DNA of 64,000 bases. It comes from a virus. The position numbers and the translations under genes were made by a program. Where the stretch lies: the IMG/VR virus record IMGVR_UViG_3300038299_000386, positions 2,373-66,372 of that record; one strand, given 5' to 3'. The notes beneath the pieces were generated by a model. The model searched no databases. It was given only the letters and a program-made list of their open reading frames with translations, and had not been told where the DNA came from. Positions 1 through 64,000 of the stretch are shown here, in pieces (within the stretch, counting starts at the first letter, position 1; the number at the start of each line of letters is the position of its first letter).

Positions 1-1392
1 GAGGACTGTTGCAGCATCGTTCAAAACAGATGATTGAACGATTCCGGTTTCCCGGTCCGGGTTGTTGACGTTGAGTAAGGTTGCATTCTCAAAGGCGATT
101 TCGTTTTCGAGAGCTTCTTTTTCTGCGTCGCTGGCAGTTTCCCTTACTACGGACAATTCGACGTTTTCATACGGCAAAATCAAGTCAAAGTCTTCTATTG
201 GTGGAAGTTCACCTTCATTGTCTACTCTCTCCCGGCCAAAAAGGAACTCGCCCCTGGTTCTCCCCAGTTGATCGAGTCTTTGTAGAAATTCTTCAGCCTG
301 TTCTTCGGTTCTGAAGGTCATAAGAGGGGTTTCTTCGTACCCATCTTCAGTTGTATAGGCTGCGGCAACGTGGTATCGGGCCAATTCCTCGGACACATTT
401 GCAAATCGCCCTTTTCCGGGTCCTTTAGTTATCTCAGTACCCCATCCGGTTAAGCCTGAAACTGTTTTCTTGGAGAGGTTGGGGTTTGTGCCCGACTCGT
501 AAAACTCCGCATCACCACTATCAAGAACATTTTCAACCAAAGGCCAACTCGATTCTATCGCATTCAAGTGTAAATACAAGTCTGTGTCTGCGGCAATGGC
601 CGAATTATCAACTACAGATTGTCTTTTTATGATTTCGTCGATATTAAGTTGGTCCAATTCATTGAATTTGTCAGCAATCATCGAATCAACAACTTCTTGT
701 TGTGATTTTGGCGGCATGTAAAACTCGTCATCCTCTCCGATAATTTCAATATTAAATTTGTCAAAGTCGCTGTTCATGATTACTTGATCAATTCTTCTAT
801 CTATTGGTATTCCGTCTTGATAAGTGTGTTTGGCTGACGTAGCGCCACGCCTCAAAGCAAGTCCTTCAAAAATGAACCTTTCCTCGTCTGTCAAATCATC
901 TTGGGTCAAAGTGCCTCCTTGAATTTGGGCGATTTTGAATTTTAGTTCATTGAGTCGGCCCGAGTTGTTCAAAACTTCAATTGGCCTACCGTTCTTGTCG
1001 TAGTATTGGGTTCTTCTCTTTTGGACTCCCTGCGCCTCTCTTAGCAAGCCTCCAGCCATTACTGGGGCAGTCCCAATCAATTCTGCTTGGCCGATCATGC
1101 GCATGAATTCATTTCTTTGTTGCTTCTCGTCAGACATCTTAGAATATGTATCGAGCCAGTCTTTCCTTGCCTCTCGTTTTGTTTTGTCATAGGACCTTTG
1201 GCCAACATATACTCCAGAGCCGCCGACCCAATTGACAACTCTTGCATTATTTCCCCTTTTTCTTAGGTGTTGGGCGTATCTTTGAGCGATAATTTTGGAC
1301 GTGCGGCTATCAATTTGCCGACCATTCAAATCGCGCTTGAATGAGCCGGCAAAAAAGTAAGGTCTACGGCTAAATTTGCGTATATTCTTCAT
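1..1392 (-). CDS. Tagged cargo protein, N-terminal basic tag domain; 3' end outside window (absent from ORF track)
   Basis: Manual translation of the 5' part from ATG 1392 (ATGA overlap with upstream stop): MKNIRKFSRRPYFF...IAQRYAQHLRKRGNNARVVNWVGGSGVYVGQRSYDK... Confidence 0.85.
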   Translation of the reverse strand, partial: MKNIRKFSRRPYFFAGSFKRDLNGRQIDSRTSKIIAQRYAQHLRKRGNNARVVNWVGGSGVYVGQRSYDKTKREARKDWLDTYSKMSDEKQQRNEFMRMIGQAELIGTAPVMAGGLLREAQGVQKRRTQYYDKNGRPIEVLNNSGRLNELKFKIAQIQGGTLTQDDLTDEERFIFEGLALRRGATSAKHTYQDGIPIDRRIDQVIMNSDFDKFNIEIIGEDDEFYMPPKSQQEVVDSMIADKFNELDQLNIDEIIKRQSVVDNSAIAADTDLYLHLNAIESSWPLVENVLDSGDAEFYESGTNPNLSKKTVSGLTGWGTEITKGPGKGRFANVSEELARYHVAAAYTTEDGYEETPLMTFRTEEQAEEFLQRLDQLGRTRGEFLFGRERVDNEGELPPIEDFDLILPYENVELSVVRETASDAEKEALENEIAFENATLLNVNNPDRETGIVQSSVLNDAATVL

Positions 1393-2789
1393 AAATCATC
1401 AATCCTTCTAAATGGGTCTGGTTTCTTTGTTATTTCTCTGTACGGAACAATGTCTTTCAAATCATTTTCCTTCAAGTAATCCATTACGGTTTCGTCAATT
1501 TCTCTTGTTTCGAGTTCTGCAGATTGAGCAGAATTTTTCGCATCGATCAAAAGCCCGTCTAAATATGAAATTGACTGTGCATAGGTAAAATCATCAACTC
1601 CATCAAGATTCCTTATCAGTCTAAGCCACTCATCATAACGAGGGTTCTGACTTTGGCCCCAAGCATGCGGGAATTGCAGGTTGTCATAAGGGAACCATGA
1701 CCCCGCATAGGGGTCTGGTTCAAGGTTCAAACCATCGTCAATCCAACTAGGATTATCGTTCAAAATGGTTCTTCCGGCTATTGAGTAGGCTTCAACATAA
1801 CCGGGGTTGGCATTAGCGCAATGAGGGCATCGAAGTAGGTGCTTCTTGGCTTTGTGCGCCACTTCCCGAAGGATGTCCTCAATGATTTTTTCATCGTATG
1901 GCCAGTTCCGTGTATTGGGTTGCCCAAAGTTTGATGACAGGGTTTGAACTTGTTGTTGGTTCAGAGTTGGCTCTTGGTCGCCGCAGAAATAATGGAGATT
2001 GCCATGATTGCCTCTTGTCCGATAATTGAGTTCGCCCTTTGCCGTGCTTATTACCACCGAATCATCTTCGGAACCTTCAGGAACCGTCTGTCGGATTAGG
2101 TATGTTTGTGGGTCATAGTAACTGGCGTGCAATGTTTCAGAAGGCAGTTCACCGTCTTCCGAATAGGCAATAATTGGGTAAAGGTCGCCCATTGCGTCAA
2201 TGTATGGTCCACGATCTAAAAAGCGATGCATCGTGTCTTCAATAGGAACAAGCTTGTCGCCGTAAAGTTCGGATATAGTGTCGAGATAATCTTTAACAGA
2301 TTGCTGATTAAGATTTTTAGCTTCACCTTGGAGTTGGCCTGGGTATAGAATGACTCGCTCTGAACCTAAAGTCCTCTCCTGCACATCGGCAAGGTCTTGC
2401 ACATCGGCAAGGTCTGAGTATAACTCGTTTTTTTTCAATGGTGGGCCCCATGAAAAATTTGCTGTCCCTAAAGGCCCACGCCACAAATCATCAATTATCC
2501 TCGCTGGAATCTTCCTTACGAAAAATGGGTCTTTTTGAGGGAATCCTTTCCTTTTTTCATCTAATGGCAAATCCTCGACGCCATCAAATCTTCCTTTTCT
2601 TCTGTTGTAGCTTGGTGAAAAGAGATTTACAAATATTGGGTTACTGGGCCTGTATTTGACAGTCCTTACGTTTAATCCAAACCTTCTCAAAGCCTGTGCC
2701 TTTTGTTGTGCGTGATTCAAATTTCGATGGTAAATACGGGCATCGCCCACATATTTGTTCCCATTGATGTTTCGCACTCGAAGATCCAT
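1389..2789 (-). CDS. Tagged cargo protein (N-terminal tag; acidic body with CPHC)
   Basis: 466 aa; RVRNINGNKY...AQQKAQALRRFGLNVRTV; SYNRR linker. Confidence 0.85.
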   Translation of the reverse strand: MDLRVRNINGNKYVGDARIYHRNLNHAQQKAQALRRFGLNVRTVKYRPSNPIFVNLFSPSYNRRKGRFDGVEDLPLDEKRKGFPQKDPFFVRKIPARIIDDLWRGPLGTANFSWGPPLKKNELYSDLADVQDLADVQERTLGSERVILYPGQLQGEAKNLNQQSVKDYLDTISELYGDKLVPIEDTMHRFLDRGPYIDAMGDLYPIIAYSEDGELPSETLHASYYDPQTYLIRQTVPEGSEDDSVVISTAKGELNYRTRGNHGNLHYFCGDQEPTLNQQQVQTLSSNFGQPNTRNWPYDEKIIEDILREVAHKAKKHLLRCPHCANANPGYVEAYSIAGRTILNDNPSWIDDGLNLEPDPYAGSWFPYDNLQFPHAWGQSQNPRYDEWLRLIRNLDGVDDFTYAQSISYLDGLLIDAKNSAQSAELETREIDETVMDYLKENDLKDIVPYREITKKPDPFRRIDDL

Positions 2790-2798
2790 AGCGATTCC

Positions 2799-3728
2799 TC
2801 AAGCATTGTCTAATTGGAAGTCTGCCCACCCGGTTGCTATTTCTCCGGATTTGACTTCTTGAAACCCTGGCTTGGGTTTTGAACGTTGTTTCTGCATCCT
2901 TGAACCAATCTCGCCATCTGCGAATTGCCAGTAAACAGGGTTTTCGTTCTCGAAGACCATGTAGAGTTTAATTCCTTTTAGATTTTCCAAATTTGGGGTG
3001 TTTCTTCCAAGCATTACCAAAGCCAAACGTTGCATCATGTTCTTTGAAGCCTCATTATTTTGGTATTTAGCGTCCCCAACCGCTCCTGTAGCCAAAAGCC
3101 ATTGATTGAAGGTTGCTTTACTTGCTGAAGTCGGTAAACTGTTCAAAACATCAACTAATTCTTCACCATCTACAAATCTTGCATCGGTAATCTCCATCGC
3201 ATCTGGTTTCTTAGATCCAATCAAAGCCATACCGGTCTTCGAAGAGAAATCATCCTTGTAAGTCTGCATCAATTGAGATAATGCTTGCATTTCTTTGATG
3301 TCTGCAGACAGAGATTGAACCGGTACTGACTCGGGCATTCCCGGCATTTTGATGTCGTCAACACCCAGCAAAGGGCCCCACTTGAGGCCTCCAAGGATCT
3401 GTGCTCCGGTAGTAATCTTCCTCTTTTTAGGAATGCTGGGCATCCCGTTTTCTTCGAGGACTTTCTTTGTCGCTTCAACTGATTGCTTCGAAACACCACT
3501 TACCCCGCCGGCGACATATATTGCCGTCCAGCCAGAACCATTTACAACCCTGGCACGTAGTCCTTGATTCCTCAAAGTCAAAGCTCTTTGCCGTGCGAGA
3601 TTGTTTCTTTGCTCATAAGTGTAGAGTTCTTTGACAGAACCATCTTCGGCGATCTCTGCTGCTCGCAATGATGAACTTAGGCCGTAATCTTGGCCGGAAA
3701 ACCGCCGAGTTCTACCTGGCCCTCTCAT
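2799..3728 (-). CDS. Tagged cargo protein (N-terminal tag)
   Basis: 309 aa; RRFSGQDY...ARQRALTLRNQGLRARVVNGSGWTAIYV. Confidence 0.85.
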   Translation of the reverse strand: MRGPGRTRRFSGQDYGLSSSLRAAEIAEDGSVKELYTYEQRNNLARQRALTLRNQGLRARVVNGSGWTAIYVAGGVSGVSKQSVEATKKVLEENGMPSIPKKRKITTGAQILGGLKWGPLLGVDDIKMPGMPESVPVQSLSADIKEMQALSQLMQTYKDDFSSKTGMALIGSKKPDAMEITDARFVDGEELVDVLNSLPTSASKATFNQWLLATGAVGDAKYQNNEASKNMMQRLALVMLGRNTPNLENLKGIKLYMVFENENPVYWQFADGEIGSRMQKQRSKPKPGFQEVKSGEIATGWADFQLDNA

Positions 3729-4027
3729 CGTTTCTTCCTCCTCAGCATTATATATTCTCTCGGCATCTCATCTTTCCAAACGGGGGGAGATACTAACGAT
3801 TGTGTTTCATATTTCCCAGAGGAAATCTTCCCTTGGAGTTTAGAGAATTCCGCATCGGACATGAAATTCACGGGCTTCCCACCCGCAAGCTTGTAGCCCT
3901 TTGATTTGAGTTTACCCTTCCTTTTTAGATAACTCCGAGACATAGAAGTATTCCCCAACCTTTTCTTTCCATTTCTCTTTGGACGTCCAGAACGCATAGG
4001 TGAATACCTCCCCTTACGTCTAAACAT
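3725..4027 (-). CDS. Small, very basic (K/R-rich) protein; candidate nucleoprotein
   Basis: ATG 4027 after GGAGGAG; MFRRKGRYSPMRSGRPKRNGKKR... Confidence 0.7.
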   Translation of the reverse strand: MFRRKGRYSPMRSGRPKRNGKKRLGNTSMSRSYLKRKGKLKSKGYKLAGGKPVNFMSDAEFSKLQGKISSGKYETQSLVSPPVWKDEMPREYIMLRRKKR

Positions 4028-4028
4028 T

Positions 4029-7000
4029 TCAATCTCCTCCAAGCACTGTGTCTAAGTCGATCATTGCAGGTATTTGGCTGATTTCAGCCCGTTCAAGCAA
4101 ACCGATTGTCCGTGATTTACTGGGGGCGTCTTCATTCAAGAAAAGATAAGCGTTTACGCCGAGTAAGGCGATGAAAACAATTGAAAGGATGGCGGCAATC
4201 CACCAAAGCCCTCCAATGTTCAGGTGAAGAGGTAATTTGTCGATGATCGGTTCCGTAGTTATTCCATTAGATTCTCTGAATCCATGGTATGCGTGTAAAG
4301 CAAACCAAAATGTTGAACTGATTATTGAGGCAACTAAGGCAAAAGTGCCTAAACCACTTGAAACAATCACAACTCCGGCGAGAATTAAGACGTGAGCCAC
4401 TAAATTGACTGCAATACTGTCTTCGGGACTGCCGATTCCAACAACTATGCCCAACGCAAGCACCCCAAAGCCTAATGCAAGTTGTCGTCTGCCCGAAAGC
4501 CACAAAAGAACCGCTATTCCAAATAGGACTAAAACGAGGCCGGCGAGTAAAATACTGTCAAAGATAGAATCCAAAATTGAATTTTCGGTCAAGATATTGC
4601 CGCCGCCACCCGATGACCTAACGCAGCTTCCCGTGGACGTTGCTGGGGTGGGTAGCAAGCCGTCATCACACAATGCGACAGCAGTGAAGTCGTTCGAAGT
4701 TTCATAGACTGCGTTGATTGCTGTTGTGCCGTTGTTTGCGAAATATAATTGCGTGGCTTTACAAGTCCATCGATAATATCCAGGTGCGAATGCACTTTCC
4801 ATCACAGGGTTTTGAGCGAAAGAAGTCTGTGCTTCAGTCTTGCTTTGCCCAGCGCCTGTCAAGGAATATCCGTAGAAAAGAGAAGAACTACGGTCTTCAA
4901 AGCGTTCTGCGGGTGAGGGGTTTAGCGAATTAAACCAAGATGCAGCCTCGCCATAAGGAACGTATGCCCCATTGATTCCGGTTCCTCCGGGGTCGGAATA
5001 ATTCTGCTTGGCGCCTGCACCGAATTGCCCTAAATTCAAATCACTGTAAGTCAAAGATTGTTGAATCATTATGGATTCAATTTGTTCCCAAGGAACCCAA
5101 ATGAAAAGTGTCGCTTGTACCGAGGGAGTTGTCCCCGACCGCATGTAGGGTTGACATTGTAAATTCACATTATTTTCATCAGCGTAAATTATGTCTTCTC
5201 CGGCGATTGATCGTTTGTATATCGCCCCTGCAACTACACTGTAAGATTCGTAGTTCGATTGTTGGGCTGTTTCTTGCTTACTTGCAGCAATTACCAAGTC
5301 GCCATCGATCGGAATTTTTCTTCCATCGGATTCAATCATTGAAATAATGGATTCTACTCTCCCAGAAAACATTGGTGATATGTCACGATCCGCGTTGTCA
5401 TTAGGGCAGTCGTCAATTGGGTCTTCGCCTTCTTGCCCGTCGCCGTCATTATCGATACCATCGCCAGGAGGGTCCTCGTCTATGCGCCCGTCACCGTCGT
5501 TGTCTTCGTAACCATGTATTCCAATGTCGGGGTAAAGTTCGCATAGAGAGAGTATTTGATCATCGCCACCGCCTACGTTGTCTGAAGTAGTGTCTTCACC
5601 CGTCGGACAACCGGCATACGGGCCATTCAAGTATACGGGGCCTCGCCCCGCGTTCCCAAAACCGCTCATGTAATTGATGTGATCGGCAAGAGTGTAATTG
5701 GGCAAATCAGTAGCATATCCAACTCCATTGCGGGTGTCGCATTTGTCAAACAGATCGATAACCCCGTCTACGTCCCAATCATTATTCCCGCCGTATGGCC
5801 TGTTTTCATCTGCATCGTCTTCGTTGTTAGTATTGGTGTCGGTATCCACATTTCTATCGCATCCAAATTCGTCGACTTCTTGGTATTCTTCAGTTCCTGG
5901 GCAATCGTCATCGCCATTAAGGACGCCGTCGCCATCAGAATCCTCGGGTTCGTGGTATGAAACGGTTTGAGCAACGACTCGGATATTATCGGCGCCTGTC
6001 ATTGGAGACATCAGGTTCAGGCCACACCAGAATCCCTTTGCTTCATTGTTGACAGAATATGATGGCTGGTCGCTCTTGCAAGTATTATCGCCGATGAATG
6101 TGTCCCAAGAAACTTCGTTACCAGCAGTCACAGAGTTTCCACCTTTATCCAAACAGAATTCTTCACGCATGCCGACTTCAAGTCCTTGGTTGTAATTGGC
6201 CCATACTCCGCCGTTGCCGTCAAACTGGTCGTAATGCACACCCCAATCGGCCCAGCAGACGTTCCGATTAGGATATGGCCCTTCGAGCGGAACTACTGTG
6301 TCGGTGCGATCAGCAGCGTTGCCGAACTGTTGGTAATGGTGGTCTTCATCACGATACGACCCTTGGCCGTCCCAAGTTTCAAAACATTCATGCCCAATCT
6401 CTATTCCGGCGCTGTTGATGAAATTTGAGCCGCAGTTCCGTGTGTTGAGAGTCTCAAGTGGGTTGCCGAGTGGGCTGCGTGAACGAATGTCAATAAGTAG
6501 CATAAAAGAAATGGTTTGGTCGAGCGAATCCTCTACCAAACCCACATCGACAAGGTCGTTTGTCGTGTATCTCGCACTTTGGGCAAGAAGGTTGTAATCG
6601 CTAAGCGGGATGTTTAGGTATGACTGACCGTTACCTGGGTCTTCGGAAATCAATTGAACGTTGTCAGGTTCTGCTGAAACATAGTTAGATTCACGAAGTG
6701 TACCGCTTGAGCTTGTTGGATCATAGCAGAAGTCGTCATCTGCATCTCCCAACTGAACTGACTGAAGGTGATATTCAGAGAGCTTCGAAGTGTTTCCACC
6801 CGTGAGTTGATTATATCCAAGTTCGTCGTTGAAAGTGAATTGCCCGAGCGAAGCATCGTATAGTCCGGCTGGACCATAAGGGAATTGAGCATCCGACCAG
6901 AAGTTAATGTCCCAGTAATCACTTTGATAATTGAAAGAGGATGCATATATGCCTTGATCGTAGGCCATTGCATTGTCATAACCTGGTGCTCTGTCGCCGG

Positions 7001-9095
7001 TGTATACTCCACCACCGTCTTCGAAATTGTCATCGTTTAGCCATTTTTGTTCTCCTGAGCGCATATTGTGGTAATTGAACATGTTAACCTTCATTTGGGA
7101 CGATGCTGACCCGCTTTGGAAGTAATCATAGCCTGTGCCGCCGGAATAATACGAAGGGATGTTTGCCCAATAGTTAGAGGATTGAAGATCCATTGTAAAT
7201 GGGGAGCCGATTGGGTCGCCGTCAACAGGACCGGCAAGGTGGCCGTCGGAGTCCTCAGTCCCAAGAGTCCAGCCATTGTTGTTTGAAGGCCCTACGTCGT
7301 CGTAGTAGTATTCATTAGCGAAAATGTCATCATCAGGCCTGATTGCCCAGTTGATTGTTGATACGTCTCTTGGGTCACTTTCATTCCATGCATAATCGGT
7401 TTGCCCCGGCCTCCATTCGAAGCCATAACGGGCGCCATTTTCCCATGCCGCCCATTGCATTTCAGGTACTGCGTAGAGATCCACATAGCCGTTGAAGCAA
7501 TTTTGGAACCAATTCTTGTCACCCACCCAGTCTCCATAGCCCATTGCTTGTAAACCAAGTTCGATGTTGATTCTGTCAAAGCCTACAGAACCTTGGCTTA
7601 GCCAATTTTGTTTATCGATTTCAACCTGCATGACAGCTCCGTCAAAATCAATTGTCGAATCAATGAGAGGTAAGGCACCAATAGAACTACCGGATTTCCA
7701 ATGGTTATTGGTCCGAGAGAATCCTTGAACCTGACAACCAGCATGACCGATGGTTGATGATCTGCACCAGCCATCGCCGATGTCGTTATTGTCCCAACTG
7801 CCTGATTCGCAACCGCTACCTCCACTCAAATATAGACCCGAGAAAGCCCAAAAGTTGTCTTCGCATTGCGGTATGAATGGAGTTAAGCCCCCAGGTGTCC
7901 CGTCTCTTGAGGCGGCTCCATATCCGTAAATTTGGCCGCCATCCCGGTCAACCCCCATTCGCCATGCTTGATTTGAATTGGGTTGCCCCACCCCATAGAG
8001 GTAGGTTGTGTTAAGAGAGTCGGTGTGGTAGTTGATTGTAGGATCAAAGATGATTTTATCGGGCGTGTGGTTATTTCGGTTGTTTTCAGCGACACCTTTC
8101 GCAGAGAAGAGCAGGTCGCCTTCAGTCGTGTACCACATGCCGTAAGTTGGTTCAGCGATAATGTTTGATTTTTCAGTGGAATTGAAGAATGAGACTTCTG
8201 GCAACGGCAAATCAATTGAATGCAGCAGCGACGTTGCTGTATTGTTTGGCTTTGGAATTAGATTGACTACTGCTCCCCTGAAGGTTAAAGCATCACCTTG
8301 CTCGAGTACGGACACATTATCTTCTCCTGGCTTGAAAATGTGGACTTCGTAATCGCCAGAGTCCAAGTAGGGAGATGTGATTTTGTAAACCAAGGCTTTG
8401 TCTGTAACGTTTGATTCAACTTCCCAGTTTGCATCCGAAGGCGAGATGAATCCGTTGTTCAACGTTAAGATGGATGCGTGGCTTTCTCCGCTGCAATTCG
8501 CGGCAGGGCAAAGTGGTAATGTCAACCGATTATCCTCAACCGAACATTCTAATTCCGTTACGCATTCTGAAGGCGACGGTGTGTCAAAACTATGAGTCAT
8601 GGTATAGGTGGTAAGATCGGGCGGTAGAGCAAGGTCTGATGCAAAGCCAACAATCGAAAGGTTGTATTCGCCGCCGTAGTGGTCCTGCTTTCCTACTTCG
8701 TGCGAATAGTAATCAAGCTGGCTTGTAATTTGAACTCCACCCAATGAAGCGTCAAGCGTCATGAAGTGTATTGACTCGCTTGGGTTGGAATTTCCGTATA
8801 CTTCGCCCGTTGTGCCCCAGGCATGGTTTATTGTTCCCACCTCCCCATTTGGAAGCGTGTAGGTGTTGGGTGTTGCGATGTATGTATCTACAACTGATCC
8901 ATTGGGATTGTATGTTGTATATTTCTGCATGAAATTGGCTGGCTCCCTGTAATTGGGGTCTTTTATTGTGTAAGGCACTTGAGCATTAAGGTCATCATCG
9001 GCTCCGTAGTCCTTATTGTTCAATGACTGGGTGTAAGAAGCCATTGCTGAAGACATCAAGAAAATCAAAACCAACGCATACGCAGTCCGCTTCAT
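4029..9095 (-). CDS. Giant secreted/surface protein (~1690 aa) with Ca-binding DxDxDG repeats and C-terminal multi-TM anchor; candidate spike/adhesin
   Basis: Signal peptide MKRTAYALVLIFLMSSAMA from ATG 9095 (fits upstream-motif spacing); many Cys and N-x-S/T; DSDGDGVLNGDDDCP, DNDGDGRIDED; GGGG linker then ~5 hydrophobic helices. Confidence 0.85.
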   Translation of the reverse strand: MKRTAYALVLIFLMSSAMASYTQSLNNKDYGADDDLNAQVPYTIKDPNYREPANFMQKYTTYNPNGSVVDTYIATPNTYTLPNGEVGTINHAWGTTGEVYGNSNPSESIHFMTLDASLGGVQITSQLDYYSHEVGKQDHYGGEYNLSIVGFASDLALPPDLTTYTMTHSFDTPSPSECVTELECSVEDNRLTLPLCPAANCSGESHASILTLNNGFISPSDANWEVESNVTDKALVYKITSPYLDSGDYEVHIFKPGEDNVSVLEQGDALTFRGAVVNLIPKPNNTATSLLHSIDLPLPEVSFFNSTEKSNIIAEPTYGMWYTTEGDLLFSAKGVAENNRNNHTPDKIIFDPTINYHTDSLNTTYLYGVGQPNSNQAWRMGVDRDGGQIYGYGAASRDGTPGGLTPFIPQCEDNFWAFSGLYLSGGSGCESGSWDNNDIGDGWCRSSTIGHAGCQVQGFSRTNNHWKSGSSIGALPLIDSTIDFDGAVMQVEIDKQNWLSQGSVGFDRINIELGLQAMGYGDWVGDKNWFQNCFNGYVDLYAVPEMQWAAWENGARYGFEWRPGQTDYAWNESDPRDVSTINWAIRPDDDIFANEYYYDDVGPSNNNGWTLGTEDSDGHLAGPVDGDPIGSPFTMDLQSSNYWANIPSYYSGGTGYDYFQSGSASSQMKVNMFNYHNMRSGEQKWLNDDNFEDGGGVYTGDRAPGYDNAMAYDQGIYASSFNYQSDYWDINFWSDAQFPYGPAGLYDASLGQFTFNDELGYNQLTGGNTSKLSEYHLQSVQLGDADDDFCYDPTSSSGTLRESNYVSAEPDNVQLISEDPGNGQSYLNIPLSDYNLLAQSARYTTNDLVDVGLVEDSLDQTISFMLLIDIRSRSPLGNPLETLNTRNCGSNFINSAGIEIGHECFETWDGQGSYRDEDHHYQQFGNAADRTDTVVPLEGPYPNRNVCWADWGVHYDQFDGNGGVWANYNQGLEVGMREEFCLDKGGNSVTAGNEVSWDTFIGDNTCKSDQPSYSVNNEAKGFWCGLNLMSPMTGADNIRVVAQTVSYHEPEDSDGDGVLNGDDDCPGTEEYQEVDEFGCDRNVDTDTNTNNEDDADENRPYGGNNDWDVDGVIDLFDKCDTRNGVGYATDLPNYTLADHINYMSGFGNAGRGPVYLNGPYAGCPTGEDTTSDNVGGGDDQILSLCELYPDIGIHGYEDNDGDGRIDEDPPGDGIDNDGDGQEGEDPIDDCPNDNADRDISPMFSGRVESIISMIESDGRKIPIDGDLVIAASKQETAQQSNYESYSVVAGAIYKRSIAGEDIIYADENNVNLQCQPYMRSGTTPSVQATLFIWVPWEQIESIMIQQSLTYSDLNLGQFGAGAKQNYSDPGGTGINGAYVPYGEAASWFNSLNPSPAERFEDRSSSLFYGYSLTGAGQSKTEAQTSFAQNPVMESAFAPGYYRWTCKATQLYFANNGTTAINAVYETSNDFTAVALCDDGLLPTPATSTGSCVRSSGGGGNILTENSILDSIFDSILLAGLVLVLFGIAVLLWLSGRRQLALGFGVLALGIVVGIGSPEDSIAVNLVAHVLILAGVVIVSSGLGTFALVASIISSTFWFALHAYHGFRESNGITTEPIIDKLPLHLNIGGLWWIAAILSIVFIALLGVNAYLFLNEDAPSKSRTIGLLERAEISQIPAMIDLDTVLGGD

Positions 9096-9113
9096 AGACG
9101 AATCGTTCATGTT

Positions 9114-9159
9114 TTTTGATATGAAACAACCGCACAGACTGAAGTAATAAGCACAGTTT
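9114..9159 (-). promoter_or_regulatory. Conserved upstream element AAACTGTGC plus TGCGGTTGTTTCATATCAAAA
   Basis: 20/21-nt match to 10036-10056, with identical spacing to GCACAGTTT; motif 56 nt from ATG 9095. Confidence 0.7.
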
Positions 9160-9180
9160 GGGGCTTACTTTTTTACTGCC

Positions 9181-10017
9181 TTACTGACGCTTCCGTGCGT
9201 CTTTCAATGCCCTGTCGTAAATGATGGCTCCAACGGTCGAGGGCACCACCATGTCTGGTTGCCAACCCTGTCCGTGTGAGGTTGGGTCGTAGTCTTTTGT
9301 TACCGGTGCAACCATGGTCGATGGCGAGAGTCTCGCCCTGGATGAGTTATCCCAATATACGCTCAAGCCACTGGGCTGTCGCATTTCTTTGCCTTGATGG
9401 TCGTTGATTCCTCCCCAGCCCACCTCTCTCATCGTCATGTAAGCGTTTATCGAATCAATGGCGTCTTCGTTTTTCTCAGCGTACTTCGAATTAAGTCGCA
9501 TGTCCGATTTGGTTGGTTTCTGTGATGGCCAATTTAGTTGGTCCTCTTTGGTTCCCCAGTGGGCTGTGAATGCTTTTTCTGCTTTGTTGAATTTTTGTCT
9601 CATTTCCGAGAAGGCATTATTCCGCCCCGCTCGCCAATTTTTGAGTTGCCCTTCACGACGTTTGTTCCGTGAAAGAACATCTGCAGACCATTCTTTAGGG
9701 CGATCCAATTCCTTTGCAACACCCTCATCAAAACCTGTGCCGTTGAACCTTGAATCCCACGAATACTTCTCCTTTGGTCGTAGGTAAAGCCCCCATCGCT
9801 GTCGACCGAGGATTGTGTCTGCCGGCAAAGGAAGTACGCGAGCATAAAATCCATTTTCTCTTGCACGTGCAGCCAATTTTGTGAGTTGGTTAGATTCTGG
9901 AATATTTCGCCTCTGGTTTTGATACACCATTCCGTCATCATGACGAACGGGCTTTCTATGGCTTATTCCAAAAAGTCGGAATTGTTGGCCTTCTATTTTC
10001 TTCCATCCTGAAGTCAT
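9181..10017 (-). CDS. Tagged cargo protein (N-terminal tag, FRLFG subfamily)
   Basis: 278 aa; QFRLFG...LAARARENGFYARVLP...RWGLYLRPK; tag similar to that of 58978..59718. Confidence 0.85.
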   Translation of the reverse strand: MTSGWKKIEGQQFRLFGISHRKPVRHDDGMVYQNQRRNIPESNQLTKLAARARENGFYARVLPLPADTILGRQRWGLYLRPKEKYSWDSRFNGTGFDEGVAKELDRPKEWSADVLSRNKRREGQLKNWRAGRNNAFSEMRQKFNKAEKAFTAHWGTKEDQLNWPSQKPTKSDMRLNSKYAEKNEDAIDSINAYMTMREVGWGGINDHQGKEMRQPSGLSVYWDNSSRARLSPSTMVAPVTKDYDPTSHGQGWQPDMVVPSTVGAIIYDRALKDARKRQ

Positions 10018-10035
10018 ATAGCAAGTTGGTGGGGC

Positions 10036-10081
10036 TTTTGATATGAAGCAACCGCAAGGAACAAAGTTAGACGCACAGTTT
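10036..10081 (-). promoter_or_regulatory. Conserved upstream element AAACTGTGC plus TGCGGTTGCTTCATATCAAAA
   Basis: Second copy of the 9114-9159 element; motif 56 nt from ATG 10017. Confidence 0.7.
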
Positions 10082-11195
10082 ATCTATTTGCAACTGGTGC
10101 GTGGACGTAATTTACCCATTTAGTTTTTAGAGGTAAGGTTCGGACTTGGAGGCCATAATTTCTTAGGAATCGGGCATGCTCTTGCGCTTGTTTTTTTGTG
10201 ATGGCTGATTGTTGTCGCCTTGCAATGTATTTCTTACCATTGATTGTCCTTACTCTTCTTCGAGTAGAGCTGTTGGGTTCAATCCGGCTTCTTGAATAAG
10301 ACCTAATCCGTTTTAGCCCGCCTGGCAGCGAGGGTGACTCTTTGCCTGTGTCATAGTCAAGTATTCTTAACTTCGGAACCTCAACTTGATTCATTATCCA
10401 TTGATCATCAATGAGTCTGGGCTTCTGAATTATAGCATTGGAAGGGGTTTTTGCAAAGTTTCCAACGTGGACGTCTTGGGATTTGATCCAATTCTTAGCA
10501 ACTTCTTCTGGGAATCCAGCGCCGATCATACGCTGTTCCATCGACCTCTTCCATTCTCGCATCGCTGCTCTATAATCCAATTCGACTGCTGCGACGGCAT
10601 CTCGATATTCCGCAGATTTATTGAAGCCAAGATCAACATAACCTACGCCTTTCGCATCTTCAAGCATTTTTTCAACACCCAAATATTCTTGGTACTCGTC
10701 TGAATCACTTATTTCTTCTACGTAATCCCACATCGATAGCGGGTCGAGCAATTCGTTTCTCTCAATACGCTCTTGAATGACTGCGCCTGGCCCTGCTGGA
10801 ATAGCGGGAACAATCATATCTTTCAATCCAGCTTCTTCTAAAATCGCTGAAACTGTGTCTTCATAGAATCCTGTTTCGCTTGGGGGAGAGCCATCAACTT
10901 TACTTGGTTTACTGAATAAACCATTGCCCATGTATTTTACTCTCCAATCTCCATCAACACCATACCTGCTGACCTTGAGGACAGAATCTTCCAATTTACC
11001 CGGTCTTTCTGCGGTTGGAGCGTAGACATTTCTGCTCGCACCCCGTGTAATGAATTCGACATCGGCGTCATAATTTTCAGAGATGTTATCAACAATTTTT
11101 ATTTGTTCGGATAGATCGTATCTCCAAGGGTCAATGTCAGCGTTTCTTTGACGGAGTTTCTCTGGATTGACCAAAACATTGTATCGCCGAGGCAT
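10080..11195 (-). CDS. Protein-kinase-like fold protein with C-terminal tag domain
   Basis: RGASRNVY (Gly-loop), VLKV (ATP Lys), VIQERI, DVHVGN (catalytic loop), ILDY; C-term RTINGKKY...ARFLRNYGLQVRTLP; start refined to ATG 11195 (TGATG overlap). Confidence 0.65.
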   Translation of the reverse strand: MPRRYNVLVNPEKLRQRNADIDPWRYDLSEQIKIVDNISENYDADVEFITRGASRNVYAPTAERPGKLEDSVLKVSRYGVDGDWRVKYMGNGLFSKPSKVDGSPPSETGFYEDTVSAILEEAGLKDMIVPAIPAGPGAVIQERIERNELLDPLSMWDYVEEISDSDEYQEYLGVEKMLEDAKGVGYVDLGFNKSAEYRDAVAAVELDYRAAMREWKRSMEQRMIGAGFPEEVAKNWIKSQDVHVGNFAKTPSNAIIQKPRLIDDQWIMNQVEVPKLRILDYDTGKESPSLPGGLKRIRSYSRSRIEPNSSTRRRVRTINGKKYIARRQQSAITKKQAQEHARFLRNYGLQVRTLPLKTKWVNYVHAPVANR

Positions 11196-11344
11196 CAGCA
11201 CACCTCGCAAGGGCATTCTTCGGGGTGATCCTCGAGCATGACTTTGTCTTGTAGCCAAAGAATCCAGTGGGGTTTGCACATCATTGCATAACTTTCAGTA
11301 TCAGGGTGTATTTTTTTCTGACAGCTTACTATCTGGCAAATCAT
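11195..11344 (-). CDS. Small Cys/His-rich (Zn-finger-like) protein, 49 aa
   Basis: MICQIVSC...CKPH...HPEECPCEVC; GAGGTGA RBS; translational coupling downstream. Confidence 0.6.
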   Translation of the reverse strand: MICQIVSCQKKIHPDTESYAMMCKPHWILWLQDKVMLEDHPEECPCEVC

Positions 11345-11348
11345 TCGC

Positions 11349-12674
11349 TCACTCACCTCTCCCAGCATACAACATCGCCGCCAACAACACAAAAATGGCA
11401 ACAAATGCCCAGGCATAAACATACCAATCTTCCGGGGGTTCAGGGCCAGTATCAATATCAAGGTCACTTCCGCCTCCCGTATTTATCACGGTTGGTGTAT
11501 CTATATTGGAGCCTCCAGAACCGGTTCCAGAACCAGTTCCACTTGTTGCTCCTGTTCCACTTGATGATCCGCTTTGCGAACTGCTACGTGATGCATCTAA
11601 TGGATACTCGTCAGCATTGTCACCGACACCGTCACCATCCGAATCTTTGTTTTCGGTGGCGTCAAGGGGGAATGCATCTTCAGTATCATTTGTCCCGTCG
11701 CCATCGTCATCGGAGTCGTACGCGTTTGCTATTCCGTCACCGTCAGTATCATATTTAGCGGATGGTTCGTTGGGGAAAGCATCTTCTGAATTTCCGACAC
11801 CATCGCCGTCAATATCCGGGTCGGTGTTATCGCCGACCCCGTCCCCATCCGAATCATACCATTCCGAAGGGTCATTTGGGAATACATCAGCCTGTGAGCC
11901 GTTAGGGTTGTCGCCGTATCCATCGCCGTCGGAATCTGTTTGTTGTGAGGTGTCGTATGGTAGAATATCTGAATTATCGCCCACCCCATCGGAATCGGAG
12001 TCGGTTGTTTCGTTAGGATCGTCCGGGAAAACGTCGGCATTGTCTCCTGTTCCGTCGCCATCACTATCGACAGTTTCACTTGCATCGTTTGGAAATGCGT
12101 CTGAGTTGTCGCCGACTCCATCGCCGTCGGCATCAAAAGTTTCACTTGGATCATTTGGGAAAACGTCGGCATTGTCTCCTGTTCCGTCGCCATCACTATC
12201 GACAGTTTCACCTGCATCGTTTGGAAATGCGTCTGAGTTGTCGCCGACCCCGTCACCGTCAGTATCAAGAGTTTCACCTGGTTCGTTTGGGAAAACGTCG
12301 GAGTTGTCGCCGACCCCGTCACCGTCAGTATCTTGGGTTTCGGAGGGGTCATCAGGGAATGCATCTTCTTTGTCTGGTACGCCATCACCATCAGAGTCTG
12401 GTTCTGGTCCTCCGCCCCCGCCATCATCAGGGTTGAGGGGGTTCTCGTCTTCCCCGTCAGGTATCCCATCTCCATCAGTATCGGGATTGGCGGGGTCTGT
12501 CCCTCCGGCGATCTCTTCTCCGTCATTGATTCCATCTCCATCAGAGTCTGGGTTGTTAGGATCAGTCCCATTGGCTATTTCATCTTCGTCTTCGAGGCCG
12601 TCACCGTCGGTATCTTCTGCAAGAACGGTAGGCAAAAGCATCAATGCTAAAATAAAAACAATTAGCTTCTTCAA
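11349..12674 (-). CDS. Thrombospondin type-3 repeat (Ca-binding) surface protein
   Basis: Signal peptide; tandem 22-aa D(T/S)DGDG(V/T)GDN(S/A)D(A/V)FPND repeats; G/S/T linker; C-terminal TM helix. Confidence 0.9.
11620..12400 (-). repeat. Coding tandem repeats (66-nt unit) with a near-exact 132-nt-period duplication
   Basis: acgtcggcattgtctcctgttccgtcgccatcactatcgacagtttcac occurs at 12031 and 12163. Confidence 0.85.
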
Positions 12675-13366
12675 TCCTCTTCCCCCGCAACCGGAACTGC
12701 GAGCGCAACTCCATAAATTAGAAGCGTAACCAAAATCGCACCATCAGCGAACATGTAGGTTTTCATGATATTTGTCGGTCCTTCTCCCAAATCAAAAATT
12801 CGGGGAAAAGAAGAGAAAACGAATCCGTAAAGGAACCCAATAAAAGTAAGGGGGAAGGTGATTACAAAACCAGCAAGTAAATTTTCCCGAAAAGAGTTCC
12901 CCGACTGTTGATAAGACAATATATCCGGGAGCATAAACAAAAGGGCAATAGCAAATGCAGCAACAAAGAAAGTTGATGCTACCGTAAACTCATAGGTGTC
13001 AAGCCAATGAGAATCTAAAAAAGAATCCTCGCAGACAGTAAGAGCTTCTTTCGAGGGATCAAGTTGTGCGGAATGCCCAGTTTGGCATTGAATATCTGAA
13101 TCAAAGGCGCTTAGCCATGTTCTACCTTCTGTCGAATCTTCAAAATAATTTGAAATGGTGTTTTCTCCGTAAAGAACATGATATGCATTTGAAGTAATCA
13201 GAACTGCGATAATAAAGAAAATCGATTTACCCAAATATCTTCCACTTAAGGGGTTGTAATCTCCCAATTTGAATAGGTTTACTTGTTCACCAGAAAGTTT
13301 TCGAAAGCCGAACCAAACCAAGACGAAAAGGAAAGTGAAAATAACGCTAATTGCAATATCGTCCAA
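12671..13366 (-). CDS. Multi-pass membrane protein
   Basis: ~5 hydrophobic helices; TTG 13366 follows GGAGGG. Confidence 0.7.
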
Positions 13367-13389
13367 ACCATTCCCTCCGTTTTTTTCTT

Positions 13390-13533
13390 CTATGCCGTAC
13401 AATGAACAATTGAAGCGTCAATCTCGCAACCGCACGTCGTGCAGTATAGTGTGACTGTGTTCTTTGATTCATCAACCGTCTGCAATTCCCATGCATGGTC
13501 GGAAATTGGGACTTCTTCAGTAATGCATGACAT
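13390..13533 (-). CDS. Small Zn-ribbon-like protein, 47 aa (absent from ORF track)
   Basis: Manual translation MSCITEEVPISDHAWELQTVDESKNTVTLYCTTCGCEIDASIVHCTA fills the operon gap. Confidence 0.55.
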   Translation of the reverse strand: MSCITEEVPISDHAWELQTVDESKNTVTLYCTTCGCEIDASIVHCTA

Positions 13534-13541
13534 TTGAATCA

Positions 13542-14174
13542 TCAGCGACGGCTTGGATCTTCGAGCAAACCAGCAACAATGTTCTTTCCGCCAGCTTGTC
13601 CTTCAGATGCTCCACGAACATGATTGACGATTGCGACTACTGCAGCGCTTGTGATGCTAAGCAAAACAGTAGCGTAAACAGCAGCGTAAATCTCGTTCAT
13701 TGGGAACAGCGGGTATGCGTCCCAAACAGGCACGTAGGCATCGTTGTAAAGTTGCTGAACGCTGATTGTTAGTGCAGAGCCAAAGAGAATTCCCCAGCCA
13801 ACTGCGCCGAGCATAACTCCAAAGACTTGAGGAATTGGTGAATCCTTCGAATAGATTGATGCTGATGCGATTGCTGCAGCAAGAACAAGTGATGAAAGCA
13901 TACCAAAGAGATTAGCCGAACCGCTGACATCGGCATCAAAAAGGAAGTCCAAGTTGCCTTCATCAAGGCGGACTGCCAGCCAAGCGCCGAGAAGCCCAAG
14001 ACCCATCATCGTAGAGAATCCCACAAAGTTGCGGCGATCCCAAACCATTAGGACGGTCTTCATCTTCTGTCCGGAAAGGAAAATTCCGATGGCGAGGAGG
14101 GTAATCCCCAAGCCAAAAATCGTCCAGTCTGTCGTAGTAAAATCTCCAATTTCTTCGTATACCATTATAATCAC
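13542..14174 (-). CDS. 5-TM membrane protein, stand-alone paralog of the C-terminal domain of the upstream 975-aa protein
   Basis: Shared patterns G[LV]GLL-x-AW-x-A, [IL]LFG and FP[ML]-x-[ED]-[IL]-x-AAV. Confidence 0.75.
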   Translation of the reverse strand: MIIMVYEEIGDFTTTDWTIFGLGITLLAIGIFLSGQKMKTVLMVWDRRNFVGFSTMMGLGLLGAWLAVRLDEGNLDFLFDADVSGSANLFGMLSSLVLAAAIASASIYSKDSPIPQVFGVMLGAVGWGILFGSALTISVQQLYNDAYVPVWDAYPLFPMNEIYAAVYATVLLSITSAAVVAIVNHVRGASEGQAGGKNIVAGLLEDPSRR

Positions 14175-17098
14175 TCCATTGCTCCAGAGACCAAGTTCGT
14201 AGTCATTAGACTCAAGACGATACCGCCAAGCAATGTTCCAACTGCCGCTACAAGGTCGTAGAGAGGGAATTGCCAGATTGCGTCGTCAAAGACAGCATAA
14301 TCAAGATCCAAGAATCCGGTGATGGCGCTTGGAATGCCGAAGAGGATTAGGTACAATCCTAGAGCGATCATTGTTGCGCTCATCCCCATCTTATCAGATG
14401 GTTTCACCGAGCGCACGTAGAACCAGAGTGCGAGACCCATTACTGCGTATCCCATCGACCCGAGAACCAATGAGGTTTCTTCGGTGATGCTTCCACCCTG
14501 GAAATCATAGAAGTAATGGTCCGCAGCCCATGCATGAAGCAAACCGACGCCGAGGAGCGCCATTGCCACACGCATGTCTTTGGTGTAGTCGGAGATTTTT
14601 GCAGCGCCAGGGCCGAACAACATGTATAGGGCCATGAAAGCCAATCCGAGACCAACAGCAAGGAAGATAACGTCCCATCCATCCAAAGAATCAATCCATG
14701 ATTCTTCGTCGGTTTCAACATCGCCGCCACCGCCGGTGGAATAGTTCGGATCATCCTCCGCTGTGAAGAATGTCTCAAGGGTGATGGTTTGGGTAGTCAT
14801 GTTTTCTTGAAGAGTTCCAACGTCAAAGGAACTAACCTTGTGAGTGCAAACTGCTTTGTAAGAGTCGCCGTTGATGAAAACGCCGGTGTAGGAAACTGTT
14901 GAGCTTCCGCTGTTTGTTTCCTTGTTGTCGACAGCCAAAGTTCCTGTGTTGGTGCCGTCAACAGGCCCCATAGTGAACAATGAAGAGTTCGATGCAAGTG
15001 TGCCGTATGCTTTCCATTCGCTCTCGTTCACACCAGTATGGCCTGAAGTATCGAGGTTGGTAAAGATTGAGATGCTTGATTCAACGACATCACCGTCTGC
15101 GACTGCAATACCGCATTCGACGGTGCTTCGTGGAGTTGTAGCGTTAGGTGCAAATGCGAACGTCTTTCGCTCATCATACGGTCCTGCTTGAACGCCACCT
15201 TGCTCAACGCCAAAATCGCCGACACTGGTGTCGATTCCGACAAGTTCACGTCCCTGCACGATGTTTGCGGAAGGAGTGATTCCCGAATAGTGCATGACAT
15301 AAGGTGTTGCGAATGCAGGGTTGGTTTGGTTTGTCGTACTGGTGGTTCGGGTGATTCCGTTTTGTTCAGACAATGGATCATAGTTTGTTGCGTGCTTGAA
15401 TGTGATTGTTGGTAGGTTGTTTTGCAGGTCGATGACCATGTCATTGTTTGTAGCATCTCCAGCAACTCCGACGAAGACATAGAACTCGAACATTCGGTCA
15501 TACACGTCGTAAATTCCATTGTTGTAAGAAACGAGTAGTGGATCGCTGGTAATGTCGGCCAAAGCATCGACTTGGAGGGAGGTTTCCAAGACTCCGGAAC
15601 TTGCGCCCATGCAATACTTGGAAGCGGAAGTCCCGAGAGACTGTGTGCTGTCAGCGGTTCCTACTGGGCCGAAGTCGTGGTAATTGCCGAACTTAAGGAA
15701 AGAGGTTAGGTCTTTCTTGGAAGTGATGGCGTCATACTGGCTTTCAGTCATGATGTGAGTGTTAATGTTTCCAGAGAAACATGCGTTTGTGTTGGTGTGT
15801 GTGACCTTTAGCACTGCAGAGTCAAAGCCGCCCCATGCTGCAAGGGAATAGAATGATTCCAGAGGAAGATTCATCTTCATGATAATGCCGTCTAGGCCGT
15901 CACTTTCGTTGCCGTCAAAGGTTTCGCTTCCACTGCAAGTAGCTAAGAACCACTTCGAAGCGCACCAGGAGAGTTCTCCATTGCTAACAACACCGATTTC
16001 AAGTCCAGGCTCGGTTGTCTCGATAGTTAGTGATGGGTCCCAAAGGACGCCGGAGACTCCAGCCTCGGCTTGATCGCTAGCGTCAACACCGAATGTGAGT
16101 TTGATGGTGCTCACGTCGGAAAATGCTACCCGAGTAGTGGAGTTGTAAGCGCGGTTTTCGGTTGCTGGAAGTCCGGCAACAGCGTCAAAGCCAGTAGCGT
16201 TGTATCCGACTGGAGCTGTTATCACAACGGGGTCTTGGGTACACTTTGCATCTGCGCAGTGAATAACGATCTCGCTGTTTTCTGCAATGTTCTTTGTGTT
16301 GCCTTCCTCCATTGCTACTCCATCGATATGGACGCTGATGTTGTATGCGAAGACGTGGTCGATTCCGAAGTAAAGGGAACTGGTGGTTTTGTCGGCGTGA
16401 AGGGCGTAAGCCATAGCGGCGGTAGCGCCAGAATCTGCTGGCCGCATGAAGAGATCGGTGACAAGGGTTGGCTCGATACCATCCGCCGTAGTTCCGTCAA
16501 AATCTGCGTTTAGATTGCACTTCATCTTGATTGTGTCGACTGTGGCGCATCCATTAAGTGCAATTCGAGCATTGTTGTTGGTACTTCCAACGCCGTGAGC
16601 CTGGGTGCGGTCAAGAGATGAATACCAATTGTGGAAAATAGTTTCCATAGATTGTTCACCGGTTACATCTGTGAGTTGAACTGAAGTTGAACCAGCCGCT
16701 TCACCAACGGTAATGTTGATTCCTTGGTGGTGTGTTGCGGTGCCGCCGTTGTTGGCGACCCATGTTGCCGTGTCACCAGGTCCAACCGAAGCTGTTCCTG
16801 CTGCTACTGCCCAAGCGCCTCCTGCATTAGAAAATAATTCAGCACCCGGAGCGACCGCATTAGAATTCCTAACTAATGAAGAGTCAAATGTCATTGCGAC
16901 GTTTGAATGTGTTGAGACAGGATCGTATGTTCTTGCGATTCCAGTTGAATCTACTTCAGGGGGTGTTGGATTACGATCAATTCCTTTAGCGGCATCAGCA
17001 TCAGCATAGAAATCACCATCGGGGATTGCTGCACTGGCTAAGCCAATAGAAAGTAGCATAATTAAAGTCATAGTCAAGGCTGCGAAACGGGTGTTCAT
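14171..17098 (-). CDS. Large secreted surface protein (975 aa) with C-terminal 5-TM anchor; candidate major envelope/spike protein
   Basis: Signal peptide MNTRFAALTMTLIMLLSIGLASA; beta-rich T/S/G body; GGGG linker; 5 TM; first gene of operon behind conserved motif. Confidence 0.85.
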   Translation of the reverse strand: MNTRFAALTMTLIMLLSIGLASAAIPDGDFYADADAAKGIDRNPTPPEVDSTGIARTYDPVSTHSNVAMTFDSSLVRNSNAVAPGAELFSNAGGAWAVAAGTASVGPGDTATWVANNGGTATHHQGINITVGEAAGSTSVQLTDVTGEQSMETIFHNWYSSLDRTQAHGVGSTNNNARIALNGCATVDTIKMKCNLNADFDGTTADGIEPTLVTDLFMRPADSGATAAMAYALHADKTTSSLYFGIDHVFAYNISVHIDGVAMEEGNTKNIAENSEIVIHCADAKCTQDPVVITAPVGYNATGFDAVAGLPATENRAYNSTTRVAFSDVSTIKLTFGVDASDQAEAGVSGVLWDPSLTIETTEPGLEIGVVSNGELSWCASKWFLATCSGSETFDGNESDGLDGIIMKMNLPLESFYSLAAWGGFDSAVLKVTHTNTNACFSGNINTHIMTESQYDAITSKKDLTSFLKFGNYHDFGPVGTADSTQSLGTSASKYCMGASSGVLETSLQVDALADITSDPLLVSYNNGIYDVYDRMFEFYVFVGVAGDATNNDMVIDLQNNLPTITFKHATNYDPLSEQNGITRTTSTTNQTNPAFATPYVMHYSGITPSANIVQGRELVGIDTSVGDFGVEQGGVQAGPYDERKTFAFAPNATTPRSTVECGIAVADGDVVESSISIFTNLDTSGHTGVNESEWKAYGTLASNSSLFTMGPVDGTNTGTLAVDNKETNSGSSTVSYTGVFINGDSYKAVCTHKVSSFDVGTLQENMTTQTITLETFFTAEDDPNYSTGGGGDVETDEESWIDSLDGWDVIFLAVGLGLAFMALYMLFGPGAAKISDYTKDMRVAMALLGVGLLHAWAADHYFYDFQGGSITEETSLVLGSMGYAVMGLALWFYVRSVKPSDKMGMSATMIALGLYLILFGIPSAITGFLDLDYAVFDDAIWQFPLYDLVAAVGTLLGGIVLSLMTTNLVSGAME

Positions 17099-17119
17099 GC
17101 TTCCTGTCGAAACGTGGAT

Positions 17120-17164
17120 GATATATCAAAGGCGCACATTCACTTTTGATGAAAGGCACAGTTT
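17120..17164 (-). promoter_or_regulatory. TATA-like TTTGATATAT plus upstream AAACTGTGC motif
   Basis: GCACAGTTT at 17156-17164, 58 nt from ATG 17098; TATA-like box ~26 nt upstream. Confidence 0.6.
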
Positions 17165-17256
17165 CTCGCCGGTCAAAAAACCTTGCAAAGAAACAACCTT
17201 TGTATTCCTTTGTCAATCAATGGCTTTATGAACGAAAAGCCAATGTTTTACAGCAA

Positions 17257-17415
17257 ATGGCAATTGTGAAAGCAGCAAACAGCGTTTATTTTCCGCCAGA
17301 ACTTGTTGAAGTTATTGACGAGGCAATGCGGGCGCAGGGTGGCTTTTCTTCGCGTGCTGAATACGTGAGGCATTGCGTCCGAGCAGAATCTTTTAAAATA
17401 ATCCGAGGTGATTGA
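17257..17415 (+). CDS. Ribbon-helix-helix (CopG-like) regulator
   Basis: SVYFPPELVEVIDEAMRAQGGFSSRAEYVRHCVR; TTTATGAA at 17225 fits leaderless ATG 17257. Confidence 0.75.
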   Translation: MAIVKAANSVYFPPELVEVIDEAMRAQGGFSSRAEYVRHCVRAESFKIIRGD

Positions 17416-17650
17416 ATCGCTTCCCCAAAATCCAAAATCGAGACTTGCCAAAATAATGTCAGAGAACGATCCTATGACTTACCACACAATACAAGAGATA
17501 TACAATCTTAGATACCCTGGAACACAACTTACTACGTCTGAAATCAACTCGCTTCTTCGAGATAAGCAATTCGTCAAAGTTGGAAAGATGAAGGTTAGTT
17601 CATGGAGTGGGAGAAAGAGTTTGCACACAATATACACGGTGGTAGCGTGA
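17408..17650 (+). CDS. Small winged-helix protein (DUF3860-like)
   Basis: TTSEINSLLRDKQFVKVG; similar to 33324..33557. Confidence 0.55.
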   Translation: MIESLPQNPKSRLAKIMSENDPMTYHTIQEIYNLRYPGTQLTTSEINSLLRDKQFVKVGKMKVSSWSGRKSLHTIYTVVA

Positions 17651-18027
17651 ATGAAACTGAACGTTTCCAACTTGCTGGGTGGCGAACTCAGGCTTCGAAT
17701 CTCAAAAAGAAGGTTAAAGAGCAAGACCAAATAATTGAAATCCTAAATGCCCAGGTAAGTTCCCTTATTCAAGAGAAGCACCAGCGTTTTGAAATGGTTA
17801 TGATCGAGCGTGGAATCACACTACGGCGTGAACACCTGATAACACTTCACAATTCGTTAGAATTTATCAGACGGTATGGTGCAATTACACCTAATTCAGA
17901 TTACGGCGCTTTGGGCTTCACCGATCACCGGACATTACAGAGGACGTGCAATAAATTTGTCGAGGATGGAATGTTAGTTAAGATTCAAGGAAACCCTACG
18001 TCATACTCGATTCCTACTGATGAATAG
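17647..18027 (+). CDS. Coiled-coil + winged-helix protein
   Basis: GTGA overlap; DHRTLQRTCNKFVEDGMLVKIQGNPTSY. Confidence 0.6.
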   Translation: MNETERFQLAGWRTQASNLKKKVKEQDQIIEILNAQVSSLIQEKHQRFEMVMIERGITLRREHLITLHNSLEFIRRYGAITPNSDYGALGFTDHRTLQRTCNKFVEDGMLVKIQGNPTSYSIPTDE

Positions 18028-18044
18028 TCGCATATTAACGCGAT

Positions 18045-18380
18045 TCACGATAGCCCAACACAATCGACCCTATATTCGGTCTTGTGATACGCAAAGAAAT
18101 GTAGCGCCTCGCTGAAGTGTTTTCCTGTATGAACACATTTTCCATCCCAATCCGATCTTGAAGAAGCCCCGGCCGAGAAGTCACGGAGAGCTTCTATGAT
18201 TTTTTGTTCGTTGAAAGAAGCCATTACTGTTTCTGGTATACCTGAAGTAGTGCAGATGAGCAAGTGAACCGTCTTTGGGGTTGCCTCTTGGAGGGCGCTC
18301 GGGTCACTAATTGCTACTTCAAGTAGACTTTTGACTAAGTGCGATATGTTATCCGCCTTTTTGTCCTCACCTTCAATCAT
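18045..18380 (-). CDS. Hypothetical protein
   Basis: 111 aa, coupled to upstream ORF. Confidence 0.55.
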   Translation of the reverse strand: MIEGEDKKADNISHLVKSLLEVAISDPSALQEATPKTVHLLICTTSGIPETVMASFNEQKIIEALRDFSAGASSRSDWDGKCVHTGKHFSEALHFFAYHKTEYRVDCVGLS

Positions 18381-18520
18381 TCATCAACACCAGCCACGAT
18401 CGGATTAGCAAAAGCGATTGCTATTTGCTGATTCATACAAGCCTTGCACAGTCTTATACCGCAATTGACAGCTTGCTTTGCAAGGATTACCTCGCACCCA
18501 TGAATGTTGCATTCATATTC
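18377..18520 (-). CDS. Small Cys-rich protein
   Basis: MEYECNIHGC...LCKAC. Confidence 0.5.
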   Translation of the reverse strand, partial: EYECNIHGCEVILAKQAVNCGIRLCKACMNQQIAIAFANPIVAGVDE

Positions 18521-19748
18521 CATTTCTCGCCACCACGTTGAAAGAAGCACGCTTGATAGAATCCGCATGGATGCTGAAGGTTACTTCGCCGCTTGATTGA
18601 ATGATTATCATGTCTGAAACGCTTGAAATGCTCGAGCCTTCATCCAGAGACACCGTTGGGCTGCCTTTATGCTCCCATTTTACTAATTCCTGTTTGATGA
18701 ATTCTGCCTGCTCCCTGTTTATCGACACCAACTTTTCTTCATTGGCTTTGTATTCCTCATAGGAAGTTGGATCATCAATCTTCATTTTATTCATAATGCT
18801 TAGACGGCTTCTTGTGCGAGGCCAATTGTTACTCCCTCTCCAAGAAGGCGCAAGAACGCCGTCTTTGAAAGTGGTCCTTTCACTGGCTTCAAGATGCAGT
18901 TGATCAAGTTCATTTGCGATGCCTGGGTTTTCCTGTTCCCATTGCCTTTTTGCATTTGCGATGAGTATTTTTCTAAGTTTGAGTTGTTTTGCTTTGCGTT
19001 CCCCGAGGAGTAAACCTTCTCTTTTCTGCTTAGGCTCGAGTTGAATCTTCTTTGAAACCCATATAGGTGTCTCTTCTGTTTTCCTTCTTTCTTCGAAACA
19101 ATCATCGCATCGGTACTTCAAGTCATCAGAAATGTTTGTTCCGAGAGTGCATTCTTGGACGATGCTTCCCTTGAGGTTGCGGCATTCGTTTAGTTCGTGG
19201 TTACAACATAATGCAACACCATGCTCGTTGAAAACGGAATGGTAGTCCTCTCCTTGATGAATTGCAGAACCTATTTCGGGACCATTTGCAGTAGCAAAAT
19301 GTCTAAAAATCAATTCCTTGTATCTCTGCAAGCATGCATCCCCGGTTATTTCAACGGTGATCTCTTTTGTCCCCTCGACTTTGTACCATAAGATTGACCT
19401 TAGTTGTCTCAATTCCCTGTATTCGGCGTCGGAAACCTTGTTTTTGTCCCAAAATGCAGTTGCAAGTGCTATTGGAATTCGCTCTGAAGTCTTTTTGTGC
19501 TTGTCCTTTAGAGCATCAATCTGCACCTGCAAATCCTCGATTTCTTCAATTTGGGTTTGGGCAAGATGTTCAATTGGGTGTAGTTCTTCAACGTCTCCGA
19601 AAATTGCCCTAAGTGCGTCGGCATAAATCTTGCTTGGTTTCATGTTTTCATCAGCGCTCGCCATCTCGTGTAAATGCTTCACTTCAGAGGGCAGATACAG
19701 CGATACTGCACCCCCATTTCTTTTCTTGTTTCTCGTCACTTGTTTCAC
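18513..19748 (-). CDS. RHH + coiled-coil + Cys-cluster DNA-binding protein
   Basis: N-term VSLYLPSEVK...KPSKIYADALR (RHH-like); LCCNH...C...CDDC. Confidence 0.65.
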   Translation of the reverse strand: MKQVTRNKKRNGGAVSLYLPSEVKHLHEMASADENMKPSKIYADALRAIFGDVEELHPIEHLAQTQIEEIEDLQVQIDALKDKHKKTSERIPIALATAFWDKNKVSDAEYRELRQLRSILWYKVEGTKEITVEITGDACLQRYKELIFRHFATANGPEIGSAIHQGEDYHSVFNEHGVALCCNHELNECRNLKGSIVQECTLGTNISDDLKYRCDDCFEERRKTEETPIWVSKKIQLEPKQKREGLLLGERKAKQLKLRKILIANAKRQWEQENPGIANELDQLHLEASERTTFKDGVLAPSWRGSNNWPRTRSRLSIMNKMKIDDPTSYEEYKANEEKLVSINREQAEFIKQELVKWEHKGSPTVSLDEGSSISSVSDMIIIQSSGEVTFSIHADSIKRASFNVVARNGI

Positions 19749-19830
19749 CTTGGACTGTTCCCATCAGTCGCCACCATATTATGCTTCCCCAAATTCTGTT
19801 AACTTCGTTGCTTGCAAAATTATGACTCGT

Positions 19831-20577
19831 TTAAGACTCCGAAAGTATGGATTTTAGGCTCCGATTATGCTTAAAATCGTAAGCAATTTTCTCTTCCAAA
19901 TCCATGTATTCTTTTGCGAGCCGAGGGTTTAGTTTACCTGCGAGCTTGAGAGATTTTTCGTCAGCAAGTATGCAGAAACAACACGAAAGTCGCTTCATTC
20001 CTTGCAAATAAGCCCAATGCGGACTTTGATCGTGTCTTGAAATCATTGAAAAGACCTCTTTTTCAGTCCAGTCGAAAATAGGGAACCAATTGTAAACTTG
20101 GCGTTTTGTATTCGAAAGCCTGTTGTTTAGACCCCAGACATCCATCTTCGAACGTGAATTCGATTCTTCGGCTCTAATCCCCATGCAGTTGATTGCAACT
20201 TGACATTTGTACTCGTTCATTATTCTGCGGATCACTTTGTTTATTGGTCCACGCTTCAAATCGGACGTGCAGAACCTCGCAGCCGATGACGGCCATTTCC
20301 CCCTTTTCTCGACATAATTAAGCAGGGTCTTAGGTGATCCATCGGAATATATTGCGTGCGCATATTGGATTTCTTCGTCGACTGTTGCCTGTATGTGCTC
20401 TTTGACACCAGACCACTCCACCTGGCCTAAATCGGCGTGGATAACAAATAGTTGCTTCTTGGGTACAATTTTCTTCAACAGAAGATACATTGCCTGACTG
20501 TCCTTTCCTCCAGAATGACTTACAAATACGAAGCCTCCTTGCTCGATGATCTCCTTTACTTCTTTCATACGTTTCAC
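19831..20577 (-). CDS. Phosphoadenosine phosphosulfate (PAPS) reductase family PP-loop protein
   Basis: SHSGGKDS PP-loop; RFCTSDLK; GIRAEES; PIFDW; RLSCCFC. Confidence 0.9.
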   Translation of the reverse strand: MKRMKEVKEIIEQGGFVFVSHSGGKDSQAMYLLLKKIVPKKQLFVIHADLGQVEWSGVKEHIQATVDEEIQYAHAIYSDGSPKTLLNYVEKRGKWPSSAARFCTSDLKRGPINKVIRRIMNEYKCQVAINCMGIRAEESNSRSKMDVWGLNNRLSNTKRQVYNWFPIFDWTEKEVFSMISRHDQSPHWAYLQGMKRLSCCFCILADEKSLKLAGKLNPRLAKEYMDLEEKIAYDFKHNRSLKSILSES

Positions 20578-20685
20578 CTATCCAAGCGCCCCCATTGGAG
20601 CGCCCGTCGTTCCGACTAACTTCCCAACTTGTTTTATGCTTTTATGAGGAAATCGGATTCAATTTCTTTCGAATTCTTCCTTTCC

Positions 20686-20750
<65 letters not shown>

Positions 20751-21115
20751 TCATATAAGGTCTCATAGAATTCTGAAAAGGGCGGGATAGAATGGGGCTG
20801 GATTTTTGTGAGAAGGGCAAACGGAGAGATATTTTCGCGAATAAGGAGCAATGTCCGACCGCCCACAAAAATTATCTCACATATATCTGTGAGCACAGAT
20901 TCCGAATGGATGATAAACCATCGGTGGCTACGTTAAGTTGCTGGGAAACCGCAAATGGGATCGCCTATCACTTCATGGTTCACCTCGTCTCATAGTTTCA
21001 CCGAACATGCGGTGGACCAGCACCTCTTTTGACATTTCAGTTTACCTTGCTTAAAGCATGCAAATTCTAAGAAAACCCTATGGTTTTATTAAACGAGGGT
21101 CGCTTTCATCAGCAC

Positions 21116-21640
21116 ATGGAGGAAAATGGTTGTTGCGGACAGAATTGCAAGGATCATCGAACCATGCTTGAGCTTCACCACGAACTGCTAACTTCTGTTC
21201 CTGAAGATGAATGGATAAAATCGCTTGAAAAGATTCACGGTGGCCCGATTACTTCGGAAAAACAAATTGTTGACGAAGAAATAAAACATAACGTCAGGTC
21301 TTCAGGGGAATACTCAGAGATGAGCACGGATGAAATCGCATCTTGGGCAATACATTATCAGCAAGAGATTTCCGATTTCGATCCCGAAGAAAGTGACCCC
21401 GATTATTTGCATGTCTACGAAGAACAACTTGATGAAATAAGACACGAGTTGAATTCAAGGCATGCTACCTGGCATAACCCAGGTCAAGAAGCACTTCCTG
21501 ATGCAAGTGCATGTTACTGTGGTTGGCTTGGTCAGGAAGAACCATGTCCTACCTTCGCTCCCCCTCTATGCACTTGCATAGATCGTAGCAGCGCCACAAT
21601 CAAACCAAATTGGCTGTGCTCTTTGCTTTCTTCGAGGTGA
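21116..21640 (+). CDS. Acidic, Cys-rich hypothetical protein
   Basis: TTTATTAA at 21085 then leaderless ATG 21116 (MEENGCCGQNC). Confidence 0.65.
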   Translation: MEENGCCGQNCKDHRTMLELHHELLTSVPEDEWIKSLEKIHGGPITSEKQIVDEEIKHNVRSSGEYSEMSTDEIASWAIHYQQEISDFDPEESDPDYLHVYEEQLDEIRHELNSRHATWHNPGQEALPDASACYCGWLGQEEPCPTFAPPLCTCIDRSSATIKPNWLCSLLSSR

Positions 21641-21646
21641 TTATAC

Positions 21647-22063
21647 ATGGCAGTAGAATTCAGTAACACGCCCTCAGTCGCCGTGATAATTGTTTGTGTC
21701 ATGGTTGCTATTATTGCATCAGCAACATGGAAAAACGCTAAAGGCGAGGGTTGGGGTTTAGTCGTATTCCTAATTTCTTTGATTGTTGGGTTCAATTTAT
21801 CTGTGGAATTCGCAGTTTACTTTCTCCAATGGATTTCAAGTACGTTTTCTTCATTATCGAACATGATTGAAGCATCAACAGAATTCGGGCAAGGAACAGG
21901 ACTCTTGGCGGTCATCGCCGCATTAGCAATCTCTGTTTATGTCATGAGAACGATCAAGTTTGACTCTGTTCGATTTGCAGCATTGGGGGCATTGTATGGA
22001 ATACTTTTGCGTCTTCTTTTAGATTTCCTATATTGGCTGGCGACTGCAGGGGTGGTTGGCTGA
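21647..22063 (+). CDS. Small 4-TM membrane protein
   Basis: GAGGTGA RBS; highly hydrophobic 138 aa. Confidence 0.8.
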   Translation: MAVEFSNTPSVAVIIVCVMVAIIASATWKNAKGEGWGLVVFLISLIVGFNLSVEFAVYFLQWISSTFSSLSNMIEASTEFGQGTGLLAVIAALAISVYVMRTIKFDSVRFAALGALYGILLRLLLDFLYWLATAGVVG

Positions 22064-23001
22064 AAAGAAAAAGTGTTGTGACGTTAGTTATGTTCCTCAT
22101 GCTGTCTGCGCCCTTAGTGCCGTCAGCGGAGGCAGGCGTCCAAGATGTTCAACTGAGGTTAGATACAGCCATCCAATATCCAAACGATAGGCAAGTAAAC
22201 ATCGTCGTAGAAGCTATGGCTTTCGAGAATGACAAACCATCTCTTCAGAACGTGGAGATCACTGCCTTGATTAAATGGAAAAACGGAACGACCATGTTCG
22301 AGCAATCAGCCAAAGTCCAACCTGGACTAAGGACGTCAATGGTGTTCCCTCCAATAGACGAAGTTGGGACTTACTACGTTTACGCATTCGGCGAAGCCGG
22401 TGGCTTGCGCTCTACCACTGAATCTCAAACAATGAGGATCACCTATGCGCCTCAACTCTACAGAGCCGGGTTTACTAGCCAAAGTACATTTTTGGTTAGC
22501 CCAAACCAAGGGAACTTGAATTTGACAATTCAAGAATACCTTGACGACGGACTATCAATCACGCCTGGTAAAACCTACAAAACAAACGGTTCAATACTTG
22601 AAATAGGCGTTCCATCGGGATTCTTGGCAGTGAGATACAACATTATAGATGAAAATGGTTGGATGAATTATGAACGTTCTGATTCATCAGGATTGACGGT
22701 TCATGGCCCGCCATACGTTTGGGTATATGGCGATTTAGAACGTGTAGAGCCCTTCGCATCCCTTAAATCAACGGCGTCGATCTTCGTCGGCATTGTGGGT
22801 GGACTCTTGGTTCTTGTAGGTGTGGCTAATTTTTACTTCAAAGCAAGAGACGATTCGCTGAAAAGAAGAAAAAAGCAAGGCACCGATGATATGCCTGGAT
22901 GGGCTGAACGAAGGCGTCAAAGGAAACTGAGAGAGCAGTCGGAGCAAGATTACTGGAACAGACAAAGAAATTATTCATCACCATACCAAAGGAGATATTG
23001 A
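22033..23001 (+). CDS. Type I membrane protein (signal peptide, beta-rich ectodomain, TM, basic tail)
   Basis: VVTLVMFLMLSAPLVPSAEA; TM IFVGIVGGLLVLVGVANFYF; R/K-rich C-terminus; start uncertain. Confidence 0.75.
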   Translation: MAGDCRGGWLKRKSVVTLVMFLMLSAPLVPSAEAGVQDVQLRLDTAIQYPNDRQVNIVVEAMAFENDKPSLQNVEITALIKWKNGTTMFEQSAKVQPGLRTSMVFPPIDEVGTYYVYAFGEAGGLRSTTESQTMRITYAPQLYRAGFTSQSTFLVSPNQGNLNLTIQEYLDDGLSITPGKTYKTNGSILEIGVPSGFLAVRYNIIDENGWMNYERSDSSGLTVHGPPYVWVYGDLERVEPFASLKSTASIFVGIVGGLLVLVGVANFYFKARDDSLKRRKKQGTDDMPGWAERRRQRKLREQSEQDYWNRQRNYSSPYQRRY

Positions 23002-23002
23002 C

Positions 23003-23701
23003 ATGCAACCGCCAGAAGACATATTTGACGACCCAATGCTGATGCAACAGCTTCTTGGTATTCCCGCACCCCAACAAGAACCCCAGATGGATCAATCAAG
23101 TCCAACAGATCGTGAAGGTTCTCGAAAGGAAGCTTGGTCGATGGCTCTAATTCTCTCGGGAATATTCCTTATTTTGGCTTGGGTTGCAGTACCTTTGGGA
23201 GCCTTCGGTGCTTGGTTTTACGGGCCGATTGAAGGATTCTTCGCCTCACCGACCTATTCTCGGTTTGAAGCAATGACGTGCGGGGGATTCTTTATTGTCA
23301 TCGGAATGACAATCACTTTCATTTACATTAACTCAAAACCTAAATTGCATTGGGTCGAGAATGAGCCGGGAATACCCCGCATTTCTCTGCTTAAGTCAAT
23401 TGAGGAAACAGGTGGCGCATTCCTAATGGAAAGAAACGACGGCAAACTAATGCGTGTCAGAAAGGACATCGCTTCGCGCTACAGGAACATCGTCCACATC
23501 ACTGCACACGTCCTTGAAGTAGATGGAAGAGAACCAGGGATTGACATTGAATTTAGGACTACTTCAGCATCAATGTCAAGATCGCAGATTGCAGCGGAAG
23601 AGGATTTGTCAATGCGGCAGGGATTCAGAGAGCAGCAACTTGAGGACATTTCACAACGTTATGTTTCGGGGCAGATGGATCAGATTGACGGAGTGGGCTG
23701 A
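23003..23701 (+). CDS. 2-TM membrane protein
   Basis: 232 aa, two hydrophobic helices. Confidence 0.75.
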   Translation: MQPPEDIFDDPMLMQQLLGIPAPQQEPQMDQSSPTDREGSRKEAWSMALILSGIFLILAWVAVPLGAFGAWFYGPIEGFFASPTYSRFEAMTCGGFFIVIGMTITFIYINSKPKLHWVENEPGIPRISLLKSIEETGGAFLMERNDGKLMRVRKDIASRYRNIVHITAHVLEVDGREPGIDIEFRTTSASMSRSQIAAEEDLSMRQGFREQQLEDISQRYVSGQMDQIDGVG

Positions 23702-23702
23702 T

Positions 23703-24077
23703 ATGAGTTTTGATGCTCCAATCAAGCCCTGGTTTCAACCGCCATCTTGGGTGTTTGGGCCTGTGTGGACTTTTCTTTATGCAAGCATGGGAATTTCAAT
23801 TTTCATGGCTTATCAAGAACGAGATGAGATTCCTATGGGGGCATTCGTTTTGTTTGCAATCCAGTTAATCGCCAACGCAACTTGGTCCTCATTCTTCAGA
23901 GAATCGGACTATGCAAATTCAATAGCAATCATTTTGGCGATGCTATTTGCTTCGATAGGCTATGCTTTACTGGTTTATCCACATCAGCCAATGGCGGCGC
24001 TCTTATTCGTTCCGTACATTCTTTGGGTTGCTTTCGCCACAATCATCAACATTTGGTATTATCTTGAGGCGGCATGA
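23703..24077 (+). CDS. tspO: TspO/MBR tryptophan-rich sensory protein (short form)
   Basis: KPWFQPPSWVFGPVWTFLYASMG; LFAIQLIANATWS; LLFVPYILWVAFATIIN. Confidence 0.9.
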   Translation: MSFDAPIKPWFQPPSWVFGPVWTFLYASMGISIFMAYQERDEIPMGAFVLFAIQLIANATWSSFFRESDYANSIAIILAMLFASIGYALLVYPHQPMAALLFVPYILWVAFATIINIWYYLEAA

Positions 24078-25111
24078 ACATGAACGGAAACAACAACAAC
24101 GGCCCACAGCCACGTAGCGGAAGAGACCTCTTCATGGTTCCAGTGGCCGATAGGCTAAACGATCAGTTCCGTTTTATCGATACCATGATTTTGTCTATGA
24201 CAGATTCATGGTCTTATTTGCCGCCTCGGGCAAAGCACATACTTTGGCTAAAATTGGCCTCAGCAGAGAACTCGTTTTTGGAACAGGTGGGAATGCCCAT
24301 TGAGAATGGTGTATTGATTCACTGGTCTATGTGGCCTGATGATTTGGGGGATTACGCACAAGCGGTAGCAATGCGAATGTCGAGGCAACAGTTGGAATAC
24401 CTCGAGCCAAAGAATGTGGCCATGGCTTCCGCCGTTCGTCAAGCGGAAATAGCAGAATCAACTGCACGTTTGCAGATCCAACTTGCGCAAGCTCTAATTC
24501 AATTGTCCCAGATGGGTGCGGAAACACAAGATTTGGCGAACCTTTTCTCAAAGAACCGATTCGACAAAGAATCAATGCAAACAGTTCTTTCTGCCGCCGA
24601 AGAGGAAATGAAAAGGCGCTCTCAAGCCTCCCCGCAGGAACAGCGCCAAAGGCAACGGCAGGAACTCCAACAGCAACTTCAACAACAACTCCAACAGCAA
24701 CAGCAACAGCAGCAGGAAGAGCAAGCACAGCAGGAACAGCAAAACACAGAACTTCGAGCAGCGCCTATTGATGGCCCACACGGCCCATGCCAGTATTGTG
24801 GAATGGATAAGCCATACGTGTTAGGCGAAGACGATGAAGGCACTTACTACATCGAAAGTTGCGCAGAATGTCTGCCTACGTCTGGGCTACTTCAGGGAGA
24901 AATGCTTCTCGACCAAGAAGAATTGCTTGCTAATTTTGACCCAACGATGTCGCCGGATGAAATTGATGCGTTCGCTGAAATTAAAAGCGATGAAGACAAT
25001 GATTCGTGGATCATGTTATCTGAAGGTGAATCAGAATTAACTCTTCAGCCTGATGGCGAAGCAGCCTTCAGGGAATTAGTCGAAAACGAACGAATTGGTG
25101 AGCAAGAATGA
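24074..25111 (+). CDS. Coiled-coil/poly-Q protein with CxxC...CxxC and acidic tail
   Basis: QQQLQQQLQQQQQQQQEEQAQQEQQ; CQYC/CAEC. Confidence 0.8.
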   Translation: MNMNGNNNNGPQPRSGRDLFMVPVADRLNDQFRFIDTMILSMTDSWSYLPPRAKHILWLKLASAENSFLEQVGMPIENGVLIHWSMWPDDLGDYAQAVAMRMSRQQLEYLEPKNVAMASAVRQAEIAESTARLQIQLAQALIQLSQMGAETQDLANLFSKNRFDKESMQTVLSAAEEEMKRRSQASPQEQRQRQRQELQQQLQQQLQQQQQQQQEEQAQQEQQNTELRAAPIDGPHGPCQYCGMDKPYVLGEDDEGTYYIESCAECLPTSGLLQGEMLLDQEELLANFDPTMSPDEIDAFAEIKSDEDNDSWIMLSEGESELTLQPDGEAAFRELVENERIGEQE

Positions 25112-25239
25112 GACTTTCTGAAAGAAACATAATTCATCCGAACGTAGCATGGTTTATTCGATGTTCTTTGTGTGCTGAATGGTATTGTATGAGATGCGAG
25201 TGCCATGTCAGTGATGCGTGCAAATGTGAGGCGATTTGA
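25108..25239 (+). CDS. Small Cys-rich protein, 43 aa (absent from ORF track)
   Basis: MRLSERNIIHPNVAWFIRCSLCAEWYCMRCECHVSDACKCEAI; ATGA and TGATG overlaps on both sides. Confidence 0.6.
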   Translation: MRLSERNIIHPNVAWFIRCSLCAEWYCMRCECHVSDACKCEAI

Positions 25240-26588
25240 TGGTTAAATCGGGCGGAGAACGCTACTTGAATTGGGACGATTTTAACAGGGTCTGTATTGC
25301 CAGAGGTATGCCGCCTTCTATTTTCTCACAGCTTCGCCGGACTTACAGAACCTATTGCGAGGGTGGTTGCGATTTAACCACGCTAAAGTGGTTCTTTACG
25401 CGATGGGCTCCTTGGGTCGTAATCGTAAGTGTTCAAGCCGATGAAGACCTTGATTACATTAAGAAAAATGTACCTCCGCTGGTTTTCTATCCATCAAATC
25501 TTCTTTCGCAAGGATTCTGCTGCGAAAATCTTCCCTCAATTTTTTGGGCATACGGTGATCGTGGGCAGGGAAAATCGGTCGCTTCGTATGGTATTGCGGA
25601 ACAATGGCTCAATGAAGCAAAGGAATGGAGTCTTAGCGAGGAATATGGTTCTCCGAGGGTATATGTCTACGGTGATGTCAATGGTTACGTCCCAAACGAG
25701 CCTGGATGGTTCCGTTGTCCCGATTGGTTCCAAACAGACCGTCACAAGGCCGAATTCCCTTTGCTTGAGGTATATGACGAAGTTCCACTACAACTTCGCT
25801 CTGGAGCCGTTTCTAAGGCATCTAAAGAATGGGCAGAAAAGTTAACGCGTTCGAGACATTACAATGTTTGGACGATTATGAACATGGTTCAAGCAAAAAT
25901 GGCTTCGAAGCGAGGGCGGGAAATGGATGCTTTGACGCTGGACCGGTTTTCCGGCTTACGACAACTAAGGGAAAGAATCGAGGACATGCCTCTAAAGGCA
26001 CTACGCCAAGCATACAGGAAAATAATTCCAGAGATGCGCAGAAACGACCCCGGATTGGCCCTGACACAACTTAACGAGGATCAGGGAGAGCCAGGGACTT
26101 GGCTTACATTTTATGAGACAAAAACAACCTCATGGTTTGAATGGAGAGAGGAACTCAAGAAAAAACGCTCTCTTGCTGCATCTGCAGCACCGTGGCCTCC
26201 AGATTGTGTCCTTCAACGTTTATTCCAATTATCACAACCAATCATGGATGAAATTGCAAAGAGGTTAGATGAAGATGATTTCGTTATGCTCTTTAATGAC
26301 ACTCTATCGATCATACCGACAGAAGATAACCTCGAAGAGGTGCGAGACCGTATTCATAGACAAATTCTTCGAGGTGCGAAGATGGAGTGGGCAGCGATTG
26401 GCGAAGTATTGCATGGGGTAGAGGCAAGAAACAAAGAAAAAATGGGCGGTGGCGGCCCTCTTCAGCGCTGGGGGCACCGAAACCCATTCAAGAACAGCCC
26501 TGAACAGATTCAAAATGCAGCAAAAATCCTTCTTGACGAGATGCCGATAACAAACCGGAAACCTTTCCTATGGATTTCAAAAGGTTAG
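25239..26588 (+). CDS. P-loop ATPase, FtsK/HerA/Zot-like (candidate packaging/morphogenesis ATPase)
   Basis: Walker A GDRGQGKS; Walker B LLEVYDE; SRH...IMNMVQ motif typical of this clade. Confidence 0.7.
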   Translation: MVKSGGERYLNWDDFNRVCIARGMPPSIFSQLRRTYRTYCEGGCDLTTLKWFFTRWAPWVVIVSVQADEDLDYIKKNVPPLVFYPSNLLSQGFCCENLPSIFWAYGDRGQGKSVASYGIAEQWLNEAKEWSLSEEYGSPRVYVYGDVNGYVPNEPGWFRCPDWFQTDRHKAEFPLLEVYDEVPLQLRSGAVSKASKEWAEKLTRSRHYNVWTIMNMVQAKMASKRGREMDALTLDRFSGLRQLRERIEDMPLKALRQAYRKIIPEMRRNDPGLALTQLNEDQGEPGTWLTFYETKTTSWFEWREELKKKRSLAASAAPWPPDCVLQRLFQLSQPIMDEIAKRLDEDDFVMLFNDTLSIIPTEDNLEEVRDRIHRQILRGAKMEWAAIGEVLHGVEARNKEKMGGGGPLQRWGHRNPFKNSPEQIQNAAKILLDEMPITNRKPFLWISKG

Positions 26589-26797
26589 GCGCCGTTTACC
26601 CGCAGTTACACACGAATCAATTCTGAAAAAAACACTTGAATCCTCTAAAACCAAATATCAGGAGACTATGATACCGACACATACGCACGCGAGTAGTCTT
26701 GTTTCATCATCAATTATAACTAAATTAACTGATAGAAAAAAGAAATCCATGATTTACATCAGCTTGAACAGAAAATCAGAATAAATGAGGTAGAATA

Positions 26798-27157
26798 ATG
26801 AATACAAATACAGAATATTTGATGCCCGGTCCTCCGGTGCTGATCCGAAACAAAACAAATTTCCAAACATCAGCATTTTTCAAAAAAGGAATTTTAGTTT
26901 GTGTCTTTTCCAACTGCTTACTCTTCATCACGATCGTCTGGGCATTCTATTCTTCGACAGCTTCTTTGACAAATCTTGATGATTCATCTCCAGGTTTGCC
27001 CCTGCAGACAGATATAATCTTGGTTTTGTCAGTCATAGCAAACATAGTGTATACTCTATTCTTGGTTTATTTTGTAATCTCAGGCAAGTGGTATTATGAT
27101 GAAACCGTGCATATTGATTCTGATCATCAAGCGGATTCAAAAGCAAAAAGAGCTTGA
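26798..27157 (+). CDS. 2-TM membrane protein
   Basis: GAGG RBS; two hydrophobic helices. Confidence 0.6.
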   Translation: MNTNTEYLMPGPPVLIRNKTNFQTSAFFKKGILVCVFSNCLLFITIVWAFYSSTASLTNLDDSSPGLPLQTDIILVLSVIANIVYTLFLVYFVISGKWYYDETVHIDSDHQADSKAKRA

Positions 27158-27166
27158 AGCAGATCG

Positions 27167-28456
27167 ATGGCGAATCCACACGTTGTGAAAAAGCGGATTA
27201 ACAATCCATATTCGAGGGCTTCGCTATTGATGCGAGAGAAGCCGCTAAAATTGAAACGGGAATATTCAACGTTCTATCAAGAACCATTGAATGAAGCCAA
27301 GAACAAATACCTTTCAAATGACTATGAAGATGGCCCAAATAAGGGCAAATCTAAGATGAATGGACGGAATAAAGACCTTTTAACGACAAGCAATCCAAAG
27401 ACCCAGAAAGGTGAGAAAAAGGGATACAGGACACACATCATGCATTTGGCGCCTGCAAACCTTTCTGGAAACAACACTTGCCCGTCGGCGTCTCCTGGGT
27501 GTGAGAGCGCTTGCCTCAACACTTCGGGGCATGGGAATTCGCAAAAAGTCCAATCAGCCCGATGTTCTCGAACTGATTTTTTCTTTGGTGATCGTGATGG
27601 ATTCATGAAAACGCTTCATAACGAAATAGTCAAGAGCATAGCGTCTGCTAAAAGAGCAGGATTAACTCCCGTGTTTAGACTAAATGGTACTTCCGATATA
27701 CGGTGGGAAGACATAACTTACGAACAACCAGACGGCGGCATCGAGAACATATTCGATGCCTTCCCCGGCGTCCAATTCTATGACTATACAAAAATCCCAA
27801 GACGAGGTGCTAAACCCGAAGATAATTACTGGCTTACTTTTTCAAAGAGTGAAACCAACGACGCTTATGTTGCGGATGCAATGGATGAAGGTCAAAATGT
27901 TGCTGTAGTATTCGGTTTTACTCCAAAAGAAGTCAAGGAAGGGGAAGATGTGCTCCCGAAGACGTGGACTGGACCTGGCGGACGGACGTGGCCGGTTCTC
28001 GATGGGGATGAAGATGATTTGAGATTCAGAGATCCTGAGCGCCACATCGTTGGACTACCCATGCGCGGCAGAGCTTCAAAGGATACAAGTGGATTCGTCG
28101 TCTATCCAGGCGGCCTTCAAGATAGTGATTCCTTCGAACGACTTCTGAAGGCTGCTCAAAAGGACAAGGCATTGGTAGGTGATCGCACCATCGATGGTGA
28201 GAAATTCAAACCAGTCCAGACACGAGTTTCTAAGAGGGAGGCAGAAAGAACTGCAGAGAAATTGCGTGAAATAGGAATGAAGGCACGTGTCATAACACAC
28301 GGCGCTCAGGTTCGAGGAAAGGACAAGACCCTTCACGCAGTCCTTGTCGGTGGAAAGACTGCTACAGCCTACGCAAGAAAGACTCGCACGTACCACCGTG
28401 TTTGGATTCCATCTCAAAGAAAGACCTGGAGGAAAATAAATGGGATTTATGGATGA
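27167..28456 (+). CDS. GP88-like (Cys-cluster) phage protein with C-terminal tag domain
   Basis: LAPA...TCPSASPGCESACL; FRLNGTSDI; VQFYDYTK; DGDEDDLRFRD; C-term RTIDGEKF...AEKLREIGMKARVI. Confidence 0.8.
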   Translation: MANPHVVKKRINNPYSRASLLMREKPLKLKREYSTFYQEPLNEAKNKYLSNDYEDGPNKGKSKMNGRNKDLLTTSNPKTQKGEKKGYRTHIMHLAPANLSGNNTCPSASPGCESACLNTSGHGNSQKVQSARCSRTDFFFGDRDGFMKTLHNEIVKSIASAKRAGLTPVFRLNGTSDIRWEDITYEQPDGGIENIFDAFPGVQFYDYTKIPRRGAKPEDNYWLTFSKSETNDAYVADAMDEGQNVAVVFGFTPKEVKEGEDVLPKTWTGPGGRTWPVLDGDEDDLRFRDPERHIVGLPMRGRASKDTSGFVVYPGGLQDSDSFERLLKAAQKDKALVGDRTIDGEKFKPVQTRVSKREAERTAEKLREIGMKARVITHGAQVRGKDKTLHAVLVGGKTATAYARKTRTYHRVWIPSQRKTWRKINGIYG

Positions 28457-29351
28457 AAACACCCTTGTATTGATTAAAAATTTGTACATTATCGTTGGTC
28501 TTTGGTTGGCCTTACGTTTCCTTCTCTACATCGTTAGGGAAAGGCCAAGGAATCCTTATGCAGCAATTGGAATAATTATCGTCGGTTATTCGGCAATGAT
28601 CACTTATTCCTACGGAAGTGGTGGTGAAATCGGAGAACCCAAATTTTACCTTGACTGGCTGATTACAGTTCCATTGATTTTCTTAAGTTTGATTCTCGTT
28701 GATTATGACCGGCCAAAAAGGAACTCGAGTTTTCAAATTGGAATGATTGGAGCGGGAATTGCAGTTACCTTCATGATTGCGTTGCTTTTGGAAGGCCAAG
28801 GAATGCCTGGTTTCGAATTTACGGTCTTGACCGGTATATTTGGCATTGGAATGCTTACCGCATTGCTCTCGACCCCAGGTGAACGTGAGACGAGGACAGA
28901 TCAGTCGCCAACTCCCGCTCTGCCCATTTTGGTCTTGCTCTTGGCTTATCCCTTACTTTACTTCAATTCCACGTCAGAACCGTGGACTGGTTTTGAAAGA
29001 GAATTCTTTGAGGGCTCATACCTCTATGACCTGGGGCTCAACTGGTTCGATCTAATCGGAATTTTGTTCTTGCTTTCCTTCATCTGCAAATTTTGGCTTG
29101 CTTGGTATCACGTCGTTTCTACCGACGAAGGTTTCACCTTGATTGGAGACCTTTCTGTTCAACAGGATGGAACATGGAACGACGGATCGGATGTCGCTAC
29201 AACTCTGTTTCTCGGGGCCGGCGTCATTGCCTCGATAGTGAATTGGCTACGTCTTTACGCTGGCGACAATGCATCCCTGCTGTTGGCTGGTGCCGCCTTA
29301 TTGATTGGCGCTATCGTAGTCCAGCGTATGAATGTCCGTTCTACAAAATAG
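28440..29351 (+). CDS. Divergent type-1 microbial rhodopsin-like protein with two extra C-terminal helices
   Basis: Helix C FYLDWLITVPLIFLS; helix F AYPLLY; helix G LSFICKF with Lys at the retinal position; GGAGG RBS. Confidence 0.65.
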   Translation: MGFMDENTLVLIKNLYIIVGLWLALRFLLYIVRERPRNPYAAIGIIIVGYSAMITYSYGSGGEIGEPKFYLDWLITVPLIFLSLILVDYDRPKRNSSFQIGMIGAGIAVTFMIALLLEGQGMPGFEFTVLTGIFGIGMLTALLSTPGERETRTDQSPTPALPILVLLLAYPLLYFNSTSEPWTGFEREFFEGSYLYDLGLNWFDLIGILFLLSFICKFWLAWYHVVSTDEGFTLIGDLSVQQDGTWNDGSDVATTLFLGAGVIASIVNWLRLYAGDNASLLLAGAALLIGAIVVQRMNVRSTK

Positions 29352-29368
29352 GCGTTCTGCAAAGGGTT

Positions 29369-29653
29369 TCAATCAATGCATCTTGCACGCTGAATGCTCG
29401 CATTCACCGCACCTTCAGCATTGATTGAAACCCTTTGCCTCTCGAACCTTGTATTATCAAAGAGTAATCGGAACCTACTGAACGGCCAGAGTCCGATCGC
29501 TACCGGAATGAAAAGCCATGCGAGAGCTGTTGTTAAGAATCGTTCATCGTCTTGCCATTCAATAAACGGCCAGAGCAGTAAAGCAAGCGGGATTGCGAAC
29601 CACGCTATGCATATATTTATCAAAATTTCAGTATTCCAATCTTTATTTTCCAT
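29369..29653 (-). CDS. Small 2-TM protein with internal duplication
   Basis: AWFAIPLALLLWPF and AWLFIPVAIGLWPF. Confidence 0.55.
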   Translation of the reverse strand: MENKDWNTEILINICIAWFAIPLALLLWPFIEWQDDERFLTTALAWLFIPVAIGLWPFSRFRLLFDNTRFERQRVSINAEGAVNASIQRARCID

Positions 29654-29855
29654 CTTTCCCATCTCCCTTCGTGAAACCAAATAACGCAAAGGTTTCAATC
29701 TGGAATGTCTCATATCTTTGGATCTCTTTTCTTGAGATTATTTCGTCATATCCTTCATTAAGGAATTTTTCGACGTGTGCTTTGATTTCCGATGAAACCA
29801 ACCCATCAGCGACCCGATAGAATTTCTTTCCATCAACGATAAATGAATTTCTCAT
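29643..29855 (-). CDS. Hypothetical protein
   Basis: Coupled small ORF in minus-strand operon. Confidence 0.5.
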   Translation of the reverse strand: MRNSFIVDGKKFYRVADGLVSSEIKAHVEKFLNEGYDEIISRKEIQRYETFQIETFALFGFTKGDGKDGK

Positions 29856-30247
29856 ACCCATTCCTCCTCGAATTCACACTGTCTGCGCTCGCCGGCAACG
29901 CCATTTAGCAACTCAATTCCAAGTTCTGAAATAACTTCAGTGACCTTGTTTTCAAGACAAGTCTGACAAAGAACCCCGTTATGATCGATTGTTATTGTGT
30001 TGACTATTCTCCTTGTTGCTTCAATCACATCTTCTTCTTCGACAGCTAATGCTTCCTCAAGCACTGCAATATCCAAAGAAATAACATACTCGTAGTCGGG
30101 GTGAACCGGATTCAAGCAATTATCAGCCGAGCACCTCTTTTTGAATGAAATTATACGTGGTGTGTTTGAGCAAATTATGCATTCTTCTGCGTCGCCTAAC
30201 CTGATTGAATGCTTTCTGCACCCTGGGCAAAACAGTACTGTATTCAT
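29852..30247 (-). CDS. Cys-rich Zn-binding protein
   Basis: MNTVLFCPGC...CIIC...C....C...CQTC; ATGA overlap. Confidence 0.6.
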   Translation of the reverse strand: MNTVLFCPGCRKHSIRLGDAEECIICSNTPRIISFKKRCSADNCLNPVHPDYEYVISLDIAVLEEALAVEEEDVIEATRRIVNTITIDHNGVLCQTCLENKVTEVISELGIELLNGVAGERRQCEFEEEWV

Positions 30248-30519
30248 GCAATTTCCCCCAAGAATCGGTGAGGGAAAGCCCCAGAAGCAGCCCTTTGTTG
30301 ATTGGTGGCTGATTTCTTGAGCGCCTTGGGGGCAAATGCCGTATTGCATGAAGCACAACATGTTGCAACAATGTTTGAACCATTGAGTATTGGATTGGGA
30401 AATCGGCCATTGCACTGCTTGCAGACTATATTCTTCGGAGCCTTTGGATATTTTGACTTCATCAAATTGTTTTTTTGCTGAAACCATGTTTGCTGTGCCC
30501 GTTGAAATTCTTCATGCAT
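30244..30519 (-). CDS. Zn-ribbon protein
   Basis: CKQC...CASC; GGAGG RBS. Confidence 0.55.
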   Translation of the reverse strand: MHEEFQRAQQTWFQQKNNLMKSKYPKAPKNIVCKQCNGRFPNPILNGSNIVATCCASCNTAFAPKALKKSATNQQRAASGAFPHRFLGEIA

Positions 30520-30522
30520 GAT

Positions 30523-30921
30523 CTAATCCTCCATCTTAGAATTTTGTTGTTGTAGCTTGCCGGATTTCAACAACTTTTCAGCATCCGGCATATTCATGCC
30601 CGCAACAGATTTTCGTGTTAAACGCTTTTCATTGATTGCTGATTGTATACTGTGTCTCAACTTGACGTCAGGATTGTTTTTGAAATTCTCACGACGTTTG
30701 GCCATGTCCCTTCGAATCCTGTCCTTGTCCCCTGGCGCATAAGTCCGCAAAGCATTTTTTGCTCTCTTTTCTTTTCGATATTGGTCGTTGATCCAATAAT
30801 ATGCGGTGCCGTATGAAACGCTGAATGAATCGGCTATTCTCTGATAACTAAGTCCCAGAGAACGCATCCTTCGCATGTTGTGTATGTCGCTTTGACTTAC
30901 TTTGTATCTCTTATCCTTCAT
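30523..30921 (-). CDS. Basic HTH DNA-binding protein
   Basis: MRSLGLSYQRIADSFSVSYGTAYYW. Confidence 0.75.
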   Translation of the reverse strand: MKDKRYKVSQSDIHNMRRMRSLGLSYQRIADSFSVSYGTAYYWINDQYRKEKRAKNALRTYAPGDKDRIRRDMAKRRENFKNNPDVKLRHSIQSAINEKRLTRKSVAGMNMPDAEKLLKSGKLQQQNSKMED

Positions 30922-31106
30922 TCTTCCACAATCCTGTATGTGCTAATTACGCTTTCCCATTCTGCAGTGGCGATAAAATCAGTCAAGCAAAAGGGGTCGC
31001 AGAAAGACCAGCGGTTCACGTACTTCGCATTGTTTACTGTTCTTGATTCAATCCTAAAGGGTTGGCGGTGAACCATAGACCCACAAGATTTGCATTCGTC
31101 AACCAC
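30918..31106 (-). CDS. Small Zn-finger protein
   Basis: CKSC...FCDPFC. Confidence 0.55.
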   Translation of the reverse strand: MVDECKSCGSMVHRQPFRIESRTVNNAKYVNRWSFCDPFCLTDFIATAEWESVISTYRIVEE

Positions 31107-31747
31107 TACAAATCACCCTTTGCTTTCCATTCTTCATTCTCGCTGTTCCATTCTCCGCGTTCGTGAATCTCTACTTCTTCCGGCCATACGCCGTGCAAAT
31201 TTCTTTCTTTGAACATTAGGATTTCTTCGCCAGAGCCGTCCGGACGTACTCTGTGCGTGTAGAGCCCGAGAATCTTTGGGCGCTGTTGGTTGGTTAAAGA
31301 CGAGGGGGCGGTGGATCTTGGGACTATGATGTCGCAAAGCATTGGCCTTGCCTCGTCAATATTCTTCCAATGCAAACCTCTTGAATCAGGAGTTGCAGAA
31401 ATTAAAGCTCTCTTGAGTTCTTCGAGTTGTATTCTAAATTTAGGAAACCAGTCCGACCCAAAAAGAACCAAATTGCGATGAAAACGGGCTTTAGAAGTTA
31501 CTCCGATTGGTGAATATGTAAATTCTATTTCGGGAATTTCATTTATGCTCAAAAATTCGAGAACGTCAGAAATCATTGTGTTTCTAAAGTGCATACCTGC
31601 AGATCCCTGCCCACACATGTAGAAGAATGACACTGTCTCCAGCAAACGGACTTTGACATGATCGTCCTCCGGCCAATTGAATAAACGAATCAAGTCAGCC
31701 TCAGAAGGGCGAACCTCCCAGGTCAGTTTAGAATCAATGTCATTCAT
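31106..31747 (-). CDS. Hypothetical protein
   Basis: ~213 aa, GAGG RBS, coupled. Confidence 0.65.
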   Translation of the reverse strand: MNDIDSKLTWEVRPSEADLIRLFNWPEDDHVKVRLLETVSFFYMCGQGSAGMHFRNTMISDVLEFLSINEIPEIEFTYSPIGVTSKARFHRNLVLFGSDWFPKFRIQLEELKRALISATPDSRGLHWKNIDEARPMLCDIIVPRSTAPSSLTNQQRPKILGLYTHRVRPDGSGEEILMFKERNLHGVWPEEVEIHERGEWNSENEEWKAKGDL

Positions 31748-32139
31748 TCCTCTTCCCCCAATCGACATGCATCCAATTCAAACGCACAAAGGCCGTTCTC
31801 TGGGACGTGAATGAGGAACCCGTAGTCAAGTGCCTCTTCAATGATTTCGCCGCCACAGCCCGTGCAGGTTGAAGTCATTTGAACCTCAAGGGCTAAAATT
31901 TGTTCTCCAAGCTTTGCTAAAACTTCTCTTTTCGGACTTCGAGGAAAATCAATTTCCCAATCAATCATCCAATGCGGGCTATTCATGTGAATTTCCACTT
32001 GCGAAATCAATGCACGGTGATTCTCAATAGTTTTTACATGATCCTCACGCAAGAATATTTCATTACCACAAACAAGGCACCTTTCTGCAGGATGGTGCCT
32101 CAAGACGTTACCACAATTCAAACATACCAAAGAGTCCAT
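31744..32139 (-). CDS. Zn-ribbon protein
   Basis: CLNC...CLVC...CTGC. Confidence 0.6.
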   Translation of the reverse strand: MDSLVCLNCGNVLRHHPAERCLVCGNEIFLREDHVKTIENHRALISQVEIHMNSPHWMIDWEIDFPRSPKREVLAKLGEQILALEVQMTSTCTGCGGEIIEEALDYGFLIHVPENGLCAFELDACRLGEEE

Positions 32140-32420
32140 CAAGAGTCCTCCCTGAAGTGTTTCCAAGTTAACATGACGGCCATCAATTCTTCCATTCGTT
32201 CTTTTGCGATTTCATCCGACCATTTTGATTCAATCCAACTGGTCAAGTAGAAGAAATGCTGCTCTTGAACCTCTGCTTTTGAATATCGGGTTAATGGGTA
32301 TTCCGTGGTTGCTGATTGAATTTGCTCGAAATAGAATCCTCTAACTTTTTTACCAAGTTCTTGATCATTAGGGCATTGTTTTACCAAATCAATTACTTGC
32401 TCATACCGATTATCACTCAT
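32139..32420 (-). CDS. Hypothetical protein
   Basis: MSDNRYEQ..., PNDQELGKKVR; GGAG RBS. Confidence 0.55.
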   Translation of the reverse strand: MSDNRYEQVIDLVKQCPNDQELGKKVRGFYFEQIQSATTEYPLTRYSKAEVQEQHFFYLTSWIESKWSDEIAKERMEELMAVMLTWKHFREDS

Positions 32421-32709
32421 TGTTCTCTCTCCTTTGTAAGATAAGCAGGGTTTCTTCGGCCACCTTGGCGACCCAGCGAGCACCGCCGCTAAGAAGCACA
32501 AATACATCGTATTCAGGATTGTCGAGCACATACAGAATTGATGGCCCAAAATTCATTTCACAGTATACCTGGCGTTGAACATTAGCCCAATCGCCGCCAC
32601 CGGGCAAGTCGATGGGGATTCTAATTTTTACATACTCGCGTGTGATCGCCGAAAGCCCATCGCCTAAATCCACCACTCCGGAGCCATCAGTCTCGCCGTA
32701 TTCAATCAT
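32413..32709 (-). CDS. Hypothetical protein
   Basis: 98 aa, coupled. Confidence 0.55.
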   Translation of the reverse strand: MIEYGETDGSGVVDLGDGLSAITREYVKIRIPIDLPGGGDWANVQRQVYCEMNFGPSILYVLDNPEYDVFVLLSGGARWVAKVAEETLLILQRRENNE

Positions 32710-33101
32710 TTTTCAACCACCACCAAGCAAATAACAACGTCGCCCAATAAGACGGTATGCGGTTCGAGAATATGAGAAAGCCGGTTTCTGTTGGCTTGAA
32801 CGTAAGCAACCCTCTCTTCATCGCTCTGCAGCGCATAAAGCGCAAGGCTGGCCTCTTCGTGACAATACATTTCCACAATACCGCCATTCAGTTGTTCTGA
32901 TTGATTGATTGTAAATTCCTCAACGTGCCGTACAACAGCTCCCTCCCAAAGGTAAACGTCTGGAACTCTTTCGATATATCCACCAACGGAAGCCTGTAGA
33001 ACCGATAAACCCGGAGAAGGACCACCTTCTTTGATTTTTTCTGCATTACCTTCAGCGTCTATTTTCAACCATACAATTCTATTTCCTTCAACTTCTCTCA
33101 T
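32706..33101 (-). CDS. DUF3846-like protein
   Basis: LSVLQASVGGYIERV...MYCHEE...LLGDVVI. Confidence 0.65.
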   Translation of the reverse strand: MREVEGNRIVWLKIDAEGNAEKIKEGGPSPGLSVLQASVGGYIERVPDVYLWEGAVVRHVEEFTINQSEQLNGGIVEMYCHEEASLALYALQSDEERVAYVQANRNRLSHILEPHTVLLGDVVICLVVVEK

Positions 33102-33331
33102 TCGTTCGCCTCCATTTTTTTGACTCTCTGGGCATGAAGCCTTTCAACTTGCTTCTTGACATTCAATGCTCCTTTCATGAACCTCTTGTTGGCTGTTGGA
33201 TCAACAGGTGTCCCGTCTGGTAGCAAACCTGCCTGCATCGATATTGCTAAAACGTCAATGCCTTCTAATTCATTTAAAATCCAATAAAGTATTCTCGCCT
33301 CAACTTCAATGATCGAACCTGGCCTACTCAT
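33098..33331 (-). CDS. Hypothetical protein
   Basis: MSRPGSII..., coupled. Confidence 0.5.
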   Translation of the reverse strand: MSRPGSIIEVEARILYWILNELEGIDVLAISMQAGLLPDGTPVDPTANKRFMKGALNVKKQVERLHAQRVKKMEANE

Positions 33332-33557
33332 CTGCAAGCCCCCAAATATCGTTTCTAACGCGGTCGCCACCAACAGAAGTGTATTGCATGTGACCGACCT
33401 TCACAAAAATAGACCGCTTCGCCAAAACATTGCTGATTGCCCCCATACTTGTGCCGTTTCTGTCGGATTGATTGAAAGCATAGCAAAGTTCTGAAGTATT
33501 TGCTTGACCCTTGCTTAGCATGTCTACGAGGAATACTTCAAGGCGTTTTGTACCCAT
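33324..33557 (-). CDS. Small winged-helix protein (DUF3860-like)
   Basis: GTSMGAISNVLAKRSIFVKVG. Confidence 0.6.
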   Translation of the reverse strand: MGTKRLEVFLVDMLSKGQANTSELCYAFNQSDRNGTSMGAISNVLAKRSIFVKVGHMQYTSVGGDRVRNDIWGLADE

Positions 33558-33833
33558 TCAAGCAACCCCGTATAGTAGTATGTCGCTGCTTACGACGGCC
33601 GATATTTCAGTAATCGATTCAAGCGGGTGTGGATCAAAGACGATTTCCCAGTTCCTTTTTGTTTTCAAACCCAAATATTCTCCCGCCTTGAAATCCCTCT
33701 CAACCGTTTCGCCAAGTTGCTTCTTTGAAATTAAGACAAATGTCCCAGACCAAAATTCATCACTCGGAGTTGTATTTTCCAAAAAAGAAAATTTTGCTCC
33801 AACGGCGAGATCTTCCACCGAAACCGAACTCAT
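33558..33833 (-). CDS. Hypothetical protein
   Basis: 91 aa, coupled. Confidence 0.55.
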   Translation of the reverse strand: MSSVSVEDLAVGAKFSFLENTTPSDEFWSGTFVLISKKQLGETVERDFKAGEYLGLKTKRNWEIVFDPHPLESITEISAVVSSDILLYGVA

Positions 33834-33985
33834 TCAACAGGCCCCCATTCAATGCCCGAAATCCAATCCTCAACGACCGGGACGTCCCAATTTATCGCGT
33901 CCGACCAATCAACATTGATTATCTCAATTCTTTTCATAGCATCCTTGCTAACCAAAGCCCGACTTCTGATGTGCTGGAAACTCAT
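33830..33985 (-). CDS. Small hypothetical protein
   Basis: MSFQHIRS..., ATGA overlaps on both sides. Confidence 0.45.
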   Translation of the reverse strand: MSFQHIRSRALVSKDAMKRIEIINVDWSDAINWDVPVVEDWISGIEWGPVE

Positions 33986-34326
33986 TGCCCCAACACCTCT
34001 TTCTTTCTTTGAGAAACAGCAGTTAAATCGCATTGTTCGCAAGTTTCGTAGTGAGTCCATTGGGAAGTGATGCCCAGGCACCACATACATGCCCATTCGG
34101 AAATAAATTTGAAACCCTTCGAGCGTAGTTCTTTTGCACAATCCGTTGGGCTGTTGAATCCCAACTTCTTCCACCAAGACATTCCTATCATCGTGTGTGG
34201 CCTGCAGTCCCCGCATTTGCAAGGGGATGTGTAATTCTCGTTCTTCGTTTGCGTTAAAATGCTCATAATTTCACCGTTACCTCCGAGCGAGCACTTGGAT
34301 ATAACCTCTTTGGGTATCTTTGACAT
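33982..34326 (-). CDS. Cys-rich protein
   Basis: CKCGDC, CMWC, CEQC; first gene of leftward small-gene operon. Confidence 0.55.
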   Translation of the reverse strand: MSKIPKEVISKCSLGGNGEIMSILTQTKNENYTSPCKCGDCRPHTMIGMSWWKKLGFNSPTDCAKELRSKGFKFISEWACMWCLGITSQWTHYETCEQCDLTAVSQRKKEVLGQ

Positions 34327-34411
34327 CCTTTGATATTATCAGAAATACCCAACAGCTTGTTTAATTTTCTAATCGGCAACATTGATAAGCGCTCGCCTAT
34401 GGTTGTTTTTC

Positions 34412-35227
34412 ATGACCTCAAGCACCAACCCTAACGCAACACTAATCAGCGGACATCACCTTTCTTACGAGCAGATGGGCAAGATAAAAATCCCAGAGCG
34501 AACCAAAACTTACACACCGGTTTCGCATCAACAAGTTATTGACTTGGTGCGAGAAAGAGCAGAAAGACTACTTCCGAGTTCATTTGAATTAAAATCTGAA
34601 GCATTCGGTGTCTCTCCAAAGTTCGGAGACAATTTTGGAAGCCGAATGTTTGGAGTTTTGACCTTTGACGACAATTCCGCAGATATGGGCATGGCAATAG
34701 GAGTTAGAAATTCTTACGATCAGTCCCTAAGTGTTGGCGTCGCATTTGGCTCAAAGGTTTTTGTGTGCGACAATTTGATGTTTGTGGGGGACGTTATAGT
34801 GGCGCGTAAGCATACCGGCGACGTTCTAACCCACCTGGAGAAGAAAATAAACAAAGCCATGATTCACGCTCCTAAGAACCATGAACAAATCCTCTTGGAT
34901 TCGGACTTAATGAAAGATATTCCTTTGGATAACTCCGAAGCCATGATGTTGCTTGGCTTGGCCTATGGAAAATCAGTTCTAAAGCCTCGACAGCTACTCG
35001 GTGCGAAAAATGCTTGGGTGAAACCACCACAAGAGGACTTTGAGGATAGAAACCTTTGGTCGCTGTATAACGCCTTCACAGAATCTCTGAAGACCTCCCC
35101 AGCGGATGACGTAATGGAGGCGCACATCGGCGCACATGAACTCTTGATAGGTGAAGGATTAGACAAATTGAGAATCTTACACGATCAAGACTACAAGAGG
35201 AAAACCGTTTCAGGTGTCGTCCTATGA
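34412..35227 (+). CDS. DUF932 family phage/plasmid protein
   Basis: TYTPVSH; GVRNSYDQSLS; VFVCDNLMF; RKHT; NLWSLYNAFTE; TTGATAAG ~26 nt before ATG 34412. Confidence 0.85.
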   Translation: MTSSTNPNATLISGHHLSYEQMGKIKIPERTKTYTPVSHQQVIDLVRERAERLLPSSFELKSEAFGVSPKFGDNFGSRMFGVLTFDDNSADMGMAIGVRNSYDQSLSVGVAFGSKVFVCDNLMFVGDVIVARKHTGDVLTHLEKKINKAMIHAPKNHEQILLDSDLMKDIPLDNSEAMMLLGLAYGKSVLKPRQLLGAKNAWVKPPQEDFEDRNLWSLYNAFTESLKTSPADDVMEAHIGAHELLIGEGLDKLRILHDQDYKRKTVSGVVL

Positions 35228-35550
35228 TGTGGGTTTCTTACGGGTACGATGGAGCGATTGCTGGAAATTTTTTCGTCTTACATGCCGGTAGGCCGAAACC
35301 CAAGCAATTAGGCATCGAAGCCATATCCGATTATTCCGAGGATGATCAATGCTACGAAGGAACCTTAGAGAACGGAACAATAACTGTTTGTTCGATAGAA
35401 TACTTCATTGGTTCGATTCCGATTCGTGAAAACGCCTTTCACTTGATAGATCATATCCCTCGGGCAATTTCCTTTCCTAAAGAAAACTCAGAACCCGAAT
35501 GCTCCTGGTGCGGAGCCTTAAGTTGCATCACTGGTTGCAGAAAGGGTTGA
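35224..35550 (+). CDS. Hypothetical protein
   Basis: 108 aa, ATGA overlap, C-terminal Cys cluster. Confidence 0.55.
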   Translation: MMWVSYGYDGAIAGNFFVLHAGRPKPKQLGIEAISDYSEDDQCYEGTLENGTITVCSIEYFIGSIPIRENAFHLIDHIPRAISFPKENSEPECSWCGALSCITGCRKG

Positions 35551-35552
35551 AA

Positions 35553-36062
35553 ATGGATTGGGATATATGGGATTGCATCGGCGCTACAGAACGCCTTGAA
35601 ATGGTTTTTAATGCAGAATCGGGCGACGTTAGTACAACTTCAACTTGGATATTGAAAGAAATGCTGGGAGAGAATCCTCGTAAATGCGAGTGCTGTATGG
35701 AAGAAACCCCGTCAATTCTGACCTATGAAGGCAGCGAATACAACCCGAATGCCTACGTCAAGACCGATTGTAACGTAGAGTCCCTAACTCTTGAGTCGCT
35801 TCAAGCCCAATGGTATGTTTGTGCAGAATGTATCGAGGCTCAAAAGACCAAGGCATCATTAGGAAACGACTGGGTTCTTTTCCGAATCGAACTACTGATT
35901 AAAGAATATGAGAGGTTCACAGGAATGCCGACGATCATGTATGATGACATCTTAGACAGCTTAGAAAGCGGCATCCAAAAATTAGCAAAGGAAATTAAGC
36001 AGTCGCACGTGGATTCTATGCCCAACTCTGTAAATTGGATTAGGAAGATGATAAAATGTTAG
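35553..36062 (+). CDS. Zn-binding hypothetical protein
   Basis: CECC...CAEC. Confidence 0.6.
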   Translation: MDWDIWDCIGATERLEMVFNAESGDVSTTSTWILKEMLGENPRKCECCMEETPSILTYEGSEYNPNAYVKTDCNVESLTLESLQAQWYVCAECIEAQKTKASLGNDWVLFRIELLIKEYERFTGMPTIMYDDILDSLESGIQKLAKEIKQSHVDSMPNSVNWIRKMIKC

Positions 36063-36502
36063 ACCCACAAGCGATGATTGAAAAATTAGTTCTGAAGAAT
36101 ATGAGTCGTATGTCTGCTTTACTAAATAGTGATGCGACTAAGCGCTGGTATTGGGCAACTCTACAAGCAGAAGGTATGTTTACGATAACTGAAACAATAA
36201 CTGAACTGCAGTCTATTCAGGAAATTCTTGACGTTCATCCGGACTGGAACCGCGAAGGTCAGGAAGGCAATTTTTCCGCATTGGGTATGTACATGACCCA
36301 ACTTGACCGAGTCTGGTATGATCACAAATCAAAGTGGAATAACTGGAGCAATAGGCAATTAACAATCATGAAAGAAGGCGGACCAATATTCGGGCCTCCT
36401 CCTTCTGTCGAAGAAGCAGAAGAAGCCTTCTTTGATACAATCTCTTACTCAGGTGCTCATGCCGATGAAAATTCGCCACCAATTGATGAGGACAAAAGTT
36501 GA
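36056..36502 (+). CDS. Hypothetical protein
   Basis: 148 aa, coupled. Confidence 0.65.
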   Translation: MLDPQAMIEKLVLKNMSRMSALLNSDATKRWYWATLQAEGMFTITETITELQSIQEILDVHPDWNREGQEGNFSALGMYMTQLDRVWYDHKSKWNNWSNRQLTIMKEGGPIFGPPPSVEEAEEAFFDTISYSGAHADENSPPIDEDKS

Positions 36503-36585
36503 GGAAAAAACCGTGCTCATGAAAGTGTGCATATAGGCGCTTTGGGGCAACAATCCACTTAAGGGGGGCGGCATTGAAAAAAGTC

Positions 36586-37014
36586 ATGGCCGAGCGGGAC
36601 ACCCGATACGGAACTCGCCAAGAGCCCCCATTCATCGACAATCTATTTTGGCTTTTCATTGTGTTTTCAGTTTCAATTGGACTTTTATGGTTCCTCATCA
36701 ACAACACTGATGAGCCTGGAAAGTGGGGCGCACTTGTGTTTATGGTTGTAGCGGTGGCGATCCAATTCATCGTATTGATTGAGGCATCTCTTAATTCACT
36801 GGCGACGGGACGTTACTTGTGGACCGCTCTCATCTTTGCAACGGGCTCTCTCGGGGCTTGGATTTACCTTTTCTTCTTTTCTGATTACAGTTCTAGAACC
36901 GTGGCCGTCGAGCCGAACAACCGCAGAGATCCGAGCGCTCGCTCTATGACTATTCTGTTCCTCGCGTTCGGCGCATTCGTGCTGCTTACTGTGTTCTATG
37001 ATATGTATAGATAA
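36586..37014 (+). CDS. 4-TM membrane protein
   Basis: Hydrophobic helices; AAAGTGTGC ends 56 nt before ATG 36586. Confidence 0.7.
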   Translation: MAERDTRYGTRQEPPFIDNLFWLFIVFSVSIGLLWFLINNTDEPGKWGALVFMVVAVAIQFIVLIEASLNSLATGRYLWTALIFATGSLGAWIYLFFFSDYSSRTVAVEPNNRRDPSARSMTILFLAFGAFVLLTVFYDMYR

Positions 37015-37023
37015 GAGAAATAA

Positions 37024-37446
37024 ATGGAGATGAAAAATATGGGAAATTGCGGAAAACCAAAAGGACAATGCACATGCGGCCAAAAGGCCTACAACCGGAA
37101 CAACAACAACAACCGAAGCAATATGAAGATGGGGCCAATTGTACCTTCTTCATCTTCGGGGAGGATCAATCTTGCAATTAACAATCCTCGAAGATTCGAG
37201 GGAGAAACCTTTCACGCTGAAGCAATGAATGGCGCTCGAACTATTCGTTGGAACAACAAAGCCGCCGCCGAACGCCGAGCATCACAAATTCGCCAACGTG
37301 GTTTCACAGCACGGGTTGTGAACAATACCGTCTACGTAGGACCATTGCAGAAGCGATACCAGGGCAGACGCCTAAAACCAAGAGCTACATACGACTGGTC
37401 TGGCACTGCAGGAATGTCTCAACGAGATTTGAAATTAGACTACTGA
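37024..37446 (+). CDS. Stand-alone basic tag-domain protein
   Basis: RRFEGETF...WNNKAAAERRASQIRQRGFTARVVNNTVYVGP; N-term CGK...CTCG; KAYNR. Confidence 0.8.
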   Translation: MEMKNMGNCGKPKGQCTCGQKAYNRNNNNNRSNMKMGPIVPSSSSGRINLAINNPRRFEGETFHAEAMNGARTIRWNNKAAAERRASQIRQRGFTARVVNNTVYVGPLQKRYQGRRLKPRATYDWSGTAGMSQRDLKLDY

Positions 37447-37455
37447 GGCCAAATT

Positions 37456-38040
37456 ATGTCCGGTCTAACAAGTTCTCCGGTATGCGTCAACAGTTTTAGC
37501 AACTTACTCGGCCTCTGCTCCATTAGCAAAGAACTATTTTTTGCTGAAGCATTCTTGATCATTGGACTATTTGTAATGATTCGGAGCCAAAAGCAGGGAT
37601 TCGGCAATTATTTCTTGAGCCAGCGTGGTTATTCGCTGACCTTCGGGGCTGTGGCTTTTGTGATCGCAGTAAATAATCTGATTTTCGATTATGATTCATT
37701 TTTCTTAACAAACGAATTAACTTACAATGCAGAATTAGGTGATAACGGTATTGAATACTTCATGTTTTTCTTTTTGCTTACTTTCGGCAGACTCATTCCG
37801 CGCCTTTTGTTTGGCGCCATGCCTCCCGCCGATTATGGCCCAGCCCTAACCAATGTGATTCTGTGGTCGAGTTTCTTGATCGTTGCTTATTGCTGGACTA
37901 TTTTGTTTTCGATTATCACTATGGGCGAGTTTGTGCCGGGTGATTGGATAATGACCTACTATTCGACTATTGATTGGATTTCCCTCTTCATCTGGATTCC
38001 GCTCGCCCTTACATTCATTCTTCCCAACAGATACACTTAG
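37456..38040 (+). CDS. Multi-pass membrane protein
   Basis: ~5 TM; weak resemblance to 12671..13366. Confidence 0.7.
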   Translation: MSGLTSSPVCVNSFSNLLGLCSISKELFFAEAFLIIGLFVMIRSQKQGFGNYFLSQRGYSLTFGAVAFVIAVNNLIFDYDSFFLTNELTYNAELGDNGIEYFMFFFLLTFGRLIPRLLFGAMPPADYGPALTNVILWSSFLIVAYCWTILFSIITMGEFVPGDWIMTYYSTIDWISLFIWIPLALTFILPNRYT

Positions 38041-38185
38041 GATTTGAGGTCTACGTCTCCAACCAATATCTCCGCACCCACCGCAAATCGTTCGAGGGGG
38101 TGAATAACGTGGAGTTTCTGAATAAGCAGCACCACACGTGCGGCACCACCAAAGGACTGCAGGGCGAGGCCCGTTTGCGCCCAAA

Positions 38186-39223
38186 TTAAGACCCCAAATT
38201 ACCCTTCGTAATTAGCGCCATATACTGCTCGTAATCCGCTTTGTTTGTGGCGCCAGAGTTTGTGGCGCCAGAGTCAAGAAGGTCTGAAAGCAAGCGTCTT
38301 TCCTTAGATGGCCGGTATATCTCTTCGGGGTCAGGTGAAAGCGGAATTTCCCCCACGTTTCCGGCAATTATTCCTATTTTGCCGGTTTTGATACGGAATC
38401 CTCGGGGATCATTGCCTGGACCGTATTCTTTGTCTGCCGCTTGTTGGAATCCATCCTTATCGGCTTTCAGGAACTTGAGCCTTTCACCGATCTGCATACC
38501 GGAAAGAGGTTCAATCAATTCAGCATTAGGGAATTTTTTCTTAAGTTCCGGAATCAAGACATTTGTATACGATTTTCCAGCCAAAAGATATATTTTTTTT
38601 ATTTCATTTTTCGCTTCGAACCGCTTTTTTGTTATTGCTTTGTTATCTCTCTTGATAATTGATACCTGTGCTGGTTTAGGCTTTGTAATGTTTGAAACCA
38701 CTCGCTGAGCCCAACTTTTCTTTTCCTTTGGATTCAAAGAAGTGATTTTTTTGTCATAATTCTCAATAAGCATCTCAGGTCCGCTAATTGGTTTAGCAAG
38801 TTCGGGGTGTTCAGCAGATAGTATTCCATATTCAATCCACCTATTATCTGCCCAAGCTTGCGAGAACTCAAAGAGAGGTGAACAATACAATTCTTTGGCC
38901 TTCATTTTATTGTTTACGCCACGTTCATCCATCCCAAGCCACTGTTTCTTGCTCGAGCAACCAATTAGGGCGATTGATTTACCGCTAATTTTGATACCCC
39001 CACCATCTGAATCAGCATAGTATTGTATGCCTTGTGAATTGAGTCGCGAGGTCTTTATTTGCTGGATGATACTTTTTCTATTTGTTGAATTGTTATTGAT
39101 ATAACGGCTTGTGATCGGATTGAAAATAAATCGCTGACCCAATGAGGATTTTTTCAGTATGTCTGCAAGAAGATAGTCATCACTTGCATCTCCGTATTTC
39201 CAAGCCATTCTCATTCCCGCCAT
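38186..39223 (-). CDS. DUF6884-like protein
   Basis: IALIGCSSKK; AKELYCSPLF; ILSAEH; IENYD; LLAGKSY; PLSGMQIGERL. Confidence 0.7.
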   Translation of the reverse strand: MAGMRMAWKYGDASDDYLLADILKKSSLGQRFIFNPITSRYINNNSTNRKSIIQQIKTSRLNSQGIQYYADSDGGGIKISGKSIALIGCSSKKQWLGMDERGVNNKMKAKELYCSPLFEFSQAWADNRWIEYGILSAEHPELAKPISGPEMLIENYDKKITSLNPKEKKSWAQRVVSNITKPKPAQVSIIKRDNKAITKKRFEAKNEIKKIYLLAGKSYTNVLIPELKKKFPNAELIEPLSGMQIGERLKFLKADKDGFQQAADKEYGPGNDPRGFRIKTGKIGIIAGNVGEIPLSPDPEEIYRPSKERRLLSDLLDSGATNSGATNKADYEQYMALITKGNLGS

Positions 39224-41214
39224 TTATTTTTGTATTCTGGCGCATCAAACGCAAGCGCCCTTGTGCCCGGTCGCGCTCGATAGAATACATGCCAGCCATT
39301 CTTAACCGGCACAACTCGGGCCTTGTAGCCGCGTTCTCTAAGTTTGCCAGCAATTATTTGTTGGCTAATCTTTGATTTAGGCGTTATTTCTAATTTCCTA
39401 AAATCTTGGCCATCAATTCTGCGATTGTAATTCCTGTTTGCAATTTTTCTGTGGAAAATGCGCTGCTGTATTGTCCCATCAGCCAGTTCATTTGGTTGCG
39501 TCGTATCGAGGCCAGGGAAGGCAAAATACGGGACTTCAGTACCGTCTCTCGCCTTGTATACCACACTCCGCATCCTTGAATCGTAATGATCCTTGATATA
39601 TTGCTCGCCATCCTTTTCAAAGTACAGGGGATGAGACCTCCATATCATACTCATGTTGTCGCCGCTTACTGGTATGACTTCATCTTCAAGTAGCGCTCCG
39701 GCAGGCAAATTTCGCTCGAATTCTTCGACATTAGCCGCAAGCCAAGCGCCCCAGTTTGGGTCCGAACCATCATCTTCAATATGGGCTAATATCCGAGACT
39801 CTATTGGTGCATTTTCGGCGTTTTGATGAGTCAAAACGTGCAAATAGGTTTCCGGCAGGTCAAACAATTGTTGCCCCCTATCGGTCGCAGTAACAGGACG
39901 GGGGCGGATTTCATCGCCCCTGAAATAGCCACCGGACTCAAAAACACCCGGCTCGCCTAAGGTCAAGTCCAGTTCAGAACCAATATTTACGCCTCTTAGC
40001 GGAAAATTTCTGAGGAATTCTTCGTAGTTGGCTCCGTATTCATCATAAGGATTTACAGAGAATCTTCCCGTTGAGTCATACATTGGATCAGTGATGAAAG
40101 TACCATCTTGATCGTAAAAGCCAATTTGCTCTCCCGATGGATTTAGCAATTGCATAAATTCATCATCCATAATTCCTCTTTCCCTCCCCATTGTTCGCCT
40201 TAGGATTCGGAAGTCATAGGGTCGTGGCTGTCGATTGTAAATTCTCACACGATTGTTCAAGCTCCCTTCTCCGAAAATGTTTGATTGTGTTGGAATGCCG
40301 TCTCTTGCTACCAAGTTTGGCTTATCTGGGGCCAAATAAGTTCCATCGTTGAGCAACCACTTTCTCATTTTGTTGCCGAATTGTGGGTTTGTAGGATCGC
40401 TTTTGTAAATCTCGCTCAACAAATATGCGGCCTTCTCTGGGTCATTGGTTTTTGGATGAACATAAAGCCCGAACCTCTTGGTGCCCCTGGCCTTGTCATC
40501 ATCAACCTTGGTAATCCTCGCCAGAAAACCAACTCTCCTTAGATTTTTGGCGTATTCCTCCAATGTTTCACGGGTGTAGCCTATTGCTGCAAGAGGAAAG
40601 AACCTGTATTCATCCCCTACTTTGTAGCGTTTCTCACTATTACGTTCTCCCCCCGCATCAATATTATAATCGGGGTCGAGTTGATCCCAGCGATAAAAAA
40701 ACGATGTCCCGTTCCTGCTTGGTGCTTGAACCGAAAATCCATTTTCACCCTTTGTGCCATTCCATTGGTTAATCTCCGGCGCATCCTTGTCTAAAACTTC
40801 TTGATAAGCTGCGTTGATTATTCGGTTTTTTTGCTCCATACTCAGCCTTTTAGGGCGTTTGACTCTTTGCATTTCTAATTCATCGTAAAAATCCTTTATG
40901 TTACGGATTATCGCCTTCTCAATTCTCTGATTGTTTTGATAAGCCTCAATGATGTCATCCTTGCGCATAAAAGAAGAATCTTCGTTGCGAATCAATTTTC
41001 CATCTTCGTCCGCCGCTACGTAAACTTTACCTTCGGCATCCCTGTTAGTCATGATTCCCAACTCCCGCCGTTTTTCAATCATGGATTTAACCTGGTCCTG
41101 ATTCAATCCTTTGGCCCATTCTGGAGAATATTCGCCACTACTTACCATTCTGTCAAGTAAACCCTGAAGTTCGGCAACTCCTAATATCGGAGTTTTTGGT
41201 AGTAGCACCATCAA
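39211..41214 (-). CDS. Tagged cargo protein with two tag copies
   Basis: Internal YAKNLRRVGFLARITK...RFGLYVHPK; C-term RRIDGQDF...AGKLRERGYKARVVPVKNGWHVFY; RIYNR and RNYNR linkers. Confidence 0.9.
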   Translation of the reverse strand: MMVLLPKTPILGVAELQGLLDRMVSSGEYSPEWAKGLNQDQVKSMIEKRRELGIMTNRDAEGKVYVAADEDGKLIRNEDSSFMRKDDIIEAYQNNQRIEKAIIRNIKDFYDELEMQRVKRPKRLSMEQKNRIINAAYQEVLDKDAPEINQWNGTKGENGFSVQAPSRNGTSFFYRWDQLDPDYNIDAGGERNSEKRYKVGDEYRFFPLAAIGYTRETLEEYAKNLRRVGFLARITKVDDDKARGTKRFGLYVHPKTNDPEKAAYLLSEIYKSDPTNPQFGNKMRKWLLNDGTYLAPDKPNLVARDGIPTQSNIFGEGSLNNRVRIYNRQPRPYDFRILRRTMGRERGIMDDEFMQLLNPSGEQIGFYDQDGTFITDPMYDSTGRFSVNPYDEYGANYEEFLRNFPLRGVNIGSELDLTLGEPGVFESGGYFRGDEIRPRPVTATDRGQQLFDLPETYLHVLTHQNAENAPIESRILAHIEDDGSDPNWGAWLAANVEEFERNLPAGALLEDEVIPVSGDNMSMIWRSHPLYFEKDGEQYIKDHYDSRMRSVVYKARDGTEVPYFAFPGLDTTQPNELADGTIQQRIFHRKIANRNYNRRIDGQDFRKLEITPKSKISQQIIAGKLRERGYKARVVPVKNGWHVFYRARPGTRALAFDAPEYKNKWRE

Positions 41215-42860
41215 AGGCGCCTCCTGAAGTAATCACGGTGTAGTGATTTTGAAGAGTTTAGCGAGCGGGGAGATTTAGTTTTTTGAAGTTCGTCTACAAA
41301 ACCATCGGGGACAGTTCCAAATCGATAGCCTCCGGAACGACTCTGCGCCACACCAAACGTTTCGAGGATTTGTCTATTCTCGTCATTATATCGAGAATCA
41401 AAGGGCTGGTAATGAGTTCTTGGGGCGGCAAGGTTCACCCACCCCCCAGCAACAGGAACGGTTCGCATCAACCATCCTCTTGAACGGCCTATGTCGGCAA
41501 TCTTTCTTGCAGAAGATTTGTTATTCCATATCACCAAGCCGTCTCCGGCTATCCGTGAAGCAAAAGTGACCGACTTACCATCAGCATTTTTGTAGGTTCG
41601 CTTGAATTGGGGCATCTTCTTCGAAAATTTCAAATCGCCACCTTTGCCTGTACCTTGAATTGGGTCGCCCAAAGAGGTGCGATCGTCTGTTAGTGGAGGG
41701 CTGTTTTTATCCCAACCAATCATATTTCCTTGCTTTCTCGTCCAAGTGTCTGAGTATGGTTCGAATAGGAAGCCTGGTATTTTGTATCCATCTGGTGTTT
41801 TGGAACGCCTTGACGTAGTTATGAATTCGGGATTTTGCCCCGTAGATGAAATTAAGTTTCTTCCTCTTGCAACGGGGAAGTTCGTATCGGGGTTTGCAAT
41901 ATCGACAGCTTCACCAAGTTCGACGTCGATTTCAAATGGCACAGAGGAGGGAATACCCCGTTTTACAAAGAGGCCCGATGGAATAGCGAAATAGGAGTCA
42001 TTCTTCGCCCATGCCTCAATTATGCCTTCCATTTCTTCATTAAAGCCCCACGTGAAATTTCCAAATTTCGGAGGTGAACCTTCAATGATGAAAGGGGGCT
42101 TTGTTTCTGAAAACAATGATATGTCGTTAGATTTGGCCTTAGCGCCTCCTTTTGCTTCGTACTTAAATCTGAAATCATCTTCGTCTATCTCAATTTGTGG
42201 ATTAAAGTGCAGTTTGACTAGTTCGTCCTTTGCCACCTTTATGTCTTCCCAACGGAAACTATCACGTGACTCACCGAATGTTCTAAGTTTGTATGCGTTA
42301 GAAGCAGTTGGTTTTGTGACTTCAAAGGCAAGACGGTATGGTGAGCGCCCCCTTTCTATTGAATTGAATGCGCTTTGGAAGTCAATTCTGGTCCCTCCAC
42401 CCGTTCTCACACCAGCAGCAGAGTTCCTGGGCCAACCGAACGCTTCGAAGGGACGATCACGACTGGTCGAATTCTTAACGAAGCCAAATACGGACTTTAT
42501 GCCGAGATAATCCCGGAATGCAGTTTGAAATTGTTTCATTTCCTTTGTGGCCTCTTTGGAATCCGACCATACGATCTCGTCGTTTTGCATGCCGTCAATG
42601 GAACGGGCGGCTTTATTCATGGCCTGCTTGTTTTGGGTGGGGCGTCGGATTGACTCATATTCTTCCCAGACAGCGTCCTCCATTTCAGGAACATCATTCA
42701 ACCCACTCGCATATTCTTTCATTCTTTCGCGTTTCAGATACTCTTGTGTTTCCCGATCATCTCGGATTAAACGCTCCCTTAAGGTCTCTTTTTTTCGGTT
42801 AGTTTCAATGCGGGAGCGCTTGACAGAGTCTTGAAGTTCTTTGCCTGTCATGGCTTTCAT
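41211..42860 (-). CDS. Tagged cargo protein (C-terminal tag)
   Basis: WNNKSSARKIADIGRSRGWLMRTVPVAGGWVN; ATGA overlap at 42860. Confidence 0.85.
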   Translation of the reverse strand: MKAMTGKELQDSVKRSRIETNRKKETLRERLIRDDRETQEYLKRERMKEYASGLNDVPEMEDAVWEEYESIRRPTQNKQAMNKAARSIDGMQNDEIVWSDSKEATKEMKQFQTAFRDYLGIKSVFGFVKNSTSRDRPFEAFGWPRNSAAGVRTGGGTRIDFQSAFNSIERGRSPYRLAFEVTKPTASNAYKLRTFGESRDSFRWEDIKVAKDELVKLHFNPQIEIDEDDFRFKYEAKGGAKAKSNDISLFSETKPPFIIEGSPPKFGNFTWGFNEEMEGIIEAWAKNDSYFAIPSGLFVKRGIPSSVPFEIDVELGEAVDIANPDTNFPVARGRNLISSTGQNPEFITTSRRSKTPDGYKIPGFLFEPYSDTWTRKQGNMIGWDKNSPPLTDDRTSLGDPIQGTGKGGDLKFSKKMPQFKRTYKNADGKSVTFASRIAGDGLVIWNNKSSARKIADIGRSRGWLMRTVPVAGGWVNLAAPRTHYQPFDSRYNDENRQILETFGVAQSRSGGYRFGTVPDGFVDELQKTKSPRSLNSSKSLHRDYFRRRL

Positions 42861-44266
42861 TTCTTTTGCCCCCCAATGTATACGGACCATGAACCGGACT
42901 TAGGAATCAATCTCGCGTTTCTGTTGAATCGGCGTCGAATAAAATGGGCTACTTGACCCGCATAGTGCCTGTTGCCGTTTTTGTAGCCCTCGACAAAGCG
43001 CTGACCTGCAATTTTTCTGGTGCGGGCATACGCCTTTGGATCTAATTCGGGACGTGCCCGAAGAAATGATGCCTCAATCGGAGCGCCCCTTTCAGATTTG
43101 GTTCTAAATTTGTATTCGACAACGGAATTCAGAGGTGGAGGGTTCTCGGTGTCGTAATCACTCAAGCCTGAACCAAGTTTCCAACGCTTCTTTGTTCCGT
43201 CCTTGAGTTTAGTTTGCATAAGCAGCGAACCAACCTTGCCTTCTCTTTTGCCCAGGCCTTCTTCGTATCCTACCACAAGCCCCTCTTCGGTGAAAGCAGG
43301 TTTGACTTTGAGGATTGTTTGCACTCGGCCAGTCTCAAAAATAGAGTCGTCCTGTCGCATCATGAAGCCTTCAGCGTTTCTCGAAACAACTTGGTATAGG
43401 GCATCATCAAGTTGATCCAAGTCTTTGACCTTGAATTGGGGTGCGAAAAAAACAGGTTCTGAAGTTGTCATATCCACGACAGAACCGTCTTCTTTGATTT
43501 CAAAAACGACCTTTTTCGGGACAGAAGATTTCACGCCATCGTGGGAAAAGTTCAGATCGTAAAGGTTGTCATTGAAGTGGCGATAAAGCGATTCAAAACC
43601 GGATTCTTTGGTATTGAGGTTGGGGGAGTCAAAAATGATGAATGACAATTGATTCCAAGCCTCTTCTTTGGCTTCTTCAGAAGCCCAATTTTTCCTTGCG
43701 AGAACCCTGCTGGCATCACTCAAGCGACCTCTTCCTACGTATAATTCGCCATCAAATGAAACCTTTTGATTGGGTGCTTTAGCCATCTTTTTCTCAAACC
43801 ACTCCATCCGCTTGACCCAGGATTTAGGTGCATTCAGCGGATCGCCGTTTTTTTTCCGGAAATCTTTGATTTTGGGGTCCCAAAGCGCCCTCCAACCATC
43901 GAACTTCTCCGAAACCAAGAAATCATCAGCCTTGAGCTTACCCTTTTCAAAACGTCTTTTTTTGGCTGCATTCAAACGCCCCGCCTTCATAATTGGGAAG
44001 TCGGATTTGTCTTTGTATCGATCACCCTTAGATGCGGAGCGCTTCGAATCAAACTTTGAACCCTCGTCAACGTAGCCCTTGCCCCGCTTCTCTTTCTCTT
44101 TCTTTTGGAAAAAATTCTTTGCAGCTTCCGCAGTATCAAAGGTACGTGTTTGATACTGAAGCGTTTTACCTCGTCGGCCATAGGAGATTTGAACTTCCTT
44201 GCCTTTTTGGTTTATGATGTAGACCTTATCGGACTTAGCATCCTTGTAAGCGAGTTCAGCATCCAT
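42857..44266 (-). CDS. lig: ATP-dependent DNA ligase with N-terminal WGR domain and C-terminal tag
   Basis: SEKFDGWR (motif I), FDGELY (III), EGFMMR (IV), LKVKP (V), OB-fold GSGLSD; WGR SDKVY...YGRRG...EKRGKGY; tag RKIAGQRF...RNARLIPKSGSWSVYIG. Confidence 0.92.
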   Translation of the reverse strand: MDAELAYKDAKSDKVYIINQKGKEVQISYGRRGKTLQYQTRTFDTAEAAKNFFQKKEKEKRGKGYVDEGSKFDSKRSASKGDRYKDKSDFPIMKAGRLNAAKKRRFEKGKLKADDFLVSEKFDGWRALWDPKIKDFRKKNGDPLNAPKSWVKRMEWFEKKMAKAPNQKVSFDGELYVGRGRLSDASRVLARKNWASEEAKEEAWNQLSFIIFDSPNLNTKESGFESLYRHFNDNLYDLNFSHDGVKSSVPKKVVFEIKEDGSVVDMTTSEPVFFAPQFKVKDLDQLDDALYQVVSRNAEGFMMRQDDSIFETGRVQTILKVKPAFTEEGLVVGYEEGLGKREGKVGSLLMQTKLKDGTKKRWKLGSGLSDYDTENPPPLNSVVEYKFRTKSERGAPIEASFLRARPELDPKAYARTRKIAGQRFVEGYKNGNRHYAGQVAHFIRRRFNRNARLIPKSGSWSVYIGGQKK

Positions 44267-44270
44267 ATTT

Positions 44271-44906
44271 TCATCTCCTTTTTTTGATTCCACGCTTGAA
44301 AAGATTCTTTTTTACGACGTAGGGGTTCATCCGCTTGAAAGCGGTTTTGTCAGCATCGCTACCATGGCGTTTGATCGATTTGACGTGCTTCTTGTTAATT
44401 ATTGGCGCAGGCTTCTCGACATAAACAGAATAGTGTGTCTTCTTTAGATCTTGATAAGGGACAACTCGAACCTTACCTCGATTATATCTTCTCAACTCAG
44501 CCGCTAATCCCTCTGCGTTGCGCTTGTTTTTCACGTCGGCCATCAAATAGCCCCGCCATCTTTTGTCAAAGGTGCGCACACCTTTGCCTTTTGATGCATT
44601 GAAATTCCATCGGTTTCTGCTCATCGCATCCCTTGAGGCCGTTATGCCCCTCGCCATAGGCCTGGATGCTTTGTTACGATTAGCTTCCCTTGTGATTAAA
44701 GTAGCCAAAGTTTTGCGATCTCTATCGGTATTTACCACGCCGTCTCGTGAGGTTTTGGCCCAACTATCCAGCGCCCCGGCAACAACCCGACGATCCTTAC
44801 CGCCCCTGGATAATTCGGCAATTAGAGAAACTCTTGAAACGCCATCAGTGACGTCGATTGGACCCATTTTTCGTAACTGAGAGACAATCTTCTCGTTCTT
44901 AGACAT
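44271..44906 (-). CDS. Basic protein with tag domain
   Basis: RTFDKRW...AEGLAAELRRYNRGKVRVVP...YSVYV. Confidence 0.75.
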   Translation of the reverse strand: MSKNEKIVSQLRKMGPIDVTDGVSRVSLIAELSRGGKDRRVVAGALDSWAKTSRDGVVNTDRDRKTLATLITREANRNKASRPMARGITASRDAMSRNRWNFNASKGKGVRTFDKRWRGYLMADVKNKRNAEGLAAELRRYNRGKVRVVPYQDLKKTHYSVYVEKPAPIINKKHVKSIKRHGSDADKTAFKRMNPYVVKKNLFKRGIKKRR

Positions 44907-44977
44907 ATCCAACCCAATTTTCTCAAGGCGCTCCTTCTTTTGAAACAATCCCTTTCGTAGCGCCAATGCGCACGCTT

Positions 44978-45178
44978 TCAATCCTCTTTTCTGCACATCG
45001 TATAGGTTCTGAAACGAGTCCTGAATGAGAAAGTATCGTGAATGATTTTTGTCGGCTTAGCTTGCAAGCCGCAGATTGAACACTTATCTATTCCATCCTT
45101 GCCTTTCTGCCACGATTCTCCATACTCATCAAATGTGTGAATCAATTTGTCTCGTGCAACGACGAAAAACACTGTCAT
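44978..45178 (-). CDS. Small Zn-ribbon protein
   Basis: H...CSICG; start uncertain. Confidence 0.4.
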   Translation of the reverse strand: MTVFFVVARDKLIHTFDEYGESWQKGKDGIDKCSICGLQAKPTKIIHDTFSFRTRFRTYTMCRKED

Positions 45179-45271
45179 GGAATCGCTAAACACACACAGT
45201 ATACAAAATCTGTGCATATCAAGTAAATGAAACCCGAACCTTTCAAATGAAATCAGGGAATCCGGAGAGTT

Positions 45272-45907
45272 ATGAGCGCAGACGGCAGACGCCAAAGGTC
45301 AAAATATCCAAAATCCCATGCAAAAATCATGGATGCGATAGAATACACAACGATTCGAGACCGCAATGATCCAAATGCATTGACAATCAAAGAAAGAATT
45401 GCTGAATCCGATAGGTACGGAATGACTCGCAACGAAATTTCTAACCACCTGGGCATGCTCAAAAAAGAAGGACGAATCAAGGCCACAAAGGATAAGAGGC
45501 CCACTTACAGTATTGTCCCTGGGCGCAGATACTCACGAACCTTCGCCCAACCAGTACCAATTTCGCCGACTCTGAATTTAGTTGGGGTCGGAATGGATCG
45601 CAACGGAAATAAGATTGCACAATTCAAACCAACCGACTCGCGTATGGGCAGAGGCTTTTCAATCCAAACAAACGGCAACCTTCCAATGCTACACAACATA
45701 CCGCAGGCTGCTCGCTCCATTGGAATGGATTTTGAGACCGGGCGAAGAATACGCAATCAAATACGTAGGCACATTGGTATGTATGGGACAGATAGACAAA
45801 ATCAATTGATTGGCCAGACAGGTGACAGGGCCATTGAACGGGGACGTCGGCGGGTTGCACGGCAGAATTTCATTCCGGGTCGAATTTTCGAGCAACGGGA
45901 TGTTTGA
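45272..45907 (+). CDS. wHTH + phage-type domain protein
   Basis: MTRNEISNHLGMLKKEGRI; RRYSR linker; RGFSIQTNGNLP; AATCTGTGC 57 nt upstream. Confidence 0.75.
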   Translation: MSADGRRQRSKYPKSHAKIMDAIEYTTIRDRNDPNALTIKERIAESDRYGMTRNEISNHLGMLKKEGRIKATKDKRPTYSIVPGRRYSRTFAQPVPISPTLNLVGVGMDRNGNKIAQFKPTDSRMGRGFSIQTNGNLPMLHNIPQAARSIGMDFETGRRIRNQIRRHIGMYGTDRQNQLIGQTGDRAIERGRRRVARQNFIPGRIFEQRDV

Positions 45908-45908
45908 A

Positions 45909-46262
45909 ATGAAGTTCCCGGTTTGGGGCCGCAGAGGACCGGGTCTGACTGACCAGATGATAATTGATCCATGGTCAGTAGTTCATTTTATTTCGGGCAC
46001 AGTTCTTTGGTTCATCGGCTTCGACTTTTACCAATCAATAGTCATCTTGATCATATTCGAGATTTGGGAAAACAGTAGATTCGGCATCGCCTTCTTCAAC
46101 CAACTGCCCAACAGGCTGTATGCATTGGTTCCGGCGGGCAAACGAAACAAAATCGAGTTCATCGAAGCGCAGAAAGATTACGTCGGCGACTCATGGGGGA
46201 ACCTAATTTTCGACATCATCTTCGGACTTAGCGGGTGGCTAATTGCCAGCACCTACTTTTGA
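45909..46262 (+). CDS. Membrane protein, DUF2585-like
   Basis: DPWSVVHFISG; FEIWEN; YVGDSWGNLIFD. Confidence 0.65.
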   Translation: MKFPVWGRRGPGLTDQMIIDPWSVVHFISGTVLWFIGFDFYQSIVILIIFEIWENSRFGIAFFNQLPNRLYALVPAGKRNKIEFIEAQKDYVGDSWGNLIFDIIFGLSGWLIASTYF

Positions 46263-46633
46263 TATTCAAGGCCATTTTTTGCGATGGTCTGCATGAGATG
46301 AATGGTGTAAATCGCAGAACCGATGAATACGCTGATGCTGGACTCCAGACGGACTCCATTGACGTAAATCAATGCAGCACCCAGGAAAGCGAGGATGTCT
46401 GTTAATGGATTCGCGAGGTATGATCTGTTGCTGCCGATTGTATCCATTTCTGAAAGCAAGAAATACAGGAAACCAAAAATCGTACCAAAAATAGTGATGG
46501 ACTGGACTGTGCCCATCGAATCAAACTCACCGATCTCATCGGTAAGCATAGAGAATGCAAACGATATTGCAAAGACAGGCAAAAGGACTACCGCAATAAG
46601 TCCCAACGGGCTAAATTTCACTCTGTATCCCAT
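46253..46633 (-). CDS. 4-TM membrane protein
   Basis: GAGGTGG RBS; hydrophobic; NPLTD, IHLMQ. Confidence 0.7.
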   Translation of the reverse strand: MGYRVKFSPLGLIAVVLLPVFAISFAFSMLTDEIGEFDSMGTVQSITIFGTIFGFLYFLLSEMDTIGSNRSYLANPLTDILAFLGAALIYVNGVRLESSISVFIGSAIYTIHLMQTIAKNGLEYQK

Positions 46634-46642
46634 TTTCCCACC

Positions 46643-47965
46643 TCATTCAATTGCGTCATCGAAACCATCCTCGTTCTTATCTGATGCCCATTCGGGCAGA
46701 CGTTGGCCACTGAACCATGCAGGGTTGTTGTAAGTGCGGTTGTAATCTCTTTCACCTTGATCATGCAGGAACGATTCACGAATCTCATACAATCTTTTCC
46801 TTACAACCGAAAGGTCGATGGGCAAAACGCCAAGCTTCAACTCATCATCGACTGCACTCGCACTTGCGGCGAGGTACTCATCTCCATGAGTTCTGTCATC
46901 CATTGCCTCTTCGAGCATATCAAAAATCTCTTGGCGCTTGGTTTTTTTGTTTCCAAGGCGCATTTCTTTGCGAATCTTGTTTCTATCATAAGGCTCCTTT
47001 TTTCTGTTGTAGGTGTTTATATCCCCGGTTCTGTCAATGCCTATCACATTAACAAATTCTCCAGTTTCCGAATTAACAAATCCCTTTGGCGTTGTTGCTC
47101 CGATATTACTGCCGATTAACGTGCCTAATTCTTCATAATTCATTGGGTCATCGTCAATATAATATTGCACAAGGTCTGCGAGAGATTCCATGAATACTCT
47201 CATTTCCAATTCCCCACCTACTACCATCCTTCGGGTATTTGCATCGTCATCATCCCAAGTCCACTCAGGTAAAAATTGTCTGGCCGTTTCGAAAAATTGC
47301 CGATCGCCGTATTTTTCATTCAGTGCGTTCATAATCGCTGCAGCACGTTGTAATTTGTAGGCATGCGGAGGCATTTGCTGCAAAAGTTCGGGCAGTTGCG
47401 CCCCATCTTGCCTGTAATCGTAGTTTAGGTCTTCAGCATATACAGGGTAAACCCAACCAAGAGCGGGGTTGTCTGGGTCATCGTCGAGGACTTGCCGGAG
47501 TTGGTCGGCCGGAACACCCAAACCCCCGGTCATAACCATTGGCTTGGGCGCTCCAACATGAAATATGGTGCTGTCATACCTTAGGCCATGCCTTTGGTTG
47601 ATTTGAGGTTGAACTCCAAGGCTTCTACCCTGGCTTTCGAGTTGATTGTGTCTCTGCAGGTGGTAAATATCGCGATTAGGTGGAATCATCGTTGGATCGA
47701 ATCGATTGTACCTTCTTCCGCCCCGATAATACAGCGAATACCCATCCTTTACAGGAATGACGCGGGCTAAGTGGCCCGTCTGCCTCAGGCGTTCGGCCAT
47801 GGCTCTCGCTGTGTCTTTGAGTTGAATGTTGGTCGCTACACGAGCGAAAGCCTTTCCATCAATCCTTCTTTTGGGTGTCTTGGCGAATGATTCTTTAGAA
47901 TGATTGTAACGCCTTGATGATGATCGGCAACTCGCACAGCTACAATTTCTTTTTCCACATGACAT
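46643..47965 (-). CDS. Tagged cargo protein (Cys-rich N-terminus, tag, acidic modules)
   Basis: CGKRNCSCASC; RRIDGKAF...AERLRQTGHLARVIPVKDGYSLYY; RRYNH, RRYNR, TYNR, RDYNRTYN. Confidence 0.9.
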   Translation of the reverse strand: MSCGKRNCSCASCRSSSRRYNHSKESFAKTPKRRIDGKAFARVATNIQLKDTARAMAERLRQTGHLARVIPVKDGYSLYYRGGRRYNRFDPTMIPPNRDIYHLQRHNQLESQGRSLGVQPQINQRHGLRYDSTIFHVGAPKPMVMTGGLGVPADQLRQVLDDDPDNPALGWVYPVYAEDLNYDYRQDGAQLPELLQQMPPHAYKLQRAAAIMNALNEKYGDRQFFETARQFLPEWTWDDDDANTRRMVVGGELEMRVFMESLADLVQYYIDDDPMNYEELGTLIGSNIGATTPKGFVNSETGEFVNVIGIDRTGDINTYNRKKEPYDRNKIRKEMRLGNKKTKRQEIFDMLEEAMDDRTHGDEYLAASASAVDDELKLGVLPIDLSVVRKRLYEIRESFLHDQGERDYNRTYNNPAWFSGQRLPEWASDKNEDGFDDAIE

Positions 47966-47978
47966 TAAAATTTCCTCC

Positions 47979-48104
47979 TCATTGTTCGATTACCCATAGT
48001 ACAAAAACCGATATGAACGATAAGAATAGGATGAACGGAAAAGCGGCAAGGATTGAACCAATCGCCGAAATAACCCTATCATCCCATTCTTGTATTCCAT
48101 CCAA
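47979..48104 (-). CDS. Small single-TM protein, 41 aa (absent from ORF track)
   Basis: GAGGTGA then TTG: MDGIQEWDDRVISAIGSILAAFPFILFLSFISVFVLWVIEQ. Confidence 0.55.
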   Translation of the reverse strand: MDGIQEWDDRVISAIGSILAAFPFILFLSFISVFVLWVIEQ

Positions 48105-48108
48105 AGAA

Positions 48109-49851
48109 TCACCTCTTGTTCAAGTAAAGCCCATGGCCTTGTGTGTTAGGAATGACTCGGGCATAGTAGCCCCTATTTCGCAGAAGGTGGGCTAATTTGG
48201 AAACATCAGTATTTTTTCCGGTTCCGACGTAGTTGTATTTCCTCGTTCCGCTTCTTGTACGAATGTTTCGGAATCTACTCGAGCCCTTACGAGGGTGCAA
48301 TTCCGGCCGCATGGCTTTCATTAGGTTTTTTTGCAGTCGGAGAGCCGTCGACTTGTTGCCGTATTCATTGCGTAATTCATGCACGCCCTTACGCCAAAAC
48401 TTCCCTTGTGAAGCAGCAAATGCTTCTCTGAAGGAAGCACCTTGCGCCAGGGCTTCTTTGATTAGAGCGGATTGAACGGCATTTGCAGCATACCTGTCTG
48501 CGACTGATCCTCTTTTCCCAGCGCGACGGCGGTTCTCGTCAAGAACCTCGTTAATCAATAGGTCGACGTTTGGACTCATCGCCATCGCTCGACGCCGTCT
48601 TTTGCCTTTCAATGGAATCGCTTGGTCACCATTCCATTCACTCTCTATGTTAGTAAACTCGATATTATCCAAGGCCATATTGTAATATTCCTCGAACTTA
48701 TTTCTTCCGGCCTCGGTGTATCCTGTTACGTCCATGTCGTCGGTGAACTGAGGGTGATTCGAATCGATAATTTCGCCATCATCGTCCATTACGAACAAAT
48801 CAGTTTTCTTCCATCCAGAATCTAAAAGAGCTTGTTCAGCAATATCAATCGCTTGATCAACTGTCGTGTCTGAGAAGGGTGCATCACCAGTTATCATATC
48901 ATTAACACGACGTTTATATTGTTCCCGATCGTTTAATTCTTCAATTATCAATTTCGCATCCTCGGCCGTACTATAATCTATGTCCGCTTTGAGGATTTCA
49001 ACTTCTTCATCGAATTTTGCCCAGTCTTCCCGCTTGCGCTTGCGACCTGAGACGATGCCGAGGATTGCATCGGCCATTTCAGAATCATTCATTTTATCAA
49101 CTCCGTTTCTTGATAATAGCACGTCCATCTCTTCTTTGCTTAACATATCGGGGCCGTCATCATAGAGATAGCGATCCAGAATGGCACTTGAACGTTCGGA
49201 TTCGGGGTCGGTCATTCCAGCCATGTCGTCAGCACTTTGCCCTGAAGAATTCCAGCGTTCCCATGCGTCTTCTTCTCTCATGTAAGTTCGCCCTGGGTTC
49301 AAAACATCTCTTAAATCAGAACGAGAGTAACGTTCAACCCCGGACATGGTATTGATAACAAGATTATCACCATCCCAATCCCAGTCAATTACATTTCCAA
49401 AATCGTCTGATTGTTTAACAAATCTTTCAATTTTGTTCATATCGTTCCATCCAAGCAAAAGTCGCCAATCAACCATGTCTTCTAAATCGCTTAGTCGCCC
49501 ATCCATTCCATCTTCTACTTTTTTCCAGCGGAAATTATCCAAGCCTGAAGCGTATGGTTCCATTAGCATATCGAGGTTTACTTCAATCGCAACGTCGGGC
49601 ATTTCCCGCATTTCATCAAGGTTTTTTGGCCCATTTGGATCAGAAACCTCGTAAATCCAATAATTTTCCTCTGGTTTTGATTCCTCTTCATTCAAGGTGT
49701 AATTCAGATTATTGTCCGTATTCAAAAGTTGATCGGGCGCAGTACGCTGACCCTCTTCGGCCCACATCTCTTGCCTTAGCGCTCGCTCGATTAAGTCCTG
49801 TTGTTCCTTAGTCAGCGTTCTAATGAATGCTGTTGGTTTGATTTTATCCAT
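48109..49851 (-). CDS. Tagged cargo protein (acidic multi-module, C-terminal tag)
   Basis: C-term RKYNYVG...LAHLLRNRGYYARVIPNTQGHGLYL. Confidence 0.9.
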   Translation of the reverse strand: MDKIKPTAFIRTLTKEQQDLIERALRQEMWAEEGQRTAPDQLLNTDNNLNYTLNEEESKPEENYWIYEVSDPNGPKNLDEMREMPDVAIEVNLDMLMEPYASGLDNFRWKKVEDGMDGRLSDLEDMVDWRLLLGWNDMNKIERFVKQSDDFGNVIDWDWDGDNLVINTMSGVERYSRSDLRDVLNPGRTYMREEDAWERWNSSGQSADDMAGMTDPESERSSAILDRYLYDDGPDMLSKEEMDVLLSRNGVDKMNDSEMADAILGIVSGRKRKREDWAKFDEEVEILKADIDYSTAEDAKLIIEELNDREQYKRRVNDMITGDAPFSDTTVDQAIDIAEQALLDSGWKKTDLFVMDDDGEIIDSNHPQFTDDMDVTGYTEAGRNKFEEYYNMALDNIEFTNIESEWNGDQAIPLKGKRRRRAMAMSPNVDLLINEVLDENRRRAGKRGSVADRYAANAVQSALIKEALAQGASFREAFAASQGKFWRKGVHELRNEYGNKSTALRLQKNLMKAMRPELHPRKGSSRFRNIRTRSGTRKYNYVGTGKNTDVSKLAHLLRNRGYYARVIPNTQGHGLYLNKR

Positions 49852-51853
49852 TCATCTTCCTCCCCAAATAAACACGGTAGCCATTCGCAGAAGGAATTAC
49901 TCTCGCATTTAGGTTTCGGGCGTTTCGAGCCCAACCTGCAATTGCACGGGCATTTTCCCTTGAAAAAGTGGATTGTGTGCCAACAAATTTAGAAGCATTT
50001 AGGTTTCGGAAGTAAGTCCTTTTTATGTCGGAATTATGTCGTGGGAAACCACGGCCTCGGAAACGAAATGCACCGCCAGCGCCACCGCCCAATGGTAAAG
50101 CCGTTTGAGATCCTCCCATTCCTGATGATGGTGGAGAACCCCAGCGCCCTCGAGCAGTTTTTACTGGAGCAGCACCTGAAGATTTCATTAGATCCGCACT
50201 GGGCTTGGGTGCGATCTTGCCTGCCCAATTGGGCGCTTCAGGGCTAAGACCGGAACCCGATTTCCAATAAGGCACATAGCCAGGTCCGAATGAAACAGGC
50301 AAAGCCCTAATTCCAATCAATGATTCACGTGTAAATTCTTGAGAATTGTAGCCGGTGGGCTGCCCCAGTGCTGATGCCTTCTCGGGAGTAAATTCAATCT
50401 TTAATTTCGGACCGCTTGGTGTAAGTTCATAAGACCAATTAACAATGTCTGCACGATCCATTGTGTATCCCAAACCCGAATCCACATAAGCTTGCATGAA
50501 TTCCAATTCTATTTTGTATCGGATTGTATCAACGCTCGCATCAGGTGTTTCCCTTGCTAAATTTTCATTATTTCTGGATACAGTATCGGCATCGCGCTTT
50601 ATCTTGGCCGCCTCGGCGTCCTTGCGCTGCTTCTCTCTTTCATCAGCAAGGGCTTTCTGTCTTTTGTCAAATTCTTCTTGCTTATCCAAAGTTTTCCCTT
50701 GGGCTGCCTCGGCACGTAGGTAGTCATCAAGTGATATTTTCCCCTTTTTTCTGGCATTCCCAAGTCCTGCTTCAAGTGCGGCAATTTCCGCTTCGAGATC
50801 CATGACGGCTTGGTTTGTTGGCGCTATTACGTCAGCCGGCTGACTGGGGTTGTATTCTCTGCGGTTGAAGAAACCTTCAGCAGTATTGCCCCATTCGGGT
50901 ACAAAAAAGTCCGGCAGGACAACGTCTAACGTGAATTTATTCCCTACTTCATCAATTACTGCAACGGTATCAGCGCTGGTTTGAGTGAGCACCCACTGAC
51001 CTGACTGCTTTTTGCGTTTGAGGTCAAGATTGGTGAAAATTCTTTGAGTGGCCGAATCGATTGCGTATGCTGAAACCTCTTCAATATCAACAGCAAAGCC
51101 GGGTGCTTTGCCGAAATTTGTGTCATTGTAAACCAAAGTCCGTCCTACAGCAACGTTGAGGTCCTTCCATCCATCTCCCTTTTTAGTTTCAATAATCCAA
51201 GAATTCCGGTCGGGTGAGAGGTAAAGTGTGCCTTTCTGTGAGGCCAAATATAGTGGACCTTCTCTGACGAAATCTCTTTGCAATTGATCAAGTAGTTTAT
51301 CTGAGTTTGAACCCTCATCCATAGCACGTTTGCGGAATTCTTTATTCCACAGCCCACGGGCTAACTTTTTGCTACGGTTGAAAACCCTTTTTGGGTCGTC
51401 TTCGTCTTTGTTTCTCGTCCTATTCAATGCAATGCCTCCCACAGTAGCCAGCCCAACCCCTGCCGCTAAAATTGTGCCTAAGGAAGGCCCATCATTAGCG
51501 CTTGATGAGGATGGAGATGGAGATGATGGTGCAGTTGGAAGATTTGAGGCCTCTACCGATTCAGAAGAATCGCTCATCGCTTTGCTTGTGATCGGTGCAG
51601 TAGTTGTATCAGGCGGGTTTGTGTTAGCAGGCGGGTTGTAGGAGACAGGCTCGCTCTGTGTTGTTGTTGTTCCTTCTGAAGAGTTCGAGCCTGTTCCGGT
51701 ATTTGGGTCAACTTGGTTGGCATCTTCGGTGCCTGTGGAGCCACCCGTTCCGCCTGTTGAACCCGAGGAGGGATCGTTGTCGGTGTCGCTTCCACCCTGG
51801 GTGGGAGAGGTAGTAGTGTATCCGCCGCCGAGATAATTGTATTTTCTTGCCAT
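49844..51853 (-). CDS. Tagged cargo protein (S/T/P-rich N-terminus, hydrophobic segment, C-terminal tag)
   Basis: RTYFRNLNASKF...AGWARNARNLNARVIPSANGYRVYLG. Confidence 0.9.
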   Translation of the reverse strand: MARKYNYLGGGYTTTSPTQGGSDTDNDPSSGSTGGTGGSTGTEDANQVDPNTGTGSNSSEGTTTTQSEPVSYNPPANTNPPDTTTAPITSKAMSDSSESVEASNLPTAPSSPSPSSSSANDGPSLGTILAAGVGLATVGGIALNRTRNKDEDDPKRVFNRSKKLARGLWNKEFRKRAMDEGSNSDKLLDQLQRDFVREGPLYLASQKGTLYLSPDRNSWIIETKKGDGWKDLNVAVGRTLVYNDTNFGKAPGFAVDIEEVSAYAIDSATQRIFTNLDLKRKKQSGQWVLTQTSADTVAVIDEVGNKFTLDVVLPDFFVPEWGNTAEGFFNRREYNPSQPADVIAPTNQAVMDLEAEIAALEAGLGNARKKGKISLDDYLRAEAAQGKTLDKQEEFDKRQKALADEREKQRKDAEAAKIKRDADTVSRNNENLARETPDASVDTIRYKIELEFMQAYVDSGLGYTMDRADIVNWSYELTPSGPKLKIEFTPEKASALGQPTGYNSQEFTRESLIGIRALPVSFGPGYVPYWKSGSGLSPEAPNWAGKIAPKPSADLMKSSGAAPVKTARGRWGSPPSSGMGGSQTALPLGGGAGGAFRFRGRGFPRHNSDIKRTYFRNLNASKFVGTQSTFSRENARAIAGWARNARNLNARVIPSANGYRVYLGRKMNG

Positions 51854-51855
51854 CT

Positions 51856-52509
51856 TCACCACCCCGTAGTAGGATCTCCGTCAAAATCTGCCGCTGAACC
51901 GAAGAAACCTGCAGCACAGCCAATAGCACCGCCAAGAAGCGGTCCGCCGAATATGCCGATTCCTGCGGTTAATGGTGATGTAGAAAGTCCCAAGGCCAGA
52001 CCTGTTGCGGCGCCGGCTGTAGCTCCAGCAGCACAGCCCGCGCCATCTGAAAGCAAACCTTCGTTTGGCGGGCCGTAATTGCCAAAACCATACGCTTGTG
52101 GGCTTCCGTAATCGACATAATCTTCAGGTAAATCGTTTGATGAAATATCGGGCTGGCCGTCTCCATCAAGGTCAATCATAACGGGGTCATTGGATAGGCC
52201 AAATAAATTCGTTTGAACAGCAACAAGACCGAGAATCAGGACCATTATTGTCAAAGGGAATCCGAAGCCGGTAAAAACGCCGCCCTGTTCACCGTCTTCG
52301 TCCGAACCAAGTAAAATTGCAATAAAGATGCTAATGCCTATGATCGCTACGATTCCAACCGTGCTCCATTCCGTGAAAGCCCAACTGGCAATGTCAATTT
52401 CAAGGAGACGAAAAAGGGCAATGACGCCAATCAGCAGAAGCCCAAAGACGACGATTCCGCCACCGAACACCAATTCGTCGAGTTCTAAATCATCATCGTC
52501 TTGCGCCAC
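51856..52509 (-). CDS. 3-TM protein with DxDxDG loop and glycine-zipper C-terminus
   Basis: DLDGDGQPD; GAGCAAGATAGAATGLALG...GGAIGCAAG; GGTGA RBS. Confidence 0.8.
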   Translation of the reverse strand: MAQDDDDLELDELVFGGGIVVFGLLLIGVIALFRLLEIDIASWAFTEWSTVGIVAIIGISIFIAILLGSDEDGEQGGVFTGFGFPLTIMVLILGLVAVQTNLFGLSNDPVMIDLDGDGQPDISSNDLPEDYVDYGSPQAYGFGNYGPPNEGLLSDGAGCAAGATAGAATGLALGLSTSPLTAGIGIFGGPLLGGAIGCAAGFFGSAADFDGDPTTGW

Positions 52510-52513
52510 AGAA

Positions 52514-52570
52514 TCACCAATGTTTGCGAGGGGTTCGGGCTTTCAGCCTTGAATATGCGACGCTCCCCAT
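52514..52570 (-). CDS. Putative leaderless 18-aa basic peptide
   Basis: MGSVAYSRLKARTPRKHW; ATG 56 nt from AAAGTGTGC motif; stop overlaps GGTGA RBS of next gene. Confidence 0.35.
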   Translation of the reverse strand: MGSVAYSRLKARTPRKHW

Positions 52571-52634
52571 GCGTTGCGTTATTCCCGTTTCACTTTTGAT
52601 GATTTGCGAACAGAAGGCATCATAAGCACACTTT

Positions 52635-54758
52635 TCACGGTACTTTTTTTGCTACGTAAATTCGATGCCCACCTTTAGCAGAAATGACCCTTGCATAAAG
52701 GCCTCTTTGCTTGGCGTGACTGGCGAGGGCTTTCGCATGATGTTTTTTCAACAGCCTGTTAGACCCATGATACCTTTTTCCCGATAGATTACGATAATAT
52801 GTGCGGCGGGGTTGCGTGCGGCTCGGATGGTCATACGTTATCCAGGGGTTGTTATAATCTGCAACAGCTTCGGGATTCCCACTTATTCTGGCAGGGTCTC
52901 GAAGATCGGTCATGGTTGTTAGGGCTGGTACGTTGCCCATAATCGATTTTACTACAGAGTCTACATCGAAGCCGCCAACCGGCTGTCCTTCCTCTATTTG
53001 AGCGAGCGCTACCGCATCCTTTTCTCTCCTTACCTCTCTCGAGGCCATCAAGATTGAACGCAACATGATTTGATATTTTCGCCCTGTTTCTGTATCTGCT
53101 ATTTCCGGCAAATTCCCGTAGCGTCCATCATGATAAACGAGGTTAGGCGCCGAACCGCCCAACCCTACTTGCAAGTCTTTGGGTTCAACCAAACCCTGTG
53201 CAGATGGATCATACGCCAATTCATAGAGAAAGTCTTCGTTGGAACCCAAGTAATCAACCCAGGTGCTTTCAATAAATTCTGCATTCTGGCGATACCGAGA
53301 GGCCGTTTCCAATATTATGTTTGACAATGCGGCCTCTCCAATTGAAAACCTCCCCTGAAGGCCTTCCGTCCCGTCCACAGTTCTTCGAAATACGTCATAT
53401 TCATCCTCGGTCAAAGCGTTGATTATCCCGAAAACCTCTTGATCATCAAGTTCGGCGGCAGATTTAACCACCGGATCATCTGTTAGTGACGGGGGGATTG
53501 CTGCACGAGTTATTCTTCGTATTTCGTTGTAATCCTCGGTACTTGGAATTCTCATCGGATGAGCATATAGAAAATCTTGAGAGAGGTAGGGCCCATACCC
53601 GAGGCTTCCACCATCTGAATTGGAAAAGGCTGCTCGCGGGTCCTTCATCCACAAGCGCTCAATCGGTTCTACCGTTCCTCCCGAACGATAAAGGCGGTCA
53701 AAGATACTGATTGGGTCATAGAAGTAATCCTCATCTGAAGCCCAGGAGAACATCAATTTATTCTGGGCTGATATAGATGGCTCATAGGGATAGAGTTTCA
53801 TGTCTTGTTGCCCTAACCTCATGAGGTAATCTTCAATATCCCCTCTCTTGGCCTCTATGGTGTTGTAAAAGTCAGCATAGGGTATTTTGCCCTCACTGTC
53901 TGGTAGCAGCAACCAACCATCATAACCATACCTGTTTCTGGTATAATTCTCACGTATGAGGTTGTTTCCCGCTAAGCCAGAATCGGGGTCGTAGGGTGTT
54001 GTCTCGGAGACATAGACAATTTCTTCTGTAATTGGATCGGCAAGAACTAAGTTGAAACCATACGAATATATGTTATCCGAATCCATAGTTTCTTTCGGTG
54101 CAGTCACCAAAGAATCTATGTCAAACCTGTCGTTAAAGCGGTCACCTACATCTGGCATCCCCTCCTCGTTCCAACTGTTGTAAATACCAACCAAATATTG
54201 TGTTGAATCATTCGGTTGGGGAAACCTGCGATTGTAGCCTTGTTCCCGAAGCTTCTTGAGAAGTTCTTGATCGAAAGCATTGTTGGCTCTCATCTTTCTA
54301 ATTTTTTGTTCATAATCTTTAATGTCGGATTCCGTCTTTGATATTCCGCTTTTTAGATTGTTCGTGGCATTTTGAATCCGATTGTTTCCAAACGGCTTCA
54401 TTGCTGATTGCGAACGTATGAATGATTTCTTGGTGCGGTTGCCCGTCCTCCATACCGTGAGTAATGCGCCGTTTCTCCTTGTAGATTTAGCAGTAGTGCC
54501 AGAATCCATAATCATCCCCTCGGAACTCAATGAATTGATGAGCGCACCCAGCACCCTTCGGTTATCCGGCTCTTGTATAGTGCCCTGTTGTATTGCTGGC
54601 TCAAGCACCTCCCGCCAAATATCGTCTGTCGTGAACAACGTATTTCCCAAGACGTAATCGGAAATCAAGCCTTGTGCCTTTCCACCGGATCTCCAATCCG
54701 CTTTAGCCGAAGCCTGGGCATCGAGCGCTCGTCTAATTCCTCTTTCAGAAGGCGTCAT
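52635..54758 (-). CDS. Tagged cargo protein (N-terminal phage wHTH-like domain, C-terminal tag)
   Basis: FTTDDIW...RVLGALI...VWR; GYNRR linker; RTYYRNLSGKRY...ASHAKQRGLYARVISAKGGHRIYV. Confidence 0.9.
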   Translation of the reverse strand: MTPSERGIRRALDAQASAKADWRSGGKAQGLISDYVLGNTLFTTDDIWREVLEPAIQQGTIQEPDNRRVLGALINSLSSEGMIMDSGTTAKSTRRNGALLTVWRTGNRTKKSFIRSQSAMKPFGNNRIQNATNNLKSGISKTESDIKDYEQKIRKMRANNAFDQELLKKLREQGYNRRFPQPNDSTQYLVGIYNSWNEEGMPDVGDRFNDRFDIDSLVTAPKETMDSDNIYSYGFNLVLADPITEEIVYVSETTPYDPDSGLAGNNLIRENYTRNRYGYDGWLLLPDSEGKIPYADFYNTIEAKRGDIEDYLMRLGQQDMKLYPYEPSISAQNKLMFSWASDEDYFYDPISIFDRLYRSGGTVEPIERLWMKDPRAAFSNSDGGSLGYGPYLSQDFLYAHPMRIPSTEDYNEIRRITRAAIPPSLTDDPVVKSAAELDDQEVFGIINALTEDEYDVFRRTVDGTEGLQGRFSIGEAALSNIILETASRYRQNAEFIESTWVDYLGSNEDFLYELAYDPSAQGLVEPKDLQVGLGGSAPNLVYHDGRYGNLPEIADTETGRKYQIMLRSILMASREVRREKDAVALAQIEEGQPVGGFDVDSVVKSIMGNVPALTTMTDLRDPARISGNPEAVADYNNPWITYDHPSRTQPRRTYYRNLSGKRYHGSNRLLKKHHAKALASHAKQRGLYARVISAKGGHRIYVAKKVP

Positions 54759-56437
54759 CGACGCACCTCACTCATGTAAGTTCGCCCTGGTCTTGGACCG
54801 GTTCCGCGGTTCAAAAATTGATTGATAGTCATCCCTTGTTTTGCTGCTTCTTCAGTAAGTATTCTGTTTGCCTCTTGGAGTTTGACTTGCATTTCGAAAG
54901 GCAATGTAACTTCTTGAGTTTCTTCGTTATACATCACATTTTCGTTAGCAATGTTTTGCATGAAATTCATTGCATCATTTAGGCTCATTTGTTCAGCCCG
55001 TTCTAACATTGTGACCCTCATTTTCATTTTTTCAATATCTTCTTTCGGGATGAAACGGTTGGCATACACTTCATGCACGTCGCTTTGCCTAATTGATTGC
55101 TGGGCGGTTCCGCGCTTTCGAGCGTTTAGAAGTTGCTCCATAGCTTGAAATTGATAAAAGGCGAAATCGGGCATCAAACCGGATTTTTCTTGGTCGATTG
55201 TGATTGACATGTCTGAAGGTCCCTCTCTCTCCCGATACACTTTGCCAGCGTTGGGTCCGATCCTTTTCATGTAAAAATCTCCAGGTTTGCCGGATGAATC
55301 CATGATGATTCCGTCAAGATTTGGTACTTCGACGCTTTCTCCATGAACTCGAACTCTCTTGTTGTATCGCCTTCGCTCGTAGGCCTTTTTGATTGACTCA
55401 AGGGAGATGACGTCCATACTTCCATCTCTCATGGCATTTAGCCAAGAATCCGTTATCTTGCGGTCAATCTTTGCTTCCACAGTTGCCCCGCCTATTCCGG
55501 GGAACGTGATCATTACTTGATCGACCTTGTCAAGAGGCTCTACGCGAATCTTTGGTTCTTCAGTTACTGAAGAGGGGTCGATATAACTCTCCCATTCGGT
55601 GTAAATAAGGGGTGACTCGGACATTAGAGGATACTTTATCGAAGCGAGAAGTGAATGTTCGGACATGCCATTGCTCCTCAAATACAATACCAATGATTCT
55701 TGGACTGCTTGGTCAATAGAATCTAACCAAGTTGAGTAAGCCTGACTAATGATGCTTTGCGGCTTGTTTATTTCTGCAATGAGTTCTTCATCAGTCATGC
55801 TTCTGTATTCCAAGAGTAGCGGATTGTCTGATGATTGTATGAATGATTTTGTGCTTTGAAACGCCTTATTCCTAACTTGCCCCTGTAATCGAGAAATTAC
55901 GGTCACACCATCCTGGTATTGATAACTGTAAATCTCGGCCCATTGTTCTTCGGTGAGGTTGCTTTTCCCTAATTCAAATCCTTGCATATTCATATTTTGC
56001 ATGGATTGCTTGCCCAATTCGGCAAGTTCTTGGCTATGCAGGTCGATTTGGTCGGTGAACTCTTTTATCTCTTTAATTTGTTCGCGAGCTATCGCCTTTT
56101 GATTCTCGTTCAGATTTGGCGCCAATTCCACTACCCGCTTTTTCGTCATACGGACAAATTCTTGAGGGAATGCTTTTGTCAATTCCTTGTTGCTGTTGAG
56201 AATCGCCCCTAATGCAACAGGGAATACCTCTGTTCGCATTGGATCTGTCTCGGGAATCGGACGATTATATCTCCGGCGAACAAAAAGAGAACTGGAGTTA
56301 GCATTCTGTATCACTCTTGCGTTCCACCCATTTTTTCTTGCTAAGTCGGCGAACCCTTGCAACTTTCGTGTTGCTGTCTTGGGCGCATTTAATGCCCTGT
56401 TGTAAGTCTTCTTCTCAAATCGTCGTGTAGGCTTCAT
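54755..56437 (-). CDS. Tagged cargo protein (N-terminal tag)
   Basis: RRFEKKTY...ADLARKNGWNARVIQ; RRYNR and RRYNK linkers. Confidence 0.9.
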   Translation of the reverse strand: MKPTRRFEKKTYNRALNAPKTATRKLQGFADLARKNGWNARVIQNANSSSLFVRRRYNRPIPETDPMRTEVFPVALGAILNSNKELTKAFPQEFVRMTKKRVVELAPNLNENQKAIAREQIKEIKEFTDQIDLHSQELAELGKQSMQNMNMQGFELGKSNLTEEQWAEIYSYQYQDGVTVISRLQGQVRNKAFQSTKSFIQSSDNPLLLEYRSMTDEELIAEINKPQSIISQAYSTWLDSIDQAVQESLVLYLRSNGMSEHSLLASIKYPLMSESPLIYTEWESYIDPSSVTEEPKIRVEPLDKVDQVMITFPGIGGATVEAKIDRKITDSWLNAMRDGSMDVISLESIKKAYERRRYNKRVRVHGESVEVPNLDGIIMDSSGKPGDFYMKRIGPNAGKVYREREGPSDMSITIDQEKSGLMPDFAFYQFQAMEQLLNARKRGTAQQSIRQSDVHEVYANRFIPKEDIEKMKMRVTMLERAEQMSLNDAMNFMQNIANENVMYNEETQEVTLPFEMQVKLQEANRILTEEAAKQGMTINQFLNRGTGPRPGRTYMSEVRR

Positions 56438-56450
56438 TCATCAGCCCACC

Positions 56451-57416
56451 TTACTTGTATTTGGATTTGCGTGGTTTCACTTTCGGCCTTCTCAGCAGCC
56501 AAAGCGCCTTTGGATTAGCAGATGACGGGTAAACTTCGTTGTCCTTTGAAACGCGTAAGGATTGGACGAGTGCAGTTGTTTTCTCTTCGGTTTGATCCAA
56601 AGCCCAATTGACACCATCTTTGATTCCAACGTCCAATACGTTTCGGCGTACTAATTTGGCGCCGACAAATCCACCTGCTACGGCGAGAGGAACCCAGGGC
56701 ATTGCTGCAAGACCTGCTGAAGTAAGGGCGATGCCTCCAACGGCACCGGTGGTTGCCCCAGCAATCTCCAATGAGTTGTATCGCAGAACCTCTCTACCGG
56801 GAACGGGCAATTTGTAGTCTTCGACCGCAGCCTCATATTTCGAGGCTTTCAATTTCTCACGTTTGATTTCAAGCTCTTCCTCGGTTTCCTTGTCCTTCTT
56901 TTCCTGTTTAGCAAATGCTACTGCAGATTCTCGGTTTTTTGAACTAAGTTTTTCTGCAATTATTTGTGCCTCAGTCATCGATTTACCTTTCACTAATGCT
57001 TGGTCCCTGTAATCGATGAAGTCCTCGACCTGCTCGAGATCTCTTTTGTCGCCCTTTGAACGAGAGCGACGCCTAAAGATACCCCTTCGTGGACCGGAAT
57101 TTTTGATTCTCCCCGAGGATTCATATTCTTCAACCAGGCTGAGTATTGTTCTTTTCCTCTTCTTAGGATAAGCTCTCGGCTGGATAGAAAGGTGTAGATC
57201 GCTGGTGCTCATCCTAACGCTCTGTGGCCGATGATAGTATAATTGGTAACCTACAAGTCTTTTATTGCCCTTAACGGTCTTTTCAACAGGGATGACTCTG
57301 GCTTTCAGGCCATTTGCACGAGACATCTTTGCCGCCAATTGTGCTTTTTCTTTGGTTTGAAGTTCACCAATGGGCGTGTACAGGCGGTTGTCGAACTTGC
57401 GTGAACCCCGCCTCAT
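56451..57416 (-). CDS. Tagged cargo protein (N-terminal tag, glycine-rich hydrophobic hairpin)
   Basis: RKFDNRLY...AAKMSRANGLKARVIP...GYQLYY; AGATTGAVGGIAL...VAGGFVGA; AAAGTGTGC 57 nt upstream. Confidence 0.88.
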   Translation of the reverse strand: MRRGSRKFDNRLYTPIGELQTKEKAQLAAKMSRANGLKARVIPVEKTVKGNKRLVGYQLYYHRPQSVRMSTSDLHLSIQPRAYPKKRKRTILSLVEEYESSGRIKNSGPRRGIFRRRSRSKGDKRDLEQVEDFIDYRDQALVKGKSMTEAQIIAEKLSSKNRESAVAFAKQEKKDKETEEELEIKREKLKASKYEAAVEDYKLPVPGREVLRYNSLEIAGATTGAVGGIALTSAGLAAMPWVPLAVAGGFVGAKLVRRNVLDVGIKDGVNWALDQTEEKTTALVQSLRVSKDNEVYPSSANPKALWLLRRPKVKPRKSKYK

Positions 57417-57480
57417 GCGAACTATTTGTTGGTTAGTTGCTTATGTTGGTTCCCCATGCGGAAAGGGAATATGCACACTT

Positions 57481-58974
57481 TCAATCAATATTCCATATCG
57501 CCGAATCTGTTGGTTCTCCGTCGTAAAATGCTTGAAGGAAGTTTCCAGCGAGTTGCTGAATTCCGGCTGCCTTATCTTTCATGAAAGATGGATCTGTTGA
57601 TTCGTTACCTTCACCAATCAATCCATACGGAATAACTTCGGCAAGTGGTTCGTCTGTAATCAAATCAAATCCTGTGTCGAGGAAGTCTGTTGCTACTCCC
57701 GACAACCCGGTTGCCCCAGTATCTGTTCGGTATCTTACCAAATTAGGCGCTTTGAGCCAACTTACGCCCTGTAAGTTGAGAAAATCATAACCGATGCCCC
57801 TTTCGAACATTCGCTTAGTTTCTTCTGCAAGCAAAGGAAACATTCGCATGATCTCCGAAGGAGGCCGGCCTCCCATTGGGTCGCGCCTCACCCACGCTTC
57901 CCTTCCGCCGAACAATAGCGTTAAGCCTCTATTTGTTTTATCCAATTCCTCTTGGTCAGGAAAAACCTCATCACCATACTCCAGTGGCTCTGGTTGAGCA
58001 TATCTGGTCAAGGCATTTCCAAACCGTGTATCACTGCTTGAAGTTTTTAGTAGAGCTTGTCGGATAAATTCATCCACTTGGTATTCAGGAAGATAACTGT
58101 CAATCTGCGGCAACCAGCGACGTAGCATCCTTGCCCTCGCATCCAAATCACCCGCCAAAAACACGTTGTCAGTCACTAACATTTCAGAATCAAAACCGGC
58201 TTCTATCGGCCTATCTTTTGCGATTAGGTCGTTTTCGAACAAAATATATCGGTCTTCGGAATCCAAATCGTCAGATATTGCATAGACCATTTGTTGCCCA
58301 TCAACATTCAACCTTCCAGTGACGTCTCGGGCTAAGAATTTTCCTTGCCATGTGGGATTCATTGTTTCAAGTTCATCATACATATCCTCATTTTGTGCAT
58401 GCCATAATTCTCCATTTGATTTTCGTTCCGATCCGTACCACTTACCAATGGCTGAATCAGAATTTACATCAAAACCCAAATCCTTCAAATGCTTTTTAGC
58501 GATGTTGCTCGGCATCAAACCAACTCCCATAAGCCCAATATTTTCATTTTTCAAAACCCCATCCTGAGTGGAGTCTTCTTTGTCGACGAAACCGATTGCA
58601 ACCCATCTTAGGTCGTCGGATTTTTTGTAAGATGTGTTTTTCCAATCGTAAAAATCCTGTAAGACCTTGAAAACTCGGGGTGTGAAATTTCTTTCATCCT
58701 CAAGTCCAGCATTTGAGGGGTTAGGCATCATCCTTTCAGAGAACCAAAAACCGCCGGCAGCACCTGGCAACGCCTTTTCCACATCATCAGTCATTTTCCG
58801 ACGATCATATCTTTTGCTCCCGACGTAAATCCTCGAATTGCCGTCTGAAGTTCGTACGACCATCGAGTTGTAGCCCCTTTGACGTATTGCCTCAGCGAGG
58901 AACCTGGCTTTCGGAACGCTAATTTTGTGGGGCGAACCTACATAACGTCCGCTTTTGGTGTTTCTGTAAAACAA
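57481..58974 (-). CDS. Tagged cargo protein (N-terminal tag)
   Basis: YRNTKSGRYVG...AEAIRQRGYNSMVV...RIYVGSKRYDRR. Confidence 0.88.
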   Translation of the reverse strand: MFYRNTKSGRYVGSPHKISVPKARFLAEAIRQRGYNSMVVRTSDGNSRIYVGSKRYDRRKMTDDVEKALPGAAGGFWFSERMMPNPSNAGLEDERNFTPRVFKVLQDFYDWKNTSYKKSDDLRWVAIGFVDKEDSTQDGVLKNENIGLMGVGLMPSNIAKKHLKDLGFDVNSDSAIGKWYGSERKSNGELWHAQNEDMYDELETMNPTWQGKFLARDVTGRLNVDGQQMVYAISDDLDSEDRYILFENDLIAKDRPIEAGFDSEMLVTDNVFLAGDLDARARMLRRWLPQIDSYLPEYQVDEFIRQALLKTSSSDTRFGNALTRYAQPEPLEYGDEVFPDQEELDKTNRGLTLLFGGREAWVRRDPMGGRPPSEIMRMFPLLAEETKRMFERGIGYDFLNLQGVSWLKAPNLVRYRTDTGATGLSGVATDFLDTGFDLITDEPLAEVIPYGLIGEGNESTDPSFMKDKAAGIQQLAGNFLQAFYDGEPTDSAIWNID

Positions 58975-58977
58975 AGT

Positions 58978-59718
58978 TCAACCTCGCTTTCTGTAGAATA
59001 TTCGGTGTGATTTCACAGTGTTGGCGGAGTTGCCTCCATCAAAAGTTGGCCCCAGCGTCTTTTTTGGCATCGATATTTGAGTGTCCCATATATCGAATCT
59101 TCTCATCCCATTCGGGATTAAGTTATGCTTCGACCACGTAATTCCGCCGTCATCAATAGCTTGTTCAAGTATTTCTGAACCCTGTTCGGGGCGAAGTGAG
59201 AACTTAACCCTGGTTGGCCTCCCCATGCTCGGGCGGTATAACTTCGAATTCAATTCCAATTCGCGCTGATCAAACGGCTCTGCTTTGAATTTGAAAGGAG
59301 TCGATTTAGATTTCAACCAACTATCATTGGTTAATTTTGCAGTCCCAATTACTTGGTAGTGGCCCTTATTGTCATCAAAGTGTGCCTGTGCCCAAGAGTA
59401 GTCAATTTTTTCATGCTTCTTAGGATGGATGAAAAGTCCATAACGCGGGGTTTGGTGCAGCCTATCTCTCGCCATAGGCACTATTCTTGCGTAATATGAA
59501 CCGTTTTGTTCTCCACCCATGTAGGGCGCCCGCATAAGGGCGGCGACTGCCCTCAATCTCTCCTTGTCAGATGAAACTCCGAAGAGTCTGAATGATCTCT
59601 GGCCGTCTTGAGTCTTCATCTTGCGAAAAAGAACATCGTCAGGCCAATTTCTCGTCCTTATGCTTCCAGCATTTCTGCTTTCATAGGGTCCAACAAAATT
59701 TGGGCTTTGGCGAGTCAT
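58978..59718 (-). CDS. Tagged cargo protein (FRLFG subfamily tag)
   Basis: SFRLFG...YYARIVPM...RYGLFIHPK. Confidence 0.85.
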   Translation of the reverse strand: MTRQSPNFVGPYESRNAGSIRTRNWPDDVLFRKMKTQDGQRSFRLFGVSSDKERLRAVAALMRAPYMGGEQNGSYYARIVPMARDRLHQTPRYGLFIHPKKHEKIDYSWAQAHFDDNKGHYQVIGTAKLTNDSWLKSKSTPFKFKAEPFDQRELELNSKLYRPSMGRPTRVKFSLRPEQGSEILEQAIDDGGITWSKHNLIPNGMRRFDIWDTQISMPKKTLGPTFDGGNSANTVKSHRIFYRKRG

Positions 59719-61400
59719 CTCACTCGCCTCATGGGGCCGACATAAATTCTTGAGCCAGCGTTCGTGCGAATCACTCTAACGTTGCGACCTGTTTGCCTAC
59801 GGAGTTGTTGCGCCCATGCTCGAGCCTGGGGGTGGGTGAATTTTCTTGGAGTGCCCCTGAACTGTTTGCCTTTTATCGTCCTTTGAAGCGTCGGCACGGC
59901 CTTTGAAGTAAGTGGTAGCACCATATTAGGCAGATTGTATGTTCTTGCCTTGTAGGAGCCTCTGTCGTATTCCCTGTCGCTTGGATAGGTGTAAGATGCA
60001 CCACGTTCCTTGGCGACGTCTTGGATCACACTTAATGTCTCAAAATCACTTCTATCTTGTGCCTTTTTCAAACCTTCTTCGTTAATCTTAACGTCGATGG
60101 AAGCAACTAATTCATCTCGTATTTTGCCAGACTGGGTGAAAATTTCTTCTAATGAGTTGATCGCTTCAAAGCCACCTAGGGCCATTAAATTGTCTCGCAG
60201 TGATTTTTCTTCGACGAATAGTTCCGAAGTGCCTTCTCTTTCCGACTTTTGCCTCAGCCAGTCCTCTACGGCCAAAACATCCGGTCCGAGCAACTTCCAT
60301 TCTGCAACCCAACCCAGACCTGCCACTGGTAAAACCTTGTAAGGAAGCGGAACCGTCTCGGTTTCGAAATTGTCAGACCATAGTTTCCCTGCAGCCGTAA
60401 AGTCCCATTCTTCAGGGCCGTTCGGTAAAAGGTCGATTTCGGGGCCACCATACCATGAGTCGTGGATGTAGTCTGTGTTCCCTGGAACAGTCAAAGCCGA
60501 TTCCGGGTTTTCAGAACCACGAAAAAAGCGGCCAGAAGACCTTAATTGTGTAATCTCACTGCCGCTTGGTACGATTTGTCCTTTAGCAACCATCACCAAT
60601 TCTTCTATAAATTGACTATCTCCTTGATATGGCGCCATAGCAACGCCGGCTCCAATCGCAAGCCTTTCATTTTCATCTCGAATAAAAGCACCCCCAAACA
60701 ACCCAGGGTTTGTTTGAGATGGATCAATGTCATCAACTGAATCGGTAAGTGACTTGCCTTTTTCTCTATTGAAAGGTCGAGAGTTGAATGCACCCATCCT
60801 TGCAGTAGTTCTAATTTCAGCGATTGATTCTTCAATATCACGATCTACATCGATTGCTTTTTCAGTTTCAGTCACGGATTCTTTCCTGAAATATTTATTG
60901 GGTTCTTCTTGCTCTTTTATTCGATTCATTAGATGCATCATTTCGTGAACCACAACATCTTCAAGAATAAACCCCTTATTGGCGGCTGTTTCAGGGTCAA
61001 TTAGCACCTGCTTACCAATATTCTGCCCTGCTATGTCTGGAGGGAGTTTTTGTATCCGTAAGTCAATTCCAAATTCCTCAAATTTTTTCCTTTCTTCGGG
61101 GCTGAAATAGACCTCAATCGTTTCAAGGACGTTCTCCCGGCCTTTTTCAAAATCCGCCGTTGAGATTTCTGCGTTGTTTGATACCTTCATCCTGTTGTAG
61201 ATCCGTGGCGATTTTACTTCATCTGATATAATCATCTTAGCAATCTGTTGAGAGTTATGCGTTTTGTTCCGAATCATTACTGACGCCCCTTCAGCAACCT
61301 TTCTTTGATACTTGTTTCCATTAAGAAGCATGTCATCAAGTATTTGAGCAAGTTCGACTGAACCTTGCTTACCCATTGCAACTTGCTTCAAATCGGCCAT
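59715..61400 (-). CDS. HExxH zinc-metallopeptidase-domain protein with C-terminal tag
   Basis: VVVHEMMHL followed by EESIAE; domain bounded by RIYNR and RPFNR; tag RTIKGKQF...AQQLRRQTGRNVRVI...RIYVG. Confidence 0.75.
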   Translation of the reverse strand: MADLKQVAMGKQGSVELAQILDDMLLNGNKYQRKVAEGASVMIRNKTHNSQQIAKMIISDEVKSPRIYNRMKVSNNAEISTADFEKGRENVLETIEVYFSPEERKKFEEFGIDLRIQKLPPDIAGQNIGKQVLIDPETAANKGFILEDVVVHEMMHLMNRIKEQEEPNKYFRKESVTETEKAIDVDRDIEESIAEIRTTARMGAFNSRPFNREKGKSLTDSVDDIDPSQTNPGLFGGAFIRDENERLAIGAGVAMAPYQGDSQFIEELVMVAKGQIVPSGSEITQLRSSGRFFRGSENPESALTVPGNTDYIHDSWYGGPEIDLLPNGPEEWDFTAAGKLWSDNFETETVPLPYKVLPVAGLGWVAEWKLLGPDVLAVEDWLRQKSEREGTSELFVEEKSLRDNLMALGGFEAINSLEEIFTQSGKIRDELVASIDVKINEEGLKKAQDRSDFETLSVIQDVAKERGASYTYPSDREYDRGSYKARTYNLPNMVLPLTSKAVPTLQRTIKGKQFRGTPRKFTHPQARAWAQQLRRQTGRNVRVIRTNAGSRIYVGPMRRVR

Positions 61401-61401
61401 T

Positions 61402-61836
61402 TTACCAAACCCTTGCGCAATCATCGACCACTACTGGGTCTTCGGTTTCAATCCAAATGCTCGCCCCGCAACTCAATGGATCGCAAGGCTTGTAAACAAT
61501 TTTTGAATTTCCTTCAACCTTGACGTCAGAAGCCCTTATGCTCCCTTTTGAGGTTTGGATTGTTATTGGTGGCTTGACATTGTCGGGATTTTTCTTATTC
61601 CATCCAATCATGTGCCTGTTAACGTGGATTTGTTTTTTGCTTGGCCTACCTTTTCGGGTGAGTCTGCAACTCCGATAAACCGCATATTTACCATTAGCGT
61701 GGCGTATTACTCGGGCATTTATCCCAAACGCTCGATGTCGCTTGGCGACGGTGTCGGCTCTCCTTTTAGTCAAGCTATGATCCGACAAAATATGCCTTTT
61801 CTTGTTTGAGCCGATGTAACGAATTTGTCGAACCAT
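61402..61836 (-). CDS. Tag domain fused to a conserved marine-phage hypothetical domain
   Basis: AKRHRAFGINARVIRHANGKYAVY; KQIHVNRH...PPITI...PLSCGASIWIET. Confidence 0.85.
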   Translation of the reverse strand: MVRQIRYIGSNKKRHILSDHSLTKRRADTVAKRHRAFGINARVIRHANGKYAVYRSCRLTRKGRPSKKQIHVNRHMIGWNKKNPDNVKPPITIQTSKGSIRASDVKVEGNSKIVYKPCDPLSCGASIWIETEDPVVVDDCARVW

Positions 61837-61840
61837 TTCA

Positions 61841-63706
61841 TCAAATCTCCGTGTAGTCTACAACGTGCTTATTTCGGGACATATCCCAAAGAACGTCGGC
61901 ATAACGAATCTGTGTGTTCCCGTCAATCTCGCCATTTTCTTGGTCTGCACGGCCGATGACATAATCGCTCTGTGCGCCGAGTGATTTGATTGTACCCAAG
62001 GCATCCTCGAAGGATGGTATCCAGGTCGAAACGGGTTCTGTTGTGATGGAATCATAAATTCTGAAGTGCCAGCCTTTCAGAATAGCCTCTATTGCTGATG
62101 CGTTTGCGCCCTCCTCTTGAGCCAATTTAGCCATTGTCATCTTTGCTTGGGCGTTGGAGGCACCGAAGTCAAATCCAAGGTCTGCGAGGTTATCCCTGCG
62201 GGAATCTTGGACTGAGGATTGCGGTAAAAGCCAATTGGAAAGGTATTGTCGTGGTAATCTGCTGGGGTCATTGACCTTTTCACCGTCCAAATATAGTTGG
62301 AATTCACCCGCTTCAAGGCGGTAATCCTCGGCTCTCCCGTCGACTTCCCAACCTGCCCAATCGCCTGTTTCTGTAATTGTCATATATCCTCCGATGACGG
62401 CTACACCAGGTGCGAGTTGATCGTGCTCTTGGTAACCTTCCTGTGAAAAAGTCTCATAGGTTGACAACTTCTTACTTGCATTAAGAGCCTTCCTTAGAGC
62501 ATCAAAATACTCTGCTTCATTGTTTTCATCTGAGTAATACTTTCCACCAAGAAGCTCGCCAACCGAATTCACAATCAAAAATGCTGGCTTCTTATCAAAT
62601 CGAATACTTTCTCCGAATCTTCTCGGATTGAAGGTCCAGAATCCAGAAGGTGCGCCGTCCGGCAGTTTTGGTTGGTTTGCAATCCCCAATCGTGGATTCA
62701 AAGTTGAATCAGATAATACGTCGCGGTCGAATGTCTTCCCGCCCCATTGAAGTCGTTCATTACCAAGTTGGTCCCCGAAAAATGCATTATCCATTTCGTC
62801 AGAAAATATGCCCTTTAGGATGTCATCGATGGAATCTCCTTGTTCTTCGGACTTTTGATCCCTTGCGGCAACAGCGAAAACCTCGCCGGCTTCTGCTTTA
62901 GTTTGCCTTACATTTTCCGGCAACAATAAGCCGCTTCCTACTTCAAAGGTTTCAGACATCATGCGGTCAATCATGGCAAATATCTCATCGTCGGTCGTGT
63001 CTTGTTCACTGCCTCCGTCGATGCCCATAAGTTCGTAGAAGTCTATTTCATCTGCTGACTTCATGATTTGTCCGCCCATTCCATCAGATACTTCTGTGAA
63101 ATCAAAGTCCAATCCCCCTCCGGATTCTGCTTTGAATTCCTCTCGAGATTTGGCTTTGTAGCCTAAATCTTCGCTCATATCGGTCGAAGCGAACAGATCA
63201 TCAAGCATTGCTGCAGCGGTGAACTGCTGTTCTTGCTTTATCGCCTCATTAACCACTGCGGCTTGTGGATCTACAAGTGCTTGGAATGCGTTTATGGCAT
63301 CAGTCCCGCCAAGCACCTGAATGTTGGACTTCCAATCCAGGTCGTTTCTATACCCCGGTTGCCTTCTCATCCAATCAACAAGTGCAGGTTGATCAATTCC
63401 TCCGGGGCGTTCAAATGTTCTCCAAGGAAAACGAATAGCGTTGTAGGTGCGGTTGACATTGCGGAAGTTTCGGTTTCTTTTTCCGAAGTAAATTGCTGTC
63501 TTGTTGATTGATTTTAATTTGACAGTTCTTGCGTTTATCCCGATTTTACGCATTCTGGATGCAAGCACTTGGGCATCGGCTTTGTTTGTAGCGAGGCCTG
63601 AAAAATTGTATCGGGAGCCGTCAAACTTCCTTGTTCCGCTAAATCTTCTCCTCTGAAGAGTTCGCATGTCATTAGCACTTACTATCGGGTATCTGTTTTT
63701 ACTCAT
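61841..63706 (-). CDS. Tagged cargo protein (N-terminal tag, highly acidic body)
   Basis: RKFDGSRY...ASRMRKIGINARTV...AIYFG; RTYN linker; ATG 63706 after GAGGCGA. Confidence 0.9.
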   Translation of the reverse strand: MSKNRYPIVSANDMRTLQRRRFSGTRKFDGSRYNFSGLATNKADAQVLASRMRKIGINARTVKLKSINKTAIYFGKRNRNFRNVNRTYNAIRFPWRTFERPGGIDQPALVDWMRRQPGYRNDLDWKSNIQVLGGTDAINAFQALVDPQAAVVNEAIKQEQQFTAAAMLDDLFASTDMSEDLGYKAKSREEFKAESGGGLDFDFTEVSDGMGGQIMKSADEIDFYELMGIDGGSEQDTTDDEIFAMIDRMMSETFEVGSGLLLPENVRQTKAEAGEVFAVAARDQKSEEQGDSIDDILKGIFSDEMDNAFFGDQLGNERLQWGGKTFDRDVLSDSTLNPRLGIANQPKLPDGAPSGFWTFNPRRFGESIRFDKKPAFLIVNSVGELLGGKYYSDENNEAEYFDALRKALNASKKLSTYETFSQEGYQEHDQLAPGVAVIGGYMTITETGDWAGWEVDGRAEDYRLEAGEFQLYLDGEKVNDPSRLPRQYLSNWLLPQSSVQDSRRDNLADLGFDFGASNAQAKMTMAKLAQEEGANASAIEAILKGWHFRIYDSITTEPVSTWIPSFEDALGTIKSLGAQSDYVIGRADQENGEIDGNTQIRYADVLWDMSRNKHVVDYTEI

Positions 63707-63716
63707 TTTAATCGCC

Positions 63717-64000
63717 TCATAATACAAGTGTATTCACGTAAATCATAATTGCAAGAACGGTTTTGGCCGTCCATGAAAGGAAAATATATCCCCGTTCGCC
63801 ATTGTAGTATGCATCAGCGTTTTTGCTACTGAATTGCCATGCTTGGTTTATTGCGAACGAATTAAAGAAAAGGAACTGTACCAGCAATATTGCCCAGACG
63901 AAGGAAGGAATTTCTGTGTATGAAACTCCTAACTGTTCGAGATTCAGGAAAAGAGTGCCGTATAGTGCAATCCAAGGGCCAATTCCAGCAATGCATCCAA
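63717..64000 (-). CDS. Heliorhodopsin, C-terminal part (5' end outside window; absent from ORF track)
   Basis: Manual translation GCIAGIGPWIAL...IPSFVWAILLVQFLFFNSFAINQ...YYNGERGYIFLSWTAKTVLA; matches heliorhodopsin GCIAGxxPW, FNSFA, GExxYxxLSxxAK. Confidence 0.88.
   Translation of the reverse strand, partial: GCIAGIGPWIALYGTLFLNLEQLGVSYTEIPSFVWAILLVQFLFFNSFAINQAWQFSSKNADAYYNGERGYIFLSWTAKTVLAIMIYVNTLVL

What the first reader, a model, noticed from the sequence alone, without database searches (positions are those of the whole stretch)
1..63706. One ~50-aa basic 'tag' domain in 22 genes, mostly fused to unrelated cargo: candidate cargo-addressing system
Seen: the pattern R-x-[FI]-x-G-x-x-[FY]-x(n)-A-x-x-x-A-x-x-[LA]R-x-x-G-x-x-ARV[IV]-x(n)-G-x-x-[IVL]Y occurs 23 times in 22 genes. 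N-terminal in the ORFs with left coordinate 1, 1389, 2799, 9181, 46643, 54755, 56451, 57481, 58978, 61402, 61841; C-terminal or near it in 10080, 27167, 39211 (plus an internal copy), 41211, 42857, 44271, 48109, 49844, 52635, 59715; alone in 37024. Partners include a DNA ligase, GP88-like, kinase-like and HExxH domains and many acidic ORFans. It is absent from signal-peptide proteins, polytopic membrane proteins and the small-gene 'early' region. Inference: a portable nucleic-acid-binding or particle-targeting tag that loads many enzymes and effectors onto the genome or virion core for co-delivery. I know of no description of such a system.
Basis: partly seen in the sequence, partly recalled or inferred. 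Interest (0 to 1): 0.95.

Follow-up and report, generated by a model that had tools for sequence, protein, structure and literature searches.

The report
Shared basic tag on viral proteins
About a third of the proteins of an unclassified 66-kb marine virus-like genome carry the same small, strongly basic domain on otherwise unrelated proteins, most likely a DNA-binding tether that keeps them on the viral chromosome.

Summary
A profile built from any 22 copies finds the 23rd (E 3e-16 to 1e-4). No other reading frame in the window scores better than E 0.5. The full 66,372-bp record has a 24th copy and a degenerate 25th on a heliorhodopsin. The domain is about 55 aa, pI 10-12, net charge +5 to +15, and sits at either terminus. 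The cargo regions show no mutual similarity.

Two complete relatives carry 20 and 18 copies, including significant copies on the cytoplasmic N-terminus of their heliorhodopsins. 1,678 protein clusters in public data contain the domain. No Pfam, PHROGs, NCBIfam or PDB family covers it. The only recurring signal is a sub-threshold SPOR match (19 of 83).

The annotatable cargo acts on DNA: ligase, SNF2 helicase, methyltransferases and UmuD-like. The best reading is a nucleic-acid tether. Co-packaging into particles is plausible but untested. I judge it a new domain family and an unusual variant of known addressing or DNA-binding modules.

The parts
1192..1356 (-). tag copy, N-terminal in ORF 1..1392 (ORF continues into the record head; 740 aa in full)
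   Evidence: leave-one-out E 7.7e-12
2616..2786 (-). tag copy, N-terminal in ORF 1389..2789
   Evidence: 3.5e-10
3501..3719 (-). tag copy with long insert after the first hairpin, N-terminal in ORF 2799..3728
   Evidence: 1.8e-6
9769..9957 (-). tag copy (long-loop subtype), N-terminal in ORF 9181..10017
   Evidence: 6.3e-9
10092..10262 (-). tag copy, C-terminal in ORF 10080..11279
   Evidence: 6.8e-13
28172..28336 (+). tag copy near the C-terminus of the GP88-family protein 27167..28456
   Evidence: 1.1e-10; GP88 homologues in 269 GenBank phage records lack it
37177..37350 (+). tag copy in the 140-aa protein 37024..37446 (no other domain)
   Evidence: 8.3e-10
39268..39435 (-). tag copy, C-terminal in ORF 39211..41214
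   Evidence: 1.1e-14
40447..40632 (-). internal tag copy (long-loop subtype) in ORF 39211..41214
   Evidence: 2.7e-6; conserved in orthologues
41415..41579 (-). tag copy near the C-terminus of ORF 41211..42890
   Evidence: 5.9e-6
42863..43030 (-). tag copy, C-terminal on the WGR + ATP-dependent DNA ligase 42857..44293
   Evidence: 1.5e-9; same end in both relatives
44406..44585 (-). tag copy in the C-terminal half of ORF 44271..44996
   Evidence: 2.5e-7
47714..47881 (-). tag copy, N-terminal in ORF 46643..47965
   Evidence: 3.1e-16
48112..48273 (-). tag copy, C-terminal in ORF 48109..49851
   Evidence: 1.9e-10
49853..50020 (-). tag copy, C-terminal in ORF 49844..51862, a single-pass membrane protein (TM 128-146; acidic S/T/P-rich N-terminus, basic stretch after the TM)
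   Evidence: 6.9e-14
52641..52805 (-). tag copy, C-terminal in ORF 52635..54758
   Evidence: 9e-15
56267..56437 (-). tag copy, N-terminal in ORF 54755..56437
   Evidence: 1.9e-11
57222..57413 (-). tag copy, N-terminal in ORF 56451..57416, which has a hydrophobic hairpin near residue 229-270
   Evidence: 1.2e-11
58810..58974 (-). tag copy, N-terminal in ORF 57481..58974
   Evidence: 2.8e-9
59416..59625 (-). divergent tag copy with an insertion between helix and strand, N-terminal in ORF 58978..59718
   Evidence: E 1.7 before inclusion; 1e-4 leave-one-out
59727..59894 (-). tag copy, C-terminal on the HExxH-motif protein 59715..61424
   Evidence: 4.8e-15
61660..61827 (-). tag copy, N-terminal in ORF 61402..61836
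   Evidence: 2.4e-9; N-terminal in both relatives
63473..63643 (-). tag copy, N-terminal in ORF 61841..63727
   Evidence: 3e-13; N-terminal in both relatives
63717..63998 (-). 3' part of a heliorhodopsin gene that begins beyond the window end, in the record head. Its N-terminal extension looks tag-like but is not significant here (E 4.2). The orthologues in G306 and G307 carry significant tags.
25236..26588 (+). untagged P-loop (GDRGQGKS / LLEVYDEV) protein, the best conserved gene of the virus family. It was used to find relatives and is context, not part of the tag.

Best explanation
The tag is a small folded domain. From the sequence pattern I infer a beta-hairpin, an amphipathic helix and two beta-strands, a distant SPOR/RNP-like half-domain with Arg and Tyr on its strands. 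I propose it binds nucleic acid non-specifically, most likely the viral double-stranded DNA.

In this family of 63-73-kb marine virus-like genomes it has been fused to either end of about 20 unrelated proteins. These include DNA enzymes, fast-evolving proteins of unknown function, two membrane-anchored proteins and, in relatives, a heliorhodopsin. All of them would therefore be held on the viral chromosome, on the cytoplasmic or particle-interior side of the membrane.

The likely consequence is that they travel with the DNA into the particle and into the next cell.

Shown: the domain, its copy number, its charge, its position at protein termini, its cytoplasmic side, its conservation across the family, and its absence from known libraries.

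Inferred: the fold, the DNA binding (my odds about 0.6) and the co-packaging (about 0.35).
For: 1. The domain is real and recurrent. 23 of 23 copies pass leave-one-out, with a clean gap to noise. The record holds 24 copies.
2. It is strongly basic: pI 10.0-12.0 and net +5 to +15 over about 56 aa. The proteome overall has D+E 13.5% against K+R 11.7%.
3. It faces the cytoplasm.
   - None of the proteins with an N-terminal hydrophobic, signal-like segment or with three or more predicted TM segments carries a tag.
   - In ORF 49844 the tag follows the basic stretch after the single TM.
   - In G306 and G307 it sits on the heliorhodopsin N-terminus (E 4e-11 and 9.8e-8). Passages of bioRxiv 2021.02.01.429150 call that terminus cytoplasmic.
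   - Membrane proteins that already sit in the membrane still carry it. That fits a bridge to DNA better than a membrane-targeting role.
4. Every cargo that gets a functional name acts on DNA:
   - WGR + ATP-dependent ligase;
   - SNF2/ResIII helicase in G307;
   - PHROGs ligase, two DNA methyltransferase families and UmuD-like among 149 tag-bearing relatives.
5. Outside this family the domain occurs alone (60 of the top 150 proteins are 100 aa or shorter) or as 2-3 tandem copies without cargo. That suits a binding domain with its own function, not a mere signal peptide.
6. It is a property of the whole system.
   - G306 has 20 copies and G307 has 18, both complete; G308, a half genome, has 8.
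   - Metagenome loci show 13, 11 and 10 consecutive tagged ORFs.
   - Tagged genes form one co-directional block with the membrane, spike-like genes.
7. The tag is an add-on: GP88 homologues in 269 GenBank phage records align without it.
8. Tags outlast their cargo. 11 of 23 tagged genes have no BLAST orthologue in relatives whose ATPase-like protein is 64-65% identical. Several of their tags still find their best match in a gene of a relative; two of these I take, from gene order, to be positional counterparts.
Against: - No binding was measured and no structure could be predicted.
- The only known family with any signal, SPOR, binds peptidoglycan glycans, not DNA.
- That signal is weak. The best score in the record is 15.4 bits against a cut-off of 21. 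hhalign against four E. coli SPOR domains gave probability 1.9%.
- Only a handful of cargo proteins can be annotated at all. Most are ORFans, so 'all named cargo acts on DNA' rests on about 8 proteins.
- No over-represented DNA word was found that could serve as a specific site. This fits non-specific binding but is also what one expects if DNA is not the ligand.
- No capsid, portal or terminase gene was recognised. The particle into which proteins would be packaged is therefore unknown.
- Tags do not evolve more slowly than cargo in clear orthologue pairs (23-61% against 25-59% identity).
Confidence: 0.42

Rival explanations
1. Docking domain for a viral protein partner. The tag binds one common hub, such as a matrix, scaffold or membrane-protein tail or the conserved P-loop protein, or tags bind each other in a lattice. 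Tagged proteins are recruited by protein-protein contacts and DNA is not the ligand.
For: - The tag sits at either terminus of unrelated cargo, like known addressing modules.
- It occurs on membrane proteins, including heliorhodopsin.
- Several untagged viral membrane proteins are very acidic, with pI 4.1-4.8, and could offer a counter-charge.
- The domain looks like three quarters of a beta-alpha-beta-beta-alpha-beta fold, which could be completed by a partner (pattern; inference).
Against: - Stand-alone and tandem copies occur in other viral contexts that lack this family's proteins.
- The named cargo acts on DNA.
- No candidate hub was identified.
- The complex predictor was unavailable, so nothing was tested.
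Confidence: 0.2
2. An ordinary accessory DNA-binding domain that works only inside the infected cell. It concentrates replication, repair, modification and takeover proteins on viral or host DNA, as a promiscuous domain in the manner of Bro-N or KilA-N. It has no role in particle loading.
For: The evidence for DNA binding is the same as in the best explanation. DNA ligase, helicase and methyltransferase cargo need DNA contact for their own chemistry.
Against: - Tags on a heliorhodopsin and on single-pass membrane proteins are hard to explain by enzymology.
- Tagged genes lie in the same long co-directional block as the spike-like membrane genes, not in the small-gene region.
- About a third of the genes of 80 codons or more carry the tag (23 of 68).
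Confidence: 0.2
3. A true SPOR-type cell-wall module. The tag binds glycan strands or anionic wall polymers of a monoderm host, and it anchors ejected or lysis-related proteins in the wall.
For: - SPOR is the only recurring Pfam signal: 19 of 83 domain sequences at E <= 1, against 3 of 83 for the next family.
- 4 of 149 relatives match at E <= 1e-3, best 3.5e-5.
- The heliorhodopsin points to a monoderm host.
Against: - No tagged protein has a signal peptide.
- The tag is on the cytoplasmic N-terminus of heliorhodopsin and on the positive-inside side of a single-pass protein.
- The match covers only SPOR model positions 13-50 of 76 and stays below the cut-off in this record.
- hhalign against E. 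coli SPOR domains is not significant.
- The cargo includes ligase and helicase.
Confidence: 0.05
4. RNA-binding module (RRM-like use of the sheet) that brings viral proteins to mRNA or ribosomes.
For: Basic and aromatic residues sit on predicted strands, as in RNP motifs (the RNP comparison is recalled). One weak dsrm hit occurred among 83 sequences.
Against: No cargo is RNA-related, and the named cargo acts on DNA. There is no significant match to any RNA-binding family.
Confidence: 0.08

Closest known systems
SPOR domain (Pfam PF05036; FtsN, DamX, DedD, RlpA, CwlC)
   Same: The order of elements is similar: strand, amphipathic helix with small residues, strand, turn, strand ending in '(V/I)Y(V)GP'-like residues. 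It is the only library family that recurs as a weak match.
   Different: - The tag is about 55 aa rather than about 76 and appears to lack the last helix and strand.
- It scores below Pfam's cut-off in this record.
- It is far more basic.
- It is cytoplasmic rather than periplasmic.
- It is fused to DNA enzymes.
- hhalign against four E. coli SPOR domains is not significant.
Capsid targeting sequence of phage T4 internal proteins (PMC3012670 and PMC7697877, seen as search listing and abstract starts only)
   Same: One shared terminal element on unrelated proteins that are packed with the DNA and delivered to the next cell.
   Different: The T4 signal is a short N-terminal peptide that binds the scaffolding core and is cut off by the prohead protease (recalled). 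The tag is a folded 55-aa domain found at either end. No protease or scaffold was recognised, and packaging is unproven here.
Promiscuous DNA-binding domains of large DNA viruses and phages (Bro-N, KilA-N; recalled from Iyer, Koonin and Aravind 2002, not read here)
   Same: One DNA-binding module present in many genes of a single viral genome, joined to variable partners.
   Different: There is no sequence relation: no Bro-N or KilA-N hit appeared in any Pfam scan. Those domains are N-terminal and mostly sit on regulators. Here the tag is on either end, on about a third of the genes and also on membrane proteins.
Co-injected protein sets such as the phage P1 Dar system, MuF-domain cargo fusions and encapsulin cargo-loading peptides (all recalled, not read here)
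   Same: Enzymes such as methyltransferase-helicases are carried in the particle with the DNA, or an addressing module with swappable cargo is used.
   Different: Those systems address cargo through capsid or shell proteins. None uses a repeated basic domain, and none is known to me to cover a third of the proteome.
N-terminal fusions of heliorhodopsins (MORN repeats, zinc ribbons; bioRxiv 10.1101/2021.02.01.429150, passages read)
   Same: An extra domain sits on the cytoplasmic N-terminus of a heliorhodopsin.
   Different: That paper names MORN and zinc-ribbon fusions and ten further N-terminal extension variants. The variants are listed only in a supplement I could not open, so I cannot say whether this tag is among them.

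Membership tests
SPOR (PF05036) | Score at or above Pfam's gathering cut-off (21 bits) | tested here: not met
   In the record, 2 of 24 copies match at all, at 15.4 and 14.7 bits. Among 83 domain-only sequences the best E is 0.0014. Among 149 full-length relatives 4 match at E <= 1e-3, best 3.5e-5. Their bit scores and positions were not shown, so a few relatives may pass.
SPOR (PF05036) | Complete beta-alpha-beta-beta-alpha-beta domain of about 70-76 residues | tested here: inconclusive
   Matches cover model positions 13/14 to 35/50 of 76. The tag profile has 55 positions. No structure could be predicted.
SPOR (PF05036) | Extracytoplasmic location, binding septal peptidoglycan | tested here: not met
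   Tagged proteins have no signal peptide. The tag lies on the cytoplasmic side of membrane proteins. Binding itself is not testable here.
SPOR (PF05036) | Profile-profile similarity to bona fide SPOR domains | tested here: not met
   hhalign of A3 against FtsN, DamX, DedD and RlpA C-termini gave probability 1.9% and P 0.026, in a shifted register. The SPOR alignment had only 4 sequences.
T4-type capsid targeting sequence | Short N-terminal peptide removed by a prohead protease | tested here: not met
   The tag is a 55-aa domain, C-terminal or internal in 12 of 23 copies. No prohead protease or scaffold was found by Pfam or PHROGs. Cleavage is not testable here.
Bro-N / KilA-N promiscuous viral DNA-binding domains | Sequence match to PF02498 or PF04383 | tested here: not met
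   Neither family appears in any Pfam scan of tagged proteins or domain sequences.
Caudoviricetes (tailed phage) as the virus type | Recognisable terminase large subunit, portal and HK97-fold capsid protein | tested here: not met
   No such family appeared at E <= 0.01 in Pfam or PHROGs for the large untagged proteins. The P-loop protein has no PDB sequence match. Fold-level tests were not possible.

The most novel reading that the evidence does not exclude
This is a genome-tethered delivery system in a capsid-gene-less, membrane-rich virus family. One folded DNA-binding address domain loads about 20 unrelated proteins onto the viral chromosome. The load includes DNA-modifying and repair enzymes, fast-evolving effectors, membrane anchors and a light-sensing heliorhodopsin. 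The chromosome itself then acts as the scaffold that links envelope, cargo and genome, and the whole toolkit enters the next cell with the DNA.
Probability: 0.25. Interest if true: 0.9.

Novelty: new variant of a known kind. Interest (0 to 1): 0.74.

Why it matters
If the tag tethers proteins to the viral chromosome, it gives a simple sequence rule for predicting which proteins of an otherwise unreadable virus family act on, or travel with, the genome. It would also be a compact natural module for attaching cargo to DNA.

The family itself has complete genomes of 63-66 kb and relatives on contigs up to about 73 kb. It has no recognisable capsid, portal or terminase gene, about 20 membrane proteins, two rhodopsin-type genes and a well conserved novel P-loop protein. 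It appears undescribed and is recurrent in marine data. The tag, the P-loop protein and a heliorhodopsin fused to the tag are concrete handles for studying it.

The domain also defines a family of at least 1,678 protein clusters that no library names.

Tried and rejected
- **Junction motif.** I suspected an R-x-Y-N-R motif marking the tag-cargo boundary, as a possible cleavage site. Counting showed it is mostly the first strand of the domain itself: 10 inside tags, 4 within 25 aa, 6 elsewhere in tagged proteins. I dropped it.
- **Specific DNA site.** No enriched 8-12-mer was found apart from one poly(A) run.
- **Recent spread or homogenisation of tags within the genome.** The best partner of a G000 tag is a same-genome paralogue in only 5 of 24 cases. 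I rejected this.
- **Cargo paralogy.** There were no hits among tag-masked proteins. I rejected this.
- **Tag in cellular genomes.** It matched in 1 of 5 genomes at E <= 0.01 and 1 of 301 Acidimicrobiia genomes at E <= 1e-4. Both are partial helix-strand matches, one in an M16-peptidase-like ORF and one in the little-finger region of a DinB-like polymerase. I treat these as chance or analogy.
- **Tag in GenBank phages.** tblastn with one copy found nothing. This is a low-sensitivity test.
- **IMG/VR relatives.** Searches via the 667-aa protein, P0021, P0165 and P0036 found none. The P-loop protein did find relatives.
- **PDB sequence searches.** The tag profiles and the P-loop profile gave nothing significant.
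- **Atlas search among named clusters.** No usable hit.
- **Word-index protein search with A3.** It returned only 7 short proteins, none with names.
- **Host.** The heliorhodopsin's pattern-found relatives are 21 Acidimicrobiia or Acidimicrobiales MAGs and one Ornithinimicrobium, at 41-47% identity. The method needs shared 8-mers, so archaeal relatives cannot be excluded. Shine-Dalgarno-like words are enriched upstream of genes: 16 of 68 against 3.4 +/- 1.6 at random positions. This argues for a prokaryotic host.
- **Literature.** Searches found no description of the domain or of the virus family. Supplements were closed. The supplementary table of bioRxiv 2021.02.01.429150 lists heliorhodopsin N-terminal variants and could bear on the heliorhodopsin fusion.

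Full report
**What the window is.** The window is bases 2373-66372 of a 66,372-bp IMG/VR virus record that CheckV rates 100% complete. The record ends in a 150-base direct repeat, 149 of 150 identical. The genome is therefore circular or terminally redundant and about 66.2 kb long. G+C is 44-48% throughout, and no tRNA gene was found. Genes are tightly packed in long co-directional blocks. Shine-Dalgarno-like words are enriched upstream of starts, in 16 of 68 genes against 3.4 +/- 1.6 at random positions. This points to a prokaryotic host.

**The observation.** The literal pattern is too strict: the relaxed first motif is in 11 of 22 ORFs and ARV[IVL] in 13 of 22. A profile settles the matter.
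- An HMM seeded with 11 copies was iterated over all 782 six-frame ORFs of 40 aa or more. It converges on 22 domains in 21 ORFs, at i-E 8e-19 to 7.5e-8.
- The next best hit is at 0.52, and none lies in a wrong frame.
- The remaining copy (58978-59718) has an insertion between helix and strand. A profile of the other 22 finds it at E 1e-4.
- All 23 of 23 copies pass this leave-one-out test. Reversed sequences give at best E 0.42.
- A 24th copy lies in the record head, outside the window, on a DUF5754 protein. The profile found it at E 3.9e-10 without having been trained on it.

With tags masked, the 22 proteins show no BLASTP similarity to each other at E <= 0.01. The cargo is unrelated.

**The domain.** Alignment A1 has 55 match positions. 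One Ala is invariant and two Arg are nearly so. The consensus is R-x-(F/I)-x-G-x-x-(F/Y), a variable linker, K-x-x-A-x-x-x-A-x-x-x-R-x-x-G-x-x-A-R-V-(I/V), a turn, then G-x-x-(V/I)-Y. I read this as hairpin, amphipathic helix, strand, strand. The copies have pI 10.0-12.0 and net charge +5 to +15.

**Known families.**
- Pfam gives only sub-threshold SPOR matches. In the record 2 of 24 copies match, at 15.4 and 14.7 bits against a cut-off of 21 and over model positions 13-50 of 76.
- Of 83 domain-only sequences, 19 match SPOR at E <= 1 (best 0.0014), while the next family reaches 3 of 83.
- Of 149 full-length relatives, 4 match at E <= 1e-3, best 3.5e-5.
- PHROGs, NCBIfam, PDB sequences and the Atlas's named clusters give nothing.
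- hhalign against the four E. coli SPOR domains is not significant, with probability 1.9%.

I therefore call the tag a new family with a possible distant SPOR/RNP-like ancestry, not a SPOR member.

**Distribution.** A profile search of 1.84 billion representative proteins finds 1,678 at E <= 1e-3 and 29 at E <= 1e-10.
- Within the top 150 proteins, the domain is N-terminal 39 times, C-terminal 55 times and internal 18 times. It lies in proteins of 100 aa or fewer 60 times.
- Of the 86 top hits longer than 120 aa, 55 share cargo with this virus family. Of the 31 that do not, 10 carry two or three tandem tags.
- The Atlas places the stand-alone form in clusters labelled viral (Uroviricota where known), at score 0.91, which is a lead only.
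- None of the looked-up clusters has a functional name.
- The tag was not found in GenBank phages by tblastn with one copy.
- It was not found in 300 of 301 sampled Acidimicrobiia genomes at E <= 1e-4. The single hit is a helix-strand match in the little-finger region of a DinB-like polymerase.

**The virus family.** The untagged P-loop protein 25236-26588 (GDRGQGKS, LLEVYDEV) has 20 relatives at 55-80% identity, eight of them on contigs of 59-73 kb. It has no Pfam, PHROGs or PDB match.
- Through this protein I reached IMG/VR records. G306 is 65,449 bp with terminal repeats, is 100% complete and has 20 tag matches. G307 is 63,413 bp, likewise complete, and has 18. G308 is 54% complete and has 8.
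- Four metagenome loci found through a tagged protein show 13, 11, 10 and 2 consecutive tagged ORFs.
- By my gene calls, 23 of 68, 19 of 65 and 16 of 62 genes of 80 codons or more are tagged in the three complete genomes.

**Orthologue map.**
- GP88, the ligase, and the 628-aa and 144-aa proteins keep the tag at the same end in all three genomes.
- The DUF5754 protein is tagged only in G000.
- 11 of 23 tagged G000 genes have no reciprocal best hit at E <= 1e-5, although the P-loop protein is 64-65% identical. For 13 of the 24 G000 tags the closest tag belongs to a non-orthologous gene of another genome. For two of these (G000_5171 with G306_31124, G000_1542 with G306_28928) I infer from gene order that they are positional counterparts.
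- Where cargo orthology is clear, tag and cargo diverge alike, at 23-61% against 25-59% identity.

**Topology.** The genome encodes about 20 proteins with predicted TM segments. They include:
- a 975-aa protein with a signal-like start and four C-terminal TMs;
- a 1,693-aa acidic protein with four C-terminal TMs;
- a TSP3-repeat protein.

In the window, none of the proteins with a signal-like N-terminal hydrophobic segment or with three or more predicted TM segments carries a significant tag. Two tagged proteins do have TM segments. ORF 49844 has an acidic S/T/P-rich N-terminus, one TM, a basic stretch, a long domain and then the tag. ORF 56451 has the tag at its N-terminus and a hydrophobic hairpin near its C-terminus.

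A heliorhodopsin gene (PF18761, E 5.8e-52) crosses the record ends. Its 127-aa N-terminal extension looks tag-like to the eye but is not significant, at E 4.2. In G306 and G307, however, the same ORFs (369 and 366 aa) hold the heliorhodopsin (E 2e-72 and 1e-72) and a significant N-terminal tag (E 4e-11 and 9.8e-8). Passages of bioRxiv 2021.02.01.429150 describe the heliorhodopsin N-terminus as cytoplasmic and report MORN and zinc-ribbon fusions there. The tag therefore faces the cytoplasm, or the interior of any particle that buds from that membrane.

**Cargo.**
- In the window: WGR + ATP-dependent DNA ligase, GP88, and an HExxH protein.
- In the head: DUF5754.
- In relatives: an SNF2/ResIII helicase, two TusA-domain proteins and DUF3860.
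- Among the 149 tag-bearing proteins: PHROGs ligase, two families annotated as DNA methyltransferase, and UmuD-like.
- GP88 homologues in 269 GenBank phage records align only to residues about 58-312 of the 429-aa protein. None covers 80% of it, so they lack the tag.

**Interpretation.** Five observations fit a non-specific nucleic-acid tether best:
- the charge;
- the cytoplasmic side;
- the DNA-acting cargo;
- the stand-alone and tandem forms;
- the presence on proteins already anchored in the membrane.

Three further observations make co-packaging with the genome a reasonable second step: about a third of the genes carry the tag, they sit in the same co-directional block as the spike-like membrane genes, and much of the cargo evolves fast. 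Nothing here tests that step, and the particle type is unknown. Rivals are a protein-hub docking domain, a purely intracellular DNA-binding accessory domain, a true SPOR-type wall binder, and an RNA binder. Their odds are given in the Rival explanations section.

**Limits.**
- No structure, complex prediction or earlier-findings look-up was available.
- Contexts of the stand-alone forms could not be fetched.
- Literature supplements were closed.
- Comparisons with the T4 targeting sequence rest on search listings.
- Comparisons with Bro-N/KilA-N, P1 Dar, MuF, encapsulins, SPOR residues and RNP motifs are recalled, not read.

Noticed in passing
window 63717-63998 (-) continuing in L002:2-1009 (-), i.e. 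across the ends of the record: A full heliorhodopsin gene (PF18761, E 5.8e-52) with a 127-aa N-terminal extension. Its pattern-found cellular relatives are 21 Acidimicrobiia or Acidimicrobiales MAGs and one Ornithinimicrobium, at 41-47% identity.
   Followed up: yes
window 28440-29351 (+): A second, divergent rhodopsin-like membrane protein directly after the GP88-tag gene. It has 8 predicted hydrophobic segments and matches Bac_rhodopsin at E 8.4e-7. It has an orthologue in G307 at 33% identity.
   Followed up: partly
record ends (G000 1-150 and 66223-66372; window 63851-64000): A 150-base terminal direct repeat with one mismatch (149 of 150), although the record is labelled 'linear'.
   Followed up: yes
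window 25236-26588 (+): A P-loop protein (GDRGQGKS, LLEVYDEV) that is 55-80% identical across 20 relatives, eight of them on contigs of 59-73 kb. It has no Pfam, PHROGs or PDB sequence match and is a candidate hallmark gene of an undescribed virus family.
   Followed up: partly
window 4029-17098 (-): A block of large acidic membrane or surface proteins:
- 1,693 aa with 4 C-terminal TMs;
- 441 aa with bacterial TSP3 repeats, encoded partly by 66/132-base tandem repeats at 12025-12366;
- two 5-TM proteins;
- 975 aa with a signal-like start and 4 C-terminal TMs.
No capsid, portal or terminase gene was recognised anywhere.
   Followed up: partly
window 20688-20716: A 29-base poly(A) run in the region where the minus-strand and plus-strand gene blocks diverge. 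Shuffles give a mean of 0.02 matches to a 15-base A run.
   Followed up: no
window 19831-20577 (-); L042:15364-17796 and L048:343-2847 in relatives: A PAPS-reductase-family gene in the window, and TusA sulfur-carrier domains on tagged 810-834-aa proteins in G306 and G307. Together these hint at a sulfur-dependent nucleic-acid modification pathway.
   Followed up: no
L048:2811-5021 (+) in G307: An SNF2/ResIII helicase-like protein with an N-terminal tag. It has no detectable orthologue in the window's genome.
   Followed up: partly
window 24074-25111 (+): An acidic protein with a Gln-rich coiled-coil stretch (CAACAG repeats at 24659-24742) and a C-terminal Cys-x2-Cys pair motif. It is 59-73% identical in relatives, among the best conserved genes.
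   Followed up: no
alignment A5 (P0004, P0005, P0158, P0159 against window ORFs 59715-61424 and 39211-41214): In relatives the HExxH domain and the 39211-like protein are fused into a single protein, whereas the window has them as two separate tagged genes. This is evidence of domain shuffling among tagged genes.
   Followed up: partly

What the first reader, a model, noticed from the sequence alone, without database searches (positions are those of the whole stretch)
1389..63706. R-x-Y-[N/S/D]-R motif at domain junctions: candidate polyprotein processing site
Seen: SYNRR (1389 ORF), RRYNV and RSYSR (10080), KAYNR (37024), RIYNR and RNYNR (39211), KAYAR (ligase/tag junction), RRYSR (45272, wHTH/second-domain junction), RRYNH, RRYNR, TYNR, RDYNR (46643), RKYNY and REYNP (49844), GYNRR (52635), RRYNR and RRYNK (54755), KRYDR (57481), RIYNR, RPFNR, REYDR, RTYN (59715), RTYN (61841). 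They often sit where the tag ends or composition switches between modules. Inference: a protease recognition site that releases cargo modules, analogous to core-protein maturation in adenovirus, poxvirus and phiKZ; alternatively a short docking or phosphorylation motif.
Basis: partly seen in the sequence, partly recalled or inferred. Interest (0 to 1): 0.85.

Follow-up and report, generated by a model that had tools for sequence, protein, structure and literature searches.

The report
Junction motif in tagged viral mosaic proteins
A short arginine-x-tyrosine-asparagine signal marks the joints between modules in about twenty tag-bearing proteins of an uncultured marine virus, one of which carries a zinc protease module, so the signal is probably where these proteins are cut into working pieces.

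Summary
R-x-Y-N-R occurs 7 times in the window's ORFs against 0.18 expected. The looser [RK]-x-Y-[ND]-[RKH] occurs 14 times in the 22 ORFs that carry a shared 50-residue basic tag, and 0 times in the 45 untagged ORFs. Arg, Tyr and Asn codons vary, so selection acts on the protein.

The motif lies in low-confidence linkers just outside folded domains. It sits where homology to relatives starts or stops: 42 of 153 alignment ends against 7.2 expected. It also brackets insertions and module swaps.

ORF 59715-61424 holds a zincin-fold module with an invariant HExxH. This module has the motif on both sides in 14 of 14 and 14 of 17 homologues. In other relatives the protein starts exactly after the motif.

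Best reading (about 0.45): a processing site for the virus's own zincin, as in polyvalent proteins with a metallopeptidase. Cleavage itself is not shown. Docking, capping and recombination-joint readings remain open. Two relatives show weaker or no enrichment. I judge it a new variant of a known kind.

The parts
60780..61190 (-). Zincin-like metallopeptidase module (aa 79-215 of ORF 59715-61424). HEMMH lies at aa 160-164 (window 60933-60947).
   Evidence: H160, E161 and H164, plus E171, E182, E198, E199 and E203, are invariant in 17 of 17 aligned rows. AF2 gives pLDDT about 86-94 for aa 81-170, with helix, three strands and the HExxH helix. VIA-align best matches are zincin catalytic domains: M1 aminopeptidases Z 9.1 (120-122 aligned), anthrax lethal factor Z 9.0, Wss1 Z 8.3. 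Pfam gives only sub-threshold hits in homologues: Peptidase_M91 16.6 bits against a cut-off of 25, SprT-like, PhageMetallopep.
61206..61424 (-). N-terminal four-helix module (aa 1-73 of ORF 59715-61424) that ends in SP-RIYNR.
   Evidence: AF2 helices at 3-16, 22-34, 38-53 and 58-66. The same module ending in RRYNK or RKAYNR is fused to other partners in G001_35927 and G002_753.
61191..61205 (-). RIYNR (aa 74-78), the joint between the helical module and the zincin module.
   Evidence: R-[ILM]-Y-N-x is present in 14 of 14 homologues that hold this region. Three homologues begin at the next residue. Insertions of 150-170 aa in four others start here. pLDDT is below 50 at aa 75-77.
60765..60779 (-). 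RPFNR (aa 216-220), the joint at the C-terminal end of the zincin module.
   Evidence: The aligned position is [RK][RK]YN[RSTH] in 14 of 17 homologues. The three variants are RPFNR, RAFSR and RRYQK. Homology ends here and the downstream modules differ. G001 has KRYSA and G002 has KRYNR at the same place. The model is disordered from aa 217 onward.
59931..59975 (-). REYDR (aa 484) and RTYNL (aa 494), 17-27 aa upstream of the C-terminal tag of ORF 59715-61424.
   Evidence: Conserved in P0016 (97% identical) but not in P0080 (43% identical).
59736..59885 (-). C-terminal tag of ORF 59715-61424.
   Evidence: Tag HMM i-E 1.4e-17.
47723..47875 (-). N-terminal tag of ORF 46643-47965 (aa 31-81).
   Evidence: Tag HMM i-E 8.5e-18. 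AF2 gives a beta-beta-alpha-beta-beta fold with pLDDT 88-96.
47900..47914 (-). RRYNH (aa 18), between the Cys-rich leader and the tag in ORF 46643-47965.
   Evidence: pLDDT 61-64 with no secondary structure. In orthologue P0169 the Cys leader is followed by RSYNR, then a roughly 70-aa insertion, then the degenerate GRVYAH.
47702..47716 (-). RRYNR (aa 84), 2 aa after the tag of ORF 46643-47965.
   Evidence: Conserved as RKYNR in P0169, which is 62% identical. pLDDT 59-75 and unstructured.
46724..46750 (-). RDYNR-TYNN tandem (aa 406-414) near the C-terminus of ORF 46643-47965.
   Evidence: The orthologue has RKYSRPRTYNN, with indels just upstream.
47003..47017 (-). NTYNR (aa 317) in ORF 46643-47965.
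   Evidence: TGDINTYNRK is identical in P0169.
56276..56431 (-). N-terminal tag of ORF 54755-56437. KTYNR (56396-56410) lies inside its first hairpin.
56261..56275 (-). RRYNR (aa 55), directly after the tag of ORF 54755-56437.
   Evidence: The same is seen in rep P0035.
55358..55372 (-). RRYNK (aa 356), an internal joint in ORF 54755-56437.
   Evidence: Four alignment ends cluster at aa 356. Downstream module B (RVRVHGESV...) is 80% identical to G001_35927, where it follows the helical module plus RRYNK at aa 71.
40231..40245 (-). RIYNR (aa 324), an internal joint in ORF 39211-41214.
   Evidence: Alignment-end clusters at aa 317 and 331. In relative P0003 the same RIYNR directly abuts the C-terminal tag. 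G000 has a roughly 270-aa module inserted after it.
39421..39435 (-). RNYNR (aa 594), abutting the C-terminal tag of ORF 39211-41214 (tag 39277-39429).
58801..58815 (-). KRYDR (aa 54), 1 aa after the N-terminal tag of ORF 57481-58974 (tag 58819-58971).
1183..1197 (-). RSYDK, 1 aa after the N-terminal tag (1201-1341) of the ORF that starts at 1392 and runs off the window.
   Evidence: Reps P0091 (RKYNK) and P0133 (RHYNK) have the motif at the same place.
2601..2615 (-). PSYNR(R), 4 aa after the N-terminal tag (2625-2780) of ORF 1389-2789.
63437..63451 (-). RTYNA, 10 aa after the N-terminal tag (63482-63634) of ORF 61841-63727.
48229..48243 (-). RKYNY at the start of the C-terminal tag (48118-48246) of ORF 48109-49851.
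51833..51847 (-). RKYNY (aa 6) at the N-terminus of ORF 49844-51862. RVFNR lies at 51374-51388 and REYNP at 50846-50860. The C-terminal tag is at 49862-50014.
   Evidence: RKYNY is conserved at aa 13 of orthologue G001_49531. An alignment-end cluster at aa 155 lies next to RVFNR.
10290..10304 (-). RSYSR, 16 aa upstream of the C-terminal tag (10101-10256) of ORF 10080-11279. RRYNV lies at 11175-11189 near the N-terminus.
   Evidence: An alignment-end cluster lies at aa 31.
43025..43039 (-). KAYAR at the junction between the ligase OB domain and the C-terminal tag (42872-43024) of ORF 42857-44293.
   Evidence: Pfam finds WGR, DNA_ligase_A_M and DNA_ligase_OB_2. Tag. Context.
37084..37098 (+). 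KAYNR after a Cys-rich leader in ORF 37024-37446 (tag 37189-37341).
54228..54242 (-). QGYNR in ORF 52635-54758 (C-terminal tag 52650-52799, preceded by RRTYYRN).
   Evidence: An alignment-end cluster at aa 178 lies next to it.
45524..45538 (+). RRYSR (aa 85) in the untagged ORF 45272-45907.
   Evidence: No tag was found. Not studied further.
44415..44528 (-). Internal tag of ORF 44271-44996. RRYNR (44478-44492) lies inside the helix-loop of the tag, not at a junction.
3510..3629 (-). Further tags with no adjacent motif: ORF 2799-3728 (3510-3629), 9181-10017 (9787-9951), 27167-28456 (+, 28184-28300), 41211-42890 (41433-41561), 56451-57416 (57282-57401) and 61402-61836 (61672-61821).

Best explanation
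The window is nearly all of a 66-kb virus record from uncultured marine viruses. One third of its ORFs (22 of 67) encode mosaic 'beads-on-a-string' proteins. Each carries a shared, strongly basic 50-residue beta-beta-alpha-beta-beta tag at one end.

[RK]-x-Y-N-x (R-x-Y-N-R in this genome, often with P just before it) is the joint signal between the tag and its neighbour and between successive modules. It lies in flexible linkers.

Most likely the joints are proteolytic processing sites, cut by the virus's own tagged zincin metallopeptidase (aa 79-215 of ORF 59715-61424). That peptidase would first excise itself at the motifs on both its sides and then release the other modules from their tags.

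Shown here:
- The motif is enriched.
- It is restricted to tagged proteins.
- It is placed at linkers and module boundaries.
- It is conserved in relatives.
- The peptidase module has a zincin fold and an invariant HExxH.

Inferred:
- That the bond is cut at all.
- That it is cut by this enzyme.
- That the cut falls after N or after position 5.
- That the tag serves targeting, whether to a particle, to DNA or elsewhere.
For: 1. Enrichment and restriction to tagged ORFs.
2. Protein-level selection, because codons vary.
3. AF2 places the motifs outside the folded units. RRYNH and RRYNR flank the tag core at pLDDT 56-64, against above 90 for the core. RIYNR lies in the dip between the helical and zincin modules (aa 75-77, pLDDT below 50). 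RPFNR begins the disordered tail.
4. Far from tags, 42 of 153 BLAST alignment ends fall within 8 aa of a motif, against 7.2 +/- 6.5 for randomly placed motifs (0 of 1000). By my own reading of the clusters printed in that call, five of the nine proteins with such motifs have an end cluster at one.
5. The zincin module is bracketed by the motif. Upstream, R-[ILM]-Y-N-x is present in 14 of 14 homologues. Downstream, [RK][RK]YN is present in 14 of 17.
6. Three homologues start at the residue after RIYNR, and in G001 and G002 the zincin ORF starts at the module start.
7. Insertions and swaps happen exactly at motifs, and the inserted pieces end in another R-x-[YF]-[ND].
8. Stand-alone 50-70-aa tag proteins lack the motif. 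Among independent fused relatives, 8 of 22 N-terminal tags have it within 10 aa after the tag.
9. Flanks are linker-like, with P at position -1 in 20% of 64 non-redundant sites, a 4.5-fold enrichment.
10. Precedent: zincin metallopeptidase domains are the hub of phage and plasmid 'polyvalent proteins' and are predicted to process them (PMC5512222, passages read).
Against: - There is no direct evidence of cleavage.
- The enrichment is uneven across relatives. G001 junction windows hold the motif in 2 of 23 cases (not significant). G003 shows none. In G002 position 5 is not basic.
- By my reading, about 16 of 24 alignment-end clusters far from tags lie at no motif, so many joints lack it.
- Several C-terminal tags are preceded by R-x-Y-[YF]-R-N rather than R-x-Y-N. 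This looks like an in-register edge of the tag itself.
- The tag's first strand (R-x-[FI]-[ND]-G) resembles the motif. Part of the signal could therefore be tag-derived.
- The end-point statistic is dominated by homologues I fetched for one protein, 59715 (33 of the 42 hits, my own sum of the two cluster sizes printed), and these are related to each other.
- The AF2 alignments were shallow (17-21 rows).
- The zincin does not reach any Pfam threshold.
- No zincin known to me is Asn- or Tyr-directed in this way (recalled, not tested).
- No virion genes were recognised, so 'cargo' is a guess.
Confidence: 0.45

Rival explanations
1. The motif is an uncleaved short linear docking motif. It would be exposed in linkers and bound by a common partner: the tag domain itself (giving a multivalent network among the roughly 20 tagged proteins), a particle or portal component, nucleic acid, or a host factor.
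For: The motif lies in low-confidence linkers. There are several copies per protein. It occurs only in proteins that also carry the tag. The R and Y side chains and the strongly basic tag (mean net charge +8.2 over 22 tags) would suit nucleic-acid or peptide binding.
Against: A docking motif need not sit exactly where homology begins or ends. It also need not sit where other relatives start their ORF. AF2 did not pack either flanking motif onto the tag in cis, which is weak evidence. The bracketing of a peptidase module on both sides is better explained by processing.
Confidence: 0.2
2. The motif is a conserved structural cap or an evolutionary joint. It would be the edge element of the tag and of a few portable modules, spread by duplication and by module shuffling among paralogues and related viruses, with no separate biochemical role.
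For: C-terminal tags carry an in-register R-x-Y-x-R edge, and the tag's first strand is R-x-[FI]-[ND]-G. The helical module always ends in SPR-x-YN wherever it is fused. Modules are swapped at these points. Enrichment is uneven between relatives.
Against: Codons are not conserved, so DNA microhomology is not what is kept. The motif recurs next to unrelated modules, for example the zincin C-terminus, module A of 54755 and the 46643 C-terminus. It is kept in orthologues where the surrounding linker has indels. Stand-alone tags fold without it.
Confidence: 0.2
3. The motif is a site of post-translational modification or covalent linkage: Tyr or Arg modification, or an Asn-based isopeptide or self-cleavage chemistry.
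For: The residues kept are Y and N with a basic residue at -2. Asn-dependent autocleavage and Lys-Asn crosslinks exist in other viral proteins (recalled, not tested here).
Against: No kinase, transferase or crosslink-type fold was found in the contig. Asn-lyase chemistry normally needs a folded context, not a linker (recalled).
Confidence: 0.05
4. The motif is a chance or compositional artefact of R-, Y- and N-rich proteins.
For: Tagged proteins are basic.
Against: Within-protein shuffles keep composition, and 0 of 2000 reach the observed counts. The motif is conserved in relatives at aligned positions.
Confidence: 0.01

Closest known systems
Polyvalent proteins of phages and conjugative elements with a zincin-like metallopeptidase (MPTase) domain (Iyer, Burroughs, Anand, de Souza, Aravind 2017, PMC5512222; passages read, supplements not seen)
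   Same: Both are mosaic multi-module proteins of a mobile element. In both, an HExxH zincin is fused in the same polypeptides, with its best structural likeness to lethal-factor-type and other zincins. In both, the peptidase is predicted to cut the polypeptide into functional units.
   Different: Here the modules are spread over about 20 medium-sized proteins (140-740 aa) rather than one giant protein. Each carries a common 50-aa tag. There is one zincin per genome. A defined joint motif is visible, whereas the passages I read define no cleavage motif. Apart from the DNA ligase and GP88, most modules have no known family.
Capsid-targeting sequence plus prohead-protease cleavage in T4 (gp21, cuts after L/I-x-E) and inner-body or head protein processing in phiKZ (gp175, S/A/G-x-E).
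   Same: A shared terminal targeting element on many otherwise unrelated proteins is followed by a short conserved site at which the element or propeptide is removed. Sites can occur several times in one protein.
   Different: The tag here is a folded 50-aa domain, not a 10-aa peptide, and it can be N- or C-terminal. The candidate protease is a zincin, not an assemblin/HK97-type serine protease. The site is [RK]-x-Y-N, not x-x-E. No capsid genes were recognised here.
SPOR domain (PF05036), as the nearest named relative of the tag
   Same: The helix-strand-strand core has the pattern A..lA..LR..G..ARV....G..VY. Weak Pfam hits to stand-alone tag proteins were found for 3 of the 10 relatives scanned in that call, the best being 21.5 bits against a cut-off of 21. 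CwlC SPOR appears among weak Foldseek rows with probability 0.72.
   Different: Only half the length of a SPOR domain is matched. The window's own tags give no Pfam hit. No significant PDB match was found by sequence or Foldseek. No peptidoglycan link is evident.
Viral polyprotein proteases flanked by their own sites (for example picornavirus 3C or alphavirus nsP2). Recalled from memory.
   Same: A protease module is bracketed on both sides by the same short motif that also separates the other modules.
   Different: Those are RNA viruses of eukaryotes with a single polyprotein. They use cysteine or serine proteases and different sites.

Membership tests
Zincin-like metallopeptidase (for aa 79-215 of ORF 59715-61424) | HExxH motif on the active-site helix | tested here: met
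   HEMMH at aa 160-164. H160, E161 and H164 are invariant in 17 of 17 rows. The motif lies in helix 152-173 of the model.
Zincin-like metallopeptidase (for aa 79-215 of ORF 59715-61424) | Third zinc ligand (Glu or His) on a downstream helix | tested here: inconclusive
   Invariant E171, E182, E198, E199 and E203 lie downstream. Which of them, if any, binds the metal was not resolved.
Zincin-like metallopeptidase (for aa 79-215 of ORF 59715-61424) | Zincin fold: N-terminal helix, small beta-sheet, HExxH helix, further helix | tested here: met
   The model has H89-118, E121-142, H152-173 and H188-213. VIA-align gives, for example, Z 9.1 (rmsd 3.1-3.4, 120-122 aligned) to M1 aminopeptidase catalytic domains, 9.0 to lethal factor, 8.3 to Wss1 and 8.1 to lugdulysin. 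Most of the top rows are zincins, over model residues 75-221. Foldseek found no match at E <= 0.001, but nearly all its top rows are zincins or HExxH domains. By the tool's own note, Z of 8-9 is only moderately above background.
Zincin-like metallopeptidase (for aa 79-215 of ORF 59715-61424) | Match to a curated peptidase family at its threshold | tested here: not met
   The window module gives 0 Pfam families even at E 5. In homologues the best hits are Peptidase_M91 at 16.6 bits (cut-off 25), SprT-like at 13.2 (cut-off 25.6) and PhageMetallopep at 12.8 (cut-off 23.7). PHROGs gives none.
Zincin-like metallopeptidase (for aa 79-215 of ORF 59715-61424) | Proteolytic activity | not testable with these tools
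   Needs expression and an assay.
Polyvalent proteins (Iyer et al. 2017) | Several unrelated domains in one polypeptide of a phage or plasmid, shuffled between relatives | tested here: met
   Module swaps and insertions between G000, G001, G002 and metagenomic homologues. Most modules have no named family, however.
Polyvalent proteins (Iyer et al. 2017) | Zincin MPTase fused within the set | tested here: met
   One zincin module in a tagged protein in each of G000, G001 and G002.
Polyvalent proteins (Iyer et al. 2017) | Delivered with the DNA into the host, with early anti-host effector domains | not testable with these tools
   Only a DNA ligase and GP88 are recognisable among the tagged proteins.
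SPOR domain (for the tag) | Pfam PF05036 at gathering score; full beta-alpha-beta-beta-alpha-beta RNP-like fold of about 70 aa | tested here: inconclusive
   Of the 10 relatives scanned (8 of them stand-alone tags), 1 reached the cut-off (P0001, a 143-aa protein with two tag copies, 21.5 against 21). P0117 and P0089 scored 18.3 and 14.8. The window's tagged proteins give no SPOR hit. The model covers only beta-beta-alpha-beta-beta over 50 aa. Foldseek found nothing at E <= 0.001.
T4/phiKZ-type head maturation (prohead serine protease plus x-x-E sites) | Assemblin/HK97-type prohead protease gene; cleavage after Glu in a short consensus | tested here: inconclusive
   No such protease, capsid, portal or terminase family was found by Pfam or PHROGs in the ORFs scanned. 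Absence from these libraries is not proof. The conserved junction motif here is [RK]-x-Y-N, not x-x-E.

The most novel reading that the evidence does not exclude
A family of uncultured marine viruses of about 65 kb makes a third of its proteome as tagged mosaic precursors. A basic 50-aa SPOR-like domain addresses about 20 different proteins to one place. A single virus-encoded, equally tagged zincin then cuts them, and itself, at [RK]-x-Y-N joints. This would be a tag-and-cut maturation system whose protease type, site specificity (Tyr/Asn-directed) and tag are unlike any characterised virion or polyprotein protease system.
Probability: 0.4. Interest if true: 0.8.

Novelty: new variant of a known kind. 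Interest (0 to 1): 0.68.

Why it matters
If the joints are cut, this gives the first explicit recognition motif for a zincin of the polyvalent-protein type. That would turn a long-standing prediction, that such peptidases dissect mosaic effector proteins, into a simple in vitro test with a defined substrate.

It would also reveal how a widespread group of dark-matter marine viruses organises about 20 proteins of unknown function. The tag profile finds 1072 representative proteins at E <= 0.001. The organisation would be a common address tag, portable modules and a common cut site.

The motif and the tag together give a practical rule for splitting these ORFs into their real functional units, for structure prediction and annotation.

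Tried and rejected
- DNA-level explanation (repeat, promoter-like TATAAT, recombination microhomology). Rejected because Arg, Tyr and Asn codons vary among instances.
- Composition artefact. Rejected by within-protein shuffles.
- The motif as an integral strand of the tag fold. Not supported: AF2 leaves both flanking motifs unstructured and stand-alone tags lack them. The in-register R-x-Y-x-R edge of C-terminal tags keeps a weaker form of this idea alive.
- Tag binds motif. One complex-prediction job was run, with the tag alignment A2 against aa 306-345 of ORF 39211-41214. It gave no verdict (score 0.01, mark 0.32). This is neither support nor evidence against.
- Naming the tag. The PDB profile search had best E 0.0041, to a designed protein. 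Foldseek found nothing at E <= 0.001. The Atlas returned only 'hypothetical protein, Uroviricota' plus a SPOR lead. A word-index search with a stand-alone tag found 2 proteins.
- Naming the zincin by sequence. Pfam and PHROGs gave nothing at threshold. The PDB profile search found only chance-level rows.
- Finding virion genes to support 'cargo'. Pfam or PHROGs were run on the tagged ORFs and on 23 of the 45 untagged ORFs. Results: ligase, PAPS reductase, GP88, DUF932, DUF6884, TSP3 repeats and a weak rhodopsin-like hit, but no capsid, portal, terminase or prohead protease. The Atlas suggests a Zot/AAA-like NTPase for ORF 25236-26588.
- Close phage DNA relatives. None in the phage collection.
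I used single proteins instead.
- Host. One homologue carries the source name 'Candidatus Poseidoniaceae archaeon' MAG, and some tag proteins come from the TARA 0.1-0.22 um fraction. I did not establish the host. The magrovirus and Satyavativiridae texts I looked at (search listing; whole short text of PMC13108676) do not describe this group.
- Literature. Two searches found no description of this tag or motif: 'capsid targeting sequence' + metallopeptidase + phage returned 0 papers, and SPOR domain + phage + virion + ejected proteins returned nothing relevant.

Full report
**What the window is.** The window is bases 2373-66372 of a single 66,372-bp record that the tools class as a virus record. 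GC content is 44-48%. No phage in the GenBank phage collection matches it at DNA level.

Related records were found through two proteins:
- G001: 63,413 bp, direct terminal repeats, 100% complete.
- G002: 65,449 bp, direct terminal repeats, 100% complete.
- G003: 34,575 bp, 54% complete.

They share 25-80% amino-acid identity with the window, with visible module shuffling.

Pfam and PHROGs recognise little. They find an ATP-dependent DNA ligase with a WGR domain (42857-44293), PAPS reductase (19831-20577) and GP88 (27167-28456). They also find DUF932, DUF6884, TSP3 repeats and a weak bacteriorhodopsin-like hit. No capsid, portal, terminase or prohead protease was found.

Against 2000 within-protein shuffles of 61 ORFs (20,061 aa):
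- R.YNR occurs 7 times against 0.18 expected.
- R.Y[NSD]R occurs 10 times against 0.61.
- R.YN occurs 19 times against 2.41.
- RRYNR occurs 3 times against 0.02.

No shuffle reached the first three of these counts. YN alone is 52 against 39.0 (57 of 2000 shuffles reach it). Codons for R, Y and N vary among instances, so the conservation is at the protein level.

**The context: a shared tag.** Reading the flanks showed that most instances lie next to a recurring stretch of about 50 residues. Its pattern is R-x-[IF]-[ND]-G-K-x-[FY] ... K..A...A..LR..G..ARVIP...G..VY.G.

A profile built from it converges on 22 ORFs of the contig. Of these, 21 lie in the window. The tag is N-terminal, C-terminal or occasionally internal. 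Tag cores are strongly basic, with mean net charge +8.2.

AlphaFold2 on the first 95 residues of ORF 46643-47965 gives a confident beta-beta-alpha-beta-beta domain, with pLDDT 88-96. The alignment had 21 rows. The two flanking motifs, RRYNH and RRYNR, stay unstructured at pLDDT 56-64.

The tag profile finds 1072 representative proteins at E <= 0.001 in 1.84 billion. Many are stand-alone proteins of 50-70 aa. Many others are proteins of 300-900 aa with the tag at one end.

The nearest named relative is the SPOR domain, and only weakly. In the scan of 10 relatives (8 of them stand-alone tags), 1 reached the Pfam cut-off. No significant PDB match was found by sequence or by Foldseek. An Atlas lead points to Uroviricota hypothetical proteins.

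**The motif belongs to tagged proteins.** In the whole contig, [RK].Y[ND][RKH] occurs 14 times (1.15 expected) in the 22 tagged ORFs. It occurs 0 times (0.44 expected) in the 45 untagged ORFs.

Relatives behave as follows:
- G001 shows 7 against 0.93 in tagged ORFs and 3 against 0.76 in untagged ORFs.
- G002 shows enrichment only of the core [RK].YN, at 10 against 2.25 in tagged ORFs. Position 5 there is A, F, S, V or Y.
- The G003 fragment shows none.

**The motif marks the tag/cargo junction.** Motif counts in tag/cargo junction windows:

| Record | Windows with motif | Expected by chance | Shuffles reaching it |
|---|---|---|---|
| G000 | 9 of 29 | 2.24 | 0 of 2000 |
| G002 | 4 of 19 | 0.34 | 0 of 2000 |
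| G001 | 2 of 23 | 0.78 | 357 of 2000 (not significant) |
| G003 | 1 of 13 | 0.2 | 362 of 2000 (not significant) |

Fifteen of the 150 listed representatives are close to G000 or G001 and were removed. Among the rest, 8 of 22 N-terminal tags with at least 30 aa downstream carry [RK].Y[ND] within 10 aa after the tag. Only 7 further hits fall in the next 190 aa. Stand-alone tags lack the motif.

From 64 non-redundant sites the consensus is P(-1, 20%, 4.5-fold enriched)-[R 77%/K 23%]-[R/T/K]-Y-N-[R 30%, K 16%, S 9%, H 8%], with linker-like flanks.

**The motif also marks joints far from tags.** I blasted the 22 tagged proteins against the proteins of G001-G003, of four smaller related loci (L006-L009), and all fetched metagenomic proteins. 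Of 153 alignment ends more than 25 aa from any tag, 42 fall within 8 aa of a motif that is itself far from a tag. Randomly placed motifs give 7.2 +/- 6.5 (0 of 1000).

This count is dominated by ORF 59715-61424, whose homologues I had fetched on purpose and which are related to each other. By my own sum of the two cluster sizes printed, that ORF contributes 33 of the 42 ends. End clusters also coincide with motifs in ORFs 39211 (RIYNR), 54755 (RRYNK), 49844 (RVFNR) and 10080 (RRYNV). By my reading, about 16 of 24 clusters far from tags lie at no motif, so not every joint has one.

Concrete cases:
- RRYNK at aa 356 of ORF 54755-56437 precedes a module that is 80% identical to G001_35927. There the module follows a different N-terminal piece ending in RRYNK.
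- RIYNR at aa 324 of ORF 39211-41214 directly abuts the C-terminal tag in relative P0003. Here a roughly 270-aa module ending in RNYNR is inserted.
- The 62%-identical orthologue P0169 of ORF 46643-47965 keeps R[RK]YNR, NTYNRK and RTYNN. It turns RDYNR into RKYSR, with indels beside it. It has a roughly 70-aa insertion right after the Cys-rich leader plus RSYNR.

**The peptidase.** Seventeen homologues of ORF 59715-61424 were found. They share only its first 215 or so residues. Their alignment shows a module (aa 79-215) with invariant H160-E161-x-x-H164 and several invariant Glu residues.

AlphaFold2 was run on aa 1-260 with 17 rows. It gives:
- a four-helix module at aa 3-66;
- a confidence dip at aa 67-80, holding RIYNR;
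- a well-predicted alpha/beta module at aa 81-213 with HExxH on helix 152-173;
- disorder from aa 217 onward, where RPFNR sits.

Most of the best rows in a search of all PDB representatives are zincin catalytic domains. M1 aminopeptidases score Z 9.1, anthrax lethal factor 9.0, Wss1 8.3 and lugdulysin 8.1, over model residues 75-221. Foldseek finds nothing at E <= 0.001, but nearly all its top rows are zincins or HExxH domains. Pfam hits stay below threshold. I therefore call it a zincin-like metallopeptidase by fold and motif, not a member of a curated family.

The peptidase is bracketed by the motif.
- Upstream, SP-R-[ILM]-Y-N-x is present in 14 of 14 homologues that hold that region.
- Downstream, [RK][RK]YN[RSTH] is present in 14 of 17. 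The variants are RPFNR (twice: G000's own sequence and its 97% copy, P0016), RAFSR and RRYQK. This is exactly where homology ends.
- Three homologues begin at the residue after RIYNR. In G001 and G002 the zincin ORF begins at the module start and still ends in KRYSA or KRYNR.
- Four homologues carry 150-170-aa insertions after the first motif, and these insertions end in R-x-F-[NADK].
- The helical module ending in SPR-x-YN is fused to other partners in G001 and directly to a tag in G002.

**Interpretation.** The facts fit a tag-and-cut scheme best. Mosaic precursors would be addressed by the tag and dissected at [RK]-x-Y-N by the virus's own zincin, which would excise itself first. I give this about 0.45.

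It matches the prediction made for zincin domains of phage and plasmid polyvalent proteins (PMC5512222, passages read). I found no cleavage motif defined there; the supplements were not seen. Two literature searches found no description of this tag or motif.

Several points count against certainty:
- No cleavage is shown.
- Enrichment is uneven between relatives.
- Many joints lack the motif.
- Several C-terminal tags start with an in-register R-x-Y-[YF]-R-N, and the tag's first strand is R-x-[FI]-[ND]-G. Part of the signal may therefore be tag-derived.
- The alignments used for folding were shallow.
- 'Cargo' or capsid targeting is a guess, since no virion genes were recognised.

**Rivals and placement.** The rival readings are an uncleaved docking motif (0.2), a structural cap or evolutionary joint (0.2), and a modification or crosslink site (0.05). 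Chance is excluded.

The system works like tag-plus-protease maturation in T4 and phiKZ (recalled, not checked here) and like polyvalent-protein processing. It differs in tag, protease class, site and architecture. I rate it a new variant of a known kind, with interest about 0.68.

Noticed in passing
window 28440-29351 (+): This 303-aa ORF has a Bac_rhodopsin Pfam hit just above the cut-off (29.1 bits against 24.6, E 8.4e-7, aa 23-177). It also has a weak Bax1-I hit. It may be a multi-pass membrane, rhodopsin-like protein in a 66-kb virus record. G001 has a 33%-identical homologue.
   Followed up: no
window 25236-26588 (+): This is the most conserved protein of the group, at 64-67% identity to six viral loci. 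Pfam and PHROGs find nothing. The Atlas features point to Zot/AAA-type P-loop NTPases with score 0.95. It may be the packaging or assembly ATPase.
   Followed up: partly
window 42857-44293 (-): This ATP-dependent DNA ligase has an N-terminal WGR domain and the C-terminal tag. It is the only tagged protein with a clear enzymatic identity apart from the zincin.
   Followed up: partly
window 47915-47965 (-); also G001_53372, G002_2498, G003_26687, P0017, P0020, P0028: A Cys-rich leader (C-x1-2-C-x2-C) is followed within 2-10 aa by [RK]-x-[YF]-[NSDG]. It occurs in one protein per genome (8 matches in 466 proteins). It looks like a small zinc-knuckle-like N-terminal piece placed before the motif or tag.
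   Followed up: partly
window about 40420-40620 (-), aa 200-265 of ORF 39211-41214: A second, degenerate internal copy of the tag, with helix plus ARI strand and then an insertion. The HMM gives i-E 0.055. The same feature is present in relative P0003.
   Followed up: no
G000:C1:1053-1541 (-), outside the window: A further 161-aa tagged ORF lies just left of the window. Its tag is followed directly by PTYNRK.
   Followed up: partly
window 51440-51840 (-), aa 10-140 of ORF 49844-51862; also window 51856-52509 (-): A long low-complexity stretch rich in S, T, G, P and N follows the N-terminal RKYNY of ORF 49844-51862. The neighbouring 217-aa ORF is Gly/Ala-rich with hydrophobic stretches.
   Followed up: no
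window 11349-12674 (-) with overlapping long ORFs 11506-12729 (+), 11729-12571 (-) and 11267-11758 (+): The region carrying TSP3 (thrombospondin type 3, calcium-binding) repeats has long open frames on both strands. This is probably a repeat-composition effect.
   Followed up: no
P0165; P0151-P0153: One homologue of the zincin protein is named by its source as coming from a 'Candidatus Poseidoniaceae archaeon' MAG. Some tagged proteins come from TARA 0.1-0.22 um fractions. The host may be a marine group II archaeon, but this was not established.
   Followed up: partly
window 58978-59718 (-): By eye, the N-terminal region looks like a tag with a long insertion. The tag profile did not report it. 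The tagged set may therefore be 23 ORFs.
   Followed up: no
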